Shown here: one piece after another, positions 1 to 64,000 of the stretch
How positions within the stretch are numbered: the stretch's first letter is position 1
How the letters are laid out: each line of letters begins with the position of its first letter
Source: Candidatus Latescibacterota bacterium
Lineage (GTDB): Bacteria; Krumholzibacteriota; Krumholzibacteriia; WVZY01
Length of the DNA: 64,000 nt
Reading direction: 5' to 3'
Assembly: GCA_020352495.1 (NCBI GenBank)
Contig: CP070677.1
Coordinates: 1,975,418-2,039,417, forward strand
The notes under the pieces: generated by a model
Database searches by the model: none
What the model was told of the DNA's origin: nothing
What the model saw: the letters and a program-made list of their open reading frames with translations, nothing else
Translations under genes and position numbers: made by a program

Positions 1-1425
1 AACGGCGATCCCGAGAAAGGTTGGGTCGGATACAAGGATGCGCTTAAGAGTTACGAAGTCGTAATCGACCATGACCTCATGTTCCTTTCTTGGCATCTTC
101 CGCAAAACGAAGCGCTTCGACGTTGCATGAAGATGTGGCCGAGGAAGAATTGGCTTCATTGGGTCCATTCCGGCCCGAGCTCGGCTCCGGCGGATCTTTG
201 TCATCCGTCGACGCTTCGCTTTACTCATGGCGGCGGGCATTACGTCTATCTCAACGAGACGCAGCGGCTTGAGTATTCGCTCATGATTCAGACGACAAAG
301 GACGAGGTATCGACGGTCTACAATCCTAAGGATATCCGCGACCTTTACGGTTTTTCGAAAGACACGTGCGCCTTGATCGACCGATATGATCTTCTCGACC
401 ATGAGATCCTCATGGTTTATCCTTTCTCGACACCTCGATACAAGGATAAGGGGATTCGGCAGCTTCTTCGTCTATTCTCCAATTGGCGAAAGCAAAAGAT
501 CAAGGCGCGCCTTATTTTGGTAAACGCGCATTGTAATTCGGCGGTCGATCAGCCGAAGCTCAAGGCGATTGAGGCATACGCTACGCTTTGCGAGCTCGAG
601 CTCGATAAGGACGTTATCCTTACCTCGAGATTCGCTGATGAGAACGAGGGGTATAAGCTCTGGCGCTATACCGTTCCTTATAAGGTCGTTCAAGATTTGA
701 TGCTCGCATCGAATATGTTCATCTTTCCCTCGGTCTCGGAATGTTGCTCGTTGATCCAAGCGGAGGCGAGCATCTCCGGAAAATTCATGGTTTTGAACCG
801 CGACTTTCCTCCGATGCTCGAATTCTCCCATCCGGGCGTCTTGACGTACGAATTTACAGGGAACGATCCCGACGCGAACCAGGCTTATTACGAATGCGTC
901 GCGCGGGAGATTTGGGCGAATTTTAAGTCGGACGCGGCGATCATGAATGCGACCAAAGCGCGGACGCAATTCTATAATCGTGATTGGATCTTTCGGACGC
1001 AATTCGAGCCGTTGCTCTATCGGCGGTTCTCCGGCGATCCGAGAGTCGTCCCGGTTGCTCCCGAGCCGGTGCGGCCGGAGCCTCCCTCGGATCTTCCGCC
1101 GCAATTTCGAGCGGCGCTCGAGTTTGAGGGGCCGAGCGGGGAAACGGTCAATGTTCCTATTGAGAAGGTTCTCGTCGAGAAGAAGAAGCCGGCGGCGGTC
1201 ATTAAGGCGACGAAACCGCCGATCGAAGTTCTTTTAGCCAATGCGGAGGAGCGAGCGGCCGAAGAGCCTTCCAATCTGGCATCAACCGATGAGCCGGATT
1301 GGAACGATCCGAAACCGGGTATTCTTTGCCCGATCTTCGGAACTTGCTCCGAGGAGCGCCGGTCGAATTGCTATGAAGAGGCCGGCCATTGCCTGATGTT
1401 GGACGAAGTTATCGAGGCAAAGTAA
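1..1425 (+). CDS. Glycosyltransferase, GT1/GT4-like (5'-partial; the frame is open from position 1)
   Basis: The frame-1 ORF runs with no stop from nt 1 to 1425. The C-terminal half carries the GT4-type motif '...FIFPSVSECCSLIQAEASISGKFMVLN', which resembles the EX7E sugar-donor fold. The C-terminus is Pro-rich. Confidence 0.55.
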   Translation, partial: NGDPEKGWVGYKDALKSYEVVIDHDLMFLSWHLPQNEALRRCMKMWPRKNWLHWVHSGPSSAPADLCHPSTLRFTHGGGHYVYLNETQRLEYSLMIQTTKDEVSTVYNPKDIRDLYGFSKDTCALIDRYDLLDHEILMVYPFSTPRYKDKGIRQLLRLFSNWRKQKIKARLILVNAHCNSAVDQPKLKAIEAYATLCELELDKDVILTSRFADENEGYKLWRYTVPYKVVQDLMLASNMFIFPSVSECCSLIQAEASISGKFMVLNRDFPPMLEFSHPGVLTYEFTGNDPDANQAYYECVAREIWANFKSDAAIMNATKARTQFYNRDWIFRTQFEPLLYRRFSGDPRVVPVAPEPVRPEPPSDLPPQFRAALEFEGPSGETVNVPIEKVLVEKKKPAAVIKATKPPIEVLLANAEERAAEEPSNLASTDEPDWNDPKPGILCPIFGTCSEERRSNCYEEAGHCLMLDEVIEAK

Positions 1426-2051
1426 TGCTCGCCGAAATACTTAACCATCGTTTGAAATACTTTCTTTCGCCGCAGTTCGATCTTTATCGAAACATTCGCG
1501 AGTTTTGGGTCGGACATCGCATGAGGGTCGCTCCGTCGATGCCGATGCGCGTTCTCGATTACGGATGTTGTACCGGCGTTGGCGCGATGCTTCTTCATTA
1601 CTCAGGGGATGACATCGTTGGCATCGATCGTTGCGGCGATTCGATCTCGTTTGCAAAACAGATGTTCGGGCATCTTTGCAACTTCTTTGTTGAGGATTGG
1701 GGAGTAAGGAAACCGCCGGAGTCCGAGGGCGCTTTCGATCTTATAACCTGTATCGAGGTCCTCGAGCATGTCGACGAGTTGAAAATCAAAACGATCCTCG
1801 AGCGGTTCCGGTATGCGCTCGCCGACGATGGCATCGTTGTTTTTTCGACGTTGAATCATAATAGTCAATATCGAAAGAACGATTGTCATGTTGGAAGGTT
1901 TACGGTTAAGACGTTTCGCGAGCTTCTCGAGCCGTTCTTTCCGGGAATCTTCATGACCGATTATTCTTTACAGGGCGTTCTTTCGGACGACTCTTCGAGA
2001 ACGCCGGTCGTTGCAATTTGGGGAGGAGATAGCAGTCATGCCAAGTCTTGA
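1425..2051 (+). CDS. Class I SAM-dependent methyltransferase
   Basis: Motif I 'VLDYGCCTGVGAM' and motif post-I 'IVGIDRC', followed by 'DLITCIEVLEHV'. The start overlaps the previous stop as TAATG. Confidence 0.7.
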   Translation: MLAEILNHRLKYFLSPQFDLYRNIREFWVGHRMRVAPSMPMRVLDYGCCTGVGAMLLHYSGDDIVGIDRCGDSISFAKQMFGHLCNFFVEDWGVRKPPESEGAFDLITCIEVLEHVDELKIKTILERFRYALADDGIVVFSTLNHNSQYRKNDCHVGRFTVKTFRELLEPFFPGIFMTDYSLQGVLSDDSSRTPVVAIWGGDSSHAKS

Positions 2052-2274
2052 CGAAAGGGGCGTCGGCGAATGTCGTCACGACTTTCGCGATGGAGTTTGT
2101 TGGTATTGCGGAAAGAAGGCTCTTAGAGAGTCGGGGGGAAGGGATAAGAAGCCCTCGGACGAGGAAGAGCGGAACGCCTTGAAATCGCTCGCCGAGAAGG
2201 TCGCTGAGGGGCCGGATTTCAAAGCGGAGCTTGAGCGTCTCAAGGAGCGATGCCGGGAGACTCTCGGGCTTTGA
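2011..2274 (+). CDS. Small hypothetical protein (CxxxC...CxxC)
   Basis: ORF with the Cys pattern 'CRHDFRDGVCWYCGKK'. It overlaps its neighbours. Confidence 0.3.
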   Translation: MQFGEEIAVMPSLDERGVGECRHDFRDGVCWYCGKKALRESGGRDKKPSDEEERNALKSLAEKVAEGPDFKAELERLKERCRETLGL

Positions 2275-3047
2275 TCGAACCAAGACCGATATACGAGCTC
2301 GAGGGGCTCTTCGAGGGAAAGAGCGTTATTCTTGCGGGGCCGGCTCCGAGCTTGCTTGATTCTCTCGACTTCCTCGAGGGCCGGCGGGTTATTGCGGTAA
2401 ACTCCGCGGTCGAGCTCGTCGAGAAGCCTTGGCTGTGGATGTACGCCGACAAGCGCTTTAGTCGATACTATCGGGAGTTTATCCGGGGGCGCTTGGCTCA
2501 TGTCCTCGTTCCGATAACCGAGATCGGTCATCGGCGGCATTTCCGGGGAGAGGGGCTCTGGTTTTTTCAATATCGGCGACATACGCCGGATCGGAAGAAG
2601 CGCTCGGGAACGTGGTGGCGCGATCCGAAGTTCAACTATCTCCCGGGGCGTTGCTCGATCCTTTCGAACGCTATGAGTCTTTGTCAATTATTGGGCTTTC
2701 ATAAAGTCCTTCTCGTCGGTTTTGATTTTGAGCTCGCCGGGCGTCGGTACTATGCCTCGGGAATTCGGCGGAATCAGGGACCCACAAAGCGCTGGAGGGC
2801 GCTCCGGTCAAGCCTCCGATGGTTCGTCGGGGCTCGGGCGAAAGGGCTCTGGCCGGATCTCAGGCTTTCTACGGTCTCGCCGGCGTTGCATCGGAATGCG
2901 GACATTCCCCTCGCCTCGAGGGAGGAGGCAAAAGCGCATGGCGCGGAAGATCGCCGGATTCGAAGCCTTTCTGAAGAGTACGTCGCGAGATACGGATTAT
3001 TGCCCGCCGAGATGGATCGAGCGGCTCCGGGCGCGGATTCATCTTGA
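2250..3047 (+). CDS. Hypothetical protein, possible MAF/DUF115-like glycosyltransferase-family protein
   Basis: 'ILAGPAPSL...RVIAVNSA...VLLVGFDFEL' resembles the Rossmann-like GPSL and VN signatures of motility-accessory-factor-type sugar transferases. A paralog-like pattern is at 35758..36516. Confidence 0.4.
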   Translation: MPGDSRALIEPRPIYELEGLFEGKSVILAGPAPSLLDSLDFLEGRRVIAVNSAVELVEKPWLWMYADKRFSRYYREFIRGRLAHVLVPITEIGHRRHFRGEGLWFFQYRRHTPDRKKRSGTWWRDPKFNYLPGRCSILSNAMSLCQLLGFHKVLLVGFDFELAGRRYYASGIRRNQGPTKRWRALRSSLRWFVGARAKGLWPDLRLSTVSPALHRNADIPLASREEAKAHGAEDRRIRSLSEEYVARYGLLPAEMDRAAPGADSS

Positions 3048-3609
3048 GCTCAAGCGGCGGAAGCGCGTTTTTACGAGGATTATTCGGCAGGGGGGGATCG
3101 CCGAGGACAACATCAAGCGGACCTATGTCGTCGGACCCGTCGACCTCCCCCTCGACTTCTTCGTTTCCTCGAGGTGGCATGAGCGCCGGCTCAAGCTTCC
3201 TCTTGCCCATGATCGGATTTCTTGGGGGCTCGCTTGGCTTTGGTGGCAAGGCGCTCGGAGCTATCGGGGGATCCGAGGGCATATCGAGGAGAACGGTATG
3301 CGGAAGCCAATCGAGGCCGAGCTCTATATCAACTATTCTCCGAAAATCAAGCTCTATCACCGGGCGCTTTGCTTCCGAGGGCATAACCTTGATTGGCCAT
3401 TTTTGTTTCTACGACGAGGGAACGAACGGCTCATGATGGCGTGGTTCGAATGGGGCTGGAGGACGATTCCGGCCGCGATTTGGGTCCGGGATTGCGGCTA
3501 TAGCGATGCGTTCTCGGCGCTTTTGCATTACGCGCTCGCCGAGCTTTGTCCGCCGGAATTCAAGACCTCCCGGACGATTTGTCGGCGGGTTAACGATCTT
3601 GGAGTATGA
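2938..3609 (+). CDS. Hypothetical protein
   Basis: An internal ATG at 2938 follows GGAGGAGG. The C-terminal 200 aa are non-repetitive and protein-like ('WFEWGWRTIPAAIWVRDCGYSDAF'). The 5' end overlaps the previous ORF in another frame. Confidence 0.4.
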   Translation: MARKIAGFEAFLKSTSRDTDYCPPRWIERLRARIHLELKRRKRVFTRIIRQGGIAEDNIKRTYVVGPVDLPLDFFVSSRWHERRLKLPLAHDRISWGLAWLWWQGARSYRGIRGHIEENGMRKPIEAELYINYSPKIKLYHRALCFRGHNLDWPFLFLRRGNERLMMAWFEWGWRTIPAAIWVRDCGYSDAFSALLHYALAELCPPEFKTSRTICRRVNDLGV

Positions 3610-3809
3610 AAATGCTGAGTTTAGAAGAACTCCGGGAGGAGCTTCCTTGCTACGCTCCGGAGACTGTTCTCCGGGAATTGATTGAAATCCTCGCTCCGGA
3701 GGGAGGGGATCAAGCTCGCTCGATTGCGATCCAGGATCTCCGGGCGGCTTTAAAGCGAGTCGAGCGTCGGCTTTTTTGCGAAGAATGGAGGGGGGGCGAA
3801 GATGCCTGA
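3606..3809 (+). CDS. Small hypothetical protein
   Basis: The ORF is 67 aa. Its start overlaps the upstream stop as ATGA. Confidence 0.35.
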   Translation: MKMLSLEELREELPCYAPETVLRELIEILAPEGGDQARSIAIQDLRAALKRVERRLFCEEWRGGEDA

Positions 3810-4899
3810 TTATCAAACACCGAAGGTCTCCGTCGTCTTGGGCGTACGGAATGAATATCCCGTTATCCTCGGGACGATGATGAGCGTCGTCGAGGAGCTC
3901 GAGTTTTGGGGATACCCATGGGAGATCATCGTCGTCGACAATCTCTCGACGGACAATACGGCGGACATCCTTGAGGACAAGTTCCGGCGTTGGGTACGCC
4001 ATGGGCTCCTCAAGGTTATTCGTTGGAACGATCGGCCGGCAAACGTTACCGTGCGGAACGTGGGGGCTCGAAAGGCGACGGGCGATGTTGTCTTCCTCGG
4101 GGACGGGCATCTCTCGATCAAGATCGGGACGTTTCACGGCATGATTCAAGGATGGCTAAAGCGAGGCGGGCTTTGGCATTCGGCGATTCATATTTGGGGG
4201 GATACGTCGAACATCCGGTGTTACGGCTATGATTTGAAGCTCGAGGAGAGATTTTGGGGAAATCTCTCGAGGGGGATCCCTGATGAAGTCTTCGAGGATC
4301 CGAAGAAGAAGACGAATCCGAGGCCGTACCGAGTACCGATGGCTTCGCATTGTTGCCTCATGGCCGGCCGGGAAGAGTACCTCGATTTTCGCGGATATTG
4401 CGAGAATTTTCGGTGTTACGGCGGCGGGGAGCCTTATCTTGATCTTCTTTGGTGGATCTTTGGGAAAGAGGTTTGGCTTTATCCTCAAGGCTTGATTCGC
4501 CATGCGTTCGGCGTCAACGCGCGCTGGGAGACGGCTCCGAAGGACAAGAAGACGCGGAACAAGGTTCATCGACGAGATGGCGTCCAAACCCAAGACCTCA
4601 AGGAGGGGGACGAGTATCTTCGTTATTCGCGCGGCTACAATTGGACGAATGAGCAATTCCATTACAATTTTATGTTAAGTGCTTACTGCATAGGCGGTTA
4701 CGCATGGCTTAGGAAGCGTTATGAGGCGTATTGGGAGATGCGGAAAGGGAATTCCCGGTATCTCGAAGATTTGAAGCAACTCCGGCGGGAGGTTCTTCAT
4801 GAAGGGGCGGAGACGCGGGCTTTTATCGAGAGCCGGCAAGTCATGACCCTCGACGACCTCCTCGAAAAAAAGCCTTGGGAAAACTTCGCCGACCTCTGA
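3802..4899 (+). CDS. Glycosyltransferase family 2 (GT-A fold)
   Basis: The N-terminus 'VSVVLGVRNEYPVILGTMMSVVEE...EIIVVDNLSTDNTADIL' matches the canonical GT2 signature, including a DxD-like 'LGDGH'. Confidence 0.75.
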   Translation: MPDYQTPKVSVVLGVRNEYPVILGTMMSVVEELEFWGYPWEIIVVDNLSTDNTADILEDKFRRWVRHGLLKVIRWNDRPANVTVRNVGARKATGDVVFLGDGHLSIKIGTFHGMIQGWLKRGGLWHSAIHIWGDTSNIRCYGYDLKLEERFWGNLSRGIPDEVFEDPKKKTNPRPYRVPMASHCCLMAGREEYLDFRGYCENFRCYGGGEPYLDLLWWIFGKEVWLYPQGLIRHAFGVNARWETAPKDKKTRNKVHRRDGVQTQDLKEGDEYLRYSRGYNWTNEQFHYNFMLSAYCIGGYAWLRKRYEAYWEMRKGNSRYLEDLKQLRREVLHEGAETRAFIESRQVMTLDDLLEKKPWENFADL

Positions 4900-5086
4900 T
4901 ATACTAAGGGGGACTCGAGCTCGGCCGGAGTCGCCGGCGGGTACGCCGGGGGGCTTGTCCTCCCTATAAAAGGCAAGGCCGCGGGCTCGGTCTATTACTC
5001 CGAAAAGACGGGATATACCCGGACCCGAAAAGGATTGAGGGGAGCATACCTTTACGGCTTCGGTCCCGGAGCTAAGATTCTACCTT

Positions 5087-5659
5087 TTGGAGGAGAGCAT
5101 GGCGCAACGCGAGCTTGTTCCGATCTTGGTAAAAATTGGATTGACGCAGACTGGCCGGGCGGAATATCCGCCGTTCAATCAACTCCCTGTCGTCGCGGCT
5201 TCGGGCTTGGACTGGTCTCGGTACGTTGACATTCACGGGACGGGTTGGAAGTACGACAAGACCTCCGGGCATCAGGACGATACGCCGGGAAGTCCTCTCG
5301 GGATGCAATGGGGCGCGCTTCTCGTTCCGGAGCAATTTGCAATTGAGGCGGCGCAACAGTTCCCGACGGTTGTTACGATTCTCAACGAGAACGATTACGA
5401 GAGTTTTCACGATAGTAAAGCAACGATCTACGATCCGGACGAGCTCGTCGATGCGGAAGTCCTCGCGGGGATTCAGGCAAAGGTCAACCTTGCGAATAGT
5501 CTCGCGGCGTCTCAACCGTCGCTCAATCTTGACTTGACCCAGGGGCAAATCGAGGCGCTTGATCCCGACGACGATAAGCCGGGTATTCGGAAAAACAAGA
5601 TGAAGAAATGGTCGGACGCCAAGGCGGCTCGAGATATCAAGATCAAGGATTTGACATGA
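5087..5659 (+). CDS. Hypothetical protein
   Basis: ORF with a GGAGGAG ribosome-binding site (RBS). It is acidic and non-repetitive. Confidence 0.5.
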   Translation: MEESMAQRELVPILVKIGLTQTGRAEYPPFNQLPVVAASGLDWSRYVDIHGTGWKYDKTSGHQDDTPGSPLGMQWGALLVPEQFAIEAAQQFPTVVTILNENDYESFHDSKATIYDPDELVDAEVLAGIQAKVNLANSLAASQPSLNLDLTQGQIEALDPDDDKPGIRKNKMKKWSDAKAARDIKIKDLT

Positions 5660-6333
5660 GGACGAAAGTCCTCGTCTCGTTTCCGACGCCTCCGAAGTTT
5701 CCCTATCTTCATAAAAAAGTCGTCTTCGTTTCTTGGAGAATTCTCGCCGATCGTCGTTACGAGATCGAGCCGATGATTCCGACAAAAGCTCCTTTTGAGA
5801 ATAACCTTCATCACATTTTGAATGACTTCATGACATCCGATTGTACCTTTTGGCTTTCGGTAGATGCCGACAATCCGCCAATAGGCAAGCCTCTTGATCT
5901 TGTCGAGGAGGACCTCGATCTCGTCGGTTATCCGACGCCGGTCTGGCATTTTGATCCCGAGAGTCCCGTTCCCGGCGATCGGCCGTTTTATTGGAACGCT
6001 TACGATTATGTTCCCGAGGAGGATGCTTACGCCGAACATGATCCGAAGGATGGATTACAGCGGGTCGACGCAATCGGAACGGGTTGTTTCTTGGTTCATC
6101 GGCGGGTCTTTGAACATCCGGAGATGCGGAAGGCTCCCTTTCAGCGGACGTACTATGATGATGGAACCGTGAAGAAGGGAAACGACCTTGCGTTCTCCGA
6201 GCGAGTTCGCCGATGCGGTTTTTCAATCTATGCTCACTACGGTTATCCTTGCAGTCATTACGTTGAGCTTGACATCAACGAGGCGGCGGCTGGATTTAGG
6301 AACTCTCATGTAAAGGTTTCAACCGAACGATAA
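5656..6333 (+). CDS. Hypothetical protein, glycosyltransferase-like
   Basis: ATGA overlap with the upstream stop. 'FWLSVDADN' and 'GTGCFLVHRRVFE' resemble GT-A acceptor and C-terminal motifs. Confidence 0.45.
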   Translation: MRTKVLVSFPTPPKFPYLHKKVVFVSWRILADRRYEIEPMIPTKAPFENNLHHILNDFMTSDCTFWLSVDADNPPIGKPLDLVEEDLDLVGYPTPVWHFDPESPVPGDRPFYWNAYDYVPEEDAYAEHDPKDGLQRVDAIGTGCFLVHRRVFEHPEMRKAPFQRTYYDDGTVKKGNDLAFSERVRRCGFSIYAHYGYPCSHYVELDINEAAAGFRNSHVKVSTER

Positions 6334-6360
6334 ATCTCCGCCATTAAGAAGTGAAGAGTA

Positions 6361-9300
6361 ATGGCTTTACATGATTATCTTCTCGCCGGCGATGAGGCGA
6401 AGAAGCTTTACCTCGTCAGCGCTTTTACGTCGACTTTAAAGGAGAGTCAGGCGTATTCGAAATGTAAGGTTGTCTCCCATGATGGAACGGATACCTTATA
6501 TTCGGACGAGGGCGTCGATAAGCTTTTTTTGATCTCGGGAACCTTTACGACGACCGTGAAATCGTCTTACGTCCATACGGCGCAAGATGGTAAGGCGCGC
6601 GGTATTTCTTGGGATGGAACTAATACTGTTTGGGCCGGAGGGGATAACGACAAATTTTTCCTTCAGTCGGGAGAATTTAGCTCGACGATCAAAACGTCTT
6701 TTGATCATTCCGCCATTCAATTAGATGTCAATGGTGTTTGCGCCGACGAGCTTTCCGATACGAACTTTGCCGGTAAAGCTACGAATGTTTGGCTTTACCT
6801 CATGTCGGGTCAATTTTCCTCGACGATCAATGCTTCCCAAGATGTTAGCTCGATAGATTCAAAGCCTCTCGGTTGCGGGTGGGATGGAACCGATACGTCA
6901 TTTACGGGGGATACGAACGACAAGGTTTACCAAACCAGCGGAAGATTTTCGACGACGATGAAGTCGTCTTTTGACTTCACGGCGATAAGCGCAAAGCTCA
7001 AGGATCTCGAGACGTTCGATACGGATGCTCGTCTTGGTGAAGGGGAGACGACGACGACCTCGCAATCGACGACGCGGAGTACGAGTCAATCGACTTCGCA
7101 ATCGACGACGCGGAGTACGAGTCAATCGACTTCGCAATCGACGACGCAATCAACGACGGCGAGTTCGTCTCAATCGACGATTACGCCGCTCCCCTCGCAG
7201 ACGACTATACAAAGCACGTCGGCGAGCACGTCGCAATCGACCTCGCAATCGACGACGCGAAGTACGAGCCAATCGACGACCCAATCGACGACGCGAAGTA
7301 CGAGCCAAACGACGACGCGGAGTACGAGCCAATCGACCTCGCAAACGACGACGCGGAGTACGAGCCAATCGACCTCGCAAACGACGACGCGGAGTACGAG
7401 CCAATCGACCTCACAGACGACGACGCGGAGTACAAGCCAATCGACGACCCAATCAACGACCGCGAGTACGAGTCAATCGACGACGCGAAGCACGAGCCAA
7501 TCGACAACGGCTTCGACGAGTCAATCGACGACTTATACCGAGAATCCTATCTCATACGAGCAAACGTGGGATTACGACGATCAAAACGTCGATTATTACG
7601 ATGATACCGATCCGTTCTATGAGACGGGCTTTTCTCCTCCGCCGGCTTGGAGCTCCGGGCAGGGCGTTTTTGCTTACGGCACGCTCAACGATCTCGTTCC
7701 TTCGGTCAATACGACGCTTGCGAATTCGGGGGCGGATTGTCGAAGTTATTACTTTGTTAAAGACTTTACGATTTCGAGTAAGCCGGATCTCCTCAAGGTT
7801 GAGATAAACGCCATCCGGGACGATGCCGTTGTCATTTGGGTAAACGGAACGGAAGTCGCTCGAATCAACGTAACGAATCCCCTCTCTCATGGGATGCAAG
7901 CCGATGGCGCGGCCGGCGAGGGTACGCCGTATTCTTGGGAGCTTACCGGGGCGGAGCTCGATCCATTCGTAACGGGGACGAACCGTATCGCGGCCTTCCT
8001 TGTTAACGCGAGCGCTGGAAGCTCGGACGCCGGTTTTGACCTTGAGATGTTCGCGCATTACCAAGGCGTGCCGGGGACGACTTCGCAATCGACCTCCCTC
8101 TCGACATCGGCTTCGACGTCGCAATCGATCTCGACTTCGAATTCGACAACGGCTTCGACCTCGGCTTCGACGACGCATACCGATCCGCCGTTCTTTTGTA
8201 CCGATCGAGACTTCTCGGAGATTGAGAATAACGACATAAACTCCGGAACCGACGCGATGACCGAGGCGTCGGGTATCGAGTATTGGCCGGACGAGGATGA
8301 ACTTCTTGCGGTTTCCGACGATATTCCAACGGGGATGCGGGCGCTCGATCTTCTCGTGAATATCAAGCGGGATATCTCTTATCCTGCCGGTCGGGATGAT
8401 ATCGAGGATATTTGCTACCTTGGCGGGAGTTGGTTTGAGACCGAAGGCTGGAACTTTGCCATCCTCGAGGAGGGGGATTCGGTCCTCGACGCCGCAATCG
8501 TACTTTGTAAGATCGATCCGGGGGCCGGCTCGATTACCGAGTACGAGGTTCATAGTCTCCCGGACATTCCCTGGTATAGCGGGACGTACGGCGGAGAGGG
8601 GGCCGAGGGGCTTGCTTTTGATCCAAACACCGGCAAATTCTATGTTATCAACCAGGCGGATACTCAATCGGACGTCGGTGTTTGGGAAGTCGATACGGCC
8701 AATGGATGGAGCGTAACCCGGCTCTATACTTGGAGCGATACCGTTCTCGTAAGTACGGTCTCCGATCCCGTCGCCTTCGCCGGCGCTTTCCATGGGGCGA
8801 ACCTCGCGGGCTCCGTTCATGGTTCTTTTCCGCGGTCGCTCTTCATTCTCACGAGGAATACGACGGACGATCGCCGGCTCGTTATTCAGCTTGATACGGA
8901 CTCCGGCGAAACGCTCTCGACGTTTCAACATGCCAAGACCGGGCAAGTCGAGGGGATGTGCTTCGATACGTCTCGCGGGGATATGTATCTTTGCTCGGAG
9001 ACGGCTTCTCCCGGTCCTAACTGGTGGCGCTTCTCAACCCTCGGGGCTTTAACCTCGTCGGTCTCGACGTCGCTTACAACGTCTCAGAGTACCTCTCAAT
9101 CGACGACGCGGAGTACGTCGCAATCGACGACCCAATCGACGACGCGGAGTACGTCGCAATCGACGACCCAATCGACGACGCGGAGTACGTCGCAATCGAC
9201 GACGCAATCGACGACGGCGAGTACGCCGGTCTCGACTTCGCAATCAACGACGGCAAGCTCCTCGAATTCGACGTCGCAATCAACGACAACGCCTCCGCCG

Positions 9301-10872
9301 TTTTGCTCGCCGGCGGTCCTCGCCGTGCGGCGAACCGAGGCGACGATTCATTTCGAGGCGCAGCAAGCTTCGGACGCTTATATCGAATACGGGCCGACGC
9401 TCGGATCGATCGACCTTCATTCGACGGGCGTTCAAACGAATGCGACGATCTTCGAGTTTACGATTCCGCAAGATGAGACGGACTATGAGCCAGGCTCCCG
9501 GATCTATTGGCGGCTTCGGAGCAGAGTAACCGGGACCGTTGATTATCACACCGGGATCTCTCATAACTTCGTCCTCGCTCGAGCTTACGACGATTACGAT
9601 CCTTGGACATGGGTCTTTGCCGCCGACTCGAGGAGCTCGAGCGGCGCGACGACCTCCGACGAGTTCAAGGAGGATTTTTGGCCGGCGGTCGGTCCTCCGA
9701 GTTTTCCCGAGGACGAGTTCCTCGTCTTCGGCGGTGATTGGCTCAACAGCGGAACGGGGGATGCTTATTGGCGCGCCGTTCGGAATGCGACGGAAGGGAT
9801 CGGCCGCGAAAGCGAGAAATGTGGCGACCTCCCCGTCTTCCAGGTTATTGGAAATCACGAGGGCGACGCCGCGAGCGCGAACTATACCTCGAGGAAGAAT
9901 CTCTATCCCCTCGGCGTCTTCCTCAACGAGCCGAACTCTCCGAGCCAGACCGACGATACGAGATGGCATGAGCGATACTTCCATTATGTTTGGGGGAATG
10001 CGCTCTTTATTCATCTTCCCGACGACGATGCGATTTACAATTCGGGCGGCTACATTCAATGGTCGGAGCTTCTTACTTGGTTCGAGAATATTTGTTCGGC
10101 GTACAAGCATTATAAATTCAAGTTTCTCGTTACCCATACGTGCGCCGACGAAAGCGATCCAAACCATGGGGATACGATCGCGAACTTTCCGGCGAACCAG
10201 GCGCACATCCGGAACTTTCTCGACGATTACGGCTTTACGGCGCATCTTCACGGGCATTACCATGGTTGGCGCTACCATGAAAACACCGACGGAAGCCGTT
10301 CGCTTTGCGCGAACTTCGGCGCTCCGGTAACGCATACGACCGTCGACGAATGGGTTTCAGGGGATCCCGCCGGGCGTCGTTTTTGGCGCATCCGGATGAA
10401 CCAAGAATGGGATGAGACCGATCAATCCTATGTAACGAATCCCGACGCCGCGACCTTCGAGCTCGTCGATCCGCAGTCGACGGATACCTCGGTTGAGGAG
10501 AGGCATGTTGTCTATGCCTTCGACAATCCGGCGGAGAGCGGGACGACCTCTCAATCGACGACGCAAAGCACCTCGGCGAGTACCTCGCTTTCGACGACGC
10601 AATCGACGACCGCAAGCACCTCGGCAAGTACCTCGGCAAGTACGACCGCGAGTACGTCGCAATCGACAACGCGATCGACTTCGGCCTCGACGACCGCGAG
10701 TACGTCGGCATCCACGTCGAATTCGACGACAAAGCCTCCGCCGATTGGCGCTCTTAACTTCGAACTTCGGGACCTTTCTACGATCCTCGACATTCGCTCG
10801 TCGGACTCTTCCGAGTTGGATATCAAGGATTATTCGTCGAATCTTGATTTAAAGGAAATCTCTTCGCATTAA
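6361..10872 (+). CDS. Giant multidomain protein: Ser/Thr-rich linkers, a propeller-like domain and a purple-acid-phosphatase-like metallophosphoesterase domain
   Basis: The protein is 1503 aa. It has N-terminal 5x approximately 45-aa repeats. There are three low-complexity 'TSQSTTRSTSQSTSQ' linkers. An FN3-like block 'VLAVRRTEATIHFEAQQASDAYIEYGPT' precedes 'VIGNHEGD...HLHGHYHGWRYHE' (the GNHE/GHxH calcineurin-like signature). Confidence 0.8.
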   Translation: MALHDYLLAGDEAKKLYLVSAFTSTLKESQAYSKCKVVSHDGTDTLYSDEGVDKLFLISGTFTTTVKSSYVHTAQDGKARGISWDGTNTVWAGGDNDKFFLQSGEFSSTIKTSFDHSAIQLDVNGVCADELSDTNFAGKATNVWLYLMSGQFSSTINASQDVSSIDSKPLGCGWDGTDTSFTGDTNDKVYQTSGRFSTTMKSSFDFTAISAKLKDLETFDTDARLGEGETTTTSQSTTRSTSQSTSQSTTRSTSQSTSQSTTQSTTASSSQSTITPLPSQTTIQSTSASTSQSTSQSTTRSTSQSTTQSTTRSTSQTTTRSTSQSTSQTTTRSTSQSTSQTTTRSTSQSTSQTTTRSTSQSTTQSTTASTSQSTTRSTSQSTTASTSQSTTYTENPISYEQTWDYDDQNVDYYDDTDPFYETGFSPPPAWSSGQGVFAYGTLNDLVPSVNTTLANSGADCRSYYFVKDFTISSKPDLLKVEINAIRDDAVVIWVNGTEVARINVTNPLSHGMQADGAAGEGTPYSWELTGAELDPFVTGTNRIAAFLVNASAGSSDAGFDLEMFAHYQGVPGTTSQSTSLSTSASTSQSISTSNSTTASTSASTTHTDPPFFCTDRDFSEIENNDINSGTDAMTEASGIEYWPDEDELLAVSDDIPTGMRALDLLVNIKRDISYPAGRDDIEDICYLGGSWFETEGWNFAILEEGDSVLDAAIVLCKIDPGAGSITEYEVHSLPDIPWYSGTYGGEGAEGLAFDPNTGKFYVINQADTQSDVGVWEVDTANGWSVTRLYTWSDTVLVSTVSDPVAFAGAFHGANLAGSVHGSFPRSLFILTRNTTDDRRLVIQLDTDSGETLSTFQHAKTGQVEGMCFDTSRGDMYLCSETASPGPNWWRFSTLGALTSSVSTSLTTSQSTSQSTTRSTSQSTTQSTTRSTSQSTTQSTTRSTSQSTTQSTTASTPVSTSQSTTASSSNSTSQSTTTPPPFCSPAVLAVRRTEATIHFEAQQASDAYIEYGPTLGSIDLHSTGVQTNATIFEFTIPQDETDYEPGSRIYWRLRSRVTGTVDYHTGISHNFVLARAYDDYDPWTWVFAADSRSSSGATTSDEFKEDFWPAVGPPSFPEDEFLVFGGDWLNSGTGDAYWRAVRNATEGIGRESEKCGDLPVFQVIGNHEGDAASANYTSRKNLYPLGVFLNEPNSPSQTDDTRWHERYFHYVWGNALFIHLPDDDAIYNSGGYIQWSELLTWFENICSAYKHYKFKFLVTHTCADESDPNHGDTIANFPANQAHIRNFLDDYGFTAHLHGHYHGWRYHENTDGSRSLCANFGAPVTHTTVDEWVSGDPAGRRFWRIRMNQEWDETDQSYVTNPDAATFELVDPQSTDTSVEERHVVYAFDNPAESGTTSQSTTQSTSASTSLSTTQSTTASTSASTSASTTASTSQSTTRSTSASTTASTSASTSNSTTKPPPIGALNFELRDLSTILDIRSSDSSELDIKDYSSNLDLKEISSH
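6400..7005 (+). repeat. Five coding repeats of about 135 bp
   Basis: 'DK(L/F)(Y/F)L.SG.F(S/T).T.K.S.D.....G..WDGT.T' recurs five times. Confidence 0.6.
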
Positions 10873-10884
10873 AGGAACGAGCCA

Positions 10885-11238
10885 ATGAGTAGGGAGAAAA
10901 CGGATATCCTCAAATTGCATGTCGATCAAATCGAGATGAAGAGGTTCGAAGTTTTTGACTTGAACCTCGTAACCAGCTTCTCTCTATCCTCGGGGACTTG
11001 GGAGCTCAGGGCTCGTCCCGGAGGCTCGGTCGTTTTGTCCGGCTCGGTTACGGTAAACAATTCGGATACCGATCGGGCGGGGAATACGATCAAGACGGTT
11101 TCGATGACGATCGATACTCAAGACACGGATGTCGGAACCGGGCATTATTGGCTTTTGATATACACGGTATTGTCGACGGGACAAACGGACGTTTTCCGTT
11201 ATCCCGTTGAAATGATTGACTTGGTTTCGGAGGTTTAG
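10885..11238 (+). CDS. Hypothetical protein
   Basis: ORF of 117 aa with RBS AAGGAA. Confidence 0.45.
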   Translation: MSREKTDILKLHVDQIEMKRFEVFDLNLVTSFSLSSGTWELRARPGGSVVLSGSVTVNNSDTDRAGNTIKTVSMTIDTQDTDVGTGHYWLLIYTVLSTGQTDVFRYPVEMIDLVSEV

Positions 11239-11241
11239 AAG

Positions 11242-11634
11242 ATGGGAGATTTTGTCCGACCGGAGGAAATGCAGTCGAAGCTTACGGCTCCTGCTCTCAA
11301 AAGTCTCGATACGGGGGATCTCGACGATCTCTATATCTATCCGGCGGAGCGGGTTATCGAGGAGGAGTTTCGGCTTGATCTTGACACCGACGGCTATCCC
11401 GGGCATTTGTCGCTTATGTTTGGTTTGGCGCAAAACGCTCACATGGTTGCGGCCTATCAACAGGATTACAAAAGAGCGGTCTACCTTCTCGTGAATCAAA
11501 TGGGGATGAATCCTCACGGCCATGCAAGCATGAGCGCCGGCGGTTCTTCGGTTGTTTTTGGTGGAAAGATGCCGAGGGCGGTGACTTCTCTTATGAATCG
11601 ATGGGGACGTCCCGGGCGGGTATTTCGAGCGTAA
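11242..11634 (+). CDS. Hypothetical protein
   Basis: ORF of 130 aa with RBS GGAGG. Confidence 0.45.
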   Translation: MGDFVRPEEMQSKLTAPALKSLDTGDLDDLYIYPAERVIEEEFRLDLDTDGYPGHLSLMFGLAQNAHMVAAYQQDYKRAVYLLVNQMGMNPHGHASMSAGGSSVVFGGKMPRAVTSLMNRWGRPGRVFRA

Positions 11635-11637
11635 GCC

Positions 11638-12780
11638 GTGGCAATAAGCATCAAGGAGTCCGAGGTTCAACGACTAATCCGGTTTTACCGGAAGAGTTTG
11701 AAGAAACTCAGCGAGGAGTATGTTTCGGCCTTCGATTTTGAGCGAGTTCGGCTTTTTGCTCAGACGAGAGAAGCTCTCCGCGTCCTCGAGCAACTTGATG
11801 CGAGGACGATGGCATGGGCGAGGCGGAATATCATGCAACTTTATCGGAGAGCTTCGCTCGAGGCGCAACGCCGATGGTTCTTTCGCAAGCGAATGAGTCA
11901 GGAGCGAAGCGCGATCTTTGCTCGAGTTAACGACATGGCTATCCAGGCGCTTTTGAATAATCCGGAGGTTGGATTTCTTACTGGAATGAAAGCGGCGGTT
12001 CAACAGGTCCGCGATCGGATGCGGGTTATTCAGAATCAAGCGAAGGTTCTTCGGCAACATCAAAAGCTTTTCGACGAAACGATTTCGAGAGTCGGGTTCT
12101 TTCAAGGGAAGAACCTAAACGAGATCCGCGACCATTTAGTCCGGGACATGGTAAGCCTTAAGCGTCAATCCGATTTAGTTTGGACGCGGAATGCTTTGGC
12201 GCTTCCTCAAGACAATATCATCCAGAACGTTGCGAACTTGCCTTACGTGAAGTATCGAGATGCGAATGCCTTGACGGGAGTTCGGAACGTTCGAATCGAC
12301 AAGTATGCCGAAATGCTTGCGAGGACAAAGGGCGGGCAAGCGACGAACTTAGCTCGTCGCAATCGGGCGCTTTTGCATGGCGTTAAACTCATGCAATTCT
12401 CGAAAAACAAGCCGCTCCAAGATGATGCTTGCTTTGTTTATATTGGGAGGGCTTTTGCCTTAACTCCCGAAGCAAAGGAGGAGTACGGTGTTCCGCTCCT
12501 CGCCGAGCTTCCGAATGGCGGCTGTCCGGTTCATCCGAATTGCACGCATAATGAGATTCCATTCAATCTCGAATGGAAGCGTCCGGAGGAAATCGCTCTC
12601 GCTTTTATCCCTCCTCCGGCTTGGGCTCTCAATACGACCTTTAGTCGAGTCCAAAAAGAGTACAAGAAGCGAGGCGGGCCGGCGGTTGTTGCGAAGCTCA
12701 ATCAGGCGGCCGCGAAATTCGGCCATACGACCGGAGGGCGCGAGCGGCTTCGAAGAGAGGAAAGGCGGAAACCGAGATGA
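11638..12780 (+). CDS. Phage head morphogenesis protein (Mu gpF / SPP1 gp7-like)
   Basis: GTG start. The C-terminal 'GGCPVHPNCTHNE' matches the HxxC(R/T)C signature of the Phage_Mu_F domain. It sits at the start of the structural module. Confidence 0.5.
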   Translation: MAISIKESEVQRLIRFYRKSLKKLSEEYVSAFDFERVRLFAQTREALRVLEQLDARTMAWARRNIMQLYRRASLEAQRRWFFRKRMSQERSAIFARVNDMAIQALLNNPEVGFLTGMKAAVQQVRDRMRVIQNQAKVLRQHQKLFDETISRVGFFQGKNLNEIRDHLVRDMVSLKRQSDLVWTRNALALPQDNIIQNVANLPYVKYRDANALTGVRNVRIDKYAEMLARTKGGQATNLARRNRALLHGVKLMQFSKNKPLQDDACFVYIGRAFALTPEAKEEYGVPLLAELPNGGCPVHPNCTHNEIPFNLEWKRPEEIALAFIPPPAWALNTTFSRVQKEYKKRGGPAVVAKLNQAAAKFGHTTGGRERLRREERRKPR

Positions 12781-13118
12781 TTCATTTCGCTATCAACGCA
12801 AAGATTCTAACCGTCGAGCGCGCCGGGAAGCTTGATCGATACGGCGATCCGATCTTCGAGGTCGTTGCGATAAACGTTGATTGTAACCTGAAGCAATCGA
12901 CGAGGCGCGTTCTCAATCAAGACGGCGTAACGGCGTCAATCGATGGAACTTTGAAGTGTTACGAGCGTTTCGAGGAGGGGGACGTTTTTACGATCGAGGC
13001 TCGTCTTCCGTCGAGATGGAAGGTCTACAGCGTAACCGAGGCTCAAGATCCGGCGACCGGCGGAGCCCTTTTTTGGTCTTACATGTTGGTCAAGCAACGA
13101 GGGGAGGATGCGGTCTAA
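12777..13118 (+). CDS. Hypothetical structural protein
   Basis: ATGA overlap with the upstream gene. Confidence 0.45.
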   Translation: MIHFAINAKILTVERAGKLDRYGDPIFEVVAINVDCNLKQSTRRVLNQDGVTASIDGTLKCYERFEEGDVFTIEARLPSRWKVYSVTEAQDPATGGALFWSYMLVKQRGEDAV

Positions 13119-13672
13119 TGGCCGAGGTCGATACGTCCAAATTTTCGAAGCGCCTCTCGAAGCTTGCGAAGAAATTGACCGATAAGACAGGCGTTCTCGA
13201 CGACATGGAATTCCTCGCCGACGAGCTCCTCGCTCGAGCCGAGAACTCGCCAGTTCCCTCGGATACCCGAGAGCTTGCCCGATCGGCGGCGACCGTCCGA
13301 AATGACGACCGAAAAGAGGTCGTTTTCGGCTTCAATAAGGTTTACGCCGCATTTCAAGATCAACCGGAAAAGAAGTCGGGGACGATCGTCATCAAGCCTC
13401 GCCGGAAGAAGATTCTCTATATTCCGCTCACGAGCAAGGGTCGCCGTTACCACATGTACGGGCGGGATCCAAACCTCGAGGGGCTCGTCTATGGGCGGGA
13501 TTATATCTTGCTCAAGGAGGTGAGGATTCCGATCAAGGCGTATGGGAGCGAGCTCGGGCCGAACCATTATTTTTCGGAGACAATCAAGCGAAACATAAAC
13601 TTTGTCTTTGAGACTTTAGCGAAGATGATCGGGCGTCGCTTGAAAGCTCAGGAGGGAGGCGGGAATGCTTAA
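13118..13672 (+). CDS. Hypothetical structural protein
   Basis: TAATG overlap with the upstream gene. The ORF is 184 aa. Confidence 0.45.
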   Translation: MAEVDTSKFSKRLSKLAKKLTDKTGVLDDMEFLADELLARAENSPVPSDTRELARSAATVRNDDRKEVVFGFNKVYAAFQDQPEKKSGTIVIKPRRKKILYIPLTSKGRRYHMYGRDPNLEGLVYGRDYILLKEVRIPIKAYGSELGPNHYFSETIKRNINFVFETLAKMIGRRLKAQEGGGNA

Positions 13673-14102
13673 ACTCGAGGGGTTTACCGAGCAATTTCAG
13701 GATTATATCGTCGCAAACACTGATTTTACGCCGACTTTGGTTGTCGGGACGAACTTCATCATCGGGAATATTCTTGATGTTCAAGACCTCGAGCAGAGGT
13801 TAACTTCAAAAATCCTCTGTACTCTATTCGACGAGGGAGGTAATCTAATAGGAAGCGGGCGACGGACTCGCCAAGAGAGATCTTTTCGCTTTGTTTTCAA
13901 AGGAGATTACGCCGCGGAGGCGGTCAACCACGGTTTTCGACTCCTCGCATGGCTTCAAAACCATCGGGTCTTTCGGACCTCGGAGTTTCAAGCATGGTGG
14001 GCGCGGGCCGATAAACTCCCGAGCGTAATCGTTCGCGGAAAGGGGGGAGCAACTCTTGCCGATTTCGTTGTCTCCTTAAACGTTTGGTTTCGGACGGAAT
14101 GA
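13665..14102 (+). CDS. Hypothetical structural protein
   Basis: RBS GGAGGGAGG. The ORF is 145 aa. Confidence 0.45.
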   Translation: MLKLEGFTEQFQDYIVANTDFTPTLVVGTNFIIGNILDVQDLEQRLTSKILCTLFDEGGNLIGSGRRTRQERSFRFVFKGDYAAEAVNHGFRLLAWLQNHRVFRTSEFQAWWARADKLPSVIVRGKGGATLADFVVSLNVWFRTE

Positions 14103-14121
14103 GTCTGCCCAATAAGAAGGA

Positions 14122-14916
14122 GTGAAGAGAATGACTCAAGCGATTCTCAACTCCAGCGACAATATCAATCAACCCCATAATGTATCGCTTTGGTTTCAAC
14201 AGGATTGGACGGGCGAATATTACGATCTTGGGGACTTGTTGGTCGATGGAGTCTCTCTCTCCCCGGAATTCTCGGAGTTCTATTCGTACCGCAACGGCAT
14301 CCGGGCGCTTCGTAAGCGATTCCTTACGAACCGCGCGGCGACCGTTTCGGCGACGCTCAACGAGCCAAATATCCGGAATCTCCAGCGCGTTCTCTTCGGA
14401 GGCGCGGTCTCGAGCGGCCAATCGGCGACGGCGCTCGAGGGGAAGCATCTGGAGATCCAAGGAAGCGCCGGCTCGTTGTATATCGATCTCACCGACGCCG
14501 GGGAATCCGATTTTTCGAACATTGTGATAAAGGGTCTTTATGACCCGACCGATGTTCTCGAAGCTACGAACTTGACCGCGGTCGACTTGTATCCCGATAC
14601 GGATGGTCAGGTCGTCATCGACGATACCGATGTCGCCTTGGCTTCCGGGGCTACGATCTTCGTTCGTTACGAAGTGAGCGTCTCGAGCCTTTACTCGAGT
14701 CAAATCTTCGGAGCGACGGAGACAACGATCGAGGGCGCGGCGAAGCTTCAGGCGCGGAACTTGCAGGGAGGCGTATTCCAGCTTTGGGATTTGGCTTCCG
14801 TCAATCTCGCGCCGAACGGAGATCTGATCTATCCGATCGATGCGGTTCAAACCGTTCCCGTCGTTCTTACGTTGCAAGAACGCGCGGGGAGCTTCGGGAC
14901 GGTTTACACGAAGTAA
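14122..14916 (+). CDS. Putative major tail (tube) protein
   Basis: The ORF is 264 aa with RBS AAGGAG. It lies immediately upstream of the chaperone-like gene and the tape measure gene (conserved tail-module order). The position is inferred. Confidence 0.4.
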   Translation: MKRMTQAILNSSDNINQPHNVSLWFQQDWTGEYYDLGDLLVDGVSLSPEFSEFYSYRNGIRALRKRFLTNRAATVSATLNEPNIRNLQRVLFGGAVSSGQSATALEGKHLEIQGSAGSLYIDLTDAGESDFSNIVIKGLYDPTDVLEATNLTAVDLYPDTDGQVVIDDTDVALASGATIFVRYEVSVSSLYSSQIFGATETTIEGAAKLQARNLQGGVFQLWDLASVNLAPNGDLIYPIDAVQTVPVVLTLQERAGSFGTVYTK

Positions 14917-14966
14917 CGCGGGAGGAGTTTGCTCGCTCCTCCTTGGCGTTTAGTTGAGGAGGCTTT

Positions 14967-15404
14967 ATGTCGAAGATGGTCCGCCATGCGGAGTACGAGC
15001 TAACCGGGGATGGCGATTCGAAAACGACCGTCCGCATCAAGAAATGGTCGGTGGCGAAGTTCTTCCTGGTTTTTAAGACTCTTGGCGCGGTCTTGGAGGA
15101 GGCGCTAAAGGGGGCCGGTTCTATAAGCGAAGTTGAGCTCGTTTCGAAGGTCATTTCGACCTTGATCGATTCGGAGCAAGAGGCGATCAAGATTATTCAG
15201 TTGTCGGTCGAGTCTCCGGAGTTGACTCCGGAAGCGATCGGCGAATGGTATCCCGAGGATTTTCTCGCGGTCTTGAATGCTATCGCTGAACTCAACGTTA
15301 CCGAGGATTTTCTAAAAAACTTCCGAAGGCTCTTCGCGACCGTTATGGCTCAGAAGGATGCGGTCAAGGAGGGCGGGAAGAAGTCGGAACCGACCGAACA
15401 ATAA
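14967..15404 (+). CDS. Putative tail assembly chaperone
   Basis: An acidic 145-aa protein between the major tail protein and the tape measure protein. A noncoding gap of about 380 nt follows, where a frameshift extension could be expected. Confidence 0.4.
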   Translation: MSKMVRHAEYELTGDGDSKTTVRIKKWSVAKFFLVFKTLGAVLEEALKGAGSISEVELVSKVISTLIDSEQEAIKIIQLSVESPELTPEAIGEWYPEDFLAVLNAIAELNVTEDFLKNFRRLFATVMAQKDAVKEGGKKSEPTEQ

Positions 15405-15786
15405 CGGAGCGATTTTCAAGTCTCGAAGAGACATGTTTTTCGATTTGCACTTGGCTCGTAAGTCAGGGATATTCTTGGGCGGAGCTAACGGATTATGAGA
15501 ACGGCGTTAGCCTGGCCGAGCTCCTTACGCTAAACGTCGAGGCGGGGCGGCTTGCTCTCGTGCGGGAGAAGCGCGAGGTGAATAATATGGTCCTCGCCTT
15601 AACGAGCCTTTTCGATTCGAAGGTCCTTACGGAGTGGAATTCTTCGGTTGATCGAGATCTTTCCGACACGAAGATCGATGATCTCGCGGAGCCTTCCTCT
15701 CCGAGAAGGGCTCGTCCCTCTCCCTCCCGAGTTAAAAAGACCATCTCGGAGCTTAACAAGCTCAACGTTTTACTGAGGTCCGGGTA

Positions 15787-18700
15787 ATGGCTGGGACGTT
15801 CGAAGTTGGCTCAATCCTTGCAAGGCTCAAGCTTGATGACTCCGCATGGGTCCGAGGCATCGGAGAAGCAATCGACGATGCAAAGGTCGCCGGGCGGAAG
15901 ATCAAGGAGTTTCTCAAAAAGGGCGAGAAGCTCGTTCTCGATAATCGGGGATTCAAGACGAGCCTTGGCGCGGCGCGGACGCTCGTCAACGTTTTCGTAA
16001 AGGGCGCGAAAGCGGCTTTCGCTACGGTGGGGCCGGCTCTCAAAAAGTCCGTTCAAGTCCCGCTCGCCGCAATCAGGGCGACTCTCAAGGCGCTTACCTT
16101 CGGAGCTCGGTCGGCCGGCCGGGCGTTGAAAGCAGCTTTCCGCGGCGTTGGAAATGTCCTCAGACGTCTTCGCCGGTTCGCGATGTCTTTCCAAGGGGCG
16201 CTCGCCGGGATTGGGCTTGCCTTCTCCGGCTTTTCCTTGATCCAACGAGCGCGAGATGTCGAGGTCCTCGAGCGGGCCTTCCAGAATCTCGCGGCGTCCG
16301 TTGGGGGCGTTGCCGACTCTTTCCTCGGCAAGCTCCGGAATGCGGTCCGGGGGACGGTTTCCGACCTCGACCTCATGCGGACGACGAATAACGCGGTCCT
16401 TCTCGGTGTTGTCAAATCCGAGGACGAATTCTCCGAGCTCGCGGCGATTGCTCGACGCCTTGGGCAAGCCGTTGGACGAGATACCGTCGATGCTATCAAC
16501 GATCTAAGTATAGGCATTGGAAGGCAGTCTCGGTTAATCTTGGACAACTTGGGTCTCATAGTCAAGATTTCTGAGGCAACGGAGACATACGCTACGCAAC
16601 TCGGGAAGAACGTCAACAACTTGACGGACGCCGAACGGCGTCAGGCATTCTTCAATGCGGCGATGGAAGCCGGGCGGAAAAAGGTCAAAGAACTCGGCCC
16701 GGACGTTCGTTCGATTACCGATTCTTGGGGATACTTTACTGCTCAAATCTCAAATACGATCAATACGTTTGCTCGGGCGTTCGTCGGCGGCGGAATATTC
16801 GAATCGATCGCGACGTTTCTCGATCGCAATTCGAAGAAGATTTCTGCGTTCGCGAACTTTGTCTCGAGGGTCTTCTCGAGCGTTATCAAGGAATTGACGG
16901 GGATCTTTGCCGGCCTTACCAAAGCGACCGGGATTGAGGAGTTCCTCGCCGAAGCAACGCGACTCGTCGTTGATGGCATTACGTTTATGCTCGACAACGC
17001 GGCGAAGCTTCTCTTGATTGGGATCCGGACGATCTTTTCGAACTTCTCCGTCGTTGCTCTCAAGCTCGTTCTCGCCGTTCTCGCTCAGATCGGTGTTTCG
17101 ATAATCGGGAAGATCCGCGAGATCATAAATAGCGCGGTCAAGTTCGTTCTCGATCAATTGATTATCGTTGGGTCGAAGATTCCGCTTCTCAACAAAATTC
17201 TGGGAATCGACGATCCGAAGAAAGTTCGGACTGCGCTCGAGGCGAATCGGCAAGTCGCCGAAGAGGAGATGAAGCGAATCGCGGCTTTCATTAAAAGCCA
17301 AAACGAAGAGATCGAGGCGATCGTTTCGGATACCATCGTTGAGGTCGGCGTCGAGCTAAAGGCGGTCGCCGAGGATCTTGCAGAGGTATGGTCGAAGCCG
17401 ACGATGACTTCTTCGCAAAACAAATTCGTAAAGGCCGTCGAAGGATCTCTCGAGCGAATCGGCGAGGCGTTCAAGCGGATGAAGCTCGATATCGCCGATC
17501 CTTTCGCGGACTTCACAACGCTTCGCGTTCAGCGGGAACTTATCAAGGTTGGGAACGCATTCACGAAGATCGTCCAACTTCGCCAGAAGGTTATCGCAAT
17601 TGCGCCGGAGCTTATCTCGGAAGACGATCTCGCCGAAAGCGGCGCGCGACTCAAGAAATTTGAGGGCTTGATCGGAAGTCTCTCCGAGGCGTTTACGAAG
17701 CTCAAGAGCGCGCCTGACGAGGTTCAGGACGAGCTTAAGGATAGCTTCCTCGAGATTTTTGCCAAGGTTCAGGAGGCGCTACAAGAGAACTCCCGCGAGG
17801 TCGAGAGGTTCGCGGCAACCGTTACGGGGCGCATGGAAGATATCGGCGATATTGAGAAGCCGGAGAAATCAATCGTCGGTATTGGAGACGCGATCTTACA
17901 TGCCGCCGAGCAAATCACCGGGGCGAATCCGAAAATCGCGGAGTTGACGAAGCGCCTCGAGGAAGTCCGCGAGGTTTCGAGGTCGTTGCCGAAGGTCGGC
18001 GATCTAATCAATGAAGCCCTCCGGCCGACGTTCTTCCCGCTCGAGGAGTTCAACAAGCTTATCTCTCCGTTCGTCGTTGGCGGTGAACGGTTCAAGGCAA
18101 TTCGGCTCGAGGTCGAGACCGCCGGCCTTACCGAAGCAGAGAAGGAGCTCGTTAAGTTCGACGACATCTTCCGGTCGATTCTCGATCAATTGAGCCCGGA
18201 GGCTCGAAAGAAGCTCGAGGAGACGCGGGCCGCTCTTGCGAAGATGCTCGATCAGCGCGAGGGCGCGAAGCGGATGGAAGAGGCTGAGAAAGCGCTCAAG
18301 CAATTCGACCAACAGCTCGAGCAAGTTCAAGATAATGTCAACCAAGAGCGCCTCGGCGACCTTGCGGTTCAGTTAGATGTCCTCGGGCGATCTCTCCGAG
18401 AGGCGCTTATTTCGGTTCCGGTTGAACGGGCTGATGAGGTCCGCAACAAGTTCCGTCAAATGGCGGGAGCGCTTGGCGAGGCGGAGCTCGTTCGGTTTAC
18501 GAGTCGGCTTTTAGACCTCGAGCAGGGGCTCGAGGATGTTGGTAAGACCGACCTCGAAGTAAAGCTCCAGGGGCTTGCGCGCGAGTTCGATACATTCCGG
18601 ATTGCGATTGAGAGGGCTTCGGGGCTCGAGCTCCCGGAAGCTTCGAGGCTTCTTAAGGAGTTCGGCCGAAACGTTGTTGACTTTCAGGCGCTCCTCGTAA

Positions 18701-19560
18701 CGGAAGACTTTGAGAACGCGATGGAGACTCTCCGCGACGAGGTTCAGCGGACGGCGGACGAGATGAAGCTATTAGCGACGCCGGAAGACGAGCGTCGGAT
18801 TGCCGAGGTTACGCTCGAGCTCGAAGAAATGCGGGAGGAGCTTCTTCGCAACGCTCAAGCAATGCTCGCTCATGCGGAGGCCGCGGGAACGGATAAAGAG
18901 CGCCTCGAGGAGCTCAAGGCGCAAGTTCAGGCGTTGATCGCGGCTTTCGACGCTCAAGCGGCCGAGCTCGTCGTAAGCGTCAAGCTTTCCGAGGATACGA
19001 AGAAGGCGGAGAAAGAATCGAAGGCGGCGGCGGAGGCCGTTGGACAAGTCTTCGAGAACGCGATCGGGGGGGCGCTTACGAACGCGCTCCGGAAGGGCGA
19101 AAGCGTCGGGAAGCAATGGTCGGAAGTCTTGGCGAATTTCTTCGCCGACGCGATGGAAAACGCCATCAAGCAGCTTGGCAAGTTCATAACGTCGCAACTT
19201 TCAGGAGTTTTCAAAAGTCTCGGAATCGGCGAGGGAGTCGGCGGTATGCTTACCGGCGTCCTCGGGGTTGCGGGGTTGATTTACAATAGCATCCGGAGCC
19301 GGGGGACGACGACCGTCGAGGATTTCTCGAGCGCGGTGAACTCCTCCGAGGCGGTGAGGGGCGTTGTCGCGGGTCCTTCTAACGTCGCGATTTCTAAGGT
19401 CGGCGATTCGCTCAAGCAAGCGCTCAGGACGTCTGAGATCCTCCTCGAGCGCATAGCGATCGCCGTTGAGACAGGGGGAGGGGTCGGGGCCGGTCCCTCC
19501 GGAGGAGGCGATTTGAGCGGGAATGCGGCTCCGCTCCTTTCGACGAGCACGGCGATTTAA
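15787..19560 (+). CDS. Tail tape measure protein
   Basis: The ORF is 1257 aa. It has an N-terminal hydrophobic block, then a long predicted coiled coil that is Ala/Glu/Leu/Lys-rich, and ends in a Gly-rich tail. The position matches. Confidence 0.8.
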   Translation: MAGTFEVGSILARLKLDDSAWVRGIGEAIDDAKVAGRKIKEFLKKGEKLVLDNRGFKTSLGAARTLVNVFVKGAKAAFATVGPALKKSVQVPLAAIRATLKALTFGARSAGRALKAAFRGVGNVLRRLRRFAMSFQGALAGIGLAFSGFSLIQRARDVEVLERAFQNLAASVGGVADSFLGKLRNAVRGTVSDLDLMRTTNNAVLLGVVKSEDEFSELAAIARRLGQAVGRDTVDAINDLSIGIGRQSRLILDNLGLIVKISEATETYATQLGKNVNNLTDAERRQAFFNAAMEAGRKKVKELGPDVRSITDSWGYFTAQISNTINTFARAFVGGGIFESIATFLDRNSKKISAFANFVSRVFSSVIKELTGIFAGLTKATGIEEFLAEATRLVVDGITFMLDNAAKLLLIGIRTIFSNFSVVALKLVLAVLAQIGVSIIGKIREIINSAVKFVLDQLIIVGSKIPLLNKILGIDDPKKVRTALEANRQVAEEEMKRIAAFIKSQNEEIEAIVSDTIVEVGVELKAVAEDLAEVWSKPTMTSSQNKFVKAVEGSLERIGEAFKRMKLDIADPFADFTTLRVQRELIKVGNAFTKIVQLRQKVIAIAPELISEDDLAESGARLKKFEGLIGSLSEAFTKLKSAPDEVQDELKDSFLEIFAKVQEALQENSREVERFAATVTGRMEDIGDIEKPEKSIVGIGDAILHAAEQITGANPKIAELTKRLEEVREVSRSLPKVGDLINEALRPTFFPLEEFNKLISPFVVGGERFKAIRLEVETAGLTEAEKELVKFDDIFRSILDQLSPEARKKLEETRAALAKMLDQREGAKRMEEAEKALKQFDQQLEQVQDNVNQERLGDLAVQLDVLGRSLREALISVPVERADEVRNKFRQMAGALGEAELVRFTSRLLDLEQGLEDVGKTDLEVKLQGLAREFDTFRIAIERASGLELPEASRLLKEFGRNVVDFQALLVTEDFENAMETLRDEVQRTADEMKLLATPEDERRIAEVTLELEEMREELLRNAQAMLAHAEAAGTDKERLEELKAQVQALIAAFDAQAAELVVSVKLSEDTKKAEKESKAAAEAVGQVFENAIGGALTNALRKGESVGKQWSEVLANFFADAMENAIKQLGKFITSQLSGVFKSLGIGEGVGGMLTGVLGVAGLIYNSIRSRGTTTVEDFSSAVNSSEAVRGVVAGPSNVAISKVGDSLKQALRTSEILLERIAIAVETGGGVGAGPSGGGDLSGNAAPLLSTSTAI

Positions 19561-19574
19561 GCGCGAGGTGAATC

Positions 19575-20456
19575 ATGGGCGAAGTTCCCAATTACATCGG
19601 GGAGTTCAAAAAAGGCGACGCTCTGGCCTATCCGGTCGATTACTACAATTCTTCATGGGAGCCGACGCATTTCGACGTAATCAAGAATTCGACACGGCAA
19701 TACTTGCTTCGAGATGTGGCGATGTACGCCGGTGCGAATCCTTCTCCCGATAACGTCAAATGGATAATTCTAACCTTGTCGGAGACGTTCTTCGAAGATG
19801 GGTTGACTTATACCATCGTTGTCAAAGATCAGGTTGGGCAATTCCCGACGGACACAACCAACTATTTCTTTATAACCTTTCGACTCAAAAATCCCGATCA
19901 TAACTTCTTTCTCGGGACGGTCGAAAAAGACAAAATCTTCTATTTCATTCTTCGTTTAGTCAAATCGGCGGCTTATTACGATGTCTTTGATCCAAAGACC
20001 GGAAATACAATCTCGACCGATACCGCCTTGACTCTTGTGTCAACGCGGATCTTTCGAGGGAGTATCGACACATCAACGTCTGATTTCGTCGAGGGGAGGA
20101 CGTACTTTCTCCGCGTCAAGGATAATACGGGGACGGCGGACTGGGATCGGGTCTACTCTTTTACGGTCATTTCGCCGTTCGAAAAGCATTTCGCGCAAAT
20201 GCTTTCCGCTACCGGCCTCAATCAATTCCTTGATAATTTCGCTTACGATCAGGCGGGCAACATCACAAGCCTTCGCCAGCGGATCTTCACGAGCGCCTCG
20301 GACGTTCAGAACGCAACCGCCGGCGTTACCGATCCGGAGCCCGGAGAGATTCTGAGTATTATCGTTGAGCAAGAGCATGACGTCCCGAGAAACGTTAGGA
20401 CGTCTCATAAGTCTTACGTCGAATTCGAATCGAATTCATTTCCTGCGGACCCGTAA
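19575..20456 (+). CDS. Hypothetical tail protein (distal-tail position)
   Basis: The ORF is 293 aa, directly after the tape measure protein. Confidence 0.45.
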   Translation: MGEVPNYIGEFKKGDALAYPVDYYNSSWEPTHFDVIKNSTRQYLLRDVAMYAGANPSPDNVKWIILTLSETFFEDGLTYTIVVKDQVGQFPTDTTNYFFITFRLKNPDHNFFLGTVEKDKIFYFILRLVKSAAYYDVFDPKTGNTISTDTALTLVSTRIFRGSIDTSTSDFVEGRTYFLRVKDNTGTADWDRVYSFTVISPFEKHFAQMLSATGLNQFLDNFAYDQAGNITSLRQRIFTSASDVQNATAGVTDPEPGEILSIIVEQEHDVPRNVRTSHKSYVEFESNSFPADP

Positions 20457-20465
20457 GGAGCGTCT

Positions 20466-20789
20466 ATGTTGGTTTTACTCGCCGCCGCCGCCGATCATGC
20501 TCATGAGGTAACCCTCGCGGTCGGAGACCTCATTAAGCTTGCAGGGGTCCTCGTTGTGATTGCCGGCGCGGTCGTCGAAGCGAGGGTTAGAATCGTGCTT
20601 TTAACAAGCCGAGTCAAAAAAGTCGAGGAAGATCATATCGAATGTAACCGAGAACAGACCGCTCATTATCAGGAGATCAAGGAGATCCTTGCCGAGATCA
20701 AAACCGAGGTCGCCGTGGCTCAACGCGATCTTGAATACTTAGCCGAAAAGGCCGGCAAGCCGAAAGAAACCAAAACGAAGAAAAGCTAA
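20466..20789 (+). CDS. Small membrane/coiled-coil protein
   Basis: An N-terminal hydrophobic helix 'LVLLAAAADHAHEV...VVIAGAVV' is followed by a charged helix. Confidence 0.4.
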   Translation: MLVLLAAAADHAHEVTLAVGDLIKLAGVLVVIAGAVVEARVRIVLLTSRVKKVEEDHIECNREQTAHYQEIKEILAEIKTEVAVAQRDLEYLAEKAGKPKETKTKKS

Positions 20790-21715
20790 TGGGCATCTAT
20801 CGTTTACTATCTCGAGCTTACGCTCACAACAAACAATGCCTCTTTCAGGACGGGGGGCAATGTTACGACCCGTTCGGTAAGTTTACGCCGGGAGCGTATA
20901 CCGGAGTCGGTATCTTCTCAGGTCTTTGGAAGTTCGCTCCTTCCGTTTACGCGGGCGGGCGGATGTGCCTCGGCGTTATTCAGGCCGAGATTCCAATGGA
21001 GCGGCCGGCGGCGAACGATACGATTTACGTCACGGGAACGACTAACTTTGATGGCGAGCATACCGTTTACGGACTTCATAACGACGACCCGACGCGGGTC
21101 CTTTTCATCGACAACAAAAACGATGCGAATGCCGGATCGGACGCGATTATCGAGAACGCCGGATGGATGTACTTCGCTCCGACGTCGCGGGGGGATATCA
21201 TGGTCGAAGCCTTGAGAGTTATAAGCCATCCCGGCTTCCCTCAAAAAGAGGGGGAGGGGATTTATACGTATCCGGTCAATCCGGATATAACGCGAAATTT
21301 CATGTACCATCCCGTTTCAAAACTCGACGGCGTTGTCCAAAGAACGCTTTCCTCGAATGTTTTCATCATGTCTCCCCAGGTTGATGAGGATATTATCATT
21401 ACCGAAATTTGGTTAGGCGGCCAGGGGCAAATCTCGGCGTTCGCGGAGATGGCGCGGCTTTTCCATCTCTATTGGACGACGATGCCAAGCGCTGGGGAGG
21501 TTCTCGGCTGGGAGCCTCGGGATCGAACGTCCGATCGGTTCGGCGTTCAGATCGTACGAGTTCAACTCGGAGGGCTCGAGTTTGAATATAAGGAAGTCCG
21601 CGCGCACGTCCAACAACATCAAGGCGCGATGCTCGAGAATCAGTTGACCGTCCAATGGAAGCTTGCGAAGCGAGTCATTCCGCCGAAGCCGATGATTACT
21701 CTTACAGGGCGATAG
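20789..21715 (+). CDS. Hypothetical tail/baseplate protein
   Basis: TAATG overlap. The ORF is 308 aa. Confidence 0.5.
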   Translation: MGIYRLLSRAYAHNKQCLFQDGGQCYDPFGKFTPGAYTGVGIFSGLWKFAPSVYAGGRMCLGVIQAEIPMERPAANDTIYVTGTTNFDGEHTVYGLHNDDPTRVLFIDNKNDANAGSDAIIENAGWMYFAPTSRGDIMVEALRVISHPGFPQKEGEGIYTYPVNPDITRNFMYHPVSKLDGVVQRTLSSNVFIMSPQVDEDIIITEIWLGGQGQISAFAEMARLFHLYWTTMPSAGEVLGWEPRDRTSDRFGVQIVRVQLGGLEFEYKEVRAHVQQHQGAMLENQLTVQWKLAKRVIPPKPMITLTGR

Positions 21716-21716
21716 G

Positions 21717-23387
21717 ATGGTTGAGAAGAGTTTACAGCAAGGCAACCCGACGCTCGACAAGATGTCCGCGCGACTGCATCTCGCGGGAGCCGGGGAGCTT
21801 GGACCGATCCTCAAGGGCCTCGGCGGAACGATTACCCTTACGCTCGGTCCGGACGAGGATCTCGTCTATGTCCGCATCCATTCCGATGTCGGGAGCTTCA
21901 ATAATCTTCTCTCGGGGACTTTTACTTCCCTCGACGGCGGTCGTCGGGAATGGTCGACTGATATTGTCTACGGTACCGATACCGCCTTCGGTCTTACCGG
22001 CGGGCGCGCGGCGCGGAATTATCTCGAATGGCAAATTCGAAAGCTCGAAGTTCCGAATGTCGTCTCGGAGCCCGACGATCTCGATACGCCGCTCGATCGA
22101 GCGTTCTTTGATTCTACGCGCTCATATTCTTTGGAAGTCGTCACAGCGCTTAACGACGGAGAATTCGAGGGACCCGTTGGGGCAGCCTTTCGTGATTCCA
22201 CGAAAGAATTATACGTCCTCGCCGAGTCCGGTCATATCAAAGTAGTCAACCGGGCTGGGATCGCAACCCGTGCGAGTAACATTTCCCTCCCTTCTTCTCC
22301 CTTTCGGGTCCCTGTTGATATCGAATACCTCGGATCGGATCGCTTTGCAATATTGAATGCGGGGGATACCGACTATCCCCCATCGATCGTTCTTTTTCAC
22401 ATTCGAGAAGACGAGGAAGAACTTCTCGACGATTTCAAAACGTACTTACTCTCGGATGTTCTCGAGACCGGCGGCTCCGTTCGTGGTCTTTGTTACGATC
22501 CCTGGCGCGAGAAGTTCTATGTCGGAACGGAATCAACCGCTACCGGGGAGGGCGGCCTTTACGAGGTGGATCTAACTCGAGACAATACGGACGGAGCTAT
22601 TACCGCGGATCTTCTTTTTGATTGGGCAGATGTAATCGTTTCAACGGATGGTGTGGGAGCCGGAGCCCTCCTCGGCGGCCTCTACTATTCGCGAGGACTT
22701 GCCGCCGGCGCGGCAAACGACTCGATCTTCGGTCTTTTTCATGCGCCGGCCGGCGGCGGTCCCGCCGATCAACGGGTCATCGTTCAGTTCGACATCCAAT
22801 CCGGAGCGCCGATCTCCGAATTCTTTTACAACATGGAAGGAGATTTCCGTGGCGCGGTTTGGAGCGAGTATAACGAAGACCTTTTTTTCTTCGCGACAAC
22901 GCCGGGCATCAATTTTTGGCGGTACTCTCACACCGGGTATACCGATACGCAAACCTTCTCGAGGTCGTTTTACGTCAAGGATGTTCCGTACGCCGGCGGG
23001 CTCTATCTTCACAACCAAGAAGCACAGCTCGGCGAGGCTATCGTTCATATAAACAAAGACGATCCGAATCGGTTCGCGAGGGATGCGACCTTCGGGATCA
23101 ATGTTCTTCCGGTTTTTAACGATGAGTTTTTTACGCAACACGAATATCGCGGGAATCGCTTCGCGCAGACTCTAAGGAATTGGGGAGGAGCGGCGACGGT
23201 TGAATTTTGGGTCGAGGGCGTTAAGGTCATTTCGGAGATCGATATCGCCGACCTTGATGGTTACTATTGGCCGACTCCTGATTACGGATTACATAACGTC
23301 TTTGTCCGTCTTCGCGCCGATACCGGCTCTCCTTATGCTGTAGACATTCCCGGGTATATTCGATTCCGGCAATTCGATTGCCCGTAA
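21717..23387 (+). CDS. Hypothetical tail/baseplate protein with a propeller-like domain
   Basis: The ORF is 556 aa. 'YDPWREKFYVGTESTATGEGGLYEVDL' parallels 'FDPNTGKFYVINQADTQSDVGVWEVDT' in the 6361 protein. Confidence 0.5.
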   Translation: MVEKSLQQGNPTLDKMSARLHLAGAGELGPILKGLGGTITLTLGPDEDLVYVRIHSDVGSFNNLLSGTFTSLDGGRREWSTDIVYGTDTAFGLTGGRAARNYLEWQIRKLEVPNVVSEPDDLDTPLDRAFFDSTRSYSLEVVTALNDGEFEGPVGAAFRDSTKELYVLAESGHIKVVNRAGIATRASNISLPSSPFRVPVDIEYLGSDRFAILNAGDTDYPPSIVLFHIREDEEELLDDFKTYLLSDVLETGGSVRGLCYDPWREKFYVGTESTATGEGGLYEVDLTRDNTDGAITADLLFDWADVIVSTDGVGAGALLGGLYYSRGLAAGAANDSIFGLFHAPAGGGPADQRVIVQFDIQSGAPISEFFYNMEGDFRGAVWSEYNEDLFFFATTPGINFWRYSHTGYTDTQTFSRSFYVKDVPYAGGLYLHNQEAQLGEAIVHINKDDPNRFARDATFGINVLPVFNDEFFTQHEYRGNRFAQTLRNWGGAATVEFWVEGVKVISEIDIADLDGYYWPTPDYGLHNVFVRLRADTGSPYAVDIPGYIRFRQFDCP

Positions 23388-23397
23388 GGAGGAGGCA

Positions 23398-23787
23398 ATG
23401 CGGGAGAGAAGCGCGAAGCTCCATCATGGGGGGAGCGACAGAGATAATCCGATCCTCGCGGAGCAACGGCTTACGATCGTTCTCAACAAGCAGGATGCCG
23501 ATCAAGCCCTCAAGAAGGTTTGGGTCTCCGTCGCCGGCGCGGTCTTCTTCGACCTTACGTCGCTCGCCGTTGAGACCGACACGACGGTTACCGTCGACGT
23601 TATCGCGGGGACACATTTACAATCCGGCTTTCCCGCGATCGAGAATACGATCCATTTTACGACGACGCCGCACGTCCATTCGAAGCAGGCGGTATGGGTC
23701 GCGAGTCAACCCGAAGCAATGATAACCCTCGACGGATATAACGCGAACGACCCGTCGCAACCGTTGATTTATCCGATTTACGTTTAA
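23398..23787 (+). CDS. Hypothetical protein
   Basis: RBS AAGGAGGAGG. The ORF is 129 aa. Confidence 0.45.
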   Translation: MRERSAKLHHGGSDRDNPILAEQRLTIVLNKQDADQALKKVWVSVAGAVFFDLTSLAVETDTTVTVDVIAGTHLQSGFPAIENTIHFTTTPHVHSKQAVWVASQPEAMITLDGYNANDPSQPLIYPIYV

Positions 23788-26700
23788 TGGCTACGACTTT
23801 ACCCGGACCCGCTCCGACGACAACGACTCCGGTTCTTACGACGATCAATACAACGTCGCAATCAAGCTCCGCTTCGACCTCGATTACGTCTTCTCTTTCG
23901 ACCTCAGTCTCGTCTTCCGCTTCGACGTCGACAACGACGAATAATCCAGAAGTCGTCAATTCGATCGAGTCCGACCTTTGGTCTACCGATCTTCAGGCTT
24001 GGGAACTCGTCGAGCTCGGCGAGGAGACTCTGGGATGGTACACGGTCGATATCGAGGACCTTCAAACCGTCGATGTCTATGCTTTCTCGCCTCCCGGCGT
24101 TCCCGGTAAGCTCAATTGGGAGACCGGCGACTGGAAAGTTCGGCTCAAGGTTTGGAAGGTTACCATCGGAAGTACCGCCGATATTGAGGACGTACAATGT
24201 CAGGTAAGGTTGGCAAGAGTCTCGGCCGATGGGCAAACCTTGGTTCAGGGGGAATTCCTCTCCGATCCGCCGTCGAGCTATAACCTCAACATTACCGACC
24301 TCTTCATTTATCGATGGAGTAACCTTAGTTGGACGGGCGGGCTTAAGACTCAGAATGCGTCCGATCGCATTCGGATCAAATTTTCGTATACGCTTCTCGA
24401 TTTTACCGGCGGTAGTATCGGCGTTGAAATCCTTAGCGGAAGATTCAATACCGCCGGCGTTGACAAGCCGATCGAGATCAATACCGGATATACGACTTCT
24501 CTTTCGACCTCGCAAAGTTCGTCGCTCTCGACCTCGCAAAGCACGGTTGCTTCGACGAGCGGAAGTACGACGGCAAGCTCGAGCGTAAGTTCGACGCAAT
24601 CCACGACGCAATCAACGAGCGCGAGTTCTTCCTTTACGACGACGGCCTCGACTCCTTCGACGACGCAAAATCCCGAGGTTCTCGGAAATCCCGAGCCAGA
24701 TGATGTTGATTTTGGGGAAACGGATGACGCCGTTCGAACGCTTTCGGCTCTTGGGCGAGAAAAAAACGACTTTTTTCAGCTTATTGTTCCCGGCTTCGAT
24801 GCCCAGAATCTTTACGGCGTTACGCCGGCGAACTATCCCGGTTCGTACGATTGGGAAAGCGGGAATTGGAAAGTTCGCGTTCGGATCTTTTCCGCGGCCG
24901 GCGGCGGAGATCTCGACGATATAGCTCTCAAGATTTTTCTTTCTCGAGTAAGCGATTCCGGGACACAACTCCTTGGAGAATTTCAGTCTGATAGTCCGAC
25001 GCAACAGCTTGGGCTCGAGGCTCAAAAAACATACTTCTTCCGATGGTCGAACGTTATATGGAGCGAAAGCGATGCAACCGGCTCGCTGGCGCAAACCGAC
25101 CGACTTTTAATTCGTTACGAGTTTCAGAACCTCAACGCCTCGAGTCTTACTCTGTCGCTCGCCATTGGGGAGTACGAGCATTGGGGCGTTGATAAGCCGC
25201 TCGTTCATCAAACGTATACCTCGGCCTCGACTTCGCAAAGCTCGACGGCGAGCTCCTCCCTGAGTTCTTCGCTTTCGTCGACGGCGAGTTCTTCGCTATC
25301 GTCGACGGCGAGTTCCTCTCTGAGTTCTTCGCTTTCGTCGACGGCGAGCACGTCAGGCTCAACCTCCGCATCCTCGTCGACGACAACTCAAAATCCGGAA
25401 CTTCTTGTCGGCACTTTAGACGAGAGCACGGTTCTCGGCGCTACCGACGATGCGGTATACGAGATCGTCGATTATGGTCTTAAGTCGGGAACCTTTATCG
25501 TTCTCGCCGTTGAGAAATGGGAGGTCTCGAATCTTTACGGCATTACGGACGTCGGGCATCCGGGTAAGCATGATTGGGAGACGGGCGACTGGAAGGTTCG
25601 CTTTGCGATCTCCAATACTCTCGAAGGAGACGCGGCCGACCTTAGCATGAAGGTTTACCTTTCAAGGGTTTCCGAAGATGGCTCGGTCGTCAAATACGGT
25701 CCGATCCAATCCGAGGACCCTGTTCAGGTAAACTCTCTCGAGGTTCAACACACCTATATTTTTCGTTGGACGGATGTCGCTTGGGATGATACCGAAGCGG
25801 ACAATCCTTTTTCCTCGCGCGATAGGATTCTCATAACTTATGAGTTTCAGAACCTTAGCGCGGATTTGATTCGCTTTCGGTCAATCGGTCTTTGGTCGAC
25901 GACGGGCATCGATAAGCCGATCTCCGCGGTTACCTCGACGTCGCAATCGACGAGCCTTTCGACGACGGCGAGTTCTTCTCAATCCTCCTCGTTATCGTCT
26001 TCTCAGTCGAGCTCGCTTTCTTCATCGCAAAGTACGACGGCGAGTACGACGGCGAGCACGACGGCTTCGACGAGTCTTTCGAGCTCGCTATCGACCTCGG
26101 CGACGACGACAGCCTCGACGCCTTCGACGACGAATAATCCCGAGGTCGTCAATCAATACGCTTCGAACTTGCAACTCGGCGATACCGACGATGTTACTTT
26201 GGAGATCGTCGATTTCGGGGAAGAGATCTCCGGATATATCTCGGTAACGGTCGAGGGCTATTCCGACGCAAGTCTTTACTGTGTTACGAGGACGGGACAT
26301 CCGAATAAGGTCTATTGGGAGGATGGGAGTTGGAAGACCCGTTATCGGGTCGCCGACTCTTTTAACGGAAACCTCGACGATGTAGTCCTCAAGGGATACA
26401 TCGCAAGGATTACCGACGACGGGACTATCATCTCGGGGCCGCATCCAGGGGAGCCGGTTCAATATTCCGGCCTCGAAGTTTTTGATACTTACGTTTTCCG
26501 TTGGCCGAACTTCGTCTGGTCGGAGACGGATGCTTCGCAAGCGTTCTCGAAGAGCGACCGGATTCTCGTCATTTTTGAGTTTCACAATACCGGCGCGGAT
26601 TGGATTCGGATCCGTACGATTTCGAATTGGGCGCACACCGGAATTGACAAGCCGGTCATTCCGATTTCGACCTCACAAAGCACGAGCGCCTCGACTTCGC

Positions 26701-29700
26701 AATCCTCGACGCAATCGACGACGGCGAGTTCGACACAATCGACGACGGCCTCCTCGAGTCTCTCGACATCACAGAGCACGACGGCAAGCTCGAGCCTTTC
26801 TTCGACGCAATCGACGACGGCTTCAACGAGCCAATCGACGACCGCGAGCTCCTCCCTTTCCTCGTCGCTATCGTCGACGGCGAGCACCTCGGCAAGTTCT
26901 TCGCTTTCGACCTCGGCGACGACGACAGCCTCGACGCCTTCGACGACGAATAACCCCGAGGTCGTCAATCAATACGTCTCCGCCGATCTTCATTTCGGCG
27001 CTACCGATGATGTAACGCGAGAGATCGTCAATCTCGGCGGAGAGTCTCCCGGCTTTATTCCGATAATTATCGAGGGCTATTCCGACGCAAGCCTTTATTG
27101 CGTTACGAGGTCAGGGCATCCGAATAAGGTTGATTGGGAGGCGGGGAGTTGGAAGATCCGCTATCGGATCTCCGACTCTTGGAATGGGGATCTTGGCGAT
27201 GTCGTTCTCAAGGGATACATCGCGAGGGTTACCGACGACGGGACTATTATCTCGGGGCCTTGGGCGGGAGATCCTGTCCAATACGCCGGCCTCGAGACGT
27301 ACGACACCTACATCTTCCGTTGGCCGAACTTCGTCTGGTCGGAGACGGATGCTTCGCAGGCGTTCTCGAAGAGCGATCGAATTCTCGTTATCTTCGAGTT
27401 CCATAATACCGGCGCGGATTGGATCCGGATTCGTACGATCTCGAATTGGACGCACGTCGGAATCGACAAGCCGGTTATTCCGATTTCGACCTCGCAAAGC
27501 ACGAGCGCTTCGACGAGCGTTTCGACAACGGCAAGCTCCTCACTGAGCTCGAGCCTTTCTTCGACGCAATCAACGACCGCGAGTACGACGGCGAGCTCGA
27601 GCCTTTCGACTTCTCAATCAACAACGGCAAGCTCGAGCCTTTCTTCGACAGCTTCGACGAGTCAATCGACGACGCAAAGTACGACCGCGAGCACGACGGC
27701 AAGTTCTTCGCTATCGACCTCGGCAACGACGACGGCCTCGACTCCATCGACGACAAATAATCCCGAGGTCGTCAATCAATACGCTTCGAACTTACAGCTC
27801 GGCGATACCGACGATGTTACTTTGGAGATCGTCGATCTTGGGGAAGAAGTCGCTGGATATATTCAAGTAACGATTGAGGGTTATTCCGAGGCAAGCCTTT
27901 ATTGTGTTACGAGGACGGGACATCCGAATAAGGTCTATTGGGAGGATGGGAGTTGGAAGACCCGTTATCGAGTCGTCGACTCTTACAACGGTGATTTAAG
28001 CGATGTCGTTCTCAAGGGATACATCGCGAGAATTACCGACGACGGGACTATTATCTCAGGGCCTCATTCCGGTGAGCCTATCCAATACGCCGGCCTCGAG
28101 ACGTACGACACCTACATCTTCCGTTGGCCGAACTTCGTCTGGTCGGAGACGGATGCTTCGCAGGCGTTCTCGAAGAGCGATCGAATTCTCGTTATCTTCG
28201 AGTTTTCAAATACCGGCGCGGATTGGATCCGGATCCGTACGATTTCGAATTGGGCGCATACCGGAATCGATAAGCCGGTCGTTCCGATTTCGACCTCGCA
28301 AAGTACGAGCGCCTCGACGAGCGCCTCGACGACGCAATCGACGACGGCGAGTTCTTCCCTTTCTTCGACGGCGAGCACCTCGGCGAGTACGACTCAAAGC
28401 ACGACACGATCAACGAGCCAATCGACGAGCCTCTCGGTTTCTTTCTCGACGAGTCAATCAAGCTCGCTTTCAAGCTCGCAAAGCTCGACGCAATCGACGA
28501 CGGCAAGCTCGAGTCTCTCAACCTCTCAAAGCACGACGGCTTCCTCGAGCCTCTCAACGTCACAATCGACGACGGCGAGCTCGAGCCTTTCGACTTCTCA
28601 AAGTACGACCGCGAGCTCCTCCCTCTCTTCCTCGCTTTCGACCTCTCAAAGTACGACGGCAAGCTCGAGCCTCTCAACGTCACAATCGACGACGGCGAGC
28701 TCGAGCCTTTCGACCTCTCAAAGTACGACGGCGAGCTCCTCCCTCTCGAGCTCTCAAAGTACGACGGCAAGCTCGAGCCTTTCTTCGACGGCGAGCACCT
28801 CGCTGACGAGCTCGCAATCAACGACGGCGAGTTCGTCGGCTTCGACTCCCTCGACGACAATCAATCCCGAGATCCTCGTTGGCGTCTTCTCCGATCTTGC
28901 TCTCGGGGATACGGACGACAATACATATCAGATTGTCGACCTTGGAGATGAGGGCGGACATTTCGTCGTCCATTACGTCGAAGGGTACGAAGAGTCGAAC
29001 GTTTACGGTGTTACGGCGGCGGGACATCCGGGTAAGACGAATTGGGAGCGCGGGGCTTGGAAGGTCCGCTTTCAAGTTTCGAATACGCTTGAGGGAGACG
29101 TCGCCGATCTTAGTCTCCAGGTTTACATCTCGAGGGTTACCTCGACGGGCGTTCTTTGGGATGGTCCGTTCCTCGCTGATAGTCCGACAATAGTCAACGG
29201 GCTCGAAGTTCAAAAGGTTTATGTTTTCCGGTGGAACGATGTCTCGTTTTTAAGCGGAGAGACTTCCGACCGGATCATGATCCAGTATCGGTTCCAAAAT
29301 ACGAGCTCGACGCGCGTCGGCATAAGAAGTATCGGCGTCTTTCCGTCTCTTGGAATCGATAAGCCGGTCTCCGGCGTAACGTCGGCGAGTACATCGGTTT
29401 CGACGACACAATCGACAACGGCGAGCACCTCGGCGAGCTCGAGCCTCTCAACGTCGCAATCGACGACGGCGAGCTCCTCTCTTTCGACCTCTCAAAGTAC
29501 GACGGCAAGCTCGAGTCTTTCTTCGACACAATCGACGACCGCAAGCTCGAGCCTTTCAACGTCACAATCGACAACGGCTTCGACAAGCCTTTCTTCGACG
29601 CAATCAACGACGGCCTCGACGAGTCAATCGACGACGGCGAGCTCGTCGCTTTCTTCGACGCAATCGACGACGGCGAGCACCTCCCAAAGCTCGACAATGA

Positions 29701-32609
29701 GTACGTCGGCAAGCTCGAGCCAATCGACGACCGCGAGCTCCTCTCTTTCGACCTCCCAGTCGACAACGGCTTCGACGAGCCAATCGACGACAAACAATCC
29801 CGAGCTTCTTCATGGCGTTCTTTCCGATCTCGACTTGGGCTCTCCCTTCGACGTTACTTACGCCGTTGTCGAGCTCGGCGATGAATCCGGCGGGCTTATT
29901 ACCATTGATGTTCCCGGTTATACCGAGGCGAACATCTTCGGCGTTACGCCGACGTCCTTTCCTCTCAAGTTGGTTTGGGAGTCGGGCTTTTGGAAGGCGC
30001 GCGTTCAGCTCTTCTCGGAAGACCCAGCGGATAGTGCCGAGAACCTCGTCCTTAAGCTTTACATCTCGAGAATAACCTCAACCGGAACGGAGATCATCGG
30101 ACCGTTCCTCGCCGACGACCCGACGCAAGTCAACGGCTTGGAAGTCGGGTATCAGTATGTTTTTACTTGGGATAACCTTTCTTGGTCGGAGACGGACGCA
30201 TCGCAAGCGTTGAGTTCAACCGACCGGATCATGGTTACGTACGAGTTCCAGAACCTTTCCGGAACGAATATAACGATTCGCCTCGCCGGCGCTTGGCACA
30301 CAACGGGGATCGATAAACCGATTGAGCCGGGAACGAGCTTCTCGACCTCGGCTTCGACCTCTCTTTCGACGACGGCTTCGACGAGCCTTTCTTCGACGCA
30401 AAGTACGACGGCAAGCACGACGGCGAGTTCTTCGCTTTCTTCGACGGCAAGCACCTCGGCGAGCTCGAGTCTTTCAACTTCGCAATCGACGACGGCGAGC
30501 TCGTCTCTTTCAACTTCGCAAAGTACGACCGCGAGCTCCTCCCTATCGACGACGCAAAGTACGACGAAGAGTACCTCGCAAAGCTCCTCGTTGAGTACCT
30601 CGGCGAGTTCCTCGTTGAGTACCTCAGCCTCGACCTCCGAGTCGAGTACGACATCGGCAACAACGACGGCGAGTACCTCGCAAAGCTCCTCGCTGAGTAC
30701 CTCGGCAAGTTCTTCGCTATCATCGACGGCGAGCTCGTCTCTCTCTTCGACGCAATCGACGACGGCCTCCTCGAGCCTCTCGACATCACAGAGCACGACC
30801 GCGAGTTCGTCGCTTTCGAGTTCCCAAAGCACGACGGCCTCCTCGAGCCTCTCCTCGACGGCGAGCACCTCGGCAAGCTCAAGCCTTTCGACATCTCAAA
30901 GCACGGTCGCGAGTACCTCGGGAAGTACGACGGCGAGCTCGTCGCTTTCTTCGACGCAATCGACGACGGCGAGCACCTCTCAAAGTACGACGGCGAGCTC
31001 CTCCCTTTCTTCGACGCAATCGACGACCGCGAGCTCCTCGCTTTCAACGACGCAATCGACGACCGCGAGCACGAGCCAATCGACGACGCAAAGTACGACC
31101 GCGAGTACGAGCCAGTCGACGACGGCCTCCTCGAGTCTCTCAACGTCGCAATCGACAACGGCGAGCTCGTCTCTTTCAACGACGCAATCGACGACGGCGA
31201 GTACGAGTCAATCGACGACGGCCTCCTCGAGTCTCTCAACGTCGCAATCGACGACGGCCTCCTCGAGTCTCTCAACGTCACAATCGACGACGGCCTCCTC
31301 GAGTCTTTCAACGTCGCAATCGACGACGGCCTCCTCGAGTCTCTCAACGTCACAATCGACGACGGCCTCCTCGAGTCTCTCAACGACGCAAAGTACGACC
31401 GCAAGTACGACACAAAGCACGACCGCGAGTACGAGCCAATCGACGACGGCGAGCTCGTCCCTTTCGAGCTCTCAAAGTACGACCGCAAGCTCCTCGCTCT
31501 CAACGTCGGCAAGCACGACGCAATCATACACCTCCTCGCAATCGTCGACGGCTTCGACGAGCCAAAGCAGCTCCCTAAGTACAACCGCAAGCTCGAGCCT
31601 CTCAACAACGGCGAGCACATCGGGGACGACGACTGCATCATCTTCGGCGAGTTCAAGCGCCTCCTCCTGTGCATCGTCGTCCCTCTCTACTTCCCAATCG
31701 TCGACCGCGAGCTCGAGTCTTTCTTCGACGCAATCGACGACGGCGAGTACCTCCCAAAGCACGACGACGACCGTATCAACCTCCGCTTCGACGAGTCAAT
31801 CGTTTACCTCGTCGCAATCGTCGACCCGTTCCACGTCTCAATCCACGAGCATGAGTACGAGCATGAGCACGACAAGATCAACGACAACAACGGCTCCGAT
31901 TACGCCTCCGCCGTTAACGAGCCCGGCGAAGCTTTTGCTTCATATCAAGATCGTTCCGCGTTATAACGACGAGGAGCTCGTCCAACATGCGGATGATCAG
32001 ATCAACACCGGAACGACGATCACCGGCGAGCCGCATGAGGTTCCCGGCTTCCCGATTGGAAACGCGGTCGAGTCGTACCAGGGCTTTTTGACTTGCGAAA
32101 TTTTCTGGGAGACGATCGAGACCGATACCGACGGCGAGCCCGATACGGACCTCACCGGAGACGGCTTGATTGTTTACGCAGCGGAGGCGCTTTGCGAGAC
32201 GCAAAAGATCATCGAAATTGATCCGGCTCCGTCGGGCTTTCTCCATTTCGTTTTCCGGCTTCGTACGGCTTGGGGCTCGAGCGATTACATCGATATCGAT
32301 CAATATGTCTACATTGCATCGCACGCTGCCTGCGGCGCTCTTGGCGGCGATCCGACGCGGACGAGTTCTTCGGTCGCAACGCCGGCGACGACTTATCCGA
32401 CGGTAACCTCGGTATTGACGACGACGGGCTCGACGAGTCTTACGACTTCCGTTACGACCTCGATTACAACGTCTTTCTCGAGTACGCGATCGACCTCCGG
32501 CTCGACGTCGAAAAGCACCTCGGGATCGACTTCGATTTCGAGCTCGGCTTCGACTTCGGTTTCTCGATCGGGCTCGACTTCGGCATCAACCCCATGGATT
32601 GAGTTTTAA
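23787..32609 (+). CDS. Giant tail-fibre-like protein: 8 tandem copies of an approximately 190-aa domain separated by Ser/Thr-rich linkers, plus a distinct C-terminal domain
   Basis: The ORF is 2940 aa. Each copy begins 'TT(N/Q)NPE' (nt 23940, 24668, 25389, 26134, 26949, 27756, 28862, 29797) and ends 'GIDKP'. An approximately 530-aa pure S/T linker spans 30330-31900. The C-terminal domain is 'IKIVPRYNDEELVQH...'. Confidence 0.8.
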   Translation: MATTLPGPAPTTTTPVLTTINTTSQSSSASTSITSSLSTSVSSSASTSTTTNNPEVVNSIESDLWSTDLQAWELVELGEETLGWYTVDIEDLQTVDVYAFSPPGVPGKLNWETGDWKVRLKVWKVTIGSTADIEDVQCQVRLARVSADGQTLVQGEFLSDPPSSYNLNITDLFIYRWSNLSWTGGLKTQNASDRIRIKFSYTLLDFTGGSIGVEILSGRFNTAGVDKPIEINTGYTTSLSTSQSSSLSTSQSTVASTSGSTTASSSVSSTQSTTQSTSASSSFTTTASTPSTTQNPEVLGNPEPDDVDFGETDDAVRTLSALGREKNDFFQLIVPGFDAQNLYGVTPANYPGSYDWESGNWKVRVRIFSAAGGGDLDDIALKIFLSRVSDSGTQLLGEFQSDSPTQQLGLEAQKTYFFRWSNVIWSESDATGSLAQTDRLLIRYEFQNLNASSLTLSLAIGEYEHWGVDKPLVHQTYTSASTSQSSTASSSLSSSLSSTASSSLSSTASSSLSSSLSSTASTSGSTSASSSTTTQNPELLVGTLDESTVLGATDDAVYEIVDYGLKSGTFIVLAVEKWEVSNLYGITDVGHPGKHDWETGDWKVRFAISNTLEGDAADLSMKVYLSRVSEDGSVVKYGPIQSEDPVQVNSLEVQHTYIFRWTDVAWDDTEADNPFSSRDRILITYEFQNLSADLIRFRSIGLWSTTGIDKPISAVTSTSQSTSLSTTASSSQSSSLSSSQSSSLSSSQSTTASTTASTTASTSLSSSLSTSATTTASTPSTTNNPEVVNQYASNLQLGDTDDVTLEIVDFGEEISGYISVTVEGYSDASLYCVTRTGHPNKVYWEDGSWKTRYRVADSFNGNLDDVVLKGYIARITDDGTIISGPHPGEPVQYSGLEVFDTYVFRWPNFVWSETDASQAFSKSDRILVIFEFHNTGADWIRIRTISNWAHTGIDKPVIPISTSQSTSASTSQSSTQSTTASSTQSTTASSSLSTSQSTTASSSLSSTQSTTASTSQSTTASSSLSSSLSSTASTSASSSLSTSATTTASTPSTTNNPEVVNQYVSADLHFGATDDVTREIVNLGGESPGFIPIIIEGYSDASLYCVTRSGHPNKVDWEAGSWKIRYRISDSWNGDLGDVVLKGYIARVTDDGTIISGPWAGDPVQYAGLETYDTYIFRWPNFVWSETDASQAFSKSDRILVIFEFHNTGADWIRIRTISNWTHVGIDKPVIPISTSQSTSASTSVSTTASSSLSSSLSSTQSTTASTTASSSLSTSQSTTASSSLSSTASTSQSTTQSTTASTTASSSLSTSATTTASTPSTTNNPEVVNQYASNLQLGDTDDVTLEIVDLGEEVAGYIQVTIEGYSEASLYCVTRTGHPNKVYWEDGSWKTRYRVVDSYNGDLSDVVLKGYIARITDDGTIISGPHSGEPIQYAGLETYDTYIFRWPNFVWSETDASQAFSKSDRILVIFEFSNTGADWIRIRTISNWAHTGIDKPVVPISTSQSTSASTSASTTQSTTASSSLSSTASTSASTTQSTTRSTSQSTSLSVSFSTSQSSSLSSSQSSTQSTTASSSLSTSQSTTASSSLSTSQSTTASSSLSTSQSTTASSSLSSSLSTSQSTTASSSLSTSQSTTASSSLSTSQSTTASSSLSSSQSTTASSSLSSTASTSLTSSQSTTASSSASTPSTTINPEILVGVFSDLALGDTDDNTYQIVDLGDEGGHFVVHYVEGYEESNVYGVTAAGHPGKTNWERGAWKVRFQVSNTLEGDVADLSLQVYISRVTSTGVLWDGPFLADSPTIVNGLEVQKVYVFRWNDVSFLSGETSDRIMIQYRFQNTSSTRVGIRSIGVFPSLGIDKPVSGVTSASTSVSTTQSTTASTSASSSLSTSQSTTASSSLSTSQSTTASSSLSSTQSTTASSSLSTSQSTTASTSLSSTQSTTASTSQSTTASSSLSSTQSTTASTSQSSTMSTSASSSQSTTASSSLSTSQSTTASTSQSTTNNPELLHGVLSDLDLGSPFDVTYAVVELGDESGGLITIDVPGYTEANIFGVTPTSFPLKLVWESGFWKARVQLFSEDPADSAENLVLKLYISRITSTGTEIIGPFLADDPTQVNGLEVGYQYVFTWDNLSWSETDASQALSSTDRIMVTYEFQNLSGTNITIRLAGAWHTTGIDKPIEPGTSFSTSASTSLSTTASTSLSSTQSTTASTTASSSLSSTASTSASSSLSTSQSTTASSSLSTSQSTTASSSLSTTQSTTKSTSQSSSLSTSASSSLSTSASTSESSTTSATTTASTSQSSSLSTSASSSLSSTASSSLSSTQSTTASSSLSTSQSTTASSSLSSSQSTTASSSLSSTASTSASSSLSTSQSTVASTSGSTTASSSLSSTQSTTASTSQSTTASSSLSSTQSTTASSSLSTTQSTTASTSQSTTQSTTASTSQSTTASSSLSTSQSTTASSSLSTTQSTTASTSQSTTASSSLSTSQSTTASSSLSTSQSTTASSSLSTSQSTTASSSLSTSQSTTASSSLSTTQSTTASTTQSTTASTSQSTTASSSLSSSQSTTASSSLSTSASTTQSYTSSQSSTASTSQSSSLSTTASSSLSTTASTSGTTTASSSASSSASSCASSSLSTSQSSTASSSLSSTQSTTASTSQSTTTTVSTSASTSQSFTSSQSSTRSTSQSTSMSTSMSTTRSTTTTAPITPPPLTSPAKLLLHIKIVPRYNDEELVQHADDQINTGTTITGEPHEVPGFPIGNAVESYQGFLTCEIFWETIETDTDGEPDTDLTGDGLIVYAAEALCETQKIIEIDPAPSGFLHFVFRLRTAWGSSDYIDIDQYVYIASHAACGALGGDPTRTSSSVATPATTYPTVTSVLTTTGSTSLTTSVTTSITTSFSSTRSTSGSTSKSTSGSTSISSSASTSVSRSGSTSASTPWIEF
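26134..28310 (+). repeat. Three near-identical direct repeats of about 560 bp (domain copies 4-6 of the fibre gene)
   Basis: For example, 26281-26460 is about 90% identical to 27901-28080, and 27301-27400 is about 100% identical to 28101-28200. Confidence 0.8.
30330..31900 (+). repeat. Coding low-complexity Ser/Thr-rich repeat of about 1.6 kb
   Basis: (STSQSTTASSSLS)n with no interruption. Confidence 0.85.
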
Positions 32610-32611
32610 TC

Positions 32612-34231
32612 ATGGATAGCTCTCGAAGAAAATACTTCGGCGGAGAACTTGACCTCGTTCATCAGCAACCGACGAATCGGGCTCCGGCGCATCGAGTCGT
32701 CATTTGGAATCCAAACCGGACGAGCATTCACGAGGTTTGCTTGGGCGAAGCGGAGAGCCCGGAGTATGATGTCACGGATTGGGTTTCGTCGATCTCTTAT
32801 TCGGAAAATATTACTTGGGAGAATAACGACGATGCGATTGCGTCGAATTGCGTTCTTTCGGTGATATACGACGAGGACGCGCTTCCGATTGAGATGACCG
32901 AGAAAACATGGCTCGACGGAACTCCGGTTCGGATATATCAGGGCGATCGCCGGATAAAGAAGGAGCTATGGATTCCGATCTTTACCGGCGTCGTCCGCGG
33001 CGTTCCCTCGACGACGGAGTATTCTCGGTCGGAGACCAAGGCGCGGATGCTCAACGTAACGTGCGTCGATCGCGCCGAAAAATACTTAAACTCGGTCGTT
33101 ACGGCGCGGGCTTACGAGACGGAGACCGACGTTGGAAAGGCGGCGGTCGAAACGGCGATCGAATGGATGTATCTCGATCGCCGCGAGATCATGATCGGTT
33201 ATCAAGATTACGCGATCGCGCATACTCAAAGTCAGCTCGTCGATGTCGAGGTTCTCAAGGGGGTCTTTCAAATTTTGTTTACGGTCGGCAAAAAGCCGAA
33301 GTTCAACGGAGAGGGCTTTCTCGTTGCGGCGGATACCGATCTTGATAAGCCGCCGATACGGCGATACCAAAACAAAGACCATATCGTCGAGATTCGCCGC
33401 GAGCAAATCTTGAGCTCGGTCAATAACTCGGTTCGCCTCCTCGGCATTGATGACGAGCTTACGGCGGTCGTTGAAAGTACGAAGCGGCTCGCGCATGGGA
33501 ATATTACGAGCGGCTTCTTCGAGGATGAAGTACGGCATCGGGTTTATTTCTCGGAGAACGATGGTAAGGAGAACCAAGGTCGGCGCGCGAAGAATACTTA
33601 TCTCGCGAATGAACGAATAAGCTCGATCGGCGCTTTTTTCGGCGAAGGTTTGCGATGGGCTCCCAACATCGAAGATGATGGCTTCACGGTTTTTTGGGGT
33701 CAGGTTGTTTTCAATACCGGATATGATCCGGCGGTTCGCGCGACGCTTACCGGACTTTGGGCGGCATCGCAGGCGATAATCCTTCTTGGTTGGCTCGGCG
33801 TCGTTCCTGATTGGATTGTCGCGATTGCTCAAGCGACGGGGACGGCGGCGATGATCGGGATGATCCTTAGCATGACCGAGGTCGGCCATGTTTATTGGGA
33901 GGTTCATGGGCAACCCTTTCAGAACGTTTATCAACAGCTTTGCTCAACGGCGCAACTCTCGGGGATCCTCACTGAGGATATCAAGGAGATTGAACTTCGG
34001 AACGATTGGCTTTACGACATCGGATACATGCGAGCTCGAGCGAAGGAGCTCCTTCGCCGCGAGCTTATCAAGGGATGGTCTTATCAAATTCACATGATCG
34101 ATGATCCGTTCATCGAAGTTGATGACATTATCGAGATCGAGTCGATGAAGTTCTATATTACCTCGATCCGGAAGAACTTGCTTCGACCGGGAGACGGTAA
34201 AATGATCTGTACGGCTTGGAGGATTGCGTAA
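32612..34231 (+). CDS. Hypothetical protein (baseplate/tail-associated position)
   Basis: The ORF is 539 aa. Confidence 0.5.
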   Translation: MDSSRRKYFGGELDLVHQQPTNRAPAHRVVIWNPNRTSIHEVCLGEAESPEYDVTDWVSSISYSENITWENNDDAIASNCVLSVIYDEDALPIEMTEKTWLDGTPVRIYQGDRRIKKELWIPIFTGVVRGVPSTTEYSRSETKARMLNVTCVDRAEKYLNSVVTARAYETETDVGKAAVETAIEWMYLDRREIMIGYQDYAIAHTQSQLVDVEVLKGVFQILFTVGKKPKFNGEGFLVAADTDLDKPPIRRYQNKDHIVEIRREQILSSVNNSVRLLGIDDELTAVVESTKRLAHGNITSGFFEDEVRHRVYFSENDGKENQGRRAKNTYLANERISSIGAFFGEGLRWAPNIEDDGFTVFWGQVVFNTGYDPAVRATLTGLWAASQAIILLGWLGVVPDWIVAIAQATGTAAMIGMILSMTEVGHVYWEVHGQPFQNVYQQLCSTAQLSGILTEDIKEIELRNDWLYDIGYMRARAKELLRRELIKGWSYQIHMIDDPFIEVDDIIEIESMKFYITSIRKNLLRPGDGKMICTAWRIA

Positions 34232-34782
34232 TGGCTCGAGAATTTTCGATAGTCCGGGAGTTGAGCCGCCGCGAGCTCGAGCGGCATACGAAACGCTTTA
34301 TCGGGGTTACGGTAACGAAGCCCGATTTTCGCGACCAAAACGGACTTACCGAATGGGTTTGCGATATTCGCGTTGGGGTGAAAGAGGGCTGGGCGCTCGT
34401 TAAAAATTGCCTCATTGCCCAATGGGCGATCGGCGCGGTTACGGATATGAATGTCCCGGTCCTCGCCGAGCGTTCCGAGGCCGGTCGGGTTACGATCATC
34501 GCGAGGAGCGACATTCAACTCCCGGATATCGACTTCGTTTCGTACTCGTACGATCAACTCGAGTTCTCTTTCATGCATAATCTCCGGACCCTCGACGATG
34601 GCTCGGTCGTCGACGGCTTCGGCTACGAATTCGCCGGTCCCTCGGATGGCGGCTATACCGCTCCGGTCGGGACCTCGACGACGCATCGGTATTCGAACCG
34701 CCTTATCGAATGGGGCTCGACTGATTTTGACTATGGCGTAACGGAGTTTGGCGCTACGATATCCGAATGGGAGGAGGTATAA
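34231..34782 (+). CDS. Hypothetical protein
   Basis: TAATG overlap with the upstream gene. RBS GGAGG. Confidence 0.45.
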   Translation: MAREFSIVRELSRRELERHTKRFIGVTVTKPDFRDQNGLTEWVCDIRVGVKEGWALVKNCLIAQWAIGAVTDMNVPVLAERSEAGRVTIIARSDIQLPDIDFVSYSYDQLEFSFMHNLRTLDDGSVVDGFGYEFAGPSDGGYTAPVGTSTTHRYSNRLIEWGSTDFDYGVTEFGATISEWEEV

Positions 34783-34785
34783 CCC

Positions 34786-35730
34786 ATGGCTTTTACCGCA
34801 CCGTCTTTGGTAACCGAGATCGACGGAACGAATTACGAATACGAAATTAACTTGAATTTTCGCCGGTTGCAAACCGCCTTGACTCAGATCCAAAACGAGC
34901 TCGGCGTTACGATCGGGAACGCAGCTCCCTCGAATTTGCTCCTTGTGGACCTTCTCCTCGGCCGTGCGGACGAGGGAATGCTCGGGACGAGTGGATGGGC
35001 GTTGAGCTTCCAAGACTCAACAGACGGGCTCTCCGTCGTTATTACGCACCCTACGAACGATGCCTCGTATTGCGTCATCAACGGGCTTCTCCATAAAAGT
35101 GAAGCCGGCTTAACCTACGGGATCGAGAACGCGCTTCCCGGAGGGGATGGCGTTTATCGGGTCGTTGTCGGGGTTACGAGCCTCGGCGCGCCGGCGGTTG
35201 AGTACGTTATCGAGAATGCGGAGGGCGCAACGGACGAGAGCGCGGACCTTACGCTTTGGAGCTTCGATGCCGTTGTTTCATCGGGGATCGTTACGGATGT
35301 CCGGAATCTTCGCCGGGAGACGACGGTCCTCGCCGACCGGAGCGCCTGGGATAACATCTACGGGCATGGGGAGACGTTGAGCTTTGGCGTCGAGGGAGCC
35401 CTCGGAGGCTCGCCGGCGAATCTCCAGCCGGGGATTATCGTTCCTTGGGATTGCGAGATAGTTCAGGCATACTTTAACCTCGGGACAGCTCCGGCGTCCG
35501 GCCTTACCGTCAAGCTCCGGAAGGACGAGACTGACGAGGACGTCCTCGCTTCGACCGTTTCATGGTCGGCGGCCGAGACGGGCGTCAAGTCGGCGGCGGG
35601 GACCGATCCGACGACCCTCGTCGCGGCGGGGACCTTTCTCCAGGCGGAGATGACCGCGGCGGACGCCTCGGCGGCGGACTTGTCGGTAACGGTCGAAGTT
35701 CGTAGAATCCATCATGCTTTGAGCATCTAA
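34786..35730 (+). CDS. Hypothetical protein
   Basis: RBS GGAGGAGG. The ORF is 314 aa. Confidence 0.5.
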   Translation: MAFTAPSLVTEIDGTNYEYEINLNFRRLQTALTQIQNELGVTIGNAAPSNLLLVDLLLGRADEGMLGTSGWALSFQDSTDGLSVVITHPTNDASYCVINGLLHKSEAGLTYGIENALPGGDGVYRVVVGVTSLGAPAVEYVIENAEGATDESADLTLWSFDAVVSSGIVTDVRNLRRETTVLADRSAWDNIYGHGETLSFGVEGALGGSPANLQPGIIVPWDCEIVQAYFNLGTAPASGLTVKLRKDETDEDVLASTVSWSAAETGVKSAAGTDPTTLVAAGTFLQAEMTAADASAADLSVTVEVRRIHHALSI

Positions 35731-35757
35731 ACCTACTACAAAGTGTAGCATCTCGAG

Positions 35758-36516
35758 ATGTCGATTACGCGCGTTCACGATTGGGCCGGCCGATTTACCG
35801 GCGTTCCCTTGGCGATTTGGGGGCCGGGACCTTCTTACGATATCGTTCCTCCGGATCTCAAGCGTCTCGGATGGAACTTCGCGCTAAACAACACGATTAC
35901 CGAATTCCTCGACGACCCGGATGTGTTTTGGGTCTCAAATGACCACGATCGAACCTTCGAGAACGTCAATATTCGCCGACACATGCTTCCGATCCTCAAG
36001 AATTGGAAGCCTTGGCGAACGATAACGAATCGAAAATTCATTCCCGGCGAATTCGGCGATATCGATTGGATCGATCATAAAGGTAATGCGAAGGGGCCGA
36101 CGGACTTCCGGCTCCCTTGTCCGAAGGAAGACCTCGAGGTTTGGTGGTATCATGAGAACGAGGGCTTTGAGGGATACCTTTATCACGGCGATAGCGTTCT
36201 CGAGCTTGCGCTCGAGGTCGCAACGCTTTGGGGCTTCTCGCCGATCGTTCTTTTCGGGATCGATCTCCAGCTTTTGAAGAAGCCTCGGCCGGCGGAGCCG
36301 CAATATTACGCGAAGCCTTGGCAATGGAAGGAGACGCCGCGACGAATCCTCAAGGGGCATAAGCTCTCGGATATGATCCTCGGCGTTCGGGCGCGCGCGG
36401 AGAAATGGAAGAAGAACATCTTTCATACCTCACCCTATCGACCAAAGCTTCCCTTTGTTAAGGTTTCGTTCGATCTCGCGCGGGAGATGCTCCATGCCGA
36501 AAGAGTCGTCGATTAA
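35758..36516 (+). CDS. Hypothetical protein, possible MAF/DUF115-like paralog
   Basis: 'LAIWGPGPSYD...IVLFGIDLQLL' parallels 'ILAGPAPSLL...VLLVGFDFEL' in the ORF at 2250. Confidence 0.4.
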   Translation: MSITRVHDWAGRFTGVPLAIWGPGPSYDIVPPDLKRLGWNFALNNTITEFLDDPDVFWVSNDHDRTFENVNIRRHMLPILKNWKPWRTITNRKFIPGEFGDIDWIDHKGNAKGPTDFRLPCPKEDLEVWWYHENEGFEGYLYHGDSVLELALEVATLWGFSPIVLFGIDLQLLKKPRPAEPQYYAKPWQWKETPRRILKGHKLSDMILGVRARAEKWKKNIFHTSPYRPKLPFVKVSFDLAREMLHAERVVD

Positions 36517-36829
36517 AGCCAAAATCATGGATTGGGCGAAGACGGAGCCGGACCTTTTCGTCGTCAAAATCCACGGGAATCCTTACATGCGGAAAGGGCT
36601 CCCGGACCTTATGGGAAGCGTTGGGATCGTCGCCTGGTATTGCGAACTAAAGCGACCGGGAAAGAAGAGAACGGAGCTCCAAAAGATCACGGCGAAGAAG
36701 ATCATCGCCGCCGGCGCGCCTTATTGCGTTGCTCATTCTCTCGAAGAGTTTCAGGACTTTATAAACCGTTGCCGTCTCAGAGCGCCGACTGAAGATTTTC
36801 TCTTGACAACGACTCCGGCCTCCGGGTAA
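36494..36829 (+). CDS. VRR-NUC domain nuclease
   Basis: The 'GLPDLMG...ELKRPGKK...QKI' core matches the VRR-NUC PD-(D/E)xK signature. RBS GGGAG. Confidence 0.65.
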   Translation: MPKESSIKAKIMDWAKTEPDLFVVKIHGNPYMRKGLPDLMGSVGIVAWYCELKRPGKKRTELQKITAKKIIAAGAPYCVAHSLEEFQDFINRCRLRAPTEDFLLTTTPASG

Positions 36830-36868
36830 GGTAGGCTCCCGCCTTGGCGCTTTTAAGGAGAGTCGGTC

Positions 36869-38569
36869 ATGATAAAAGCAAGCGTCGATCGCGGTCGGAT
36901 TACCCTGTCTTTTCGGTACGATCCCCACCTTGTTGAAAAGTGTAAATCTATCCTCGGAGCCCGTTGGAATAAGGCGGAGCGGTTCTGGGCTTATCCGGCA
37001 ACGCGCAATGCCGCTCGAGCGGTCTGGTCCGTTTTCGCTCCCTTTCCGGACGGTCCCGCGAACTTCGTTATTTCTCAAGAGTTCCACAATCTTCTAACCG
37101 ATATCGAACTCCCGCCGGACGGGACTCCAATCCCGAACGTTCCGACGAAGCCATGGGAGCATCAACGCAAGGCGTGGTGGTACGTTGTCTCCCAATGGGG
37201 GACGAACGGTAATCCTTGCGGCGCGGCGCTTCTTGGGATGGACATGGGGACAGGGAAAACGAAAGTAACGATTGACTTGATCCAGGTTTACGGATTTAAG
37301 CGGGTCTTGGTTACTTGCCCGACAAAGGTCGTCAAAGTTTGGGGCCGGGAGGCAAAGCGACATTGCGATCCCCGGATCCGTTTTCTTCTCCTTGGTAAAG
37401 GTCCGATAACGAAGCGCGCCGATAGACTTCTTACCGCGGCCGGCGTTCCGACGCCGCTCGTCGTTGTTACGAATTACGAAGCGACTCGAGCGGTAAGCAG
37501 CTATCGGGAAATGCATGACGCGATCAAGCGGACGGCTTGGGATTTGCTCGTCCTCGACGAAATTCACAGGATCAAAGCTCCGGGGGGCATGGATAGTCGG
37601 TTTTTCGATTCTCTCGCGGACATGATCCCTTGTCGTCTCGGGCTTACCGGAACGAGCCTCGGCGAAGGACCCATGGATGCGTACGGGCAATTCCGATTCC
37701 TTGATCGCTCAATCTTTGGAACGAGCTTCGTTCGCTTTCGCGGGCGTTATGCGATCATGGGAGGCTTCGAAGGAAAGAAGGTCGTTGATTACCAAAACGA
37801 GGGAGAGTTCGCCGAGCGCTTCGGGTCGATAACTTACGAGGTCCGCGCCGAGGATGTTCTCGATCTTCCCGACGAGCATCATGTCGAGCGGGAGGTCGAA
37901 CTTTCCGAAGCGACTCAAAAGCATTACTCGGAGATGGATGAAGAGTTTACGACTTGGGTCGGAGAGGACGGGGGAGATGTCTCGGTACAAAACGCAATGA
38001 GCCGGATTGGCAAGCTTCAGGAAATCACCGGAGGCTTTGTCCGCGATCCCGATACAAAGCGAGTTCATCGACTCGGTTCGGAAAAAGCCGAAGAACTCGG
38101 GGACGTCCTCGACGACCTCCGGCCGGACGAGCCGCTCCTCGTCTGTTGCCGGTTTCGGCCCGACCTTGATATTGTACGAGAAATCGTGGAAAAAAAGGGA
38201 CGGACTTATTCCGAGCTTTCGGGGAAGGCCGATCAATCCGAGGGGTGGATGGATGGGAAGACCGATGTCCTCGGCGTACAGATCGACGCCGGAAAGGAGG
38301 GGATCGACCTTACACGCGCGCGCTATTGCGTTATTTATTCGATGAGTTATTCGCGAACGGCTTACGCGCAATTTTTGCGAAGAATACGGCGGCCGAGGCA
38401 AAAATCAAAAACGGTTACGTTCATTCATCTCGTTGCCTCCGGGACCGTCGATAAACGGGTATATAGAGCCTTATTGAGGAAAACGTCTGTTGTCGAGTCG
38501 ATTTTGGAGGAGGTACGTGCAGAGAAAAGACGAAGTTCAAGAGCCCGGAGAAAAGAAGAAGATGAATGA
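36869..38569 (+). CDS. SNF2-family helicase
   Basis: Walker A 'MDMGTGKT', DExH box 'LVLDEIHRIK', and C-terminal helicase motifs. Confidence 0.8.
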   Translation: MIKASVDRGRITLSFRYDPHLVEKCKSILGARWNKAERFWAYPATRNAARAVWSVFAPFPDGPANFVISQEFHNLLTDIELPPDGTPIPNVPTKPWEHQRKAWWYVVSQWGTNGNPCGAALLGMDMGTGKTKVTIDLIQVYGFKRVLVTCPTKVVKVWGREAKRHCDPRIRFLLLGKGPITKRADRLLTAAGVPTPLVVVTNYEATRAVSSYREMHDAIKRTAWDLLVLDEIHRIKAPGGMDSRFFDSLADMIPCRLGLTGTSLGEGPMDAYGQFRFLDRSIFGTSFVRFRGRYAIMGGFEGKKVVDYQNEGEFAERFGSITYEVRAEDVLDLPDEHHVEREVELSEATQKHYSEMDEEFTTWVGEDGGDVSVQNAMSRIGKLQEITGGFVRDPDTKRVHRLGSEKAEELGDVLDDLRPDEPLLVCCRFRPDLDIVREIVEKKGRTYSELSGKADQSEGWMDGKTDVLGVQIDAGKEGIDLTRARYCVIYSMSYSRTAYAQFLRRIRRPRQKSKTVTFIHLVASGTVDKRVYRALLRKTSVVESILEEVRAEKRRSSRARRKEEDE

Positions 38570-39050
38570 AGAAAAGCCTCCGAAGCTCCAGCAACTTAGC
38601 GACCGGCGAGCTCGCCTCGAGGAGCGGAAAAAATGGCTGAAAAGAGAGATGGGTCGTATTGAGAAAGAGATCGACGCGCTTCATGATCCGTTGCTTTCGC
38701 TTATGAGCGTTCATGGTCTCAAGAATCTCTCTTTAACGGATGGGATAACGATCTATCCGAAGACGGAGCTTTTTTGCTCGAAGATGCCGGAGGTTCCCGG
38801 AGAAGCCATCGTCGCCGCTCTACAAAAGCTCGGCTTGCCGTTCCTCTCGTACTCAACGGCAAAGGTTAAAGAATGGCTCAAGGAGCTTATCGACGAGGCT
38901 GTCGAGAACGGAGAGGCGGAGGCGTTGTTGACGGAAGGGCTTATCTCGGTCTTTCCGCCGGAGCTTCGAAGCATGTTCAAGGTACACGAAAAAACGAAGA
39001 CGGTTGTATTAGGCGCAAAAGCGGAGAAAGGAGCCGACTATCATGGATGA
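38562..39050 (+). CDS. Hypothetical coiled-coil protein
   Basis: The ATG overlaps the helicase stop. The ORF is 162 aa. Confidence 0.4.
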   Translation: MNEEKPPKLQQLSDRRARLEERKKWLKREMGRIEKEIDALHDPLLSLMSVHGLKNLSLTDGITIYPKTELFCSKMPEVPGEAIVAALQKLGLPFLSYSTAKVKEWLKELIDEAVENGEAEALLTEGLISVFPPELRSMFKVHEKTKTVVLGAKAEKGADYHG

Positions 39051-39819
39051 AAAGAAGGCGGTTGCAAAGGTCGAAAAAGGAGGGGCTCTCGCGCGGCAAA
39101 CGAAATTTGCCGCTCTTGATACTTCGCCGGATGAGGTCCGGAGCATTGTCGCGATGAACCTACAAGGGCGCAAGGTAAGCGCCTTCGACCTCGCGCGGAT
39201 CAAGGTTCCCGCCGGGGAAACGACTCACTGGTCGGTAAGAACGCTCGACGGTCCTCAAGCGCACGAGACGATCGAGGGGATCGTTCTTCATTCCCGCGAC
39301 CTTCGCGCGTTTTGGACGGAGCTCGATCCGACCGGCAAGCCTCCCGATTGCAAGTCGGACGATGGGCTTTCCGGGATGGGAGTTCGCTGGGCCGACGACG
39401 ATCCGACGAGCCCTCATGATTGCTCCCAATGCAAATGGGGGCAATTTGAATCGGACCCAAGGGGTAAGCGCGGGCAATATTGTAAGCAGATGCTCGCGAT
39501 CTTCATTCTCATGCCGGATACGTTTCTTCCGACGGTCATCTTCATGCCGCCGACGTCGATCAAGACAACGAGAGATTACCTTTATCGGATGGCGCATTTC
39601 GGCGTTTTACACTATTCGGCGGTGACTCGCTTCGCTCTTGCGCCGGACAAAAATCCGGACGGCAAGCCGTACAATCGGGTCGAATGCAGTCGGGGCGAAC
39701 AACTCAAAAAGGAGACGATCCCGAAGGTAAGGGCGTACATCGATCTCGTTCTTCCGAGCTTGAGCGCGGTCGAGATTACTTCGGATGATGTCGGGCCGGA
39801 CATCAAAGAGGAAGGCTAA
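39043..39819 (+). CDS. Hypothetical protein
   Basis: RBS GAAAGGAGCC. Cys cluster 'CSQCKWGQFESD...YCKQM'. Confidence 0.45.
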   Translation: MDEKKAVAKVEKGGALARQTKFAALDTSPDEVRSIVAMNLQGRKVSAFDLARIKVPAGETTHWSVRTLDGPQAHETIEGIVLHSRDLRAFWTELDPTGKPPDCKSDDGLSGMGVRWADDDPTSPHDCSQCKWGQFESDPRGKRGQYCKQMLAIFILMPDTFLPTVIFMPPTSIKTTRDYLYRMAHFGVLHYSAVTRFALAPDKNPDGKPYNRVECSRGEQLKKETIPKVRAYIDLVLPSLSAVEITSDDVGPDIKEEG

Positions 39820-39846
39820 CCCTTCCCATGACCGACTCTGTGACCT

Positions 39847-39880
39847 CCGGCGGGGCTCCTCGCCGGGGGTCTATTTTTTT
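39847..39880 (+). terminator. Intrinsic terminator
   Basis: Stem CCGGCG/CGCCGG followed by a run of seven T residues. Confidence 0.6.
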
Positions 39881-39900
39881 GGAAAGAGAAGAGGAAGAGG

Positions 39901-41949
39901 ATGTTAGAAGAGGCTCTAAGGCTTGTCCGTGCGGGGATAAGCGTTATACCGATTCGGACCGATGGGTCGAAAGGTCCGGCGATGGAGTCATGGGCTCCTT
40001 ACGTTCAACGGTTGCCGACCGAGGAGGAGCTTCGAGAATGGTTCAACCCGGATCGTCGGGAGCTTGGAATCGCTCATATTTGCGGAATGGTATCCGGCGG
40101 AACGTTCGTCATCGATTTCGAAGACAAAGATACTTTTCGACTTTGGGCGAGCCATGCAAAGGATGCTGTTCCGGATTGGGTCGAAAAGACTTGTACCGTC
40201 GAGACGCCTCGAGGCTACCATGTCCACCTTAAGATCGGCTTCGAGAAGCCCGGCGAGAAGCTCGCGCTTATACCGCAAAAGCGCAAGAAGGGCGAGGAGG
40301 TCGAGATCGTCGGTTACGCGATCATCGAATCTCGGGGGCAGGGACAATACGCAATCCTTCCCGGAAGTCCCGCCGAATGCCATCCGACTCAAATGCGTTA
40401 CGAGTACGTCGAGGGCGACCTCGCCGAGCTCGAGGCGATTGACCGCGAGGACTTCGAGATCCTCCTTCAAATCGCGCGGAGCTTCACGACATATAAGCCG
40501 GAGTCGAAGGGGCTCAAGCGGGGAGCTATCAAGGAAATCCCGAAGGACGATCAACGGCCAGGCACGGATTATTGCCTGCGGGGATCTTGGCCGGAACTCC
40601 TCGAGCGGCATGGTTGGACGTTGCTCCGGAAACATCCGGGGGGAAAAGAGATCTGGAAGCGGCCGGGAAAGACGGATCGCGGGGGGAGCGCAACGCTTGG
40701 CTTTGTCCTCACCGAGCTCGGTCAGGAGCTTTACGTCTTCTCTTGTAACGCCGCTCCCCTCGAGGAAGGTCGATGTTATAACCTATTCGCGGCGCGCGCG
40801 CTCCTTGATTTCGAGGGCGATTTCAAGAAAACTATCGAGGCGGTTATCGCCGAAGGATACGGCAAGTCGGCGAGCGAGCATTATCTTAAGCTTACGAAGA
40901 CCGCAATAGATATCGTTCGGGATAAGATCGCTCGGGGAGACGAGCTTTTCCCGGAGATCATGCAATCGGCGTTCTCCGGGGATGCGAAGTTCCAGCGGGT
41001 CTGGCAAAAGCGCCGAGCGGACTTTGGAACGTCTTGGAGTCGTTACGATGGTTCCTTGCTTTGGTACGCGCAAACCCATGGAGTTCAAGGGCATCAAATC
41101 GAGATCGGTGTCGGCATGGTTTACGCTTGGCGCAAGAAGCATTCCCTCTCCGTTGAGCCGGCGCTTGACATCAACTATATCGCTCGGAAGGTTCAATTTC
41201 TCGCCGAGAACGCTTCAAAGTCCGAGGACGAGGCTGTCGAAAGCCTCGAATTCGAGGCGCGGGGGGACGATTCAAACAATCACGTTAAAGCCGCTCAGGA
41301 GTACATCCATCCCGATTTTAGGGGGATCAAACAATACGGCGGGGATGCGACCGCGACGTTCCTCGTTACCTGGGCGGGCGACTATACGACGCGGATCTCG
41401 AGCATCCATGATCTTTGTACGGCGCAAACGTTCTGGGAGGCGGCTTTGACGACGGTTCCGAGTTTCACGGGCTTTGCCTCTCCGCTTTGCTTTAAGCCGC
41501 AAGTTTGGAGAAACAACATTATCCCGAGCCTCAAGGTCATCATCGTCGAGCTCGGTATCGAGGGCGTTGAAATCACCGAGGACAATCAAACCATGGAAAC
41601 GCTTTTCGATTACCTCGCTTCGGTTACGATCTATACCGAAGGCGGCGAGCGGGAAAGTTGGGATCAAGGTTTGATAAACAACGATCCGATCCAGCGTAAC
41701 GGAGCAATTGCCATCAACCTCATGAGTTTTATTCGTTGGGCGGACAAGTCGCGAGGGATCAAGATCAAGCGCCATCGGACATGGCCGATTCTCCGGGAGC
41801 GCGGCTTTCGGAAATGTACGATCACCGGAACGCCATCGGGAAAGAAGGAGCAGGCGAAGTATTGGGAAGTCTCGCTCAAGATTCTTAACGAGCAACGGAA
41901 AAGCCTTGCGTTCGATCAGCTCGAGGAACAGGCTAATGTTCCGTTTTGA
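39901..41949 (+). CDS. Bifunctional primase-polymerase (Prim-Pol) domain protein
   Basis: The N-terminus 'GISVIPIRTDGSKGP...ELGIAHICGMVSGGTFVIDFEDKD...VETPRGYHVHLKIG' matches the Prim-Pol catalytic signature. Confidence 0.7.
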   Translation: MLEEALRLVRAGISVIPIRTDGSKGPAMESWAPYVQRLPTEEELREWFNPDRRELGIAHICGMVSGGTFVIDFEDKDTFRLWASHAKDAVPDWVEKTCTVETPRGYHVHLKIGFEKPGEKLALIPQKRKKGEEVEIVGYAIIESRGQGQYAILPGSPAECHPTQMRYEYVEGDLAELEAIDREDFEILLQIARSFTTYKPESKGLKRGAIKEIPKDDQRPGTDYCLRGSWPELLERHGWTLLRKHPGGKEIWKRPGKTDRGGSATLGFVLTELGQELYVFSCNAAPLEEGRCYNLFAARALLDFEGDFKKTIEAVIAEGYGKSASEHYLKLTKTAIDIVRDKIARGDELFPEIMQSAFSGDAKFQRVWQKRRADFGTSWSRYDGSLLWYAQTHGVQGHQIEIGVGMVYAWRKKHSLSVEPALDINYIARKVQFLAENASKSEDEAVESLEFEARGDDSNNHVKAAQEYIHPDFRGIKQYGGDATATFLVTWAGDYTTRISSIHDLCTAQTFWEAALTTVPSFTGFASPLCFKPQVWRNNIIPSLKVIIVELGIEGVEITEDNQTMETLFDYLASVTIYTEGGERESWDQGLINNDPIQRNGAIAINLMSFIRWADKSRGIKIKRHRTWPILRERGFRKCTITGTPSGKKEQAKYWEVSLKILNEQRKSLAFDQLEEQANVPF

Positions 41950-41959
41950 GGAATAGGCT

Positions 41960-43567
41960 ATGAAAGAGTTTCGCGTTTTTGGTCCGCCGGGGACGGGAAA
42001 AACGACTTACCTCTCTAAGCAAATCAAGAGGGCTGTCGATAAGACCGATCAAATCATGGTCGCCTCGTTTACGCGCGCTGCGGCGATCGAGCTTACCGGC
42101 CGGGACTTACCGATCTCCAAGCATCGCATCGGTACGCTTCATTCATTTTGTTATCGGAGCTTGGGATATCCGGAGATCGCGGATACGCCGAAATGGTGCA
42201 AGAAATGGAACGAGCTATGGAGCAACCCGGAATGGAAGCTCTCCGGCTCGAAGACGAGCGTCGAAGACCCGTGGGGCTTCGATATCGTCCGCCGGTCGGA
42301 TGCCGACGCTTGGCTCCAAGAATACAGCCGGCTTCGAACGGCGCTTATCCCTCGAGAAAGATGGCGAAGCAAATCCGTGATTGCCTTCGCCGAGCATTGG
42401 GATGCTTGGAAGCGGGAGAACGATCTTCTCGATTTCACCGATCTTATTCTCGTTTGCCTCGAGAAGGTTCCGCGTCCGCCGTTCCACGTTGACATCGGCT
42501 TTTTCGACGAAGTTCAGGACTTCTCGCCGGCGGAATTGGCTCTCGTCCGGAAATGGGGCTCGACCTTCGAGCGATCGATCGTCCTCGCGGGGGACGACGA
42601 TCAAACGATTTACGCCTTCCGCGGGTCGGTCCCGGACGCTTTCCTCTTTCCGGGGCTCCCCGAGGATCATATCAAGATCCTGGGGCAAAGCTACCGGCTC
42701 CCTCGGGCGATCAAGAAGCTTGCCGACAAATGGATCCGGGGCGTCGAGCGACGCCAAGAGAAGCCGTTTGAGGCGCGAGACGAGCCTGGCTCGGTCTCGC
42801 CGATTCGCGGCAACGCGAGCATGGCGGGGGAGATCGTCAAAAAGGCTTACGAGCTCGCGGGCTCGGGAGAAAGCGTCATGATCCTCGGCTCTTGCTCTTT
42901 CATGCTCGAGTCGGCGATCTCGGCGATGAAGATGGAGGGGATCCCGTTCCATAATCCGTACCGACCGACGAACGGGGCGTGGAATCCTTGGCGCGGAGGG
43001 ATCGACCGGCTTCAAAACTTTCTTACCGACGATATCGAGCTTTGGGGGAACTTGACCAAGGAGCATACTTGGAAGTCGGTCTGGCGATGGTTTGAGCTTA
43101 TCAATACGAAAACGGCGAAGCCGAACCGGGGCGCGAAGCGTTACGTTAAGATGCTCGCGACCGACGACAAGTCCGCCGATGTTCCTTTGAAGCCGGAAGA
43201 CTGGGCGGAGCTCGGCATCAAGCCTCCGGAAGGGAATCTCGAATGGCTACAAAAACACATCCTCTCTCGGCATGAGTCTCTCATGGCGTTTCCCTTTCAA
43301 GTCGTCCGGAAGCGCGGGATTCGGGCGCTCGCGGAAAAGCCTCAGATCGTCGTCGGTACAATCCATAGTGTAAAAGGCGGGCAAGCGGAAAATGTAATCT
43401 TGCTCCCGGACATCTCCTATGCGGCCGAATGCGAGGTCGTCGAGAAGGGGAGGCCGCTCCGGGATGCGTTGCGAAGGCTTTGGTATGTCGGAGTAACAAG
43501 AGCGCGCCGGCGGCTCTTCGTCGCGGATGCGATGAATCCCGGGCGAACGGTACACGCAAACGTATAA
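41960..43567 (+). CDS. UvrD/Rep-like SF1 helicase
   Basis: Walker A 'GPPGTGKTT'; 'VLAGDDDQTIY' (UvrD motif); 'TIHSVKGGQAENVILL' (motif VI). Confidence 0.75.
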   Translation: MKEFRVFGPPGTGKTTYLSKQIKRAVDKTDQIMVASFTRAAAIELTGRDLPISKHRIGTLHSFCYRSLGYPEIADTPKWCKKWNELWSNPEWKLSGSKTSVEDPWGFDIVRRSDADAWLQEYSRLRTALIPRERWRSKSVIAFAEHWDAWKRENDLLDFTDLILVCLEKVPRPPFHVDIGFFDEVQDFSPAELALVRKWGSTFERSIVLAGDDDQTIYAFRGSVPDAFLFPGLPEDHIKILGQSYRLPRAIKKLADKWIRGVERRQEKPFEARDEPGSVSPIRGNASMAGEIVKKAYELAGSGESVMILGSCSFMLESAISAMKMEGIPFHNPYRPTNGAWNPWRGGIDRLQNFLTDDIELWGNLTKEHTWKSVWRWFELINTKTAKPNRGAKRYVKMLATDDKSADVPLKPEDWAELGIKPPEGNLEWLQKHILSRHESLMAFPFQVVRKRGIRALAEKPQIVVGTIHSVKGGQAENVILLPDISYAAECEVVEKGRPLRDALRRLWYVGVTRARRRLFVADAMNPGRTVHANV

Positions 43568-43581
43568 GAAAGGAGTCGATC

Positions 43582-43803
43582 ATGTCAAGAATCCTCGGGC
43601 CGGACGAGAAGCCCGTACACGAGCCGACGGAGCCAAAAATCAACATTGGCTTCATGCCAGAGAAGGGGCTTCTTACCTTGCAAGTCGGCGGCGGCGAGCG
43701 GGTCGGCGTTCCTTGGTTGCAGGGACTTGCAATCGCTTACAAGATAATCGGAATGATTACGGGTTATCTCGTGAAAGTTCAAAACGGAATGGAGCAGTCA
43801 TGA
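43582..43803 (+). CDS. Small hypothetical protein
   Basis: RBS AGGAG. The ORF is 74 aa. Confidence 0.4.
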   Translation: MSRILGPDEKPVHEPTEPKINIGFMPEKGLLTLQVGGGERVGVPWLQGLAIAYKIIGMITGYLVKVQNGMEQS

Positions 43804-43937
43804 TTCTTCCCATCGTCGTCATTGTTGGGGTCTTTGCTCTCGGCTCTTTCTTGATTTTCTATAGCCTGGTTTCGGTTGGCTCTCGAGGCGATATCGATCC
43901 CGAGGTGTTTTATCGACGAAATCGGCGCTCTTCTTGA
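43800..43937 (+). CDS. Small membrane protein
   Basis: ATGA overlap. A single transmembrane (TM) helix 'ILPIVVIVGVFALGSFLIFYSLV'. Confidence 0.35.
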   Translation: MILPIVVIVGVFALGSFLIFYSLVSVGSRGDIDPEVFYRRNRRSS

Positions 43938-44466
43938 GAAGCTCGCTGATCGAATTCTTCTCGAAGTTCATCGGGAACAGCGAGCGCTTATCGCGGAAGC
44001 CTTGATGACTCATACCTCGGCGTTGATCGAGACGCTTCGCGGATTGCGAAACGAAGATCGCGAGCTTACCGGGAATTGGGATCGGGTTACGCTTCCTCGT
44101 CGCATTCTTGAGGCGATCGAAGATGGGAAGTCATCTGGTCTTTGGATCCTTCTAAAGCGCAACGCCGCGACCGAAGCTTTAGGATCGACGAAGTTCAACG
44201 TTTCCAAAGCATCATCTCTTTTGGATATAAGTCGACGGACGATGCATCTTTGGGCGAAGGAATTCCATTTGACTAAGGAAGGATTGAATGGCTATGAGAC
44301 CGAAGAGAAGGTCCGACCGTGGCGCGATCAAGAGCGCGATTTGGTTATCGTTCTTCTCAAAAAATACGAGGGAGATCATGAGATCATCTCGAAGCGGATG
44401 GGGATCGAGCCGAAAACGTTGAGGAGCAAAATCGCTTATTACAATCTTCGAAATTTTCGAACTTGA
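43876..44466 (+). CDS. Putative helix-turn-helix (HTH) DNA-binding regulator
   Basis: Fis-like HTH 'NVSKASSLLDISRRTMHLWAKEF'. The start is uncertain because it overlaps the upstream ORF. Confidence 0.45.
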   Translation: MALEAISIPRCFIDEIGALLEKLADRILLEVHREQRALIAEALMTHTSALIETLRGLRNEDRELTGNWDRVTLPRRILEAIEDGKSSGLWILLKRNAATEALGSTKFNVSKASSLLDISRRTMHLWAKEFHLTKEGLNGYETEEKVRPWRDQERDLVIVLLKKYEGDHEIISKRMGIEPKTLRSKIAYYNLRNFRT

Positions 44467-44507
44467 CCTCGAGGGGTTCAGAGGTATAATGCGACTGGAG
44501 AATAGAC

Positions 44508-44813
44508 ATGAGCAAGCCGGAAAACGTTGTCCTCCTTTATATCGTTGCGAAGATCGATCCGGGAACCTTTTCCCTTGGCGTCGATGGCGTTGTCGAGGTC
44601 GCAACGAAGTTCCTTCAGGAGTTATTCAAGCGTCAAGAGACATTCTCTCAAGCCGCGACCATCGTCGAAAACGCGCTTTCGGATTTCGGCGTTTCGATCG
44701 AGTTCGTTGAGGGGACGGAGCTCCTCGAAAATTTCGGGGAGGAGCATTGGGGGGGCTCCGAAGTTGACTCCATCATCTTGGATGACGACGCCGGCAACGA
44801 CGATAACGATTGA
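44508..44813 (+). CDS. Acidic hypothetical protein
   Basis: The ORF is 101 aa with a poly-acidic C-terminus. Confidence 0.45.
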   Translation: MSKPENVVLLYIVAKIDPGTFSLGVDGVVEVATKFLQELFKRQETFSQAATIVENALSDFGVSIEFVEGTELLENFGEEHWGGSEVDSIILDDDAGNDDND

Positions 44814-44832
44814 TCACTCTTCACTTCTTTTT

Positions 44833-44877
44833 CGCCGGTCTCTCGGATAACACGCGCTTCCGAGAGCCGGCTTTTTT
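44833..44877 (+). terminator. Intrinsic terminator
   Basis: Stem GCCGGTCTCTCGG/CCGAGAGCCGGC followed by a run of seven T residues. Confidence 0.75.
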
Positions 44878-44971
44878 TGATGATCCCGCAAAAACTCGCC
44901 GCCGTAAGTCTCGATTTATGACAGATTAAGGACTTACGATCAAAAAATCCGCATTTTTTCGAAATTGGGGA

Positions 44972-45000
44972 TTGACTCTCCGGCTTCAGTAGTGTAATAT
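44972..45000 (+). promoter_or_regulatory. Sigma70-type promoter
   Basis: TTGACT, 17-nt spacer, TAATAT. Confidence 0.65.
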
Positions 45001-45227
45001 AACAGAAGAGTTGAGCGAGACTCGACTCGAGCTCTTTGAAAAAAAGTTTTCGACCGCGCGGCCCTACAGGGAAACCCAGGGGAAGCTTAGTTCGGGCGGT
45101 AAGCGAGGGACGGCGAAAGCGCCTCGGGTCGAGAAGGTTGATCACCTTAGATCAGGAGACTGGGGGAGCCGCCGAGAAAGGGCTCTCCCACCAAAACTCA
45201 AGCAACCCTAACCGAAAGGACCTAACC

Positions 45228-45509
45228 ATGAGTAACGCAATTCGAGTCGTCAACGAGAGCACCGGAAAGCGGTTCTTCGTAACAAGCCTCCTCAAGGCGC
45301 AAGCTTATCGGGACAAGCACGAGGGCGAGCTCGTCGCCTTCTATTCGGTCAACCATTCGGACGCAAGCCAAGAGGTACTCCTCGGCGAGAGTGCGGCGCG
45401 GTTCAACGAAAGAGAGGAGCGAAAGGAGCGAGCCAAGAAGCGTTATCCGGTACGGCGGAAGGACGGAAGAATCGTCAACGTTACGATACCCGAAGACGAG
45501 AGGAACTAA
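45228..45509 (+). CDS. Hypothetical protein
   Basis: Preceded by 'CAACCCTAACCGAAAGGACC'. Confidence 0.45.
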   Translation: MSNAIRVVNESTGKRFFVTSLLKAQAYRDKHEGELVAFYSVNHSDASQEVLLGESAARFNEREERKERAKKRYPVRRKDGRIVNVTIPEDERN

Positions 45510-45512
45510 GCC

Positions 45513-45719
45513 ATGACGAATCAAAAAGAACTCAAAGCAACGTACGACGAGATCCGCGCGCTCCAAGAGGAGCGCGCTCGTCATTCCGATTGGGAGTCGA
45601 TCAACAAGATCGACTCTCGGATCGGGCTCCTCGACGAGCACGCCGAGTTCCTTACCGAGCTCCTTATCGAAGAGGAGCTCGGAGACGCTTTCGTCGAACT
45701 TTTTTCCGCTTCCAACTAA
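45513..45719 (+). CDS. Hypothetical protein
   Basis: The ORF is 68 aa. Confidence 0.4.
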   Translation: MTNQKELKATYDEIRALQEERARHSDWESINKIDSRIGLLDEHAEFLTELLIEEELGDAFVELFSASN

Positions 45720-45736
45720 CCCGAAAGGAGCCGATC

Positions 45737-45997
45737 ATGGCTACGCCTAACCTCACAATCGTCTTTGTCGTTCTCGAGTCTTGTATTCAACCTTCCGGCG
45801 CTTACTCGCGCGTCCGGGGGCGCTTCTCCTCTCAAGAGAAGGCGGTCGAACATACCAGCGCGATCGATTGGATCGGGCCGGAGTTCGGGATTCAGCGCGA
45901 CCGCGAGATGGTCGTCTATCAACGGACGACATACGCGCAAACCGGCAAGACCCTTCGCCGGAGAGTTTACCGACGTCCGCTCGGGCGGGACCTTTAA
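45737..45997 (+). CDS. Hypothetical protein
   Basis: RBS CCGAAAGGAGCC. Confidence 0.45.
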   Translation: MATPNLTIVFVVLESCIQPSGAYSRVRGRFSSQEKAVEHTSAIDWIGPEFGIQRDREMVVYQRTTYAQTGKTLRRRVYRRPLGRDL

Positions 45998-46065
45998 GGT
46001 CCCGGGAGCCGGCGGTCCTCCCCAAAGACCGTCACCAAAAGCAACCCTAACCGAAAGGAGCCGTC

Positions 46066-46788
46066 ATGCGTAAACTTACAACCCGGAAAGGCCGAAGCGT
46101 CGACACGCCGTTTTCAAACGAAGAAGCGCTCGCGAGACTTCGCGAGATGTACGCCGAGGGGCGCGCCGGGAGGTTCGGCGCAGACCTCGTTCGCAAGTCG
46201 GCGGAGCACGGGCTTTCCGTCGATCAGATGACTTGGGTACATATCCTCGTCGTCGAAGCCGAAGAGCCGAAGCGGACGGTTAAGCTCGAGGCGATCGTCA
46301 GAGTTCTCCAGCGCGCTCGAGACAACGGCCTTAAGCATCCCAAGGTTCGCCTCTCTTGGGGCAACGGAGAGCCGCTCGCGCTCTCCCTGGCCGGCGAGCG
46401 GTCGCGTTACCCGGGAACGGTCAACGTTACCGACGGCGGATCGTACGGCAATAATCGCTGGTTCGGGCGGATCGAGCTCGACGGCGATTACTCGCCTCGC
46501 CGAGGCGTGCCGGCCGAGGTCGTCGAAGCGCTCGAGAAGTTCAACGCCGCTCCAGCCGAGACTGGATCCTTACACGGGCGATTGACCGGCCGATGTTGCT
46601 TTTGCGGCCGGGACCTCGAGACGAAAGAATCGGTCGGCGTCGGATACGGGCCGGTTTGCGCCGATCGCTACGGGCTCCCTTGGGGCCGAGTCGATCTCTA
46701 TCAACTCAAGAAGGACAAAGCGATCGAGGTCGAGTCGACTAAGGTCGACGTCAAAGCGGATCGCGCGATCGAAGTCGAAGCGGCATGA
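46066..46788 (+). CDS. Hypothetical protein with C-terminal CxxC...C motif
   Basis: RBS CCGAAAGGAGCC. 'GRCCFCGRDL...GYGPVCADRYG'. Confidence 0.5.
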   Translation: MRKLTTRKGRSVDTPFSNEEALARLREMYAEGRAGRFGADLVRKSAEHGLSVDQMTWVHILVVEAEEPKRTVKLEAIVRVLQRARDNGLKHPKVRLSWGNGEPLALSLAGERSRYPGTVNVTDGGSYGNNRWFGRIELDGDYSPRRGVPAEVVEALEKFNAAPAETGSLHGRLTGRCCFCGRDLETKESVGVGYGPVCADRYGLPWGRVDLYQLKKDKAIEVESTKVDVKADRAIEVEAA

Positions 46789-46883
46789 AGGATCGGGGCT
46801 CTCGAGGGAAGAATGGGCCAATGCCGGAGTCGTTACAGGTTTCGGGACCTCGGGAGCCTTTTTAGATACGAAAGGAGCCAAGA

Positions 46884-47123
46884 ATGAGCAACGAACTCCC
46901 CGAGCCGGTTTACGCTTGGGCAATTGACGTTCACGATTCGACCGGCGCGGTCGTCGAGACGATCGACGAGATCGAGACCGAGGAGGAGGCGCTTAAGCGT
47001 CTCAAGGAGATCGAGGTCGACTCGGAACACGAGCTCGATTGCGAGATGTACGAGTATTGTTGGGGCGAGACTTGGGATGGCGTCGAATTCATACCGGACA
47101 AGTCCGTAAGGATCGTTTTTTGA
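46884..47123 (+). CDS. Acidic hypothetical protein
   Basis: RBS CGAAAGGAGCC. Confidence 0.45.
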   Translation: MSNELPEPVYAWAIDVHDSTGAVVETIDEIETEEEALKRLKEIEVDSEHELDCEMYEYCWGETWDGVEFIPDKSVRIVF

Positions 47124-47155
47124 CCCGTAAGGTGACCCGCAACCCTGCGGCAATA

Positions 47156-47193
47156 GAGCGCCTCGCTGCGGGCTCCGGGGCGCTCGTTTTTTT
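47156..47193 (+). terminator. Intrinsic terminator
   Basis: Stem GAGCGCC/GGCGCTC followed by a run of seven T residues. Confidence 0.7.
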
Positions 47194-47209
47194 ACCTTGG
47201 AGGTTAGCG

Positions 47210-47446
47210 ATGGAGTACATTCCGATTGCAACGATCGAACTTGACCACAACGCCGGACGGGGGACGGTCCTCGCGAAGTACGACGGCGAGACGTATCGAC
47301 TCCTCGTCGAGGCTCTCGATGGGGAGCTTGAGGATCCCGGACACATGCCGGTCTTTACGCTCGAGGAGGCTTGCCGAGACGCCTTGCGGATGTGGCCGGT
47401 CGAGATTTGGGGGCTCGAGACGTTAGACGCTTGGGTGGTTTGCTAA
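47210..47446 (+). CDS. Hypothetical protein
   Basis: RBS GGAGG. It follows an intrinsic terminator. Confidence 0.45.
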   Translation: MEYIPIATIELDHNAGRGTVLAKYDGETYRLLVEALDGELEDPGHMPVFTLEEACRDALRMWPVEIWGLETLDAWVVC

Positions 47447-47447
47447 G

Positions 47448-47978
47448 ATGGAAGCCTTCGAAGATCCAAATAGCGAAGGCAATTCTTCGAAGCACCAGAC
47501 CGGCGAGACTTGTATCGAGCCGGGTTGCGACGGGCCGGCGGGGACCGCATGGTCGCCATATTGGTGTCAACCTTGTAACGCCGAGCGGATACGGCGGATA
47601 ACAAAGCAACTAACCGAGATTGGAGAAGCCATGAGAGTACAAATTAAGAAGCCGATCGAGGATGCCTCAGATCGGGCGGATAGATGGAATCAATACCGGC
47701 GGGACCTCGATCATGCGAAGGCGGTTCTCGACGACGAGCATAGGACCGAGTTCAAGGATCCGGCGGAGGAGCTCAAGGCAAACCTACGGGCGGCGGCAAC
47801 AGAAGGGAGACTCGAGGCCGCAGGGCGGGCGGACGTTCAACTCGGAGCGGTAATCGAGATCGTCTATACCTTGAAACACGCAATCGAGGAATATTGCGAC
47901 GACGAGACAATCAAGAAAATCGAGGCTTATTACGAAGATTGTATGGCGACACCGACCAAGAAAGGAGCCAAGCCATGA
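47448..47978 (+). CDS. Hypothetical protein (CxxC...CxxC)
   Basis: 'CIEPGCDGP...CQPCNAE'. Confidence 0.45.
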   Translation: MEAFEDPNSEGNSSKHQTGETCIEPGCDGPAGTAWSPYWCQPCNAERIRRITKQLTEIGEAMRVQIKKPIEDASDRADRWNQYRRDLDHAKAVLDDEHRTEFKDPAEELKANLRAAATEGRLEAAGRADVQLGAVIEIVYTLKHAIEEYCDDETIKKIEAYYEDCMATPTKKGAKP

Positions 47979-49141
47979 CAAGCTACAACGTTACTCGCGG
48001 CGGTAAGAAAGGCGGAATGACCCTTCAGGAACTCGCGGCGGAGGTAACCCGGCGGCAAAAGGAGAAGCGCGATTTTTACGCTCCGGCGAATAAGCTTCAA
48101 ATCGCGACGCAACTCCCCGACGGGGATGGCGTCCGGAGACAAGCGCTTCACATCGAAGGGATCGACGCCGGACCGTTCACGCTCGACCATCTCGCGCTCC
48201 GGCAAATCGGGACACACCTCGACGTCCCGGCGAAGTTCGCCGACCGGCTCCGGGAGAAGGAGCCCGACCTTCATGACAATCTCTTTAACGAGCTCCTCCG
48301 GCGCAACCGGGTAAAGAATGATATTCCGGTGCGGCTCGTTCGGACCCTCGACGGGCGGGCGCGGGCCTTCCTCTCCGACTCGTATCAGATCAGGGATAAC
48401 TTCGATCTTCTCGAGGGAATCCTTCCGGCGCTCGGCGAGCTTCCGTTCGGCTCGGAGATCTTTTCGACGAGCATTACCGACCGGAAGCTTTACCTCGAGG
48501 TAACCTTCCCGGGGCTCGAGCTCGACATTCAGGATTTTGTCGACCCTTCGGTTCATCGTCGTCCAAACCGAGGCGAGCCGGACATTCTCCGGAGCGGCTT
48601 CGCCTTGAGCAATTCTGAGGTCGGCCTCGGACGGATCGAGGTCAAGCCGTTCCTCGAGCGGCTCATTTGCATCAACGGCGTCGTCGTCTCCGAGGCGCTC
48701 TTCAGGAGCGCTCACGTCGGTCGTAAGACTTCTCGGGATGATGTCGAGATCTGGGAGGTATTGTCCGACGAAGCCAAGAAGGCGGACGATGGGGCGTTCA
48801 TGCTCAAGGTTCGGGACGTTGTGATGAGCATGGCCGAAAAGACGAAATTCGAAACCGTCGTCCGGCGGATGGCCGAGGCTTCCGGCGAGAAGATCGAGAA
48901 ACCGGCCGACAAGGCCGTCGAGGAGCTTGCCAATCAATTTACCTTGACCGAGGGAGAGAGCGGCGGTATTTTGAACCATCTTATCGAAGGCGGCGAGTTG
49001 ACGCGCTACGGGCTGATGAACGCCGTAACGCGGGCGGCTCAGGACGTCGGAGATTACGACCGAGCGATGGAGCTCGAAGCCCTCGGGGGCAAGATCATCA
49101 ACCTCCCGCGGTCGTCTTGGCAGGCGGTTGCGGCAAAGTAG
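47975..49141 (+). CDS. Hypothetical protein
   Basis: ATGA overlap. RBS GAAAGGAGCC. The ORF is 388 aa. Confidence 0.5.
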   Translation: MTSYNVTRGGKKGGMTLQELAAEVTRRQKEKRDFYAPANKLQIATQLPDGDGVRRQALHIEGIDAGPFTLDHLALRQIGTHLDVPAKFADRLREKEPDLHDNLFNELLRRNRVKNDIPVRLVRTLDGRARAFLSDSYQIRDNFDLLEGILPALGELPFGSEIFSTSITDRKLYLEVTFPGLELDIQDFVDPSVHRRPNRGEPDILRSGFALSNSEVGLGRIEVKPFLERLICINGVVVSEALFRSAHVGRKTSRDDVEIWEVLSDEAKKADDGAFMLKVRDVVMSMAEKTKFETVVRRMAEASGEKIEKPADKAVEELANQFTLTEGESGGILNHLIEGGELTRYGLMNAVTRAAQDVGDYDRAMELEALGGKIINLPRSSWQAVAAK

Positions 49142-49155
49142 GAAAGGAGCAAGAG

Positions 49156-49413
49156 ATGACCGTCTCGGAAGCAAGGACTCTCGTAAGGCTGGTGGAACGC
49201 CGCGACGCGATGACCGCTCTCCTCGCCGAAGACCTCGAAGAAAAGATCGCCGTCGAGATTGCGATCGAAGGACAAGCGCATGAGGAGCTTATTACTTGGC
49301 TCGAAGATCAAGGCCGGGCTGCGGTCGCTGCGGCCTTCGAGTCTTGGCTACAGAGCAAGGTTACCGCGATCGACGTACAGTTGACGAATCTTGGAGTCGA
49401 GGGGCTTTCATAG
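49156..49413 (+). CDS. Hypothetical protein
   Basis: RBS GGAAAGGAGC. Confidence 0.45.
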   Translation: MTVSEARTLVRLVERRDAMTALLAEDLEEKIAVEIAIEGQAHEELITWLEDQGRAAVAAAFESWLQSKVTAIDVQLTNLGVEGLS

Positions 49414-49442
49414 CCTAACGACGATTTTTCGCGATAGTAACG

Positions 49443-49480
49443 GGCTCCTTCGGGGATTTTCTCGGAGGAGCCTTTTTATT
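49443..49480 (+). terminator. Intrinsic terminator
   Basis: Stem GGCTCCT/AGGAGCC followed by TTTTTATTT. Confidence 0.6.
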
Positions 49481-49482
49481 TC

Positions 49483-49791
49483 ATGGGAGGCGCTATGCGA
49501 GCCGAAGAAATAACCGTCGGCGTGGTCTATTGGGTAAAGGTTTCGGGCAAGCTCGCTCCCTGTCGCGTTGATTGCAAATCGACGCGCGGGGGCTTCGACG
49601 TTACGAACCTCAATACGAATCGAAAGATTCGCCTCCGGTCCGCCGGCCGGATACGTCGAGAAGTCTCGGGAGTCGAGCTTCTCGGACTTGCGATCGCCGA
49701 TCAATCAAAGGTGGCGAAAGCATTCTTTCTCGGGTCGGGCATCGTCTTGGGCGTTATGCTCGCGGGCTTTTTAGAAAGGATAACGGCATGA
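49483..49791 (+). CDS. Hypothetical protein with C-terminal TM helix
   Basis: Possible alternative start at 49495. It comes right after a terminator. Confidence 0.4.
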   Translation: MGGAMRAEEITVGVVYWVKVSGKLAPCRVDCKSTRGGFDVTNLNTNRKIRLRSAGRIRREVSGVELLGLAIADQSKVAKAFFLGSGIVLGVMLAGFLERITA

Positions 49792-49819
49792 CGATAAAGC
49801 AAATAGCGGGAGGCTCGAG

Positions 49820-50056
49820 ATGATTCGAATCGATGACGCCGACCGGACAAAAGTCGTTCTCGACGTTCTCGTCATGTTCAAAAAGCGTTACGAGGAAGAT
49901 GCGAAGCTCGTCGGAGAGTTCCTCGGTTGTATCGACGACCCTTCAGGCTCAGGCGAATGGCCGAGCTTCAATCGAGGTTGCAACTCTTCAGATGTTTTTC
50001 ATAGACTCTTGGAGATGCGGAAAAGGTTCAAAGCGGAGGAAAGCTATGGCGATTGA
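49820..50056 (+). CDS. Hypothetical protein
   Basis: The ORF is 78 aa. Confidence 0.35.
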   Translation: MIRIDDADRTKVVLDVLVMFKKRYEEDAKLVGEFLGCIDDPSGSGEWPSFNRGCNSSDVFHRLLEMRKRFKAEESYGD

Positions 50057-50489
50057 AAAAACGGTTTGGGTCCCGGAGACGGGCGTCGATGGCGAAACGC
50101 GACTTTTCGAAGACGAACAGGCCGCGATTAATTTCGAGATCAAGCATCGGCGAATCTTGGCGGTTAATCAATTCTTCGGAACGGCAATGCAAGGAAATAC
50201 TTATCTTGACTCGGCGAGCGTTTTCTCGAAAGCTATCGCGGATAATTACGATCGATTCCTCGACGATCTCGGACTCATGGAAAAGGATGGCTTCGATCCG
50301 AGGGTCGATAAAGCGCTCGAAATTATCGAGAGCTATGGCGGAATCGACGGCGGACATCACAAGACTTGGGTTATCGATCAGGTCGTCCGAGCGCTTGTCG
50401 GCGAGCGTTACGCCGAATGGGTCGCGGAGCAAAAAAACGGCGAGGATGGGCCAGACACGTACGAGTGGGACGAAGGGATCGCGCCATGA
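50046..50489 (+). CDS. Hypothetical protein
   Basis: RBS GGAGGAAAG. Confidence 0.45.
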   Translation: MAIEKTVWVPETGVDGETRLFEDEQAAINFEIKHRRILAVNQFFGTAMQGNTYLDSASVFSKAIADNYDRFLDDLGLMEKDGFDPRVDKALEIIESYGGIDGGHHKTWVIDQVVRALVGERYAEWVAEQKNGEDGPDTYEWDEGIAP

Positions 50490-50728
50490 GAAGTGATAAC
50501 GTTACGAGCTTTGAATGCCCGACCCGCCTTGATGCGAATATCGCCGGGCAATGCGTCGAAAGGATCGGGGTTTCTATTATCTCGATTATCTATCGAGAAG
50601 ACGAAAACGAGCCGGAGGCGCGATGGCGTACGATTTGGACGATCTTCGTCCGTTTCGACGAGGACCTCGTTCCTTACTCTAAAATCCTTAGCGAATTGAG
50701 CGGATGCGGAGCGACGTATCGACTATGA
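50486..50728 (+). CDS. Hypothetical protein
   Basis: ATGA overlap. Confidence 0.4.
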   Translation: MRSDNVTSFECPTRLDANIAGQCVERIGVSIISIIYREDENEPEARWRTIWTIFVRFDEDLVPYSKILSELSGCGATYRL

Positions 50729-50982
50729 GCGAACACGACTTTTGCCGAACCTTCTTGACGCAAGTCATGGGAGACGTCCGCAAGCTTACGACGGCGGAGG
50801 AGCGCAAGAAGTCTTGGGCCTATCGGGATTCGATGGGCAACGTCGAGTTTCACGGGCCGGGCGGCTTCTATTGGCATGGGCGCGGATGTTGCAAATGGTA
50901 CGCGCAAGCGGAAGGTTGGATCGCCTGGCTTGAAAAACAGAAAGGAGCCGAAGATGGCGGAGATTCGCGGGAAGATGGATGA
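50725..50982 (+). CDS. Hypothetical protein
   Basis: ATGA overlap. Confidence 0.4.
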   Translation: MSEHDFCRTFLTQVMGDVRKLTTAEERKKSWAYRDSMGNVEFHGPGGFYWHGRGCCKWYAQAEGWIAWLEKQKGAEDGGDSREDG

Positions 50983-51190
50983 AGCCGAGAAACACGTTTG
51001 CGAAATGTTGCGGATGGCCATTTCGACGGGCCTCCGGCATGGCGTTACGCTTCGAGGAAATCGCCTCTCGGTACGATGGAACGACTATACCACGAGTCCC
51101 GATCCGGGAGGGGATCTCGTCGGCGTCGACATGTTGATCCTCAACGTTGTAACCGGGGACGAGGAAGAAGAGCGTCCCGAAACCAAGTAA
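50954..51190 (+). CDS. Hypothetical protein
   Basis: RBS GAAAGGAGCC. Confidence 0.4.
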   Translation: MAEIRGKMDEAEKHVCEMLRMAISTGLRHGVTLRGNRLSVRWNDYTTSPDPGGDLVGVDMLILNVVTGDEEEERPETK

Positions 51191-51206
51191 TCGAAAGGAG
51201 CCGAAG

Positions 51207-51731
51207 ATGCCAACGAAAAGGAACACGAAAAGGAACACGAAAGTCGCAAAGAAGCTCGTAACGCTTAAGCCTGAAGCGCTTGGCGATTCGCAAACCGAGA
51301 TGTTTGTTAGCAAGATTCTCGGGAAGAAATGGAAGCCCGAAGGCTTCGAGCTTTATCCAGGAACGTACGAGGTCAAAGCGCGAATTCAGCTCGAGGTCGA
51401 GGGGATTCTTCAAAAAGTTGGCGATCATGAATATACGCCAACGGTAGACATTCCCCTAAAGGCGACCTTGGCGCTCTTGCTCCAGCGGATGGGGATAGGC
51501 CGGGAAGCCGCGATGGAAGTCCTCGCCGAATGCATGAGCGAAGCGATCGAGGCCGGCGAAAAGGGCGCGGAGTTTCTCAAGGAAAAGACCAAAGACGTTG
51601 AGATCGCCATGGCGCGGGTTACGGCAACGGCGAAGAAGCTTCCGAAGAAGACTCGTAAGGGCGCGCTCAAAGTCATCCACGGGAAGGTCAAAGTCTCCGC
51701 GCTTCAGGGCGGATCGGTACAAGTCGACTGA
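51207..51731 (+). CDS. Hypothetical protein
   Basis: RBS CGAAAGGAGCC. A terminator follows. Confidence 0.5.
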   Translation: MPTKRNTKRNTKVAKKLVTLKPEALGDSQTEMFVSKILGKKWKPEGFELYPGTYEVKARIQLEVEGILQKVGDHEYTPTVDIPLKATLALLLQRMGIGREAAMEVLAECMSEAIEAGEKGAEFLKEKTKDVEIAMARVTATAKKLPKKTRKGALKVIHGKVKVSALQGGSVQVD

Positions 51732-51761
51732 TCGGCGGAAGGCTCTTTCTTCTTCTTGAGC

Positions 51762-51788
51762 TCGTCGAGTTCGACGAGGAGCTTTTTG
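51762..51788 (+). terminator. Intrinsic terminator
   Basis: Stem CTCGTCG/CGACGAG followed by a T-rich tail. Confidence 0.6.
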
Positions 51789-52128
51789 ACGGTCTCCTGA
51801 AGCCGGCGGCATTCTCTAACGAGCGTCCGATAGCATATTTGACAAGATGGGCAAACGAAGTCGCGGGTCTCGTTACGCAACGGTCATCTCCTTGGCAATA
51901 GGCCGACCTCGGAGCCCGCGACTCCTTCTTTTCTCCCTTTCACCAAAGGGAATCCGAACGCCGGAAGCCGACTCTTCTTCATGGTTCTCGCCTAAAGTCT
52001 ATCACGGCGGTTGGGTTATCTCCTCGGGATTTTCATTTAACTTTCCCTTGAGTTCCTCAACATTTCGGGTACTTTAGGCTCCGGTGAATTGACTTTTTTT
52101 GACTTTTCTTCATCTTCTCTACAACGTC

Positions 52129-52155
52129 GCTCCCATCCGGGAGCCTCCTTTTTTT
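52129..52155 (+). terminator. Intrinsic terminator
   Basis: Stem GCTCCC/GGGAGC followed by a run of seven T residues. Confidence 0.55.
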
Positions 52156-52157
52156 GG

Positions 52158-52185
52158 TTGACGCCATGGCTTCATTTGCTACACT
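52158..52185 (+). promoter_or_regulatory. Sigma70-type promoter (leaderless ATG)
   Basis: TTGACG, 16-nt spacer, TACACT, then 6 nt to the ATG. Confidence 0.5.
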
Positions 52186-52191
52186 GAAGCC

Positions 52192-52524
52192 ATGGCTGAT
52201 TTTCAATTCTCGATTACGGTTACCGGGAAAAGTCCCGAGGGGCTCTTCGTTGAGCTTCCCGAGGGGGCGGACTTCGAACTCGCCGGCTTGGGTACAATTA
52301 TAATCCCATTCCTGATTCGCTCTCAAATGAGCGAAGAGGTTTCGCTTCGGCTTTCGCGCGAAGTCGAGGGACCGTCGAAGGATAAGGCTACGGTTTCGAT
52401 CTTCGCCGATTCCATGGTCATACCTCCGGGCGCGAGGCTCTCAAATCACTTGACCGTCGAGGCTAACGAAGCCTTCGGCGAGGGAGACGAGATTTCGATC
52501 GAGGTCTCCGGGGAGGCGACATGA
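52192..52524 (+). CDS. Hypothetical protein (possibly leaderless)
   Basis: The ATG is 6 nt after a TACACT -10 element. Confidence 0.4.
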   Translation: MADFQFSITVTGKSPEGLFVELPEGADFELAGLGTIIIPFLIRSQMSEEVSLRLSREVEGPSKDKATVSIFADSMVIPPGARLSNHLTVEANEAFGEGDEISIEVSGEAT

Positions 52525-53117
52525 GGCTTTTCAGCGATTCTGCGGCCGAGTCGGTTTCCGGCTTCATCCGCGCGGTAATCGGGCTCCTCGCGGTTCCCGT
52601 CCGCGAAATGCACCGGACGATCGGGCATTCGACCGTCTCGGGGGCGCTCCTTCTTGCGCTCGGGGCGATCGGCGCAACGATCGCGTACCAAGTCACGAGC
52701 TCCGACCTCACGAGCGAGGCTTGGAAGGCGCTCAAGCGCGAGAGGCTTGCCCGGGCGGCGGTTTACGAGGCTCAGGCCGCGGAGGCCGGGAAGGACATAC
52801 AGGGGCGCACATGGGCGCTCTCGGCGATCCGCGCGGACTCCGCCGGCGTCCATCTCAAGTTCCCGCCGATCGCCGGCGCTACCCATCTTCAGATCGGTTG
52901 GCGAACGACGAAAAGCAACGGCCTCGAAACCTTTGAGATTCCACAGCCGGCGGAGGGGGAGCCGACGGCGCTCTTTTATGAAGTTACCGTAACAAAAGAG
53001 GCGGTCGGATCAGCTTGGGAGTCCGGAGCTCGCTTTACGATCGAGGCCGAGCAACGGTTCCCGGACGGCGGGCGCGCGAGATTAGACGGAAGGAACGATG
53101 CTGTAACCCTACCTTGA
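52521..53117 (+). CDS. Hypothetical membrane protein
   Basis: ATGA overlap. Two hydrophobic helices. Confidence 0.45.
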   Translation: MRLFSDSAAESVSGFIRAVIGLLAVPVREMHRTIGHSTVSGALLLALGAIGATIAYQVTSSDLTSEAWKALKRERLARAAVYEAQAAEAGKDIQGRTWALSAIRADSAGVHLKFPPIAGATHLQIGWRTTKSNGLETFEIPQPAEGEPTALFYEVTVTKEAVGSAWESGARFTIEAEQRFPDGGRARLDGRNDAVTLP

Positions 53118-53169
53118 GACGCAAACAACAAGCCTCGGGGGGTTTAGGCTTTGGTCTGGCGGAGGACCA

Positions 53170-53200
53170 CGGCTCCTTTCGGCCTCTCGGGGCTTTTTTT
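53170..53200 (+). terminator. Putative terminator
   Basis: A GC-rich region followed by a run of seven T residues. The hairpin is not cleanly resolved. Confidence 0.35.
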
Positions 53201-53201
53201 C

Positions 53202-53230
53202 TTGACGTCGCGCCCTCAGTTTTGTAATAT
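53202..53230 (+). promoter_or_regulatory. Sigma70-type promoter
   Basis: TTGACG, 17-nt spacer, TAATAT. The leader is about 100 nt long and contains a stem-loop. Confidence 0.65.
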
Positions 53231-53329
53231 CACTGAGTCTTGATTTCCCGGAGCGGCCGAGGCGCTCTTTAGGGTTGCTTCCTTGCGCGCTCGGCCGTTC
53301 CCTTTTCTACAAAACGAAAGGAGCCATCG

Positions 53330-53662
53330 ATGGCGCGAATGAAACGAATGCCCGTAACGTTGCAACTCTCGACCGAGATCAATTACCGGACGCTCGACGA
53401 GCTTGTTAAGCGGCTTGGGAGGGTTACGTTCGAACTCTCCGGAGCCGTCGGGAAGCTCGACGGGATCCCGGGTGTCTCCTCTCCCAAGTTCGACATCAAG
53501 CGGGGGCTTCGGGCGGCAAAGGGCGCTGTTGAGGCTTCGGAGGAGAACGAGGAGGAAGATGGCCGCTCCGAAGAAGATAACGAAGAAACACAATTCGAGG
53601 AAGGTACATCAATGCAAGACGTGCGGGAGGAGGATTCGGGGGCCGACGTTCTTCAAACATAG
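53330..53662 (+). CDS. Hypothetical acidic protein
   Basis: RBS CGAAAGGAGCC. Confidence 0.45.
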   Translation: MARMKRMPVTLQLSTEINYRTLDELVKRLGRVTFELSGAVGKLDGIPGVSSPKFDIKRGLRAAKGAVEASEENEEEDGRSEEDNEETQFEEGTSMQDVREEDSGADVLQT

Positions 53663-53834
53663 GCGAGTATGCGAGTCGCAAACCGGGAGCATGTCTCACA
53701 TCTATCCAATCAAAATCGATTCCCGTCTTTACCGATCTTGGCGGTTGATCCTCTCTCTTAAGAAGGAGACAATCCGCGAGGCGTTGATTCGCCTGATTAC
53801 CGCCGAAGTACAAAACGAAAGGAGCAACAAATGA
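53559..53834 (+). CDS. Possible overlapping small zinc-ribbon protein
   Basis: An alternative frame overlaps the 3' end of the ORF at 53330. 'HQCKTCGRRIRGPTFFKHRRVC'. Confidence 0.3.
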   Translation: MAAPKKITKKHNSRKVHQCKTCGRRIRGPTFFKHRRVCESQTGSMSHIYPIKIDSRLYRSWRLILSLKKETIREALIRLITAEVQNERSNK

Positions 53835-54559
53835 GACGTTACTGGGACTTATCAGAACGAGAGCGAGCCGAGCTCAATTCGGAAGAGATCGAAAACTTTC
53901 GGCAAGTTGAACTCATGGAAAAGGGGCTCGTCGTTCCGGAGAAACCGAAAGGTATTGAGCTCGAAGATGTCTCGGTCGAGAGCGTAAAATTCTACGTTAT
54001 AAGTTACGTTGGGAGGTACTCCCATTCCGAAGATTTGGGCATTGCTTTTTCATGCCCGGAGGATGCCGAGGCGTTTCTCGCGCTTCGTCCTCGGTTCGTA
54101 GATTACGACACCGCAATCGGCAGCGACTATAAGACCTCAACGCCGCTCGATCATAGAGAGCCGCCGTCGATCAAACCGATTGGACTTTTCCCCAAGGATA
54201 AGCTCGATTCGGTCAAAGAAGCGCTCCGGAGCAATAAGAAGAAAAAGGAGGCACATCGCGACGCATCCAATGCGTATCAAAGAAAGCTCCAAGAGATTTA
54301 CAAAGAAAGCGAAGCGATCATCAGCGATTGGCATCAATGCATAGAGAAGCGGGAGGCGGTCAAGAGCCTTCTCCGGACGTGGAACCGTTACGTCGAGCTC
54401 GCCGAAGGAGATGAAGCCATCGCGGGGCGCTTTCTTGCGAAGGCGTATGAGCGCGAAGAAATTCAGGATGCTTTCGCATGGGAGCGGCTTGGATTGCCCG
54501 ATGGGCTCTTCGAAGAGGAAAGCAAAGGAGAAGAAGAATGCGATACGTTTACTTCATAG
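53831..54559 (+). CDS. Hypothetical protein
   Basis: RBS CGAAAGGAGC. Confidence 0.5.
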   Translation: MRRYWDLSERERAELNSEEIENFRQVELMEKGLVVPEKPKGIELEDVSVESVKFYVISYVGRYSHSEDLGIAFSCPEDAEAFLALRPRFVDYDTAIGSDYKTSTPLDHREPPSIKPIGLFPKDKLDSVKEALRSNKKKKEAHRDASNAYQRKLQEIYKESEAIISDWHQCIEKREAVKSLLRTWNRYVELAEGDEAIAGRFLAKAYEREEIQDAFAWERLGLPDGLFEEESKGEEECDTFTS

Positions 54560-55062
54560 ACAAAAGGTTCGGAGATAATACCTTCGAGCGACATATTCTC
54601 TATCCCCTCGAGGGTCCCGGCGAGTCGATCGTTTACGAGGACGATGGGCCTATCAAGACGAACGTTGCCTGCGTCTTTTTGGCGAAAGATCCGATGGCCG
54701 TCGACCCGGACTCAATTACGGTCTATAGCCAAGAGCGCGAGCCGGCCTTCCGGCTTTTCAACAAGATTCGTATGATCTTCGAGCATTGCTCCGCCAACGT
54801 TATCGCGATTTCTCATATCATCGACGAGCTCGACCTTCCGCCGTCGACGCATCAGCAACCTCCCCGACCGCGGACCGGCTCTTATACGCCTCCGCAGAAC
54901 GTTGTAACGACGCCTCCTCCGCCGACGAGCCTTTCGGAGTCAACAAACGATCGGCCCAAGGCGACGACGACGACGCCTCCGCCGAATGTTGAACCATCGC
55001 CGAGCGCCCTCCGTCATGGTCGAACGTCCGACGAACCTCGCGAAAAGGACTGGATGGGATAA
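54538..55062 (+). CDS. Hypothetical protein with Pro/Thr-rich C-terminus
   Basis: An internal ATG overlaps the upstream stop. Confidence 0.4.
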   Translation: MRYVYFIDKRFGDNTFERHILYPLEGPGESIVYEDDGPIKTNVACVFLAKDPMAVDPDSITVYSQEREPAFRLFNKIRMIFEHCSANVIAISHIIDELDLPPSTHQQPPRPRTGSYTPPQNVVTTPPPPTSLSESTNDRPKATTTTPPPNVEPSPSALRHGRTSDEPREKDWMG

Positions 55063-55148
55063 AGGAGGATGCGAAGACGGAAGAAAGGAAAATTAAAGTT
55101 CAACCGGGACCTTGCCGGACTTGCATCCATTGGAAGGAGGTCGAAGGC

Positions 55149-55295
55149 TTGAAAGTTTGCGACCTCGCCAGGCATATCGGTAAAGGGAAATACGTCGACC
55201 GGCACCTCCCCTATCCATGGCCGAACACCGGGCCGGATTACGAATGTTGGCTTTGGAAGAGAAAGCTCGGCGATCCCGGAGAGGCGAAAGAATGA
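55149..55295 (+). CDS. Possible unlisted small Cys-rich ORF (TTG start)
   Basis: GGAAGGAGG lies 8 nt upstream of a TTG start codon. The stop overlaps the next ATG as ATGA. Confidence 0.25.
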   Translation: MKVCDLARHIGKGKYVDRHLPYPWPNTGPDYECWLWKRKLGDPGEAKE

Positions 55296-55762
55296 GCCTC
55301 GAGGACTTCCGTTGTTACGAGCGAATAAGTACGCTCGAAGCACCGAACTTTGCGACCTTTATCATGGGCGCTTTGTCGACCGCCGATTCGACCGAGCATC
55401 TTTCCGTCCTCGTTCAAGCCTTTCCCGAAATTTGGGCTGAGTTTTCTATACGTTACAACGCTCCCTGGGGCACGATTGATATCTCCGAGCTCCGGAAGGA
55501 GTCCGTCGACCGGGGCCTCGCTCTATCCAAGGAAGACGAATCTGCGGCTTTAGAGAAGATCGTCGAGGCGCGCGAGCTCGCCGAGCAAAGCACCGGAGAT
55601 CTTTTTAGCGAGCCTCCGCCGGAGTTCAATCCCAAGCCGGAGAAGTCTTCGGCGGAGACCCTCGCCGAGGACATGCAAACCATGAGCGAATGGATGAAGG
55701 AAGATAAGGCCGAAGATTTTGTCGGCGACCTTATCGACATTGTAAAGGAGGACAATGAGTAA
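55292..55762 (+). CDS. Hypothetical acidic protein
   Basis: The ATG is at 55292. Confidence 0.45.
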   Translation: MSLEDFRCYERISTLEAPNFATFIMGALSTADSTEHLSVLVQAFPEIWAEFSIRYNAPWGTIDISELRKESVDRGLALSKEDESAALEKIVEARELAEQSTGDLFSEPPPEFNPKPEKSSAETLAEDMQTMSEWMKEDKAEDFVGDLIDIVKEDNE

Positions 55763-55991
55763 CGAAGGATTCAAGCGATACCTCGGCGACGGCGTTTACG
55801 CCGATTACGACGGTTACCACATCGTTTTGACGACGGAGAATGGAATCACGACAACGAATACGATAGCTCTCGAGCCGCCGGTTATGGAGGCGCTCAAAAG
55901 GTACGAAAAGCGTCTCAGCGAAATCGTATCAGCAAGGCGGGCGGAAGAAGAAGGGAAGGAGGAAGAGCCGTCCGGCGAAAGCGAAGGTTAA
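55755..55991 (+). CDS. Hypothetical protein
   Basis: The ORF is 78 aa. Confidence 0.4.
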   Translation: MSNEGFKRYLGDGVYADYDGYHIVLTTENGITTTNTIALEPPVMEALKRYEKRLSEIVSARRAEEEGKEEEPSGESEG

Positions 55992-56019
55992 GCAACCCAA
56001 AACCGAAAGGAGCCAAAAG

Positions 56020-56955
56020 ATGACTACTATTACAAGCGATGATTACGAGGACTTTCTTCGACCGACCGAACGTCTTGATCGCGATCTCATAAAGGCGTTA
56101 AAGGCCGGAGGAGACGAGATCGGACTCGAGACCGCGCGATGCCTCGTTGCGATGTATTACAACGTTCAAGAGCAACGCAAGCAATCCGGCAATCGCATCA
56201 GCGCGGCTCTCCGCCATGGGGGCGATCCCGGTGGACTTGTCAAATGGTTTCACAAGCAAAACGAAGTTTTCGAGGCGCAAATTTCGCGCGCAATCAAAGC
56301 GATTTCCAATCAAAGCGAGATCTCCCAATGGGCAGCCGAAGTTGTCGGCATGGGGGAGGTCCTCGCGGTCGGGCTTTGGGCCTACATCGACATGGATATC
56401 GCGACGACGGTCTCGAAGATTTGGCGCTTCGCCGGCCTCGATCCGACATGCAAATGGGAGAAGGGACAAAAGCGGCCGTTTAATCCCGATCTCAAGGTGC
56501 TCTGTTGGAAAATCTCCGATTCTTTCGTCAAGGTCTCGAATCGCCTCGATTCGTATTACGGTCGGATTTATCGCGAGCGTAAGGAGTTCGAAATCCTCCG
56601 AGACGGGGACGGATACAACAAGCCGGCGGCGAAAGAGAACCTCGCCTGGCGCAAGAAGAAAAATAAGAAGACCTCGGCGGAATGGAGGGCGATCCTCGAG
56701 TCGGGGCGGCTCCCGGCGTTGATCCTCGATCTCCGCGCGCGGCGCTACGCTTCCAAGCGCTTCCTTTCTCATTATTGGGAAGTCGCTTACGAGCTTCATC
56801 ATCGCAAGAAAGCTCCTCGGCCTTACGTCGAGGTTCATCTCGGGCATACCGATATCGTCTCGGCGGCGGAGGTCAAGGAATACGAACGAGTAAACGCCGA
56901 CGCGGAGAAGCAACGACAGAAGATGCTTAAGAAAGAGAAAGGCGGCGAGGAATGA
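56020..56955 (+). CDS. Hypothetical protein
   Basis: RBS CCGAAAGGAGCC. The ORF is 311 aa. Confidence 0.5.
   Translation: MTTITSDDYEDFLRPTERLDRDLIKALKAGGDEIGLETARCLVAMYYNVQEQRKQSGNRISAALRHGGDPGGLVKWFHKQNEVFEAQISRAIKAISNQSEISQWAAEVVGMGEVLAVGLWAYIDMDIATTVSKIWRFAGLDPTCKWEKGQKRPFNPDLKVLCWKISDSFVKVSNRLDSYYGRIYRERKEFEILRDGDGYNKPAAKENLAWRKKKNKKTSAEWRAILESGRLPALILDLRARRYASKRFLSHYWEVAYELHHRKKAPRPYVEVHLGHTDIVSAAEVKEYERVNADAEKQRQKMLKKEKGGEE

Positions 56956-64000: not shown

Follow-up and report, generated by a model that had tools for sequence, protein, structure and literature searches.

We show here that nt 9283-10533 of the window (the whole 64,000-nucleotide stretch of DNA analysed) encode a genuine two-domain metallophosphoesterase module of the purple acid phosphatase (PAP)/PhoD type, built from an FN3-like N-terminal domain and a calcineurin-like domain. 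The match of this module (residues 975-1391) to its fold and family is far beyond chance. It is carried by a 1503-residue phage protein with S/T-rich linkers on either side (Table 1). The most likely role for this protein, which we propose tentatively, would be that of a virion-borne phosphoesterase held on flexible, possibly O-glycosylated tethers and targeting phosphoester polymers of the host surface.

Table 1. Features of the gene and its surroundings, in nucleotide positions of the window.
Feature	Residues	Position	Strand	Basis or remarks
Upstream glycosylation-type cluster		79..6333	+	Weak GT1-like 448-aa protein, SAM methyltransferase, Maf/MptE-like, GT2, further glycosyltransferase; Pfam and PHROG
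Whole gene, 1503-aa ORF		6361..10872	+	Modular 'beads-on-a-string' protein; ORF list and translation
N-terminal module	1-221	6361..7023	+	Four ~45-aa repeats (WDGTxT...DK.FL.SG.FssT.KsS), read from sequence
S/T-rich linker 1	222-402	7024..7566	+	STSQSTTR-type repeats; S/T profile; 12/24/36-nt tandem repeats
Galactose-binding-domain-like β-sandwich, putative carbohydrate-binding module	~399-570	7555..8070	+	AF2 and Foldseek
S/T-rich linker 2	566-614	8056..8202	+	S/T profile
SdiA-regulated/phytase-like β-propeller module	~604-890	8170..9030	+	Pfam
S/T-rich linker 3	888-984	9022..9312	+	S/T profile; tandem repeats
FN3-like N-terminal domain of PAP-like module	980-1071	9298..9573	+	AF2; profile alignment
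Calcineurin-like metallophosphoesterase catalytic domain	1080-1391	9598..10533	+	PF00149; PAPs and PhoD matched by PDB profile and Foldseek
Motif I, D1089-S-R1091		9625..9633	+	Asp ligand kept; Arg where canonical DxH has His; aligned to GDMG of lupin PAP 3zk4
Motif II, G-D1126-W-L-N1129		9733..9747	+	Bridging Asp kept; Asn at PAP Tyr-ligand position; aligned to GDNFY (human TRAP) and GDLCY (lupin PAP)
Motif III, G-N1165-H1166-E		9850..9861	+	Invariant in close clade
Motif IV, His1259 (LVTHT)		10135..10137	+	Aligned to PAP motif-IV His; invariant in close clade
Motif V, G-H1299-Y-H1301		10252..10263	+	Aligned to GHDH of mammalian PAPs; invariant in close clade
S/T-rich linker 4	1386-1464	10516..10752	+	S/T profile; tandem repeats
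C-terminal tail, PPPIGALNFELRDLSTILDIRSSDSSELDIKDYSSNLDLKEISSH	1458-1503	10732..10869	+	Putative virion anchor
Downstream structural genes		10885..12780	+	117-aa protein, 130-aa head-tail-adaptor-like, 380-aa minor head (SPP1 gp7-like); PHROG

The protein, of which an identical 1503-residue copy is present in the public protein library (P0002), consists of four folded modules, four S/T-rich linkers (S/T content of at least 60% in 30-residue windows) and a C-terminal tail. The DNA coding for the two linkers that flank the PAP-like module is made of 12/36-nt tandem repeats. The N-terminal module gave no match in Pfam and PDB searches and belongs to no known family. The β-sandwich module, for which AF2 gives a core pLDDT of about 80 and 61.8 overall, has Foldseek matches to sugar-binding jelly-rolls from GH2, GH35 and GH78 enzymes (E ~1e-4), and this mediocre model together with these matches points to a putative carbohydrate-binding module. 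It is also found alongside the PAP-like domain in P0003, P0005, P0006, P0009, P0011, P0014, P0016, P0017, L004 and L005. The β-propeller module scores 31.7 bits with the SdiA-regulated family PF06977, above the gathering threshold of 21, and 25.3 bits with the Phytase-like family PF13449, under the cutoff of 27.6.

A first-pass annotation of this DNA had proposed a PAP-type fold lying between S/T linkers in a giant, structural-like phage protein; Pfam, PDB profile and AF2/Foldseek results agree on this fold, and the linkers are where they were expected. The strings on which it relied are also in place (VLAVRRTEATIHFEAQQASDAYIEYGP at residue 986, nt 9316-9396; GDW at residue 1125, nt 9733; GNHE at residue 1164, nt 9850; HLHGHYH at residue 1295, nt 10243), but the domain does not end at nt 10400 and runs to about nt 10533 (residue 1391). 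The Pfam Metallophos profile (PF00149, cutoff 21.5) scores 27.3 bits when the domain is taken by itself and 25.4 bits with the entire protein. Its alignment spans profile positions 30-189 of 191, and motif I therefore lies outside the aligned region. PHROG 'metallo-phosphoesterase' matches are obtained at E 1e-7, while PF16656 gave no match to the module at E<=0.1, nor did the PhoD models of Pfam and NCBIfam match the window domain. A single-sequence PDB search with the window protein returned no match. When the family profile was compared with the PDB, purple acid phosphatases ranked first (E 2.6e-12). With the N-terminal half of the profile (A3), motifs I-III and the N-domain align with plant PAPs, and the N-domain also aligns with FN3/titin domains.

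The AF2 model of the PAP-like module (pLDDT 86.6, pTM 0.90) shows the β-sandwich strands of the FN3-like N-domain at model residues 6-97. Its Foldseek matches cover both domains of the plant PAPs, with kidney bean PAP at E 5e-17, the wheat and sweet-potato PAPs within ~1e-16 to 5e-17, and PhoD (PDB entry 2yeq) at E 4e-14. The superfamily also includes the Mre11/SbcD nucleases, to which there are weak profile matches, and one cellular relative, P0050, fuses the same active-site variant (SDGR...GDLIN) to a staphylococcal-nuclease domain. We may thus wonder whether the module is a nuclease or phosphodiesterase, virion-borne or released at lysis, whose target is extracellular DNA (biofilm matrix) or nucleotides instead of wall glycopolymers. 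This seems improbable, as the top matches in both sequence and structure are PAPs and PhoD, not nucleases, and the partners of the module are sugar-binding-like and β-propeller modules, not DNA-binding ones.

Seven metal ligands are invariant in the PAP family (Asp, Asp, Tyr, Asn, His, His, His), set in the motifs GDXG, GDXXY, GNH(D/E), VXXH and GHXH. The alignment of these ligands, put forward in the first-pass annotation as the check on its assignment, recovered six of the seven positions (D1089, D1126, N1165, H1259, H1299 and H1301), all invariant in the close clade, whereas the Tyr position is occupied by Asn1129. The five ordered metallophosphoesterase motifs (D-x-H / G-D / G-N-H-[DE] / H / G-H-x-H) are present except for the motif-I His, replaced by Arg1091, and each of them directly follows a β-strand in the AF2 model, as this fold predicts. 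In the close-clade alignment (six homologues, 35-62% identity), just 18.7% of the columns are invariant; these include not only the six ligands but also R1091, H1166 and E1167. Position 1129 is an Asn in five of the close homologues and a Gln in L005. Within the HLHGHYH string, singled out earlier as a motif, the two histidines of GHYH are conserved but H1295 and H1297 differ from one homologue to another.

A purple acid phosphatase sensu stricto was rejected on these grounds: the chromophoric Tyr is Asn1129 (Gln in L005) and motif I is D-x-R, not GDxG or DxH. The module is therefore PAP-like but not 'purple', which preserves the fold assignment of the first-pass annotation and not the name; in the absence of the Tyr, established PAP chemistry predicts no purple colour. 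The metal site to which PAPs contribute the Tyr, and other metallophosphoesterases the motif-I His, has Asn1129 and Arg1091 here, so that its metal occupancy and activity are uncertain. It could accordingly be asked whether the module is a pseudoenzyme, that is, a bead in a virion fibre that has given up hydrolysis and serves as a structural part or binds a ligand (in a lectin-like way, or by recognising phosphate or anions), comparable to GAP50 and VPS29. These non-catalytic relatives (GAP50, PDB entry 3tgh) are among the structural matches, and in the window protein one metal site is short of its Tyr/His ligand. Moreover, seven more distant family members (P0004, P0008, P0009, P0011, P0014, P0016 and P0017) have lost at least two catalytic motifs while keeping the fold, which can therefore play a non-catalytic role in phages. 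On the other hand, the clade of the window protein keeps the remaining ligands, the His and Glu of GNHE and the motif-I Arg all invariant against so low a background of invariant columns, and metal ligation by Asn or Gln at the Tyr position is still possible. The DxR and GDxxN variant also recurs, with the other motifs canonical, in cellular two-domain PAP-like proteins such as P0021 (Pur_ac_phosph_N and Metallophos). We consider a pseudoenzyme unlikely on balance, though it deserves to be kept in mind.

The family is small, with only about 17 cluster representatives at E<1e-10 among the 1.84 billion searched. The six homologue contigs that we examined are all structural regions of phages: in L007 the family member comes after cement and presumed capsid genes, and in L004 and L008 after gpJ-like tail proteins. 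The homologues are fused to fibre-type domains such as β-helix, Kelch or FN3. Across three syntenic phages, the PAP-like module and a short C-terminal tail are constant and the remaining modules are exchanged. The orthologous slot is filled by a 471-residue protein in L001 (nothing but the PAP module and the tail) and by a 2138-residue protein in L005, the PAP module and the tail being the only common parts. The orthologues P0001 and L005, whose architecture otherwise differs, finish in similar tails (PPxGAF, then L-x-[LI]-[RK]-D-type repeats), and the ~45-residue tail is a putative virion anchor. The PAP module and the tail may be the fixed part of an otherwise hypervariable, modular appendage protein in an uncultured siphovirus-like phage known from metagenomic contigs, a view that we hold with the same reserve as the role proposed above.

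The neighbouring genes lie only 27 nt and 12 nt away, and inspection of these two gaps revealed no promoter- or terminator-like site. The gene is co-oriented with the structural module, here and in related phages. The downstream structural genes are syntenic with those of L001 and L005 (44-66% identity) and are followed by a major tail protein gene (14122) and then a tape measure protein gene (15787). The 64,000-nt window has no gene for a portal, a terminase or a major capsid protein, which speaks against the proposed role. We infer an association with the virion from where the gene lies, from its synteny in six phage contigs and from the comparable place of gp26 in phage Rowlf (see below). 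An auxiliary metabolic enzyme scavenging phosphate during infection, like the Pho-regulon enzymes PhoD/PhoA, and not part of the virion, would fit the classical role of PAP and PhoD enzymes; PhoD-like proteins are also present in giant viruses, and the annotation of Anabaena phage Elbi includes a 'phosphatase'. It is nevertheless highly improbable for a module lying inside a 1503-residue multi-module protein, within a structural block and nearly contiguous with connector genes, all the more so as the six homologue contigs also have it in structural regions, fused to fibre-type domains.

Directly upstream of the gene is the glycosyltransferase cluster, not a head gene, a second point against the proposed role. 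A cluster of this type also precedes the L005 orthologue (35-57% identity), with GT2, Maf/MptE-like, methyltransferase and further glycosyltransferase genes in both, whereas no glycosyltransferase family was recorded for L007 and L008, whose homologues have no S/T linkers. This co-occurrence of cluster and linkers, two against two, is only suggestive; it makes the cluster a candidate modifier of the S/T linkers.

For the virion-borne phosphoesterase that we favour, the following scheme can be proposed. The C-terminal tail would build the protein into the virion near the head-tail junction, and the modules would be held outward on the long flexible S/T-rich linkers, probably O-glycosylated by the adjacent glycosyltransferase cluster. 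The sugar-binding-like modules would then dock on a host-surface glycopolymer, and the PAP-like module would hydrolyse the phosphoester bonds of this polymer (teichoic-acid-like, phosphoglycan, or phosphorylated capsule/LPS) at a non-chromophoric dimetal centre formed by the six conserved ligands, N1129 standing where PAPs have their tyrosine. This hydrolysis would help the virion to reach its receptor. Teichoic acid, capsule and eDNA were the candidate substrates named in the first-pass annotation. The four-repeat N-domain, the galactose-binding-like β-sandwich and the SdiA-regulated/phytase-like β-propeller would be the 'beads' swapped among related phages.

Phage structural proteins carrying glycans have been described in mycobacteriophages, where capsid and tail-tube subunits are reported to be glycosylated (Freeman et al., 2023, as cited in PMC12619734). 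As far as this citation goes, phage glycosyltransferases lie there beside structural genes, as in the window, but short C-terminal segments are modified, whereas the candidate targets here, known from genes alone, are the long mucin-like linkers of giant modular proteins.

For the module itself, the best sequence-profile and Foldseek matches are the plant and bacterial two-domain PAPs (kidney bean, 4dhl/1kbp; sweet potato, 1xzw; wheat PAPhy, 6git; lupin PPD1, 3zk4), which share the FN3-like N-domain and metallophosphoesterase domain, the order of motifs I-V and the Asp, Asp, Asn, His, His and His ligands. Identity is only 11-13%, however, and these PAPs owe their purple Fe(III) chromophore to a Tyr ligand and have a G-D-x-G motif I (Asn1129 and A-D-S-R in the window module, which moreover is embedded between the S/T linkers of a phage modular protein). 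The PhoD protein of Bacillus subtilis (2yeq), which has been described as an endo-acting teichoicase, a wall-teichoic-acid phosphodiesterase (PMC7086022), has a similar two-domain PAP-like fold and offers an earlier case in which this fold cleaves a phosphodiester polymer of the cell wall, although it is a host Pho-regulon enzyme and the window module comes from a phage.

Among phages, gp26 of Microbacterium phage Rowlf (PP978829), annotated as 'purple acid phosphatase', lies directly upstream of a head-to-tail adaptor gene, in a siphovirus structural block, and the relative position of the window gene is the same. It is 684 residues long, without the S/T-linker multi-module architecture, and comparison with the window family gave no tblastn match and an hhalign probability of 4%. 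The function of the PAP-like gene in Rowlf and cluster EK phages is stated to be unknown (PMC12352085). The window module is a divergent example of what is already annotated, as PAP-like genes, in a few other phages. Finally, ORF22 of the Thermobifida fusca phage P1312 (1096 residues) combines a metallophosphatase domain with a CBM4_9 module and a predicted signal peptide, and was read by its authors as a secreted DNA-degrading superinfection-exclusion protein (PMC4569894). Set side by side from this description, it resembles the window protein as a large phage protein that joins a metallophosphatase to a carbohydrate-binding module.

The window is phage DNA. The gene for the 1503-aa protein is separated from the flanking genes by gaps of 27 and 12 nt, in which we looked for promoter- and terminator-like sites and found none. 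Downstream lie genes for head–tail-adaptor-like, SPP1-gp7-like minor head, major tail and tape measure proteins, followed by a replication module whose best helicase matches are spread over unrelated phages. The structural block opens with connector genes; in the 64-kb window we recognised no gene for a terminase, a portal or a major capsid protein, nor any tRNA. Genome-contig scans with the alignment of the purple acid phosphatase (PAP)-like domain and with the transposase-like ORF gave no match from either. Four ORFs in other frames or on the other strand overlap the giant gene (7025–7807 and 9539–10330, forward; 7552–8946 and 9280–10335, reverse); they are Arg/Ser-rich and were set aside as most likely by-products of repeats and composition rather than genes.

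Features of the window and of the 1503-aa protein (nucleotide positions are those of the window)
Feature	Position	Strand	Description
Glycosylation-type cluster	79–6333	+	SAM methyltransferase, GT2, Maf/MptE-like, further GT, weak GT1-like
Gene under study	6361–10872	+	1503 aa (ORF list)
N-terminal module	6361–7023	+	four ~45-aa repeats, WDGT[DN]T…D.DK.[FY]L.SG.F[ST][ST]T[IV]K[ST]S[FY]
S/T linkers	aa 222–402, 566–614, 888–984, 1386–1464	+	from S/T profile
PAP-like module	aa 975–1391 (9283–10533)	+	folded unit
Motif I	A-D1089-S-R		aligned with PAP GDMG; Asp ligand present
Motif II	G-D1126-W-L-N1129		aligned with GDNFY/GDLCY; bridging Asp present, Asn replaces Tyr ligand
Motif III	G-N1165-H1166-E		aligned with GNH(D/E); present
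Motif IV	H1259		aligned with motif-IV His of PAPs; present
Motif V	G-H1299-Y-H1301		aligned with GHDH; present
C-terminal tail	10732–10869	+	PPxGAF motif, then short L-x-[LI]-[RK]-D-x-S-type repeats
Second giant mucin-like ORF	23787–32609	+	2940 aa
Replication genes	36.8–43.6 kb		SNF2-type helicase, primase-polymerase, Dda-like helicase
Transposase-like and ParB-like genes	56.0–57.6 kb

The S/T profile (windows with at least 60% Ser/Thr) delimits the four linkers of the protein, encoded by tandem DNA repeats of 12, 24 and 36 nt; two of these linkers flank the PAP-like region, as the first-pass annotation had claimed. The strings that it quoted are found in the translation at residues 986, 1125, 1164 and 1295 (nt 9316, 9733, 9850 and 10243), and the module lies where it was placed, although the folded unit extends beyond the 9280–10400 proposed at the time. 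From the N-terminus, the module order is a four-repeat domain, with no Pfam match and no sequence relative in the PDB; a β-sandwich, whose model, of moderate quality, is similar by Foldseek to the galactose-binding-like domains with which GH2, GH35 and GH78 enzymes bind sugars; a β-propeller, which scores above the Pfam cutoff for SdiA-regulated and just under that for Phytase-like, a sequence search of the PDB yielding no relatives; the PAP-like module; and a C-terminal tail of about 45 aa.

The isolated PAP-like domain matches Pfam Metallophos (PF00149; 27.3 bits against a gathering cutoff of 21.5) and the PHROGs category ‘metallo-phosphoesterase’ (E = 1e-7); NCBIfam holds no family for it. 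A tblastn search of 50,697 phage records was blank, and the domain therefore has no close cultured relatives. A word-indexed search of 5.8 billion proteins returned a single homologue, P0001, encoded on the metagenomic phage contig L001, and the family became visible only when 1.84 billion cluster representatives were searched exhaustively with HMMER (71 matches at E ≤ 1e-3, 17 at E ≤ 1e-10). The sequence of the domain is very divergent, and the search statistics led us to reject chance or artefact as the origin of the match. Single-sequence phmmer found nothing in the PDB and a family profile was required: the top PDB matches of a 14-sequence profile (A2) are exclusively purple acid phosphatases (mammalian TRAP, E = 2.6e-12; plant PAPs, about 5e-9), and with a profile made from the N-terminal half (A3), motifs I–III and the N-domain align to plant PAPs, the N-domain also to FN3/titin domains. 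A confident AF2 model built on A2 (pLDDT 86.6, pTM 0.90) is placed by Foldseek closest to two-domain plant PAPs (kidney bean PAP, E = 5e-17, then wheat phytase, sweet potato and lupin PPD1), with Bacillus subtilis PhoD at 4e-14 and the single-domain mammalian PAPs ranking after. Together, these comparisons with Pfam, PHROGs, profiles and model establish the PAP-type fold, including the FN3-like N-domain named in the first-pass annotation.

The proposed check of the seven PAP metal ligands was made by reading their positions from residue-level HMMER alignments and family alignments. The canonical residue is present at six of the seven, the exception being the Tyr position, occupied by Asn1129. 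In PAPs this Tyr is the source of the Fe(III) charge-transfer colour. The originally highlighted ‘HLHGHYH’ holds for its last two histidines (H1299 and H1301), whereas the first two vary among homologues. Arg1091 stands where most non-PAP metallophosphoesterases have the motif-I His. The pair D-x-R and G-D-x-x-N also occurs in cellular proteins such as P0021 (Pfam Pur_ac_phosph_N and Metallophos) and P0050, and is a recurrent variant rather than isolated decay. P0050, a 745-aa entry of the protein library, fuses an SDGR…GDLIN version of the site to a staphylococcal-nuclease domain, which hints that some members with this version may act on nucleic acids. That the phage module itself is a nuclease or an eDNA-degrading activity seems very unlikely to us, its best PDB matches being PAPs and PhoD.

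Across the six closest homologues (35–62% pairwise identity), D1089, R1091, D1126, N1165, H1166, E1167, H1259, H1299 and H1301 are all invariant, while position 1129 is Asn in five and Gln in the sixth. Since only 18.7% of columns are invariant in this set, the established conservation of the motifs argues for purifying selection on what would be a working site in the close clade. More distant members (P0004, P0008, P0009, P0011, P0014, P0016 and P0017) retain the fold, yet between two and five of their catalytic motifs are gone (examples are GGLIH/GNDE, GSRE/GRYS and GNLAT/GRYD), from which it is evident that the PAP-like fold can persist in phage proteins without catalysis. They form an apparent enzyme-to-pseudoenzyme series, and the coexistence of intact and decayed sites in one family offers a natural series for following this transition in phage appendages. 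The decayed relatives lend some weight to a non-catalytic binding role for the module studied here; with the invariant ligands of its own clade on the other side, we hold such a role to be unlikely and the module to be probably catalytic.

The genes adjoining the slot are 40–66% identical to those of two metagenomic phage contigs, L001 and L005, and the slot is therefore orthologous in all three. In L001 the encoded protein has 471 aa and consists of nothing but the PAP-like module and a similar tail, with a short S/T linker. In L005 (6782–13198) it has 2138 aa; its domains are a β-helix-like one at the N-terminus, the propeller, the sugar-binding-like and PAP-like modules, one more domain and the tail, and their order differs from that in the window protein. 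All three orthologues share only the PAP-like module and the tail (the C-terminus of P0001; about 13090–13195 in L005). They are the conserved core, the remaining modules being exchangeable, and the tail may be a virion anchor. The linker repeat unit also differs (SSYSSTASS in L005, STSQSTTR in the window protein), which, with the altered module order, suggests that the repetitive linker DNA is a recombination substrate for module shuffling. A metagenome scan recovered the L005 contig again and one fragment, nothing more. Most family members pair the PAP-like domain with the sugar-binding-like one; among them is the compact two-domain protein of phage contig L004, encoded downstream of a 1328-aa gpJ-like protein. 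As to the other relatives, P0003 (contig L007) follows a cement-protein gene and a presumed capsid gene, and P0005 (L008) closes the late genes, between a gpJ-like protein and the integrase.

This established setting among structural modules makes it likely that the 1503-aa protein is located in the virion, and highly improbable that a PAP-like enzyme here scavenges phosphate outside it. The protein would then be an appendage held close to the head–tail junction by its tail, whose flexible linkers would present binding modules and a PAP/PhoD-type phosphoesterase cleaving phosphoester bonds in a host-surface polymer. Of the readings considered this is the best supported, and we give the whole chain slightly less than an even chance; a host-surface phosphoester polymer as the substrate class is a tentative assignment.

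The glycosylation-type cluster just before the gene is also kept upstream of the L005 orthologue (43–6179 of this 90-kb IMG/VR contig; 35–57% identity), where the MptE-like protein exceeds its Pfam cutoff; in the window, the Maf/MptE-like protein matches a ‘sialyltransferase’ PHROG. P0003 and P0005 both lack S/T linkers, and no glycosyltransferase families are recorded near them. The second giant ORF has about nine copies of a ~170-aa domain (…NPEVV…GHP.K..WE.G.WK.R…FRW.N..W…GIDKP), which was assigned to no family; the S/T-rich linkers between the copies reach about 540 aa. According to work cited in PMC12619734, mycobacteriophage capsid and tail-tube proteins are glycosylated. These four observations suggest that the S/T linkers may be O-glycosylated, with the upstream cluster as the candidate modifier, in what would be a kind of virion glycosylation not described before. 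A bolder proposal, in our view quite unlikely, is that the virion carries long, heavily O-glycosylated mucin-like fibres with interchangeable enzyme and lectin beads, coated by the GT/Maf-like cluster. The 1503-aa protein would be one such fibre and the 2940-aa protein perhaps another; the appendage would be a cellulosome-like multi-module assembly, whose conserved catalytic bead, a PAP-type phosphodiesterase without the Tyr, would cut phosphodiester-linked host polymers.

The metallophosphoesterase/PAP fold is familiar, and PAP-like genes are already annotated, uncharacterised, in phage structural regions. BFVD contains a few more proteins of phages and giant viruses that share this fold (e.g. 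Bacillus phage G gp352), and ORF22 of Thermobifida fusca phage P1312 joins a metallophosphatase domain to a CBM (PMC4569894). PhoD, found among our structural matches, is called an endo-acting teichoicase in PMC7086022, and is thus a precedent for a PAP-like fold acting on a host-surface polymer. New here are a rare and very divergent lineage whose D-x-R/G-D-x-x-N site lacks the Tyr, the role of the PAP-like module as the core that stays constant while the other modules of a mucin-linked protein are shuffled, and its presumed link with a conserved glycosyltransferase cluster. If active and virion-borne, the PAP/PhoD-type binuclear phosphoesterase would be an added enzyme class for envelope breaching by phages, joining the known glycosidase, lyase, esterase and GDPD-type depolymerases. 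A parallel is gp26 of the cultured Microbacterium phage Rowlf (PP978829, 18355–20409), annotated as a ‘purple acid phosphatase’ with its function stated as unknown (PMC12352085). Its gene immediately precedes that of the head-to-tail adaptor, gp27, a relative placement matching that of the window gene; an hhalign comparison with our family profile was not significant, and the two proteins resemble each other in fold class and gene position without demonstrable homology. Were the proposed role true, it would give the unexplained ‘purple acid phosphatase’ genes of Microbacterium phages a testable function.

Follow-up and report, generated by a model that had tools for sequence, protein, structure and literature searches.

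A 2940-residue protein with eight repeat domains in a siphovirus-type tail module of a Latescibacterota contig: a candidate multivalent adhesin

The open reading frame described here (23787-32609, + strand) lies in a 64,000-nucleotide stretch of a Candidatus Latescibacterota contig, hereafter the window, and is a real gene. The reading that we favour, at a probability of roughly 0.55, is that its product would sit on the virion of an uncultured phage or prophage of the siphovirus type and act there as a multivalent adhesin, behaving as a flexible string and not as a rigid trimeric fibre. Its attachment to the tail tip would be through the C-terminal domain, probably by docking to the ~540-aa product of the next gene, and eight CBM-like jelly-roll domains would be paid out from this anchor on long uncharged Ser/Thr-rich spacers. 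Each domain may bind weakly to a surface or matrix glycan, and eight domains in series, with spacers of 60-535 residues, would provide the avidity and reach for an initial, reversible hold on the polysaccharide of the host envelope. Moreover, unequal recombination between copies would lengthen and shorten the array, and gene conversion would patch it, separately in each phage lineage, with each retained copy under purifying selection. The spacers probably adopt an extended form, and glycosyltransferases of the phage itself may O-glycosylate them in the cytoplasm.

The gene and its genomic setting

The genes on which the argument rests are the following.
3802-4899 (+), family-2 glycosyltransferase (GT2; PF00535, E 1.6e-14), candidate linker glycosyltransferase
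23398-23787 (+), upstream 129-aa gene, conserved and translationally coupled to the giant ORF
23787-32609 (+), giant ORF, whole gene, 2940 aa, modular, uninterrupted
32612-34231 (+), 539-aa neighbour gene, 59-67% identity in relatives, putative docking partner
35758-36516 (+), MptE-like (Maf/DUF115-type) protein, 252 aa, candidate modifying enzyme

The first-pass annotation had described a 2940-aa fibre-like protein built from tandem domains. A single uninterrupted frame bears out this very long modular product, and its placement among phage tail genes is supported by the position of the tape measure gene (15787-19560; phrog_3779, E 1e-15) and by collinearity with L001, a related 104-kb phage contig, which extends over all genes from the major tail protein to the helicase at 31-63% identity. 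With the tape measure on one side and the replication genes on the other, the giant ORF shows translational coupling to both of its neighbours: its start ATG shares bases with the TAA that ends the 129-aa ORF before it (TAATG), and 2 nt separate its stop from the start of the next ORF. The 129-aa gene shows 49% identity to a 135-aa gene of L001. Also, the giant ORF is syntenic in 90-108-kb contigs of IMG/VR, a viral-contig collection. Related contigs occur in the JGI samples 3300024520, 3300017963 and 3300022218. The tail module is of the siphovirus type and belongs to a phage or prophage, as yet uncultured, that is found in a Latescibacterota genome; the source record is a 4.3-Mb bacterial MAG contig with locus tags JSW58_, which for this reason may contain a chimeric join. 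Exact-protein look-ups with the giant ORF and its 539-aa neighbour gave no second assembly of the same phage, an exact 60-nt pattern had no occurrence in the GTDB species-representative genomes, and tblastn against 50,697 phage records found no cultured relative of the lineage.

In the public annotation the giant ORF is missing, only its last 248 codons being called. Predicted promoters and terminators within or around it show no excess over shuffled sequence. ORFs within the gene on the opposite strand or in other frames, such as 30235-31674 (-, 479 aa), were rejected as by-products of stop-free S/T codon repeats, and none of them is present in the protein collection. The negative GC skew at 28-32 kb was likewise rejected as a replication feature; its location matches the part of the ORF that is rich in linkers, and it is attributed to C-rich Ser/Thr codons there. 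The protein begins with MATTLPGPAPTTTT... and ends with ...STPWIEF, and no signal peptide, lipobox or C-terminal sorting or anchor signal is visible in it, which fits cytoplasmic assembly into virions.

The repeat domains

The protein is divided as follows.
23787-23942 (+), N-terminal leader, 52 aa, S/T/P-rich, read directly from the sequence, without a structured domain
23943-24476 (+), repeat domain R1 (aa 53-230), the most divergent copy, 30-35% identity to the others
24477-24668 (+), linker L1, 64 aa, 69% S+T
24669-25205 (+), repeat domain R2 (aa 295-473)
25206-25391 (+), linker L2, 62 aa
25392-25925 (+), repeat domain R3 (aa 536-713)
25926-26135 (+), linker L3, 70 aa
26136-26660 (+), repeat domain R4 (aa 784-958), copy used for the structure model
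26661-26951 (+), linker L4, 97 aa
26952-27479 (+), repeat domain R5 (aa 1056-1231)
27480-27758 (+), linker L5, 93 aa
27759-28283 (+), repeat domain R6 (aa 1325-1499)
28284-28862 (+), linker L6, 193 aa, 36-nt (12-aa) periodicity
28863-29372 (+), repeat domain R7 (aa 1693-1862)
29373-29795 (+), linker L7, 141 aa
29796-30326 (+), repeat domain R8 (aa 2004-2180)
30327-31931 (+), linker L8, 535 aa, 73% S+T, 5 charged residues, ~21 STSQSTTASSSL-like 12-mers
31932-32363 (+), conserved C-terminal domain (aa 2716-2859, ~145 aa), HIKIVPRYND...QHADDQI...ESYQGF...FRLRT...DQYVY
32364-32606 (+), C-terminal S/T-rich tail, 81 aa, not conserved, absent in the L003 orthologue
27277-27400 in R5, equal to 28081-28204 in R6 (+), exact-repeat tract of 124 nt, putative gene-conversion tract

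Eight homologous domains in tandem, as first described, are confirmed by their boundaries, each copy being bounded by NPE...G[VI]DKP, and by a profile built from the 8 copies, which recovers exactly those 8 in the window; at E 1e-67 to 1e-87 per copy, the repeat structure is far beyond chance. The domains measure 170-179 aa, somewhat shorter than the approximately 190 aa given before.

Copies 4-6 had been taken for very recent duplicates with 90-100% DNA identity. Such values are found in blocks, which reach 100%, whereas the full-length copies share 82-87% of their DNA and 80-90% of their protein sequence (R6 vs R4, 90% protein and 87% DNA; R5 vs R4 and R6, 80-82% protein and 83-85% DNA). A very recent origin is ruled out by a dS of 0.44-0.72; with a dN/dS of 0.11-0.25, these three copies are old duplicates under purifying selection. 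Protein identity among the remaining copies is 30-54%, and dN/dS between copies overall is 0.11-0.36; this and the 22 columns that are invariant in the alignment of all 8 copies speak for functional domains. No exact repeat in the ORF is longer than the 124-nt tract shared by R5 and R6. The tract is embedded in surroundings diverged by ~15%, which points to recombination or gene conversion between these copies. By our own arithmetic, the chance of zero synonymous differences over ~30 synonymous sites at a pS of ~0.34 would be roughly 5e-6.

The AF2 model of R4, obtained with an alignment of only 8 paralogues, is globular and shows an all-beta jelly roll (pLDDT 78, pTM 0.81). Of the Ig-like or beta-sandwich fold expected earlier, the beta-sandwich is retained and the Ig is not, the predicted fold being a CBM-type (galactose-binding-domain-like) jelly roll. 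Membership of a curated CBM family was not detected, the Pfam-A search (E<=0.1) giving only a 13-bit noise match, and neither was a BACON identity (PF13004/PF19190-type). The domain has no PHROG match, its profile retrieved only noise from the PDB sequences (eL14, E 0.08), and tblastn against the 50,697 phage records was empty. No match was returned by a word-indexed search of 5.8 billion proteins, self included, or by IMG/VR scans in which the repeat domain or the 556-aa neighbour served as query. At E below 1e-3 the domain has only 48 relatives in a set of 1.84 billion representative proteins. An intradomain isopeptide lock from the invariant N of NPE to the K of DKP was considered for these domains and rejected, because copies 1-5 of L003 have NP[QMAL] and GVD[ST]P, where E and K are not conserved.

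The C-terminal domain, the orthologues and the mode of attachment

The number of repeats varies, in agreement with the first-pass annotation: syntenic orthologues carry 9 (L003, at least 3461 aa), 3 (L004), 1 (L001) or 0 copies (L020, L031), compared with 8 here. In a neighbour-joining tree the copies cluster by phage, so the arrays appear to have expanded independently in each phage lineage. As in crAssphage-type proteins, a tandem array of one domain is thus found in a tail-associated protein with duplication within the lineage. The N-termini of the orthologues are unrelated, consisting of a beta-helix-like region, propeller-like regions or 0-9 jelly rolls. The only module common to all of them is the C-terminal domain (42-64% identity), with a small beta-sandwich as its core. 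This is indeed a unique domain, as was noted before, but of ~145 aa plus the 81-aa S/T tail in place of ~300 aa. Proteins bearing it span from 142 aa to at least 3461 aa; it is internal in L006, L007 and L009 and forms a separate ORF of 123-142 aa in L011 and L014.

In every locus examined, the ~540-aa gene is located directly downstream of the gene bearing this domain. At least 98 database clusters belong to the 539-aa family, none of them with a name or a Pfam domain; the profile of the 539-aa protein gave nothing useful against PDB sequences, and neither the 539-aa nor the 556-aa protein had a tblastn match in the 50,697 phage records. Being the sole shared module and always directly upstream of the ~540-aa gene, the C-terminal domain is more likely a virion anchor than a receptor binder. 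The receptor-binding role suggested for it earlier does not agree with a module that alone is conserved while all N-terminal parts are swapped.

The same anatomy would be expected of a virion appendage of the Hoc/BAM type, which adheres to non-host particle, biofilm or algal polysaccharide matrices and keeps the phage near its hosts. Tandem beta-sandwich domains that point outward from a C-terminal anchor resemble T4 Hoc, the array is dispensable in the relatives with 0 copies, and Latescibacterota are described as polysaccharide degraders. However, the gene is found in the tail-tip module beside conserved baseplate-type genes and not among head genes, and the present data fit host and matrix glycans alike, so that we consider this alternative unlikely. 

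A classical receptor-binding tail fibre, with its N-terminus on the baseplate, a shaft of tandem domains and a receptor-binding tip at the C-terminus, is quite unlikely. The gene occupies the usual place of a receptor-binding protein, at the end of the tail module and downstream of the tape measure and baseplate genes, the core of the C-terminal domain is a small beta-sandwich, and in most known fibres the C-terminus is the receptor binder. Nonetheless, where a classical fibre would combine a conserved N-terminal attachment with a variable C-terminus, the polarity here is reversed, since the N-terminal parts are swapped wholesale between relatives and the conserved C-terminal domain can be internal or a separate ORF. 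Moreover, the giant protein is without any structured N-terminal domain, and no fibrous or trimeric shaft motif was found in it. It matches no fibre family of Pfam or PHROG. As no trimerisation element was found either, the stoichiometry and the attachment proposed for the adhesin are tentative. Of the initial description as fibre-like, the great length and the modularity are borne out, but uncharged low-complexity spacer rich in S/T, which accounts for 47% of the residues, makes a rigid fibre doubtful.

A non-virion product, that is, a cell-surface or secreted adhesin carried by a prophage or a host polysaccharide-binding protein (lysogenic conversion), would be compatible with the bacterial MAG origin of the contig and with a layout of CBM and polyserine linker that is typical of secreted bacterial carbohydrate-active proteins (PMC2386152). 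The missing export and anchor signals, the translational coupling within the tail operon and the synteny in the IMG/VR contigs make it very improbable. Finally, inflation of the array by repeat mis-assembly, in favour of which one could cite the missing annotation and the short-read contigs of relatives L028-L030 that break inside the S/T region, is extremely improbable, since no two copies or linkers are the same, the DNA of copies 4-6 diverges by 13-18%, which also answers the earlier caution about assembly duplications, no exact repeat exceeds 124 nt, the frame is open for 8.8 kb with a dN/dS well below 1, and independent assemblies of relatives hold 3 and 9 copies.

The Ser/Thr-rich spacers and a comparison with known systems

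The spacers differ in length between copies (62-535 aa), as reported at first, and linker residues make up 1388 of the 2940 aa (47%), being 73% S+T with 10 charged residues. The peptide STSQSTTASSSL occurs exactly 24 times in 22 DNA versions that share a mean of 73% nt identity, with a pS between linker units of 0.63. Only this high pS is used from the linker analysis; the linker dN/dS is unreliable because the units were picked by consensus similarity and TCN/AGY Ser switches were scored as non-synonymous. The same motif also joins the domains of a second phage protein (6361-10872).

Glycosyltransferase genes are present in the same phage genome, as for known O-glycosylated virion proteins. 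The GT2 is 72-74% identical in related phage contigs, and the MptE-like gene, four genes downstream of the giant ORF, is kept in all relatives. The MptE-like copy of L001 reaches the Pfam cut-off (35.0 vs 34.6 bits), whereas that of the window, at 21.9 bits, is below it. The profile of the 252-aa MptE-like protein detected no solved relative among PDB sequences, and that of a 314-aa neighbour gave nothing useful. A second MptE-like ORF (2250-3047) and a methyltransferase gene (1389-2051) are also present in the window. The retention of STSQSTTASSSL despite scrambled codons, together with the conserved GT2 and MptE-like genes, suggests that the spacers are putatively O-glycosylated. A more tentative proposal, which we regard as possible but doubtful, is that of a mucin-like tentacle in which STSQSTTASSSL would be the glycosylation unit for GT2 and/or the Maf/MptE-like proteins, giving a stiff C-anchored bottle-brush of several hundred nm, protease-resistant and carrying eight lectin-like domains. 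The peptide could be such a recognition unit because it is kept at near-saturated synonymous change and is shared with a second virion-module protein.

In crAssphage and related gut phages, tail-associated proteins carry tandem BACON-domain repeats that arose by sequential duplications within lineages (de Jonge et al. 2019, PMC6949934). Both systems have a tail-associated tandem array of putative carbohydrate-binding beta-sandwiches whose number or configuration differs by lineage. On the other hand, the domain family is unrelated, the host phylum and the phage group are others, the BACON copies are packed head to tail where the giant protein has S/T spacers of 60-535 aa, and its conserved module across orthologues is C-terminal. 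Lactococcal and streptococcal siphophages bear evolved Dit, Tal and accessory proteins decorated with CBMs (PMC7533335, PMC9437275, PMC9692632). These devices also add jelly-roll modules to tail-tip proteins, provide avidity for cell-wall polysaccharides and are exchanged between phages, but there each CBM is inserted singly into a Dit, Tal or RBP scaffold whose fold is known, whereas here eight occur on one chain with mucin-like spacers. No Dit, Tal or RBP scaffold is recognisable in the giant protein with Pfam or PHROG.

T4 Hoc is a capsid protein of ~40 kDa with three Ig-like domains and without low-complexity linkers, and decoration proteins of this type are non-essential, adhere to glycans and have a small C-terminal virion-binding domain. 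Binding of Hoc to mucin is cited in PMC13248984. The arrangement proposed here would share with Hoc a string of beta-sandwiches projecting outward from a small C-terminal virion-binding domain, although the gene for the giant protein belongs to the tail module, and the protein has about 8 times the length of Hoc and is predicted to contain jelly rolls and not Ig domains.

Very long Ser-rich stalks that present binding domains and are O-glycosylated in the cytoplasm by dedicated glycosyltransferases are known from the serine-rich repeat glycoproteins of Gram-positive bacteria (PMC6973325, PMC7948813). Also in the giant protein, long Ser-rich repeats flank the putative binding regions (1388 aa, 12-aa periodicity), but the 12-mer unit is STSQSTTASSSL and the context is a phage tail and not a bacterial cell wall. 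No aSec signal peptide or LPXTG anchor was seen in the protein, and no Sec or GtfA/B families in the neighbouring genes. Saccharophagus degradans and other marine polysaccharide degraders have modular carbohydrate-active proteins with polyserine linkers (PMC2386152). The S. degradans proteins likewise place jelly-roll CBM-type modules on long flexible Ser-rich linkers, but they are secreted enzymes with catalytic modules and signal peptides, whereas the giant protein has neither and lies in a tail operon. Regarding the modification itself, Freeman et al. in 2023 reportedly described O-glycosylated virion proteins of mycobacteriophages. Flagellin O-glycosylation can depend on Maf (PMC4065374, PMC3426422). 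In both systems, enzymes whose genes lie beside or close to that of a structural protein O-glycosylate its Ser/Thr residues in the cytoplasm. Candidate modifying genes (MptE-like, GT2) are conserved in this phage group; the targets of the known systems, however, are short C-terminal S/T stretches or flagellin surface loops, compared with 1388 spacer residues and a putative glycosylation here.

The giant protein thus adds a new version to the already known modular phage adhesins, and its repeat an undescribed domain family to the known repertoire. Its architecture would be unusual for an adhesion device, with lectin-like beads, very long uncharged Ser/Thr spacers and an apparently C-terminal anchor. 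Since annotation omits the gene and the short-read contigs of relatives are broken within it, such proteins are systematically under-represented in protein databases. The orthologues with 0, 1, 3, 8 or 9 copies offer a natural series for adhesin avidity and reach through domain duplication, and the spacers, with GT2 and the MptE-like protein, make this a concrete case in which a phage in a Gram-negative candidate phylum may direct the O-glycosylation of a tail protein. If the mucin-like tentacle were true, its polarity would be opposite to that of classical fibres, and no earlier phage tail appendage would have the organisation of a mucin or of a serine-rich-repeat adhesin.

The giant gene within the phage tail module

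All long ORFs of the window are phage-like and lie on the forward strand, and the head and tail genes include those for a minor head protein, a neck protein and a major tail protein with an Ig-like domain. The tape measure gene is followed by six ORFs, the giant gene, four further ORFs and then the genes for an SNF2-type helicase, a primase-polymerase and a second helicase. No cultured phage was found to be similar in DNA or protein.

Features around the giant gene (window coordinates)
15787-19560, +: tape measure protein (phrog_3779, E 1e-15)
21717-23387, +: 556-aa tail protein, two genes upstream of the giant ORF
23398-23787: 129-aa ORF
23787-32609, +: giant gene, 2940 codons
31932-32363: C-domain of the giant protein (aa 2716-2859)
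32612-34231: gene of about 540 codons (539 aa)
35758-36516, +: MptE-like gene (partial MptE-like/DUF115 match)

The giant gene is a single uninterrupted ORF. Because its ATG overlaps the stop of the 129-aa ORF (TAATG), the downstream ORF begins 2 bases past its own stop, and promoter-like or terminator-like sites occur in and around it at no higher frequency than in shuffled sequence, it appears to be an operon-internal gene. The NCBI annotation covers only its last 248 codons (UCG53572.1, JSW58_08440); exact look-ups found neighbouring proteins as NCBI entries (locus tags JSW58_08385, _08390 and _08445). Nine accession numbers separate UCG53572.1 from the entry of the 129-aa gene (record range UCG53562.1 to UCG53573.1) and presumably belong to ORFs in other frames or on the opposite strand; ten candidates were tried for them and none was found. 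Long stop-free ORFs do occur in other frames or antisense inside the giant gene (30235-31674, -; 23904-24611, -; 28003-28806, +; and others), as is expected from its Ser/Thr codon repeats, and the protein collection contains none of them. Between 28 and 32 kb the GC skew is negative, matching the linker-rich section of the gene, and is attributed to C-rich Ser/Thr codons.

Although the source record is a Latescibacterota MAG contig of 4.3 Mb, the whole 64 kb is phage-like, with no tRNA genes and no host genes found in it, the Latescibacterota assignment being that of the NCBI record. Its close relatives are free-standing viral contigs of 90-108 kb, and the window may be an integrated prophage or a chimeric join. 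A 311-aa ORF (56020-56955, +) matches PHROG 4285 'transposase' (E 8e-36) and, in Pfam, gives only a weak P22 injectosome translocase-like match.

Repeat domains and Ser/Thr-rich linkers

The giant protein contains eight homologous domains of 170-179 aa (copies 1-8), each starting with NPE and ending with G(V/I)DKP. A profile built from them matches exactly those eight in the window (E 1e-67 to 1e-87), in agreement with the first-pass annotation of eight tandem domains with S/T linkers of differing length. No Pfam-A or PHROG family and no solved sequence matched the domain. An exhaustive HMM search of 1.84 billion representatives gave 48 proteins at E <1e-3, four of them at E <1e-10; neither this search nor a word-indexed search of 5.8 billion proteins returned a self match, and the eight domains are therefore missing from public protein sets. 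The AlphaFold2 model of copy 4 (pLDDT 78, pTM 0.81), for which the alignment consisted of the eight paralogues only, is all-beta with ten strands. A Foldseek comparison of the domain model with predicted viral structures retrieved fibre-type proteins of uncultured tailed phages, namely collagen-repeat and S74-peptidase proteins (E 1e-9 to 1e-6). The predicted fold is a galactose-binding-domain-like jelly roll, the type used by carbohydrate-binding modules, and not an Ig fold (an Ig-like or beta-sandwich fold had initially been expected), and the repeat domains would bind sugars. Distant from the tail module, a 252-aa ORF (59975-60733, +) has a weak F5/8 type C (discoidin, galactose-binding-like) match, slightly under the Pfam cut-off.

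Copies 4-6 had been taken for very recent duplicates with 90-100% nucleotide identity. Such identity is true of blocks only, since over their whole length these copies share 82-87% of DNA and 80-90% of protein positions. Their dS of 0.44-0.72, with dN/dS of 0.11-0.25 (Nei-Gojobori; 0.16-0.36 for older copy pairs), excludes a very recent duplication; the copies are therefore old, with synonymous sites carrying about half a substitution each. Each copy is under purifying selection, which together with the synonymous divergence excludes an assembler-made duplication of copies 4-6. The longest exact repeat in the gene is a 124-nt tract shared by copy 5 (27277-27400) and copy 6 (28081-28204). At pS ~0.34, about 10 synonymous differences would be expected over its roughly 30 synonymous sites and none is observed (chance ~5e-6), which is best explained if these two copies have undergone gene conversion or recombination with each other. 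Recombination between repeat copies, as earlier proposed, is thus supported by an identical tract in a diverged background.

The inter-domain linkers measure 64, 62, 70, 97, 93, 193, 141 and 535 aa. Together with a 52-aa S/T leader and an 81-aa S/T tail they make up 1388 of the 2940 residues, with ~73% Ser plus Thr and only 10 charged residues. TRF detects a 36-nt (12-aa) periodicity of imperfect copies. The exact peptide STSQSTTASSSL is present 24 times in 22 DNA versions (mean nucleotide identity 73%), and the proportion of synonymous differences among 74 linker units is 0.63, near saturation; these units are those with at most four substitutions from the consensus, a selection that biases protein identity, and only pS was used. 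Both observations rule out recent slippage as the origin of the linkers. That the peptide stays exact while its codons drift suggests that its sequence matters, beyond composition. Related phages have linker units of their own, STTRSSSV in P0003 (the orthologue described below) and STTASSS(L/V/Y)S-like in the phage of contig L003. The motif STSQSTT(A/R)S also joins the domains of a second large phage protein of 1503 aa (6361-10872, +). This protein has four S/T-rich linkers of that type and Pfam matches to SdiA-regulated-type PF06977 (633-802) and calcineurin-like metallophosphoesterase (1117-1301); by eye, it apparently carries four N-terminal repeats of ~50 aa, and residues ~400-570 may form a beta-sandwich domain. 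The phage contig L027 encodes a 1579-aa counterpart in the same place.

Orthologues, copy number and the C-domain

P0003 (1707 aa), the third-best match of the exhaustive repeat-domain search, is the syntenic orthologue of the giant protein. It is encoded on a 104.5-kb ENA contig and a 51-kb JGI contig (L001, L002), where all genes from the major tail protein through the helicase are collinear with the window (31-63% identity). Its N-terminal region of ~790 aa, unrelated to the window protein, has no Pfam match, and part of it resembles the SdiA-regulated-type domain of neighbouring proteins; one repeat domain follows between STTRSSSV-type linkers, and its C-terminal domain is the C-domain of the window protein (41% identity, E 2e-29). 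A search with the C-domain gave six more proteins at 50-64% identity, and an alignment of these (A2) recovered 2 viral and 21 metagenomic loci, whose repeat content was counted by profile scans.

Repeat copies in orthologues carrying the C-domain
L003 (90-kb IMG/VR contig): at least 3461 aa; 9 copies as 5 + 4, with an unrelated 600-aa insert between
L004 (108.7-kb contig): 1948-aa ORF; 3 copies
L001: 1707 aa; 1 copy
L009: 1396 aa; 3 copies, one before the C-domain and two after
L006, L007 (contigs end within the ORF): at least 2 copies, both after the C-domain
L011, L014: C-domain on its own in a 123-142-aa ORF that follows a 1368-aa ORF; 0 copies in the C-domain ORF
L020: 486 aa, C-domain at the end; 0 copies
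L031: 475 aa, C-domain at the end; 0 copies

In a neighbour-joining tree of all repeat domains, window copies 2-8 form one clade, the nine L003 copies another, with sub-clades matching its two blocks, and the L004 and L001 copies a third. The arrays were therefore expanded, or homogenised, separately in each phage lineage. The insert that splits copies 5 and 6 in the L003 orthologue (3599-5431; its aa 1200-1810) has no Pfam match and might comprise a lectin-like and a propeller-like domain, judging from its sequence; accessory modules appear to have been reshuffled from lineage to lineage. The 556-aa tail protein shares a ~230-aa domain with the N-terminal part of the L001 orthologue (gene 10001-15124; 24% identity, E 8e-11), and its own L001 orthologue (609 aa) has a PF06977 match; several of this group's tail proteins seem to contain the SdiA-regulated-type domain. 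No second assembly of the window phage was found. Short-read (Logan) contigs from three related phages (L028 1-254, L029 1-659, L030 1-533) stop inside the S/T region just upstream of the ~540-aa gene, and assemblies seem to break systematically in the fibre gene. Genes of this type are evidently hard to assemble, which may account for their rarity in databases.

The C-domain is the sole module common to the orthologues. Their N-terminal parts have nothing in common, and the window protein lacks a structured N-terminal domain, only 52 S/T/P-rich residues preceding copy 1. In every locus examined, the C-domain gene lies directly upstream of the ~540-aa gene, which shows the highest conservation in the block (59-67% identity among close relatives) and whose protein family spans at least 98 unnamed database clusters. 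As a rule, related phage fibres share the part that attaches to the virion and vary in the part that recognises the cell. By this rule, the C-terminus would be the anchor and the jelly-roll array would point outward, the polarity of T4 Hoc and the opposite of that of classical fibres.

A probable virion-attached adhesin and its possible glycosylation

The giant protein is most likely a multivalent adhesin, and we infer its attachment to the virion. An appendage adhering to non-host matrices would look the same as host binding on these data. A prophage adhesin acting away from the virion is unlikely, as the protein has no export signal and its gene, coupled to its neighbours in the tail operon, is syntenic in viral contigs of 90-108 kb. 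An assembly artefact is also unlikely: all copies are unique, the frame is open over 8.8 kb, dN/dS is well under 1, and independent assemblies of relatives hold 3 and 9 copies. A classical fibre with its receptor-binding tip at the C-terminus, the role first suggested as possible for the C-terminal domain, is contradicted by the conservation pattern, in which the C-domain is the shared module, the opposite of a variable receptor-binding end.

For the linkers of this adhesin, O-glycosylation is a reasonable hypothesis, based on candidate genes and on precedents for Ser/Thr proteins. A family-2 glycosyltransferase (GT2, PF00535; 3802-4899, +) is preceded by a methyltransferase (PF13489), and phage L004/L027 has methyltransferase, GT2 (72% identity) and large protein in the same order. 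This possible protein-glycosylation cassette (1389-4899, +; L027 counterpart 2755-7302) lies upstream of the 1503-aa protein; between methyltransferase and GT2, the window has a weak MptE-like ORF (2250-3047), and the L027 ORFs have no Pfam match. All relatives encode an MptE-like (DUF115, Maf-type) protein of 250-262 aa (44-49% identity) four genes downstream of the fibre gene (L001 18553-19323; L003 13685-14452; L004 9337-10089). Its Pfam score is 35.0 bits in L001, 28.6 in L003 and 21.9 in the window, reaching the cut-off of 34.6 in L001 only, and no solved relative was found by sequence. Mycobacteriophage virions can carry O-glycosylation. Maf proteins act in the cytoplasm, where they O-glycosylate Ser/Thr of flagellin (PMC4065374, PMC3426422), and O-glycosylation is also known from serine-rich repeat adhesins and from S/T-rich disordered regions in streptococcal proteins (PMC6973325, PMC11092751).

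In logic, the giant protein comes nearest to the tail-associated tandem repeat of BACON domains in crAssphage and related gut phages, where duplication has likewise built up an array of a putative carbohydrate-binding domain (PMC6949934). Siphophages of lactococci and streptococci offer another near parallel in their CBM-decorated adhesion devices (PMC7533335, PMC9437275). The giant protein differs from both in its undescribed domain family, spacers amounting to 47% of the chain, a conserved 12-residue linker unit and an apparently C-terminal anchor. Its linker-plus-CBM design resembles that of marine bacterial polyserine-linked carbohydrate-active proteins (PMC2386152), and its Ser-rich stalk that of serine-rich repeat glycoproteins; the defining export and anchoring features of those families are absent from it.

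In the proposed mechanism, the C-domain would dock the adhesin onto the tail tip, probably via the ~540-aa protein, and eight lectin-like jelly rolls on long, uncharged, probably extended spacers would provide the reach and avidity to capture envelope or matrix polysaccharide in a first, reversible step. Over evolutionary time, unequal recombination between copies would alter their number and gene conversion would patch them; the function of each copy is preserved by selection.

Follow-up and report, generated by a model that had tools for sequence, protein, structure and literature searches.

The window, as we call the whole analysed stretch of 64,000 nucleotides, is a siphovirus-like prophage in a Candidatus Latescibacterota MAG. 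A short motif of the form (C/A)GAAAGGAGCC, hereafter the cassette, recurs a few nucleotides before the start codons of 13 of its early or middle genes (Table 1). All cassette sites are located on the + strand between 39 and 56 kb, and none was found in the structural genes, in agreement with the initial annotation; the 8-nt core of the motif, GAAAGGAG, does not occur on the + strand before position 38292 or after 56012. The tRNA scan of the window was empty.

Table 1. Cassette sites and antisense elements in the window
Feature	Position	Strand	Context
Cassette AGAAAGGAGCC	39025..39035	+	7 nt before ATG 39043 (258 aa, phrog_23155); within 3′ end of upstream ORF
Cassette AGAAAGGAGTC	43567..43577	+	Before ATG 43582 (73 aa); TAA stop of UvrD-like helicase gene adjoins motif
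Prefix AAGCAACCCTAACC + variant cassette GAAAGGACCT	45200..45223	+	Before ATG 45228 (93 aa)
Exact CGAAAGGAGCC	45722..45732	+	Before ATG 45737 (86 aa); upstream TAA stop 2 nt 5′ of motif
Prefix AAGCAACCCTAACC + exact cassette	46039..46062	+	Before ATG 46066 (240 aa, DUF6011)
Exact cassette	46869..46879	+	Before ATG 46884 (79 aa); directly after terminator-like GGGAGCCTTTTT
Degenerate prefix + cassette (AAGCAACTAACCGAGATTGGAGAAGCC)	47604..47630	+	Before ATG 47631
Cassette AGAAAGGAGCC	47959..47969	+	Before ATG 47975 (388 aa, DUF932-like); within 3′ end of upstream ORF
Cassette GGAAAGGAGCA	49141..49151	+	Before ATG 49156 (85 aa); upstream TAG stop overlaps motif
Cassette AGAAAGGAGCC	50939..50949	+	Before ATG 50954 (78 aa); 17-mer GAAAGGAGCCGAAGATG identical at next gene
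Exact cassette	51192..51202	+	Before ATG 51207 (174 aa); L001, L004 and L006 orthologues carry own genome's version
Exact cassette	53315..53325	+	Before ATG 53330 (110 aa)
Cassette CGAAAGGAGCA	53816..53826	+	Before ATG 53831 (242 aa)
Prefix variant AAGCAACCCAAAACC + exact cassette	55990..56014	+	Before ATG 56020 (311 aa, phrog_4285 transposase-like); upstream TAA stop within prefix
Anti-cassette ACGGCTCCTTTCGG	53169..53182	+	Reverse complement of CCGAAAGGAGCCGT; inside terminator-like hairpin, 3′ UTR of gene 52521–53117
Long terminator-like hairpin + T-run	53130..53200	+	Encloses anti-cassette
Sigma-70-like promoter TTGACG-17-TAATAT	53202..53230	+	Consensus match only
GC-rich hairpin, then UUCCCUUUUCU	53250..53301	+	Loop region has TTAGGGTTGCTT (53269–53280), reverse complement of prefix AAGCAACCCTAA

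The exact 11-mer CGAAAGGAGCC was found seven times, compared with 0.14 matches expected from dinucleotide shuffles, none of which reached seven. Six copies precede the ATGs at 45737, 46066, 46884, 51207, 53330, and 56020 on the + strand, and the seventh lies on the − strand (53171–53181) without an associated gene. The initial annotation, which reported identical 11-mers at 11 ATGs, therefore overstated their identity. Its near-variant at 45228 was confirmed as CGAAAGGACCT, and the sites that it listed all carry the core or a variant of it, but the site before ATG 43582 (AGAAAGGAGTC) had been missed. The core occurs 14 times on the + strand, versus 5.0 expected for both strands, and 12 of these 14 copies end 5–9 nt before the ATG of ORFs of 73–388 aa. 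The 13th site (ATG 45228) has a variant of the core, and all 13 starts are ATG. While GAAAGGAGCC is present at nine sites, A replaces the first C of the 11-mer before 39043, 47975, and 50954, and variant flanks were found at 53831 (GCA) and 49156 (G...GCA).

The core is complementary to the canonical 3′ tail of 16S rRNA, CUCCUUUC, which, together with the spacing and the uniform ATG starts, upholds the earlier assignment of these motifs as Shine-Dalgarno (SD) sites. Since the late genes use GGAGGT and GAGGTGA, the host anti-SD is most simply taken as canonical, and an altered anti-SD (GGCUCC for CCUCC) was rejected for the same reason. The flanking C residues had been described as lying beyond anti-SD pairing. 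This held for the CC after GGAG, which is conserved and unpairable, with C in 11 of 12 sites at position +1 after the core (p 3.6e-6) and in 10 of 12 at +2 (p 5.7e-5), followed by a purine at +3 (12/12) and A at +4 (8/12). The C on the 5′ side (−1) was only weakly conserved (7/12, p 0.018). In contrast, the base after GGAG in the 23 other genes of the window with a GGAG-containing SD was G in 13 cases, A in 7, C in 2, and T in 1.

Most cassette sites are located 14–28 nt past the upstream stop codon or within the upstream ORF. Long upstream gaps (68–212 nt) were found only at 46066, 46884, and 53330, and possibly at 45228 and 53831, the last depending on the gene call. Some site pairs are identical beyond the core, with a common 17-mer at 50940 and 51193 and a common 21-mer at 45200 and 46039. 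The latter corresponds to the prefix AAGCAACCCTAACCGAAAGGA, whose sharing had been proposed with coordinates a few nucleotides off; it is identical in 21/21 positions at these two sites, with a one-indel copy at 55990 and a degenerate copy at 47604. The prefix is a direct A/C-rich box of 12–14 nt, AAGCAACCCTAACC, with two exact and two degenerate sites. The leaders of the cassette genes are A/C-rich and poor in G and T, and the predicted opening energy of their start regions was modestly lower than that of the other genes (6.0 vs. 8.5 kcal/mol, p 0.016).

Paralogy of the motif-bearing genes was rejected, since pairwise BLASTP of the 13 proteins gave no E-value better than 0.059. A role of the motif as part of a promoter was likewise rejected for the window, since promoter-like hexamers were found near only one or two cassette sites. 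GGAGCC and GGCTCC were both enriched about 1.7- to 1.9-fold window-wide, and this enrichment was uninformative as to whether they form a general terminator-stem word.

Known phages showed no DNA similarity to the window when it was compared with the collection of phage records by megablast, and no close relatives were found by single-protein scans of IMG/VR or by a PrimPol profile scan of GTDB genomes. The relatives that could be reached are all distant, with a PrimPol 30–39% identical, and are phage contigs syntenic with the window (logan SRR22452304_69125 and SRR14699982_23153; JGI Ga0255052_10000297; ENA ERZ25073603 NODE_321 and ERZ27250355 k141_2252330). Homologues of gene 51207, which were considered as a source of orthologous intergenic regions, led to other, unrelated phages (L132–L138). 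The relatives carry the same core, each with a flank of its own: GAAAGGAGCACAACGATG in L001, GAAAGGAGACAAGCATG in L004, AAGGAGCCGACCATG in L006, and CAAGGAGACAGGYATG in L002. Orthologues of 51207, 47975, and 39043 in the relatives have the local version of the cassette. Over the 6 nt after GGAG, the identity was 0.56 within genomes and 0.39 between them, a difference reached in 0/2000 permutations. In L001, L004, and L137, the promoter plus leader is repeated, and some cassette copies in L001 and L004 lie about 20 nt after a TATAAT.

The explanation that we favour, with confidence evenly poised between acceptance and doubt, is that the motif is a standardised, weakly structured, strong SD cassette that was copied among the early genes. 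[quoted passage not shown] The CC after GGAG would end the SD/anti-SD helix at 8 bp and would set the cassette class apart from the sites in the structural genes, which are of the GGAGG type. Because the leader is predicted to be weakly folded, as well as A/C-rich and poor in G, ribosomes may load independently on each cistron of the tightly packed operons; at several sites, the upstream stop codon adjoins or overlaps the motif. The cassette would raise or equalise translation, and an enhancer-like role would fit G-poor leaders that are predicted to be less structured than those of the other genes. The near-identity of the sites within the genome would result from the copy-and-paste of short start regions by recombination or gene conversion, which would leave each phage with its own cassette version, and their uniformity is probably due to such copying, not to a trans-acting partner.

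Several points argue against this copied-cassette model. The copying of 15- to 25-nt segments is a putative mechanism here, and the capping of the helix would account neither for the preference for C over A, which other genes use, nor for the C at +2 in about 80% of the cassette sites across six phages. In addition, the antisense copies of the cassette that were significant in the window, L001, and L006 point to an extra regulatory layer, which a model acting only in cis does not predict.

In the window, the antisense copies were found in the gap 53118–53329, which contains reverse complements of the motif (14 nt) and of the “CAACCCTAA” prefix (12 nt). The 46066 leader has a contiguous stretch of 26 nt (46039–46064) to which these two segments (14 + 12 nt) are jointly an exact antisense match. 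When 1204 sliding windows covering the whole window were scored in this way, 26 was the highest value, with a runner-up of 20. The anti-cassette matches the 46066 start region in 14/14 positions and six cassettes in 11/11. In the predicted fold of 53250–53301, part of the anti-prefix segment lies in a weak 4-bp inner stem, and this hairpin is a candidate attenuator or small RNA.

Judged from sequence and structure prediction, antisense control of the cassette genes is plausible. The non-SD flanks and the A/C-rich prefix might be recognition sequences for same-strand antisense RNA elements encoded by the phage, which we consider unlikely, and it is similarly doubtful that cassette and prefix serve as addresses in a one-to-many post-transcriptional regulon that switches the early-gene block. 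The elements would be the 3′ UTR hairpin 53130–53200 (ACGGCUCCUUUCGG) and the hairpin 53250–53301 (UUAGGGUUGCUU, loop region), whose pairing with the cassette start regions, best with that of gene 46066, would block or time translation. They could act in trans, where a single RNA would serve many targets, or in cis after transcriptional read-through, and in the relatives it is only after such read-through that the start site would be masked. The bases conserved outside the SD would specify the pairing and would co-evolve with it in each phage.

Since whole 20-kb loci gave exact matches of 10–13 nt by chance in a cross-genome control, the search for antisense matches was restricted to intergenic DNA. 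The longest intergenic match to the genome's own start regions spanned 14 nt for the window (0/300 shuffles). The corresponding length was 12 nt for L001 (p 0.007) and 11 nt for L006 (p 0.013), but no significant antisense copy was found in L002 and L004. Each match fits the flank of its own genome and lies just 5′ of a terminator or, in the window, inside it. The predicted read-through RNAs of L001 and L006 pair the anti-motif with the downstream start over 11 bp with a probability of about 1. The anti-cassette of the window, however, is buried in a stable hairpin, and pairing it with the downstream start instead would cost 12.7 kcal/mol, so that masking in cis is disfavoured there and start-site masking is predicted in L001 and L006 only. 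Duplex and cofold scans provided modest support for pairing in trans: the top two predicted duplex partners of segment 53165–53184 window-wide were the cassette sites of 46066 and 45737, and the cofold ddG was −9.5 for 46066 and −9.7 for 51207, versus a mean of −0.8 for other genes. Against this, the loop of the second hairpin ranked fourth for the 46066 leader in the duplex scan, and the antisense copies could have been left behind when a leader was duplicated in inverted orientation.

A precedent for such control is the c4 RNA of P1 and P7, reportedly described by Citron and Schuster in 1990 as a same-strand antisense regulator of icd-ant in the immI operon. The ribosome-binding region that this RNA targets lies elsewhere on the phage transcripts and is contacted by two short segments complementary to it, whose sequences vary from one related phage to another; the CI RNA of satellite P4 is a comparable antisense system. 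The candidate described here would also be a small same-strand antisense element, but it would have many potential targets instead of one, and of its antisense segments one is part of a terminator hairpin and the other of a leader hairpin. No Rfam family reached the gathering score in the whole window, and hence there was no match to the C4 antisense RNA family, which we take to be the family of c4.

A protein of the phage or the host that acts on mRNA and binds or cleaves it at the extended motif is quite improbable. Such a protein could be a translational repressor or activator or, by analogy with T4 RegB and S1, an endoribonuclease that cuts early messages at the SD and so inactivates them. 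Such a factor would suit the conservation 3′ of GGAG (CC, purine, A), the limitation of the motif to the early region, and the genome-specific flanks, which would be expected under co-evolution with it. The targets of T4 RegB contain GGAG in early-gene SDs, in an 11-nt site used with S1 (PMC1702504). Recognition by RegB with S1 covers GGA and about 8 nt after it, and the SDs of early genes are cut, so that both systems have an extended early-gene motif centred on the SD, information 3′ of GGA, and a possible switch-off of early messages. However, the consensus downstream of GGA in RegB sites is A-rich, while that of the cassette is CC, and the spacer variants common to site pairs fit copying better than recognition of a site. 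Pfam and PHROGs searches of about 30 early proteins, a subset of the ORFs of the window, gave no homologue of RegB and no domain of RegA or of another RNA-binding or RNase type; this is weak negative evidence, since most of these proteins are ORFans.

We consider it very unlikely that the sites are ordinary strong SDs only, with the conservation of the flanks as a by-product of A/C-rich leaders and small numbers. The leaders are generally A/C-rich and poor in G and T, and a pattern scan of IMG/VR for CGAAAGGAGCC-N3-5-ATG returned at least 120 stretches of unrelated viral contigs with one match each and no cluster among the matches listed, which shows just that single copies of the cassette are common. 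However, CC in 10 of 12 sites is unlikely even if only A or C were allowed, the base after GGAG differs sharply from that in the other genes of the window, identical 17- to 21-mers are present, and the flanks are genome-specific (0/2000 permutations). This reading is disfavoured.

It is highly improbable that the motif works at the DNA level, as an asymmetric operator to which the repressor of the prophage or a different regulator binds, comparable to the “stoperators” of cluster A mycobacteriophages, with the prefix box as a second protein-binding site usable in either orientation: this would fit asymmetric sites that lie between genes and are co-oriented with transcription, the presence of the prefix box on either strand (+ at 45200 and 46039, − at 53280), the Fis-type HTH protein encoded at 44005–44466, and the DNA-binding proteins favoured by Pope et al. 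for the ESAS of cluster K mycobacteriophages (PMC3203893), but a perfect 8-nt SD core 5–9 nt from every ATG is not needed by a DNA operator, this fixed SD–ATG geometry argues for a role at the RNA level, some sites lie within the 3′ ends of upstream ORFs, dyad symmetry is absent, and most sites have no promoter-like sequences upstream. No immunity repressor was identified.

The copied start cassette that we favour recalls the PeSL of T4-type phages in its short regulatory units repeated between small early genes of a plastic genome region. PeSL (early promoter plus stem-loop) were reportedly described by Arbiol et al. in 2010 as mobile regulatory cassettes and are thought to spread by recombination. 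The repeated unit in the window differs in being a ribosome-binding site, mostly without a promoter, and it is in L001, L004, and L137 that the promoter is repeated as well.

The best reading by analogy is that the cassette is a functional counterpart of the SAS of cluster K mycobacteriophages, a type of motif that was reported in 2011 (PMC3203893) and to which no function has yet been assigned (PMC11373665, PMC12699233). The SAS, with the consensus GGGATAGGAGCCC and at most two mismatches, is present in 11–19 copies per genome, 3–8 nt upstream of a start codon that is mostly ATG; a subset is preceded by the ESAS, a pair of imperfect 17-bp inverted repeats with a putative promoter, and four K1 phages have one inverted SAS copy without an associated gene (PMC3203893). 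In phage Anaya, we found the single inverted SAS in the 10-nt loop of a GC hairpin (CCUCCUAUCC, about 59,870–59,882) in non-coding DNA between gp96 and gp97. The two systems share an asymmetric 11- to 13-nt motif around an SD core, a copy number of about 11–19 per genome, a position a few nucleotides before mostly ATG starts (here 5–9 nt, 13/13 ATG), and a single orientation restricted to the non-structural arm. In both, the conserved 3′ C residues are unable to pair with 16S rRNA, a subset of sites has an extra upstream element, and one inverted copy has no gene.

The differences are equally clear. The cassette is GAAAGGAGCC and does not conform to the SAS consensus, with only AGGAGCC in common, and it occurs in an unrelated phage of another host phylum, in a Latescibacterota MAG. 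The SAS is located in gaps of over 50 bp, whereas most sites here are 14–28 nt from the upstream gene or overlap it; the 3′ flank here varies between related phages; and in place of the ESAS there is a direct A/C-rich box of 12–14 nt without a pair of inverted repeats or promoter-like hexamers. Since an uncultured phylum and an unrelated phage now provide an independent example, equipping early genes with a standardised start cassette may be a phage design of more general occurrence, not an oddity of mycobacteriophages. If they are merely copied strong ribosome-binding sites, the cassettes still mark true start codons and identify the early gene block in metagenomic phages. The co-varying antisense copies next to terminators provide the testable hypothesis that the shared start site is masked by RNA–RNA pairing, which can be addressed in the tractable cluster K/M. 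smegmatis system, and if the antisense reading is true, the same logic could account for the SAS of cluster K mycobacteriophages.

The exact 11-mer CGAAAGGAGCC was found seven times in the window, compared with 0.14 copies in dinucleotide-preserving shuffles, none of which (0/100) reached seven. The 8-nt Shine-Dalgarno (SD) core of this cassette, GAAAGGAG, occurred 14 times on the + strand (5.0 expected counting both strands), and at 12 of the 14 sites an ATG 5-9 nt further on opened an ORF of 73-388 aa. The site at ATG 43582 had been overlooked in the initial annotation, which listed identical 11-mers at 11 other starts; the identity held at six of them, while the remainder began with A or G or ended in GCA or GTC. 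The reported confinement was borne out, since the + strand core was absent before 38.3 kb and after 56.0 kb and the motif was therefore limited to the replication and small-gene block. Genes are named below by the position of their ATG.

Positions of the features discussed, in window coordinates unless another record is named
Feature	Position	Strand	Detail
CGAAAGGAGCC, six copies	before ATGs 45737, 46066, 46884, 51207, 53330, 56020	+	
CGAAAGGAGCC, seventh copy	53171-53181	-	
13th site, variant CGAAAGGACCT	ATG 45228		
GAAAGGAG(C/T)CGATC	43567-43581, 45722-45736		complementary over 14 nt to canonical 16S tail (GAUCACCUCCUUUC), bar two central bases
Prefix AAGCAACCCTAACCGAAAGGA	45200, 46039		copies identical across 21 nt
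Prefix with one additional base	55990		
Degenerate prefix	47604		
ACGGCTCCTTTCGG	53169-53182	+	
TTAGGGTTGCTT	53269-53280		
Hairpin region	53232-53335		minimum free energy -44.6 kcal/mol, z-score -2.9
CCTTTCTTGGTCGG	30176-30189		exact 14-nt reverse complement of gene 47975 start region, inside giant-ORF coding sequence
Terminator T-run directly into TTGAC -35 box	44856-44880, 52078-52102, 52133-52157, 53181-53207		
Sigma-70-like promoters	44463, 52158, 53202		TTGACC-16-TATAAT at 44463
~36-nt unit array	57647-58500		at least 14 head-to-tail copies (GARCGAGTC ... GAGAAAACCG ...); ORFs broken
36-nt (12-aa) tandem repeats	7055-10646, 28467-31410		CAATCGACGACG-rich, within two giant ORFs (~1500 aa, ~2940 aa)
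Homologous gaps in relatives	L001 16080-16260; L006 18123-18330		upstream of 51207 orthologue
TnpB / Cas12f1-like_TNB gene	L002 19362-20860		IS605-type, within small-gene region
Lone inverted SAS copy, phage Anaya (L130, JF704106)	locus 39871-39883; record ~59870-59882	+	CCUCCUAUCC

When the 12 core sites were aligned, C was found in 11/12 at +1, the first base after GGAG (p 3.6e-6), and in 10/12 at +2 (p 5.7e-5), followed by a purine in 12/12 at +3 (G in six) and A in 8/12 at +4 (p 1.7e-3). The base preceding the core was C in 7/12 (p 0.018), and the leader from -7 to -2 was A-rich and almost devoid of G. In 23 other window genes with GGAG in the SD, the next base was G in 13, A in seven, C in two and T in one; because G or A predominates there, the CC belongs to this class of site and not to the genome. 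The late genes use GGAGG, GGAGGT and GAGGTGA, and the host anti-SD is therefore ...UCACCUCCUUUC..., the canonical 16S 3′ end. As the initial annotation had proposed, the core pairs with the last eight bases of this tail, and neither 3′ C can do so. The G at +3 and A at +4 are the bases expected in a continued complement, GGAGGUGAUC, and their frequencies over the 12 sites suggest a putative split SD with a 2-nt mismatch. The original observation is partly confirmed, with solid statistics for the core and for both 3′ C.

The window carries phage genes, nearly all on the + strand, comprising structural genes (minor head protein, major tail protein, tape measure) and non-structural genes (SNF2 helicase, Prim-Pol, UvrD-like helicase, then many small ORFans). 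The Prim-Pol is 100% identical to a protein encoded on a contig of 4.3 Mb from a MAG labelled 'Candidatus Latescibacterota bacterium', and the window is therefore a prophage. The proteins of the 13 cassette genes are mutually unrelated (lowest pairwise E-value 0.059). At five sites the upstream stop codon adjoins or overlaps the motif or the A/C-rich prefix found 5′ of some cassettes, and two sites lie inside the 3′ end of the upstream ORF; most copies are therefore operon-internal ribosome-binding sites, not promoter-proximal leaders. Promoter-like hexamers were close to just one or two cassette sites. The predicted opening energy of the start regions was 6.0 kcal/mol for cassette genes versus 8.5 kcal/mol for 39 other genes (Mann-Whitney p 0.016). 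Judging from sequence, the early region seems to be divided into several short transcription units; sigma-70-like promoters and repeated terminator-promoter junctions are listed in the table. Among the other repeats, the 10-mer CAATCGACGA has 52 copies on the + strand, and the array of ~36-nt units, which lies in a region of very high A-over-T skew (AT skew 0.36 at 58-60 kb), could be iteron- or origin-like or a decayed 12-aa coding repeat.

The relatives that could be reached are distant (Prim-Pol 30-39% identical) and share the gene order SNF2 / HTH / DUF7307 / Prim-Pol / UvrD. Each of these four phage contigs has its own repeated start cassette within the small-gene block: GAAAGGAGCACAACGATG in L001, CAAGGAGACAGGYATG in L002, (C)GAAAGGAGACAAGCATG in L004 and AAGGAGCCGACCATG in L006. 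The local version is present on orthologues of genes 51207, 47975, 39043 and 43582 and, in L001 and L006, on the epimerase genes too. Identity over the six bases after GGAG was 0.56 within genomes versus 0.39 between them, a difference reached by 0/2000 label permutations, and C stood at +2 in ~80% of the cassette sites of six phages. In the window, neighbouring genes 50954 and 51207 have a 17-mer in common, and genes 45228 and 46066 a 21-mer. Taken together, the genome-specific flanks, the local versions on orthologues and these shared 17- and 21-mers indicate concerted evolution of the short start cassette, caused either by site-to-site copying or by co-evolution with a genome-specific partner. 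Following the homologues of gene 51207 led to three further, unrelated phage contigs with cassettes of their own: that of L133, CCGAAAGGAAC, has an A/C-rich prefix tract and a CCCGCC hairpin arm before it; L134 has AGGAGTCGAAAC on 10-11 genes, often ~12 nt 3′ of TATAGT; and L137 has repeated promoter-leader units with leaders GCATGTACCAGAGAAGGGACGG. A pattern scan of IMG/VR returned at least 120 stretches, each with a single copy and none with a cluster.

The most likely explanation, which we hold with moderate confidence, is that the cassette is a standardised, strong and weakly structured ribosome-binding unit, acting in cis and kept uniform in each phage by copying. In an alternative reading, possible but doubtful, antisense elements encoded by the phage next to terminators would use the non-SD bases and the prefix as pairing addresses. 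The lone - strand 11-mer falls within the 212 nt that separate gene 52521-53117 from gene 53330. There, ACGGCTCCTTTCGG on the + strand matches exactly the reverse complement of CCGAAAGGAGCCGT, a part of the 46066 leader, and is enclosed by a long terminator-like hairpin with a T-run after it. A promoter-like site (TTGACG-17-TAATAT) separates it from a second segment ~90 nt downstream, TTAGGGTTGCTT, whose exact reverse complement is the prefix AAGCAACCCTAA. A strong GC hairpin, followed by UUCCCUUUUCU, holds this segment in its loop region, and the predicted fold puts part of the segment into a weak 4-bp inner stem. The two segments jointly cover 26 contiguous nt of the 46066 leader (46039-46064), and among all 212-nt stretches of the window this gap had the highest antisense score (26; runner-up 20). 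A separate match, CCTTTCTTGGTCGG, has a chance expectation of ~0.06 for its kind.

Comparing intergenic DNA with each genome's own cassette start regions, the longest antisense match was 14 nt in the window (0/300 shuffles), 12 nt in L001 (p 0.007), 11 nt in L006 (p 0.013) and 8 nt, not significant, in both L002 and L004. Since whole-locus controls showed that 10-13-nt matches arise by chance, the antisense case rests on position, contiguity and co-variation. The copies in L001 and L006 complement their own flanks (CATCGTTGTGCC with GGCACAACGATG; TGGTCGGCTCC with GGAGCCGACCA) and lie in homologous gaps, each ordered as anti-start-site segment, intrinsic terminator, TTTTTTTATGGAATT, promoter and cassette gene; the pairing sequences of the gap differ between the two. 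In the predicted read-through RNA of both, the anti-motif pairs with the downstream start region in an 11-bp long-range helix (pair probabilities near 1) that covers the SD or start codon. The start site would be hidden on read-through RNA, not on RNA from the gene's own promoter. Because the equivalent pairing in the window costs 12.7 kcal/mol more than local hairpins, the window element, if functional, would more likely act in trans. A duplex scan of the whole window with 53165-53184 gave the 46066 and 45737 cassette sites as the best two partners, and the 46066 leader ranked fourth for the loop of the second hairpin; duplex and cofold predictions thus lend modest support to pairing.

Action of a protein factor or nuclease on the motif is unlikely. 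T4 RegB cuts GGAG in the SDs of early genes and needs ~8 nt downstream (PMC1702504), but its downstream consensus is unlike that here, and no RegB-like enzyme was detected among ~30 early proteins scanned, mostly ORFans. Mere composition is quite improbable, and a DNA operator is very improbable.

Among known systems, phages P1 and P7 control their icd-ant genes through c4, an antisense RNA made from the same strand. This RNA has two pairing segments, targets a ribosome-binding region and co-varies in a phage-specific manner. Of the known systems it comes nearest to the antisense reading, but no Rfam family matched the window. A tRNA scan of the window was empty as well. For the spread of repeated regulatory units between small early genes, the PeSL cassettes of T4-type phages offer a precedent.

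Of the features described so far, the cassette comes closest to the start-associated sequence (SAS) found in cluster K mycobacteriophages, a 13-bp asymmetric GGGATAGGAGCCC present in 11-19 copies, 3-7 bp before starts that are mostly ATG, in the non-structural arm only and in a single orientation (PMC3203893). Some of its conserved bases, the 3′ C run among them, cannot pair with 16S rRNA, and about half of the copies have an extended form (ESAS) upstream (PMC3203893). SAS function was still termed ill-defined in 2024 and 2025 (PMC11373665, PMC12699233). Four phages carry one inverted copy without a gene link (PMC3203893). In Anaya a hairpin with the stem GCGCGG/CCGCGC carries this copy as its 10-nt loop; the hairpin lies downstream of a terminator, in the 385 nt of non-coding DNA that separate gp96 from gp97. 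As a parallel to the antisense element it is suggestive only, the hairpin alone being not significant (z -1.6) and the K1 phages closely related to one another. The cassette answers the description of SAS but has another sequence and another host, without the large upstream gaps of SAS or the inverted repeats and promoter that mark ESAS. The cassette is an SAS analogue, not a member by descent, and probably adds a further SAS-type case from a very distant phage.
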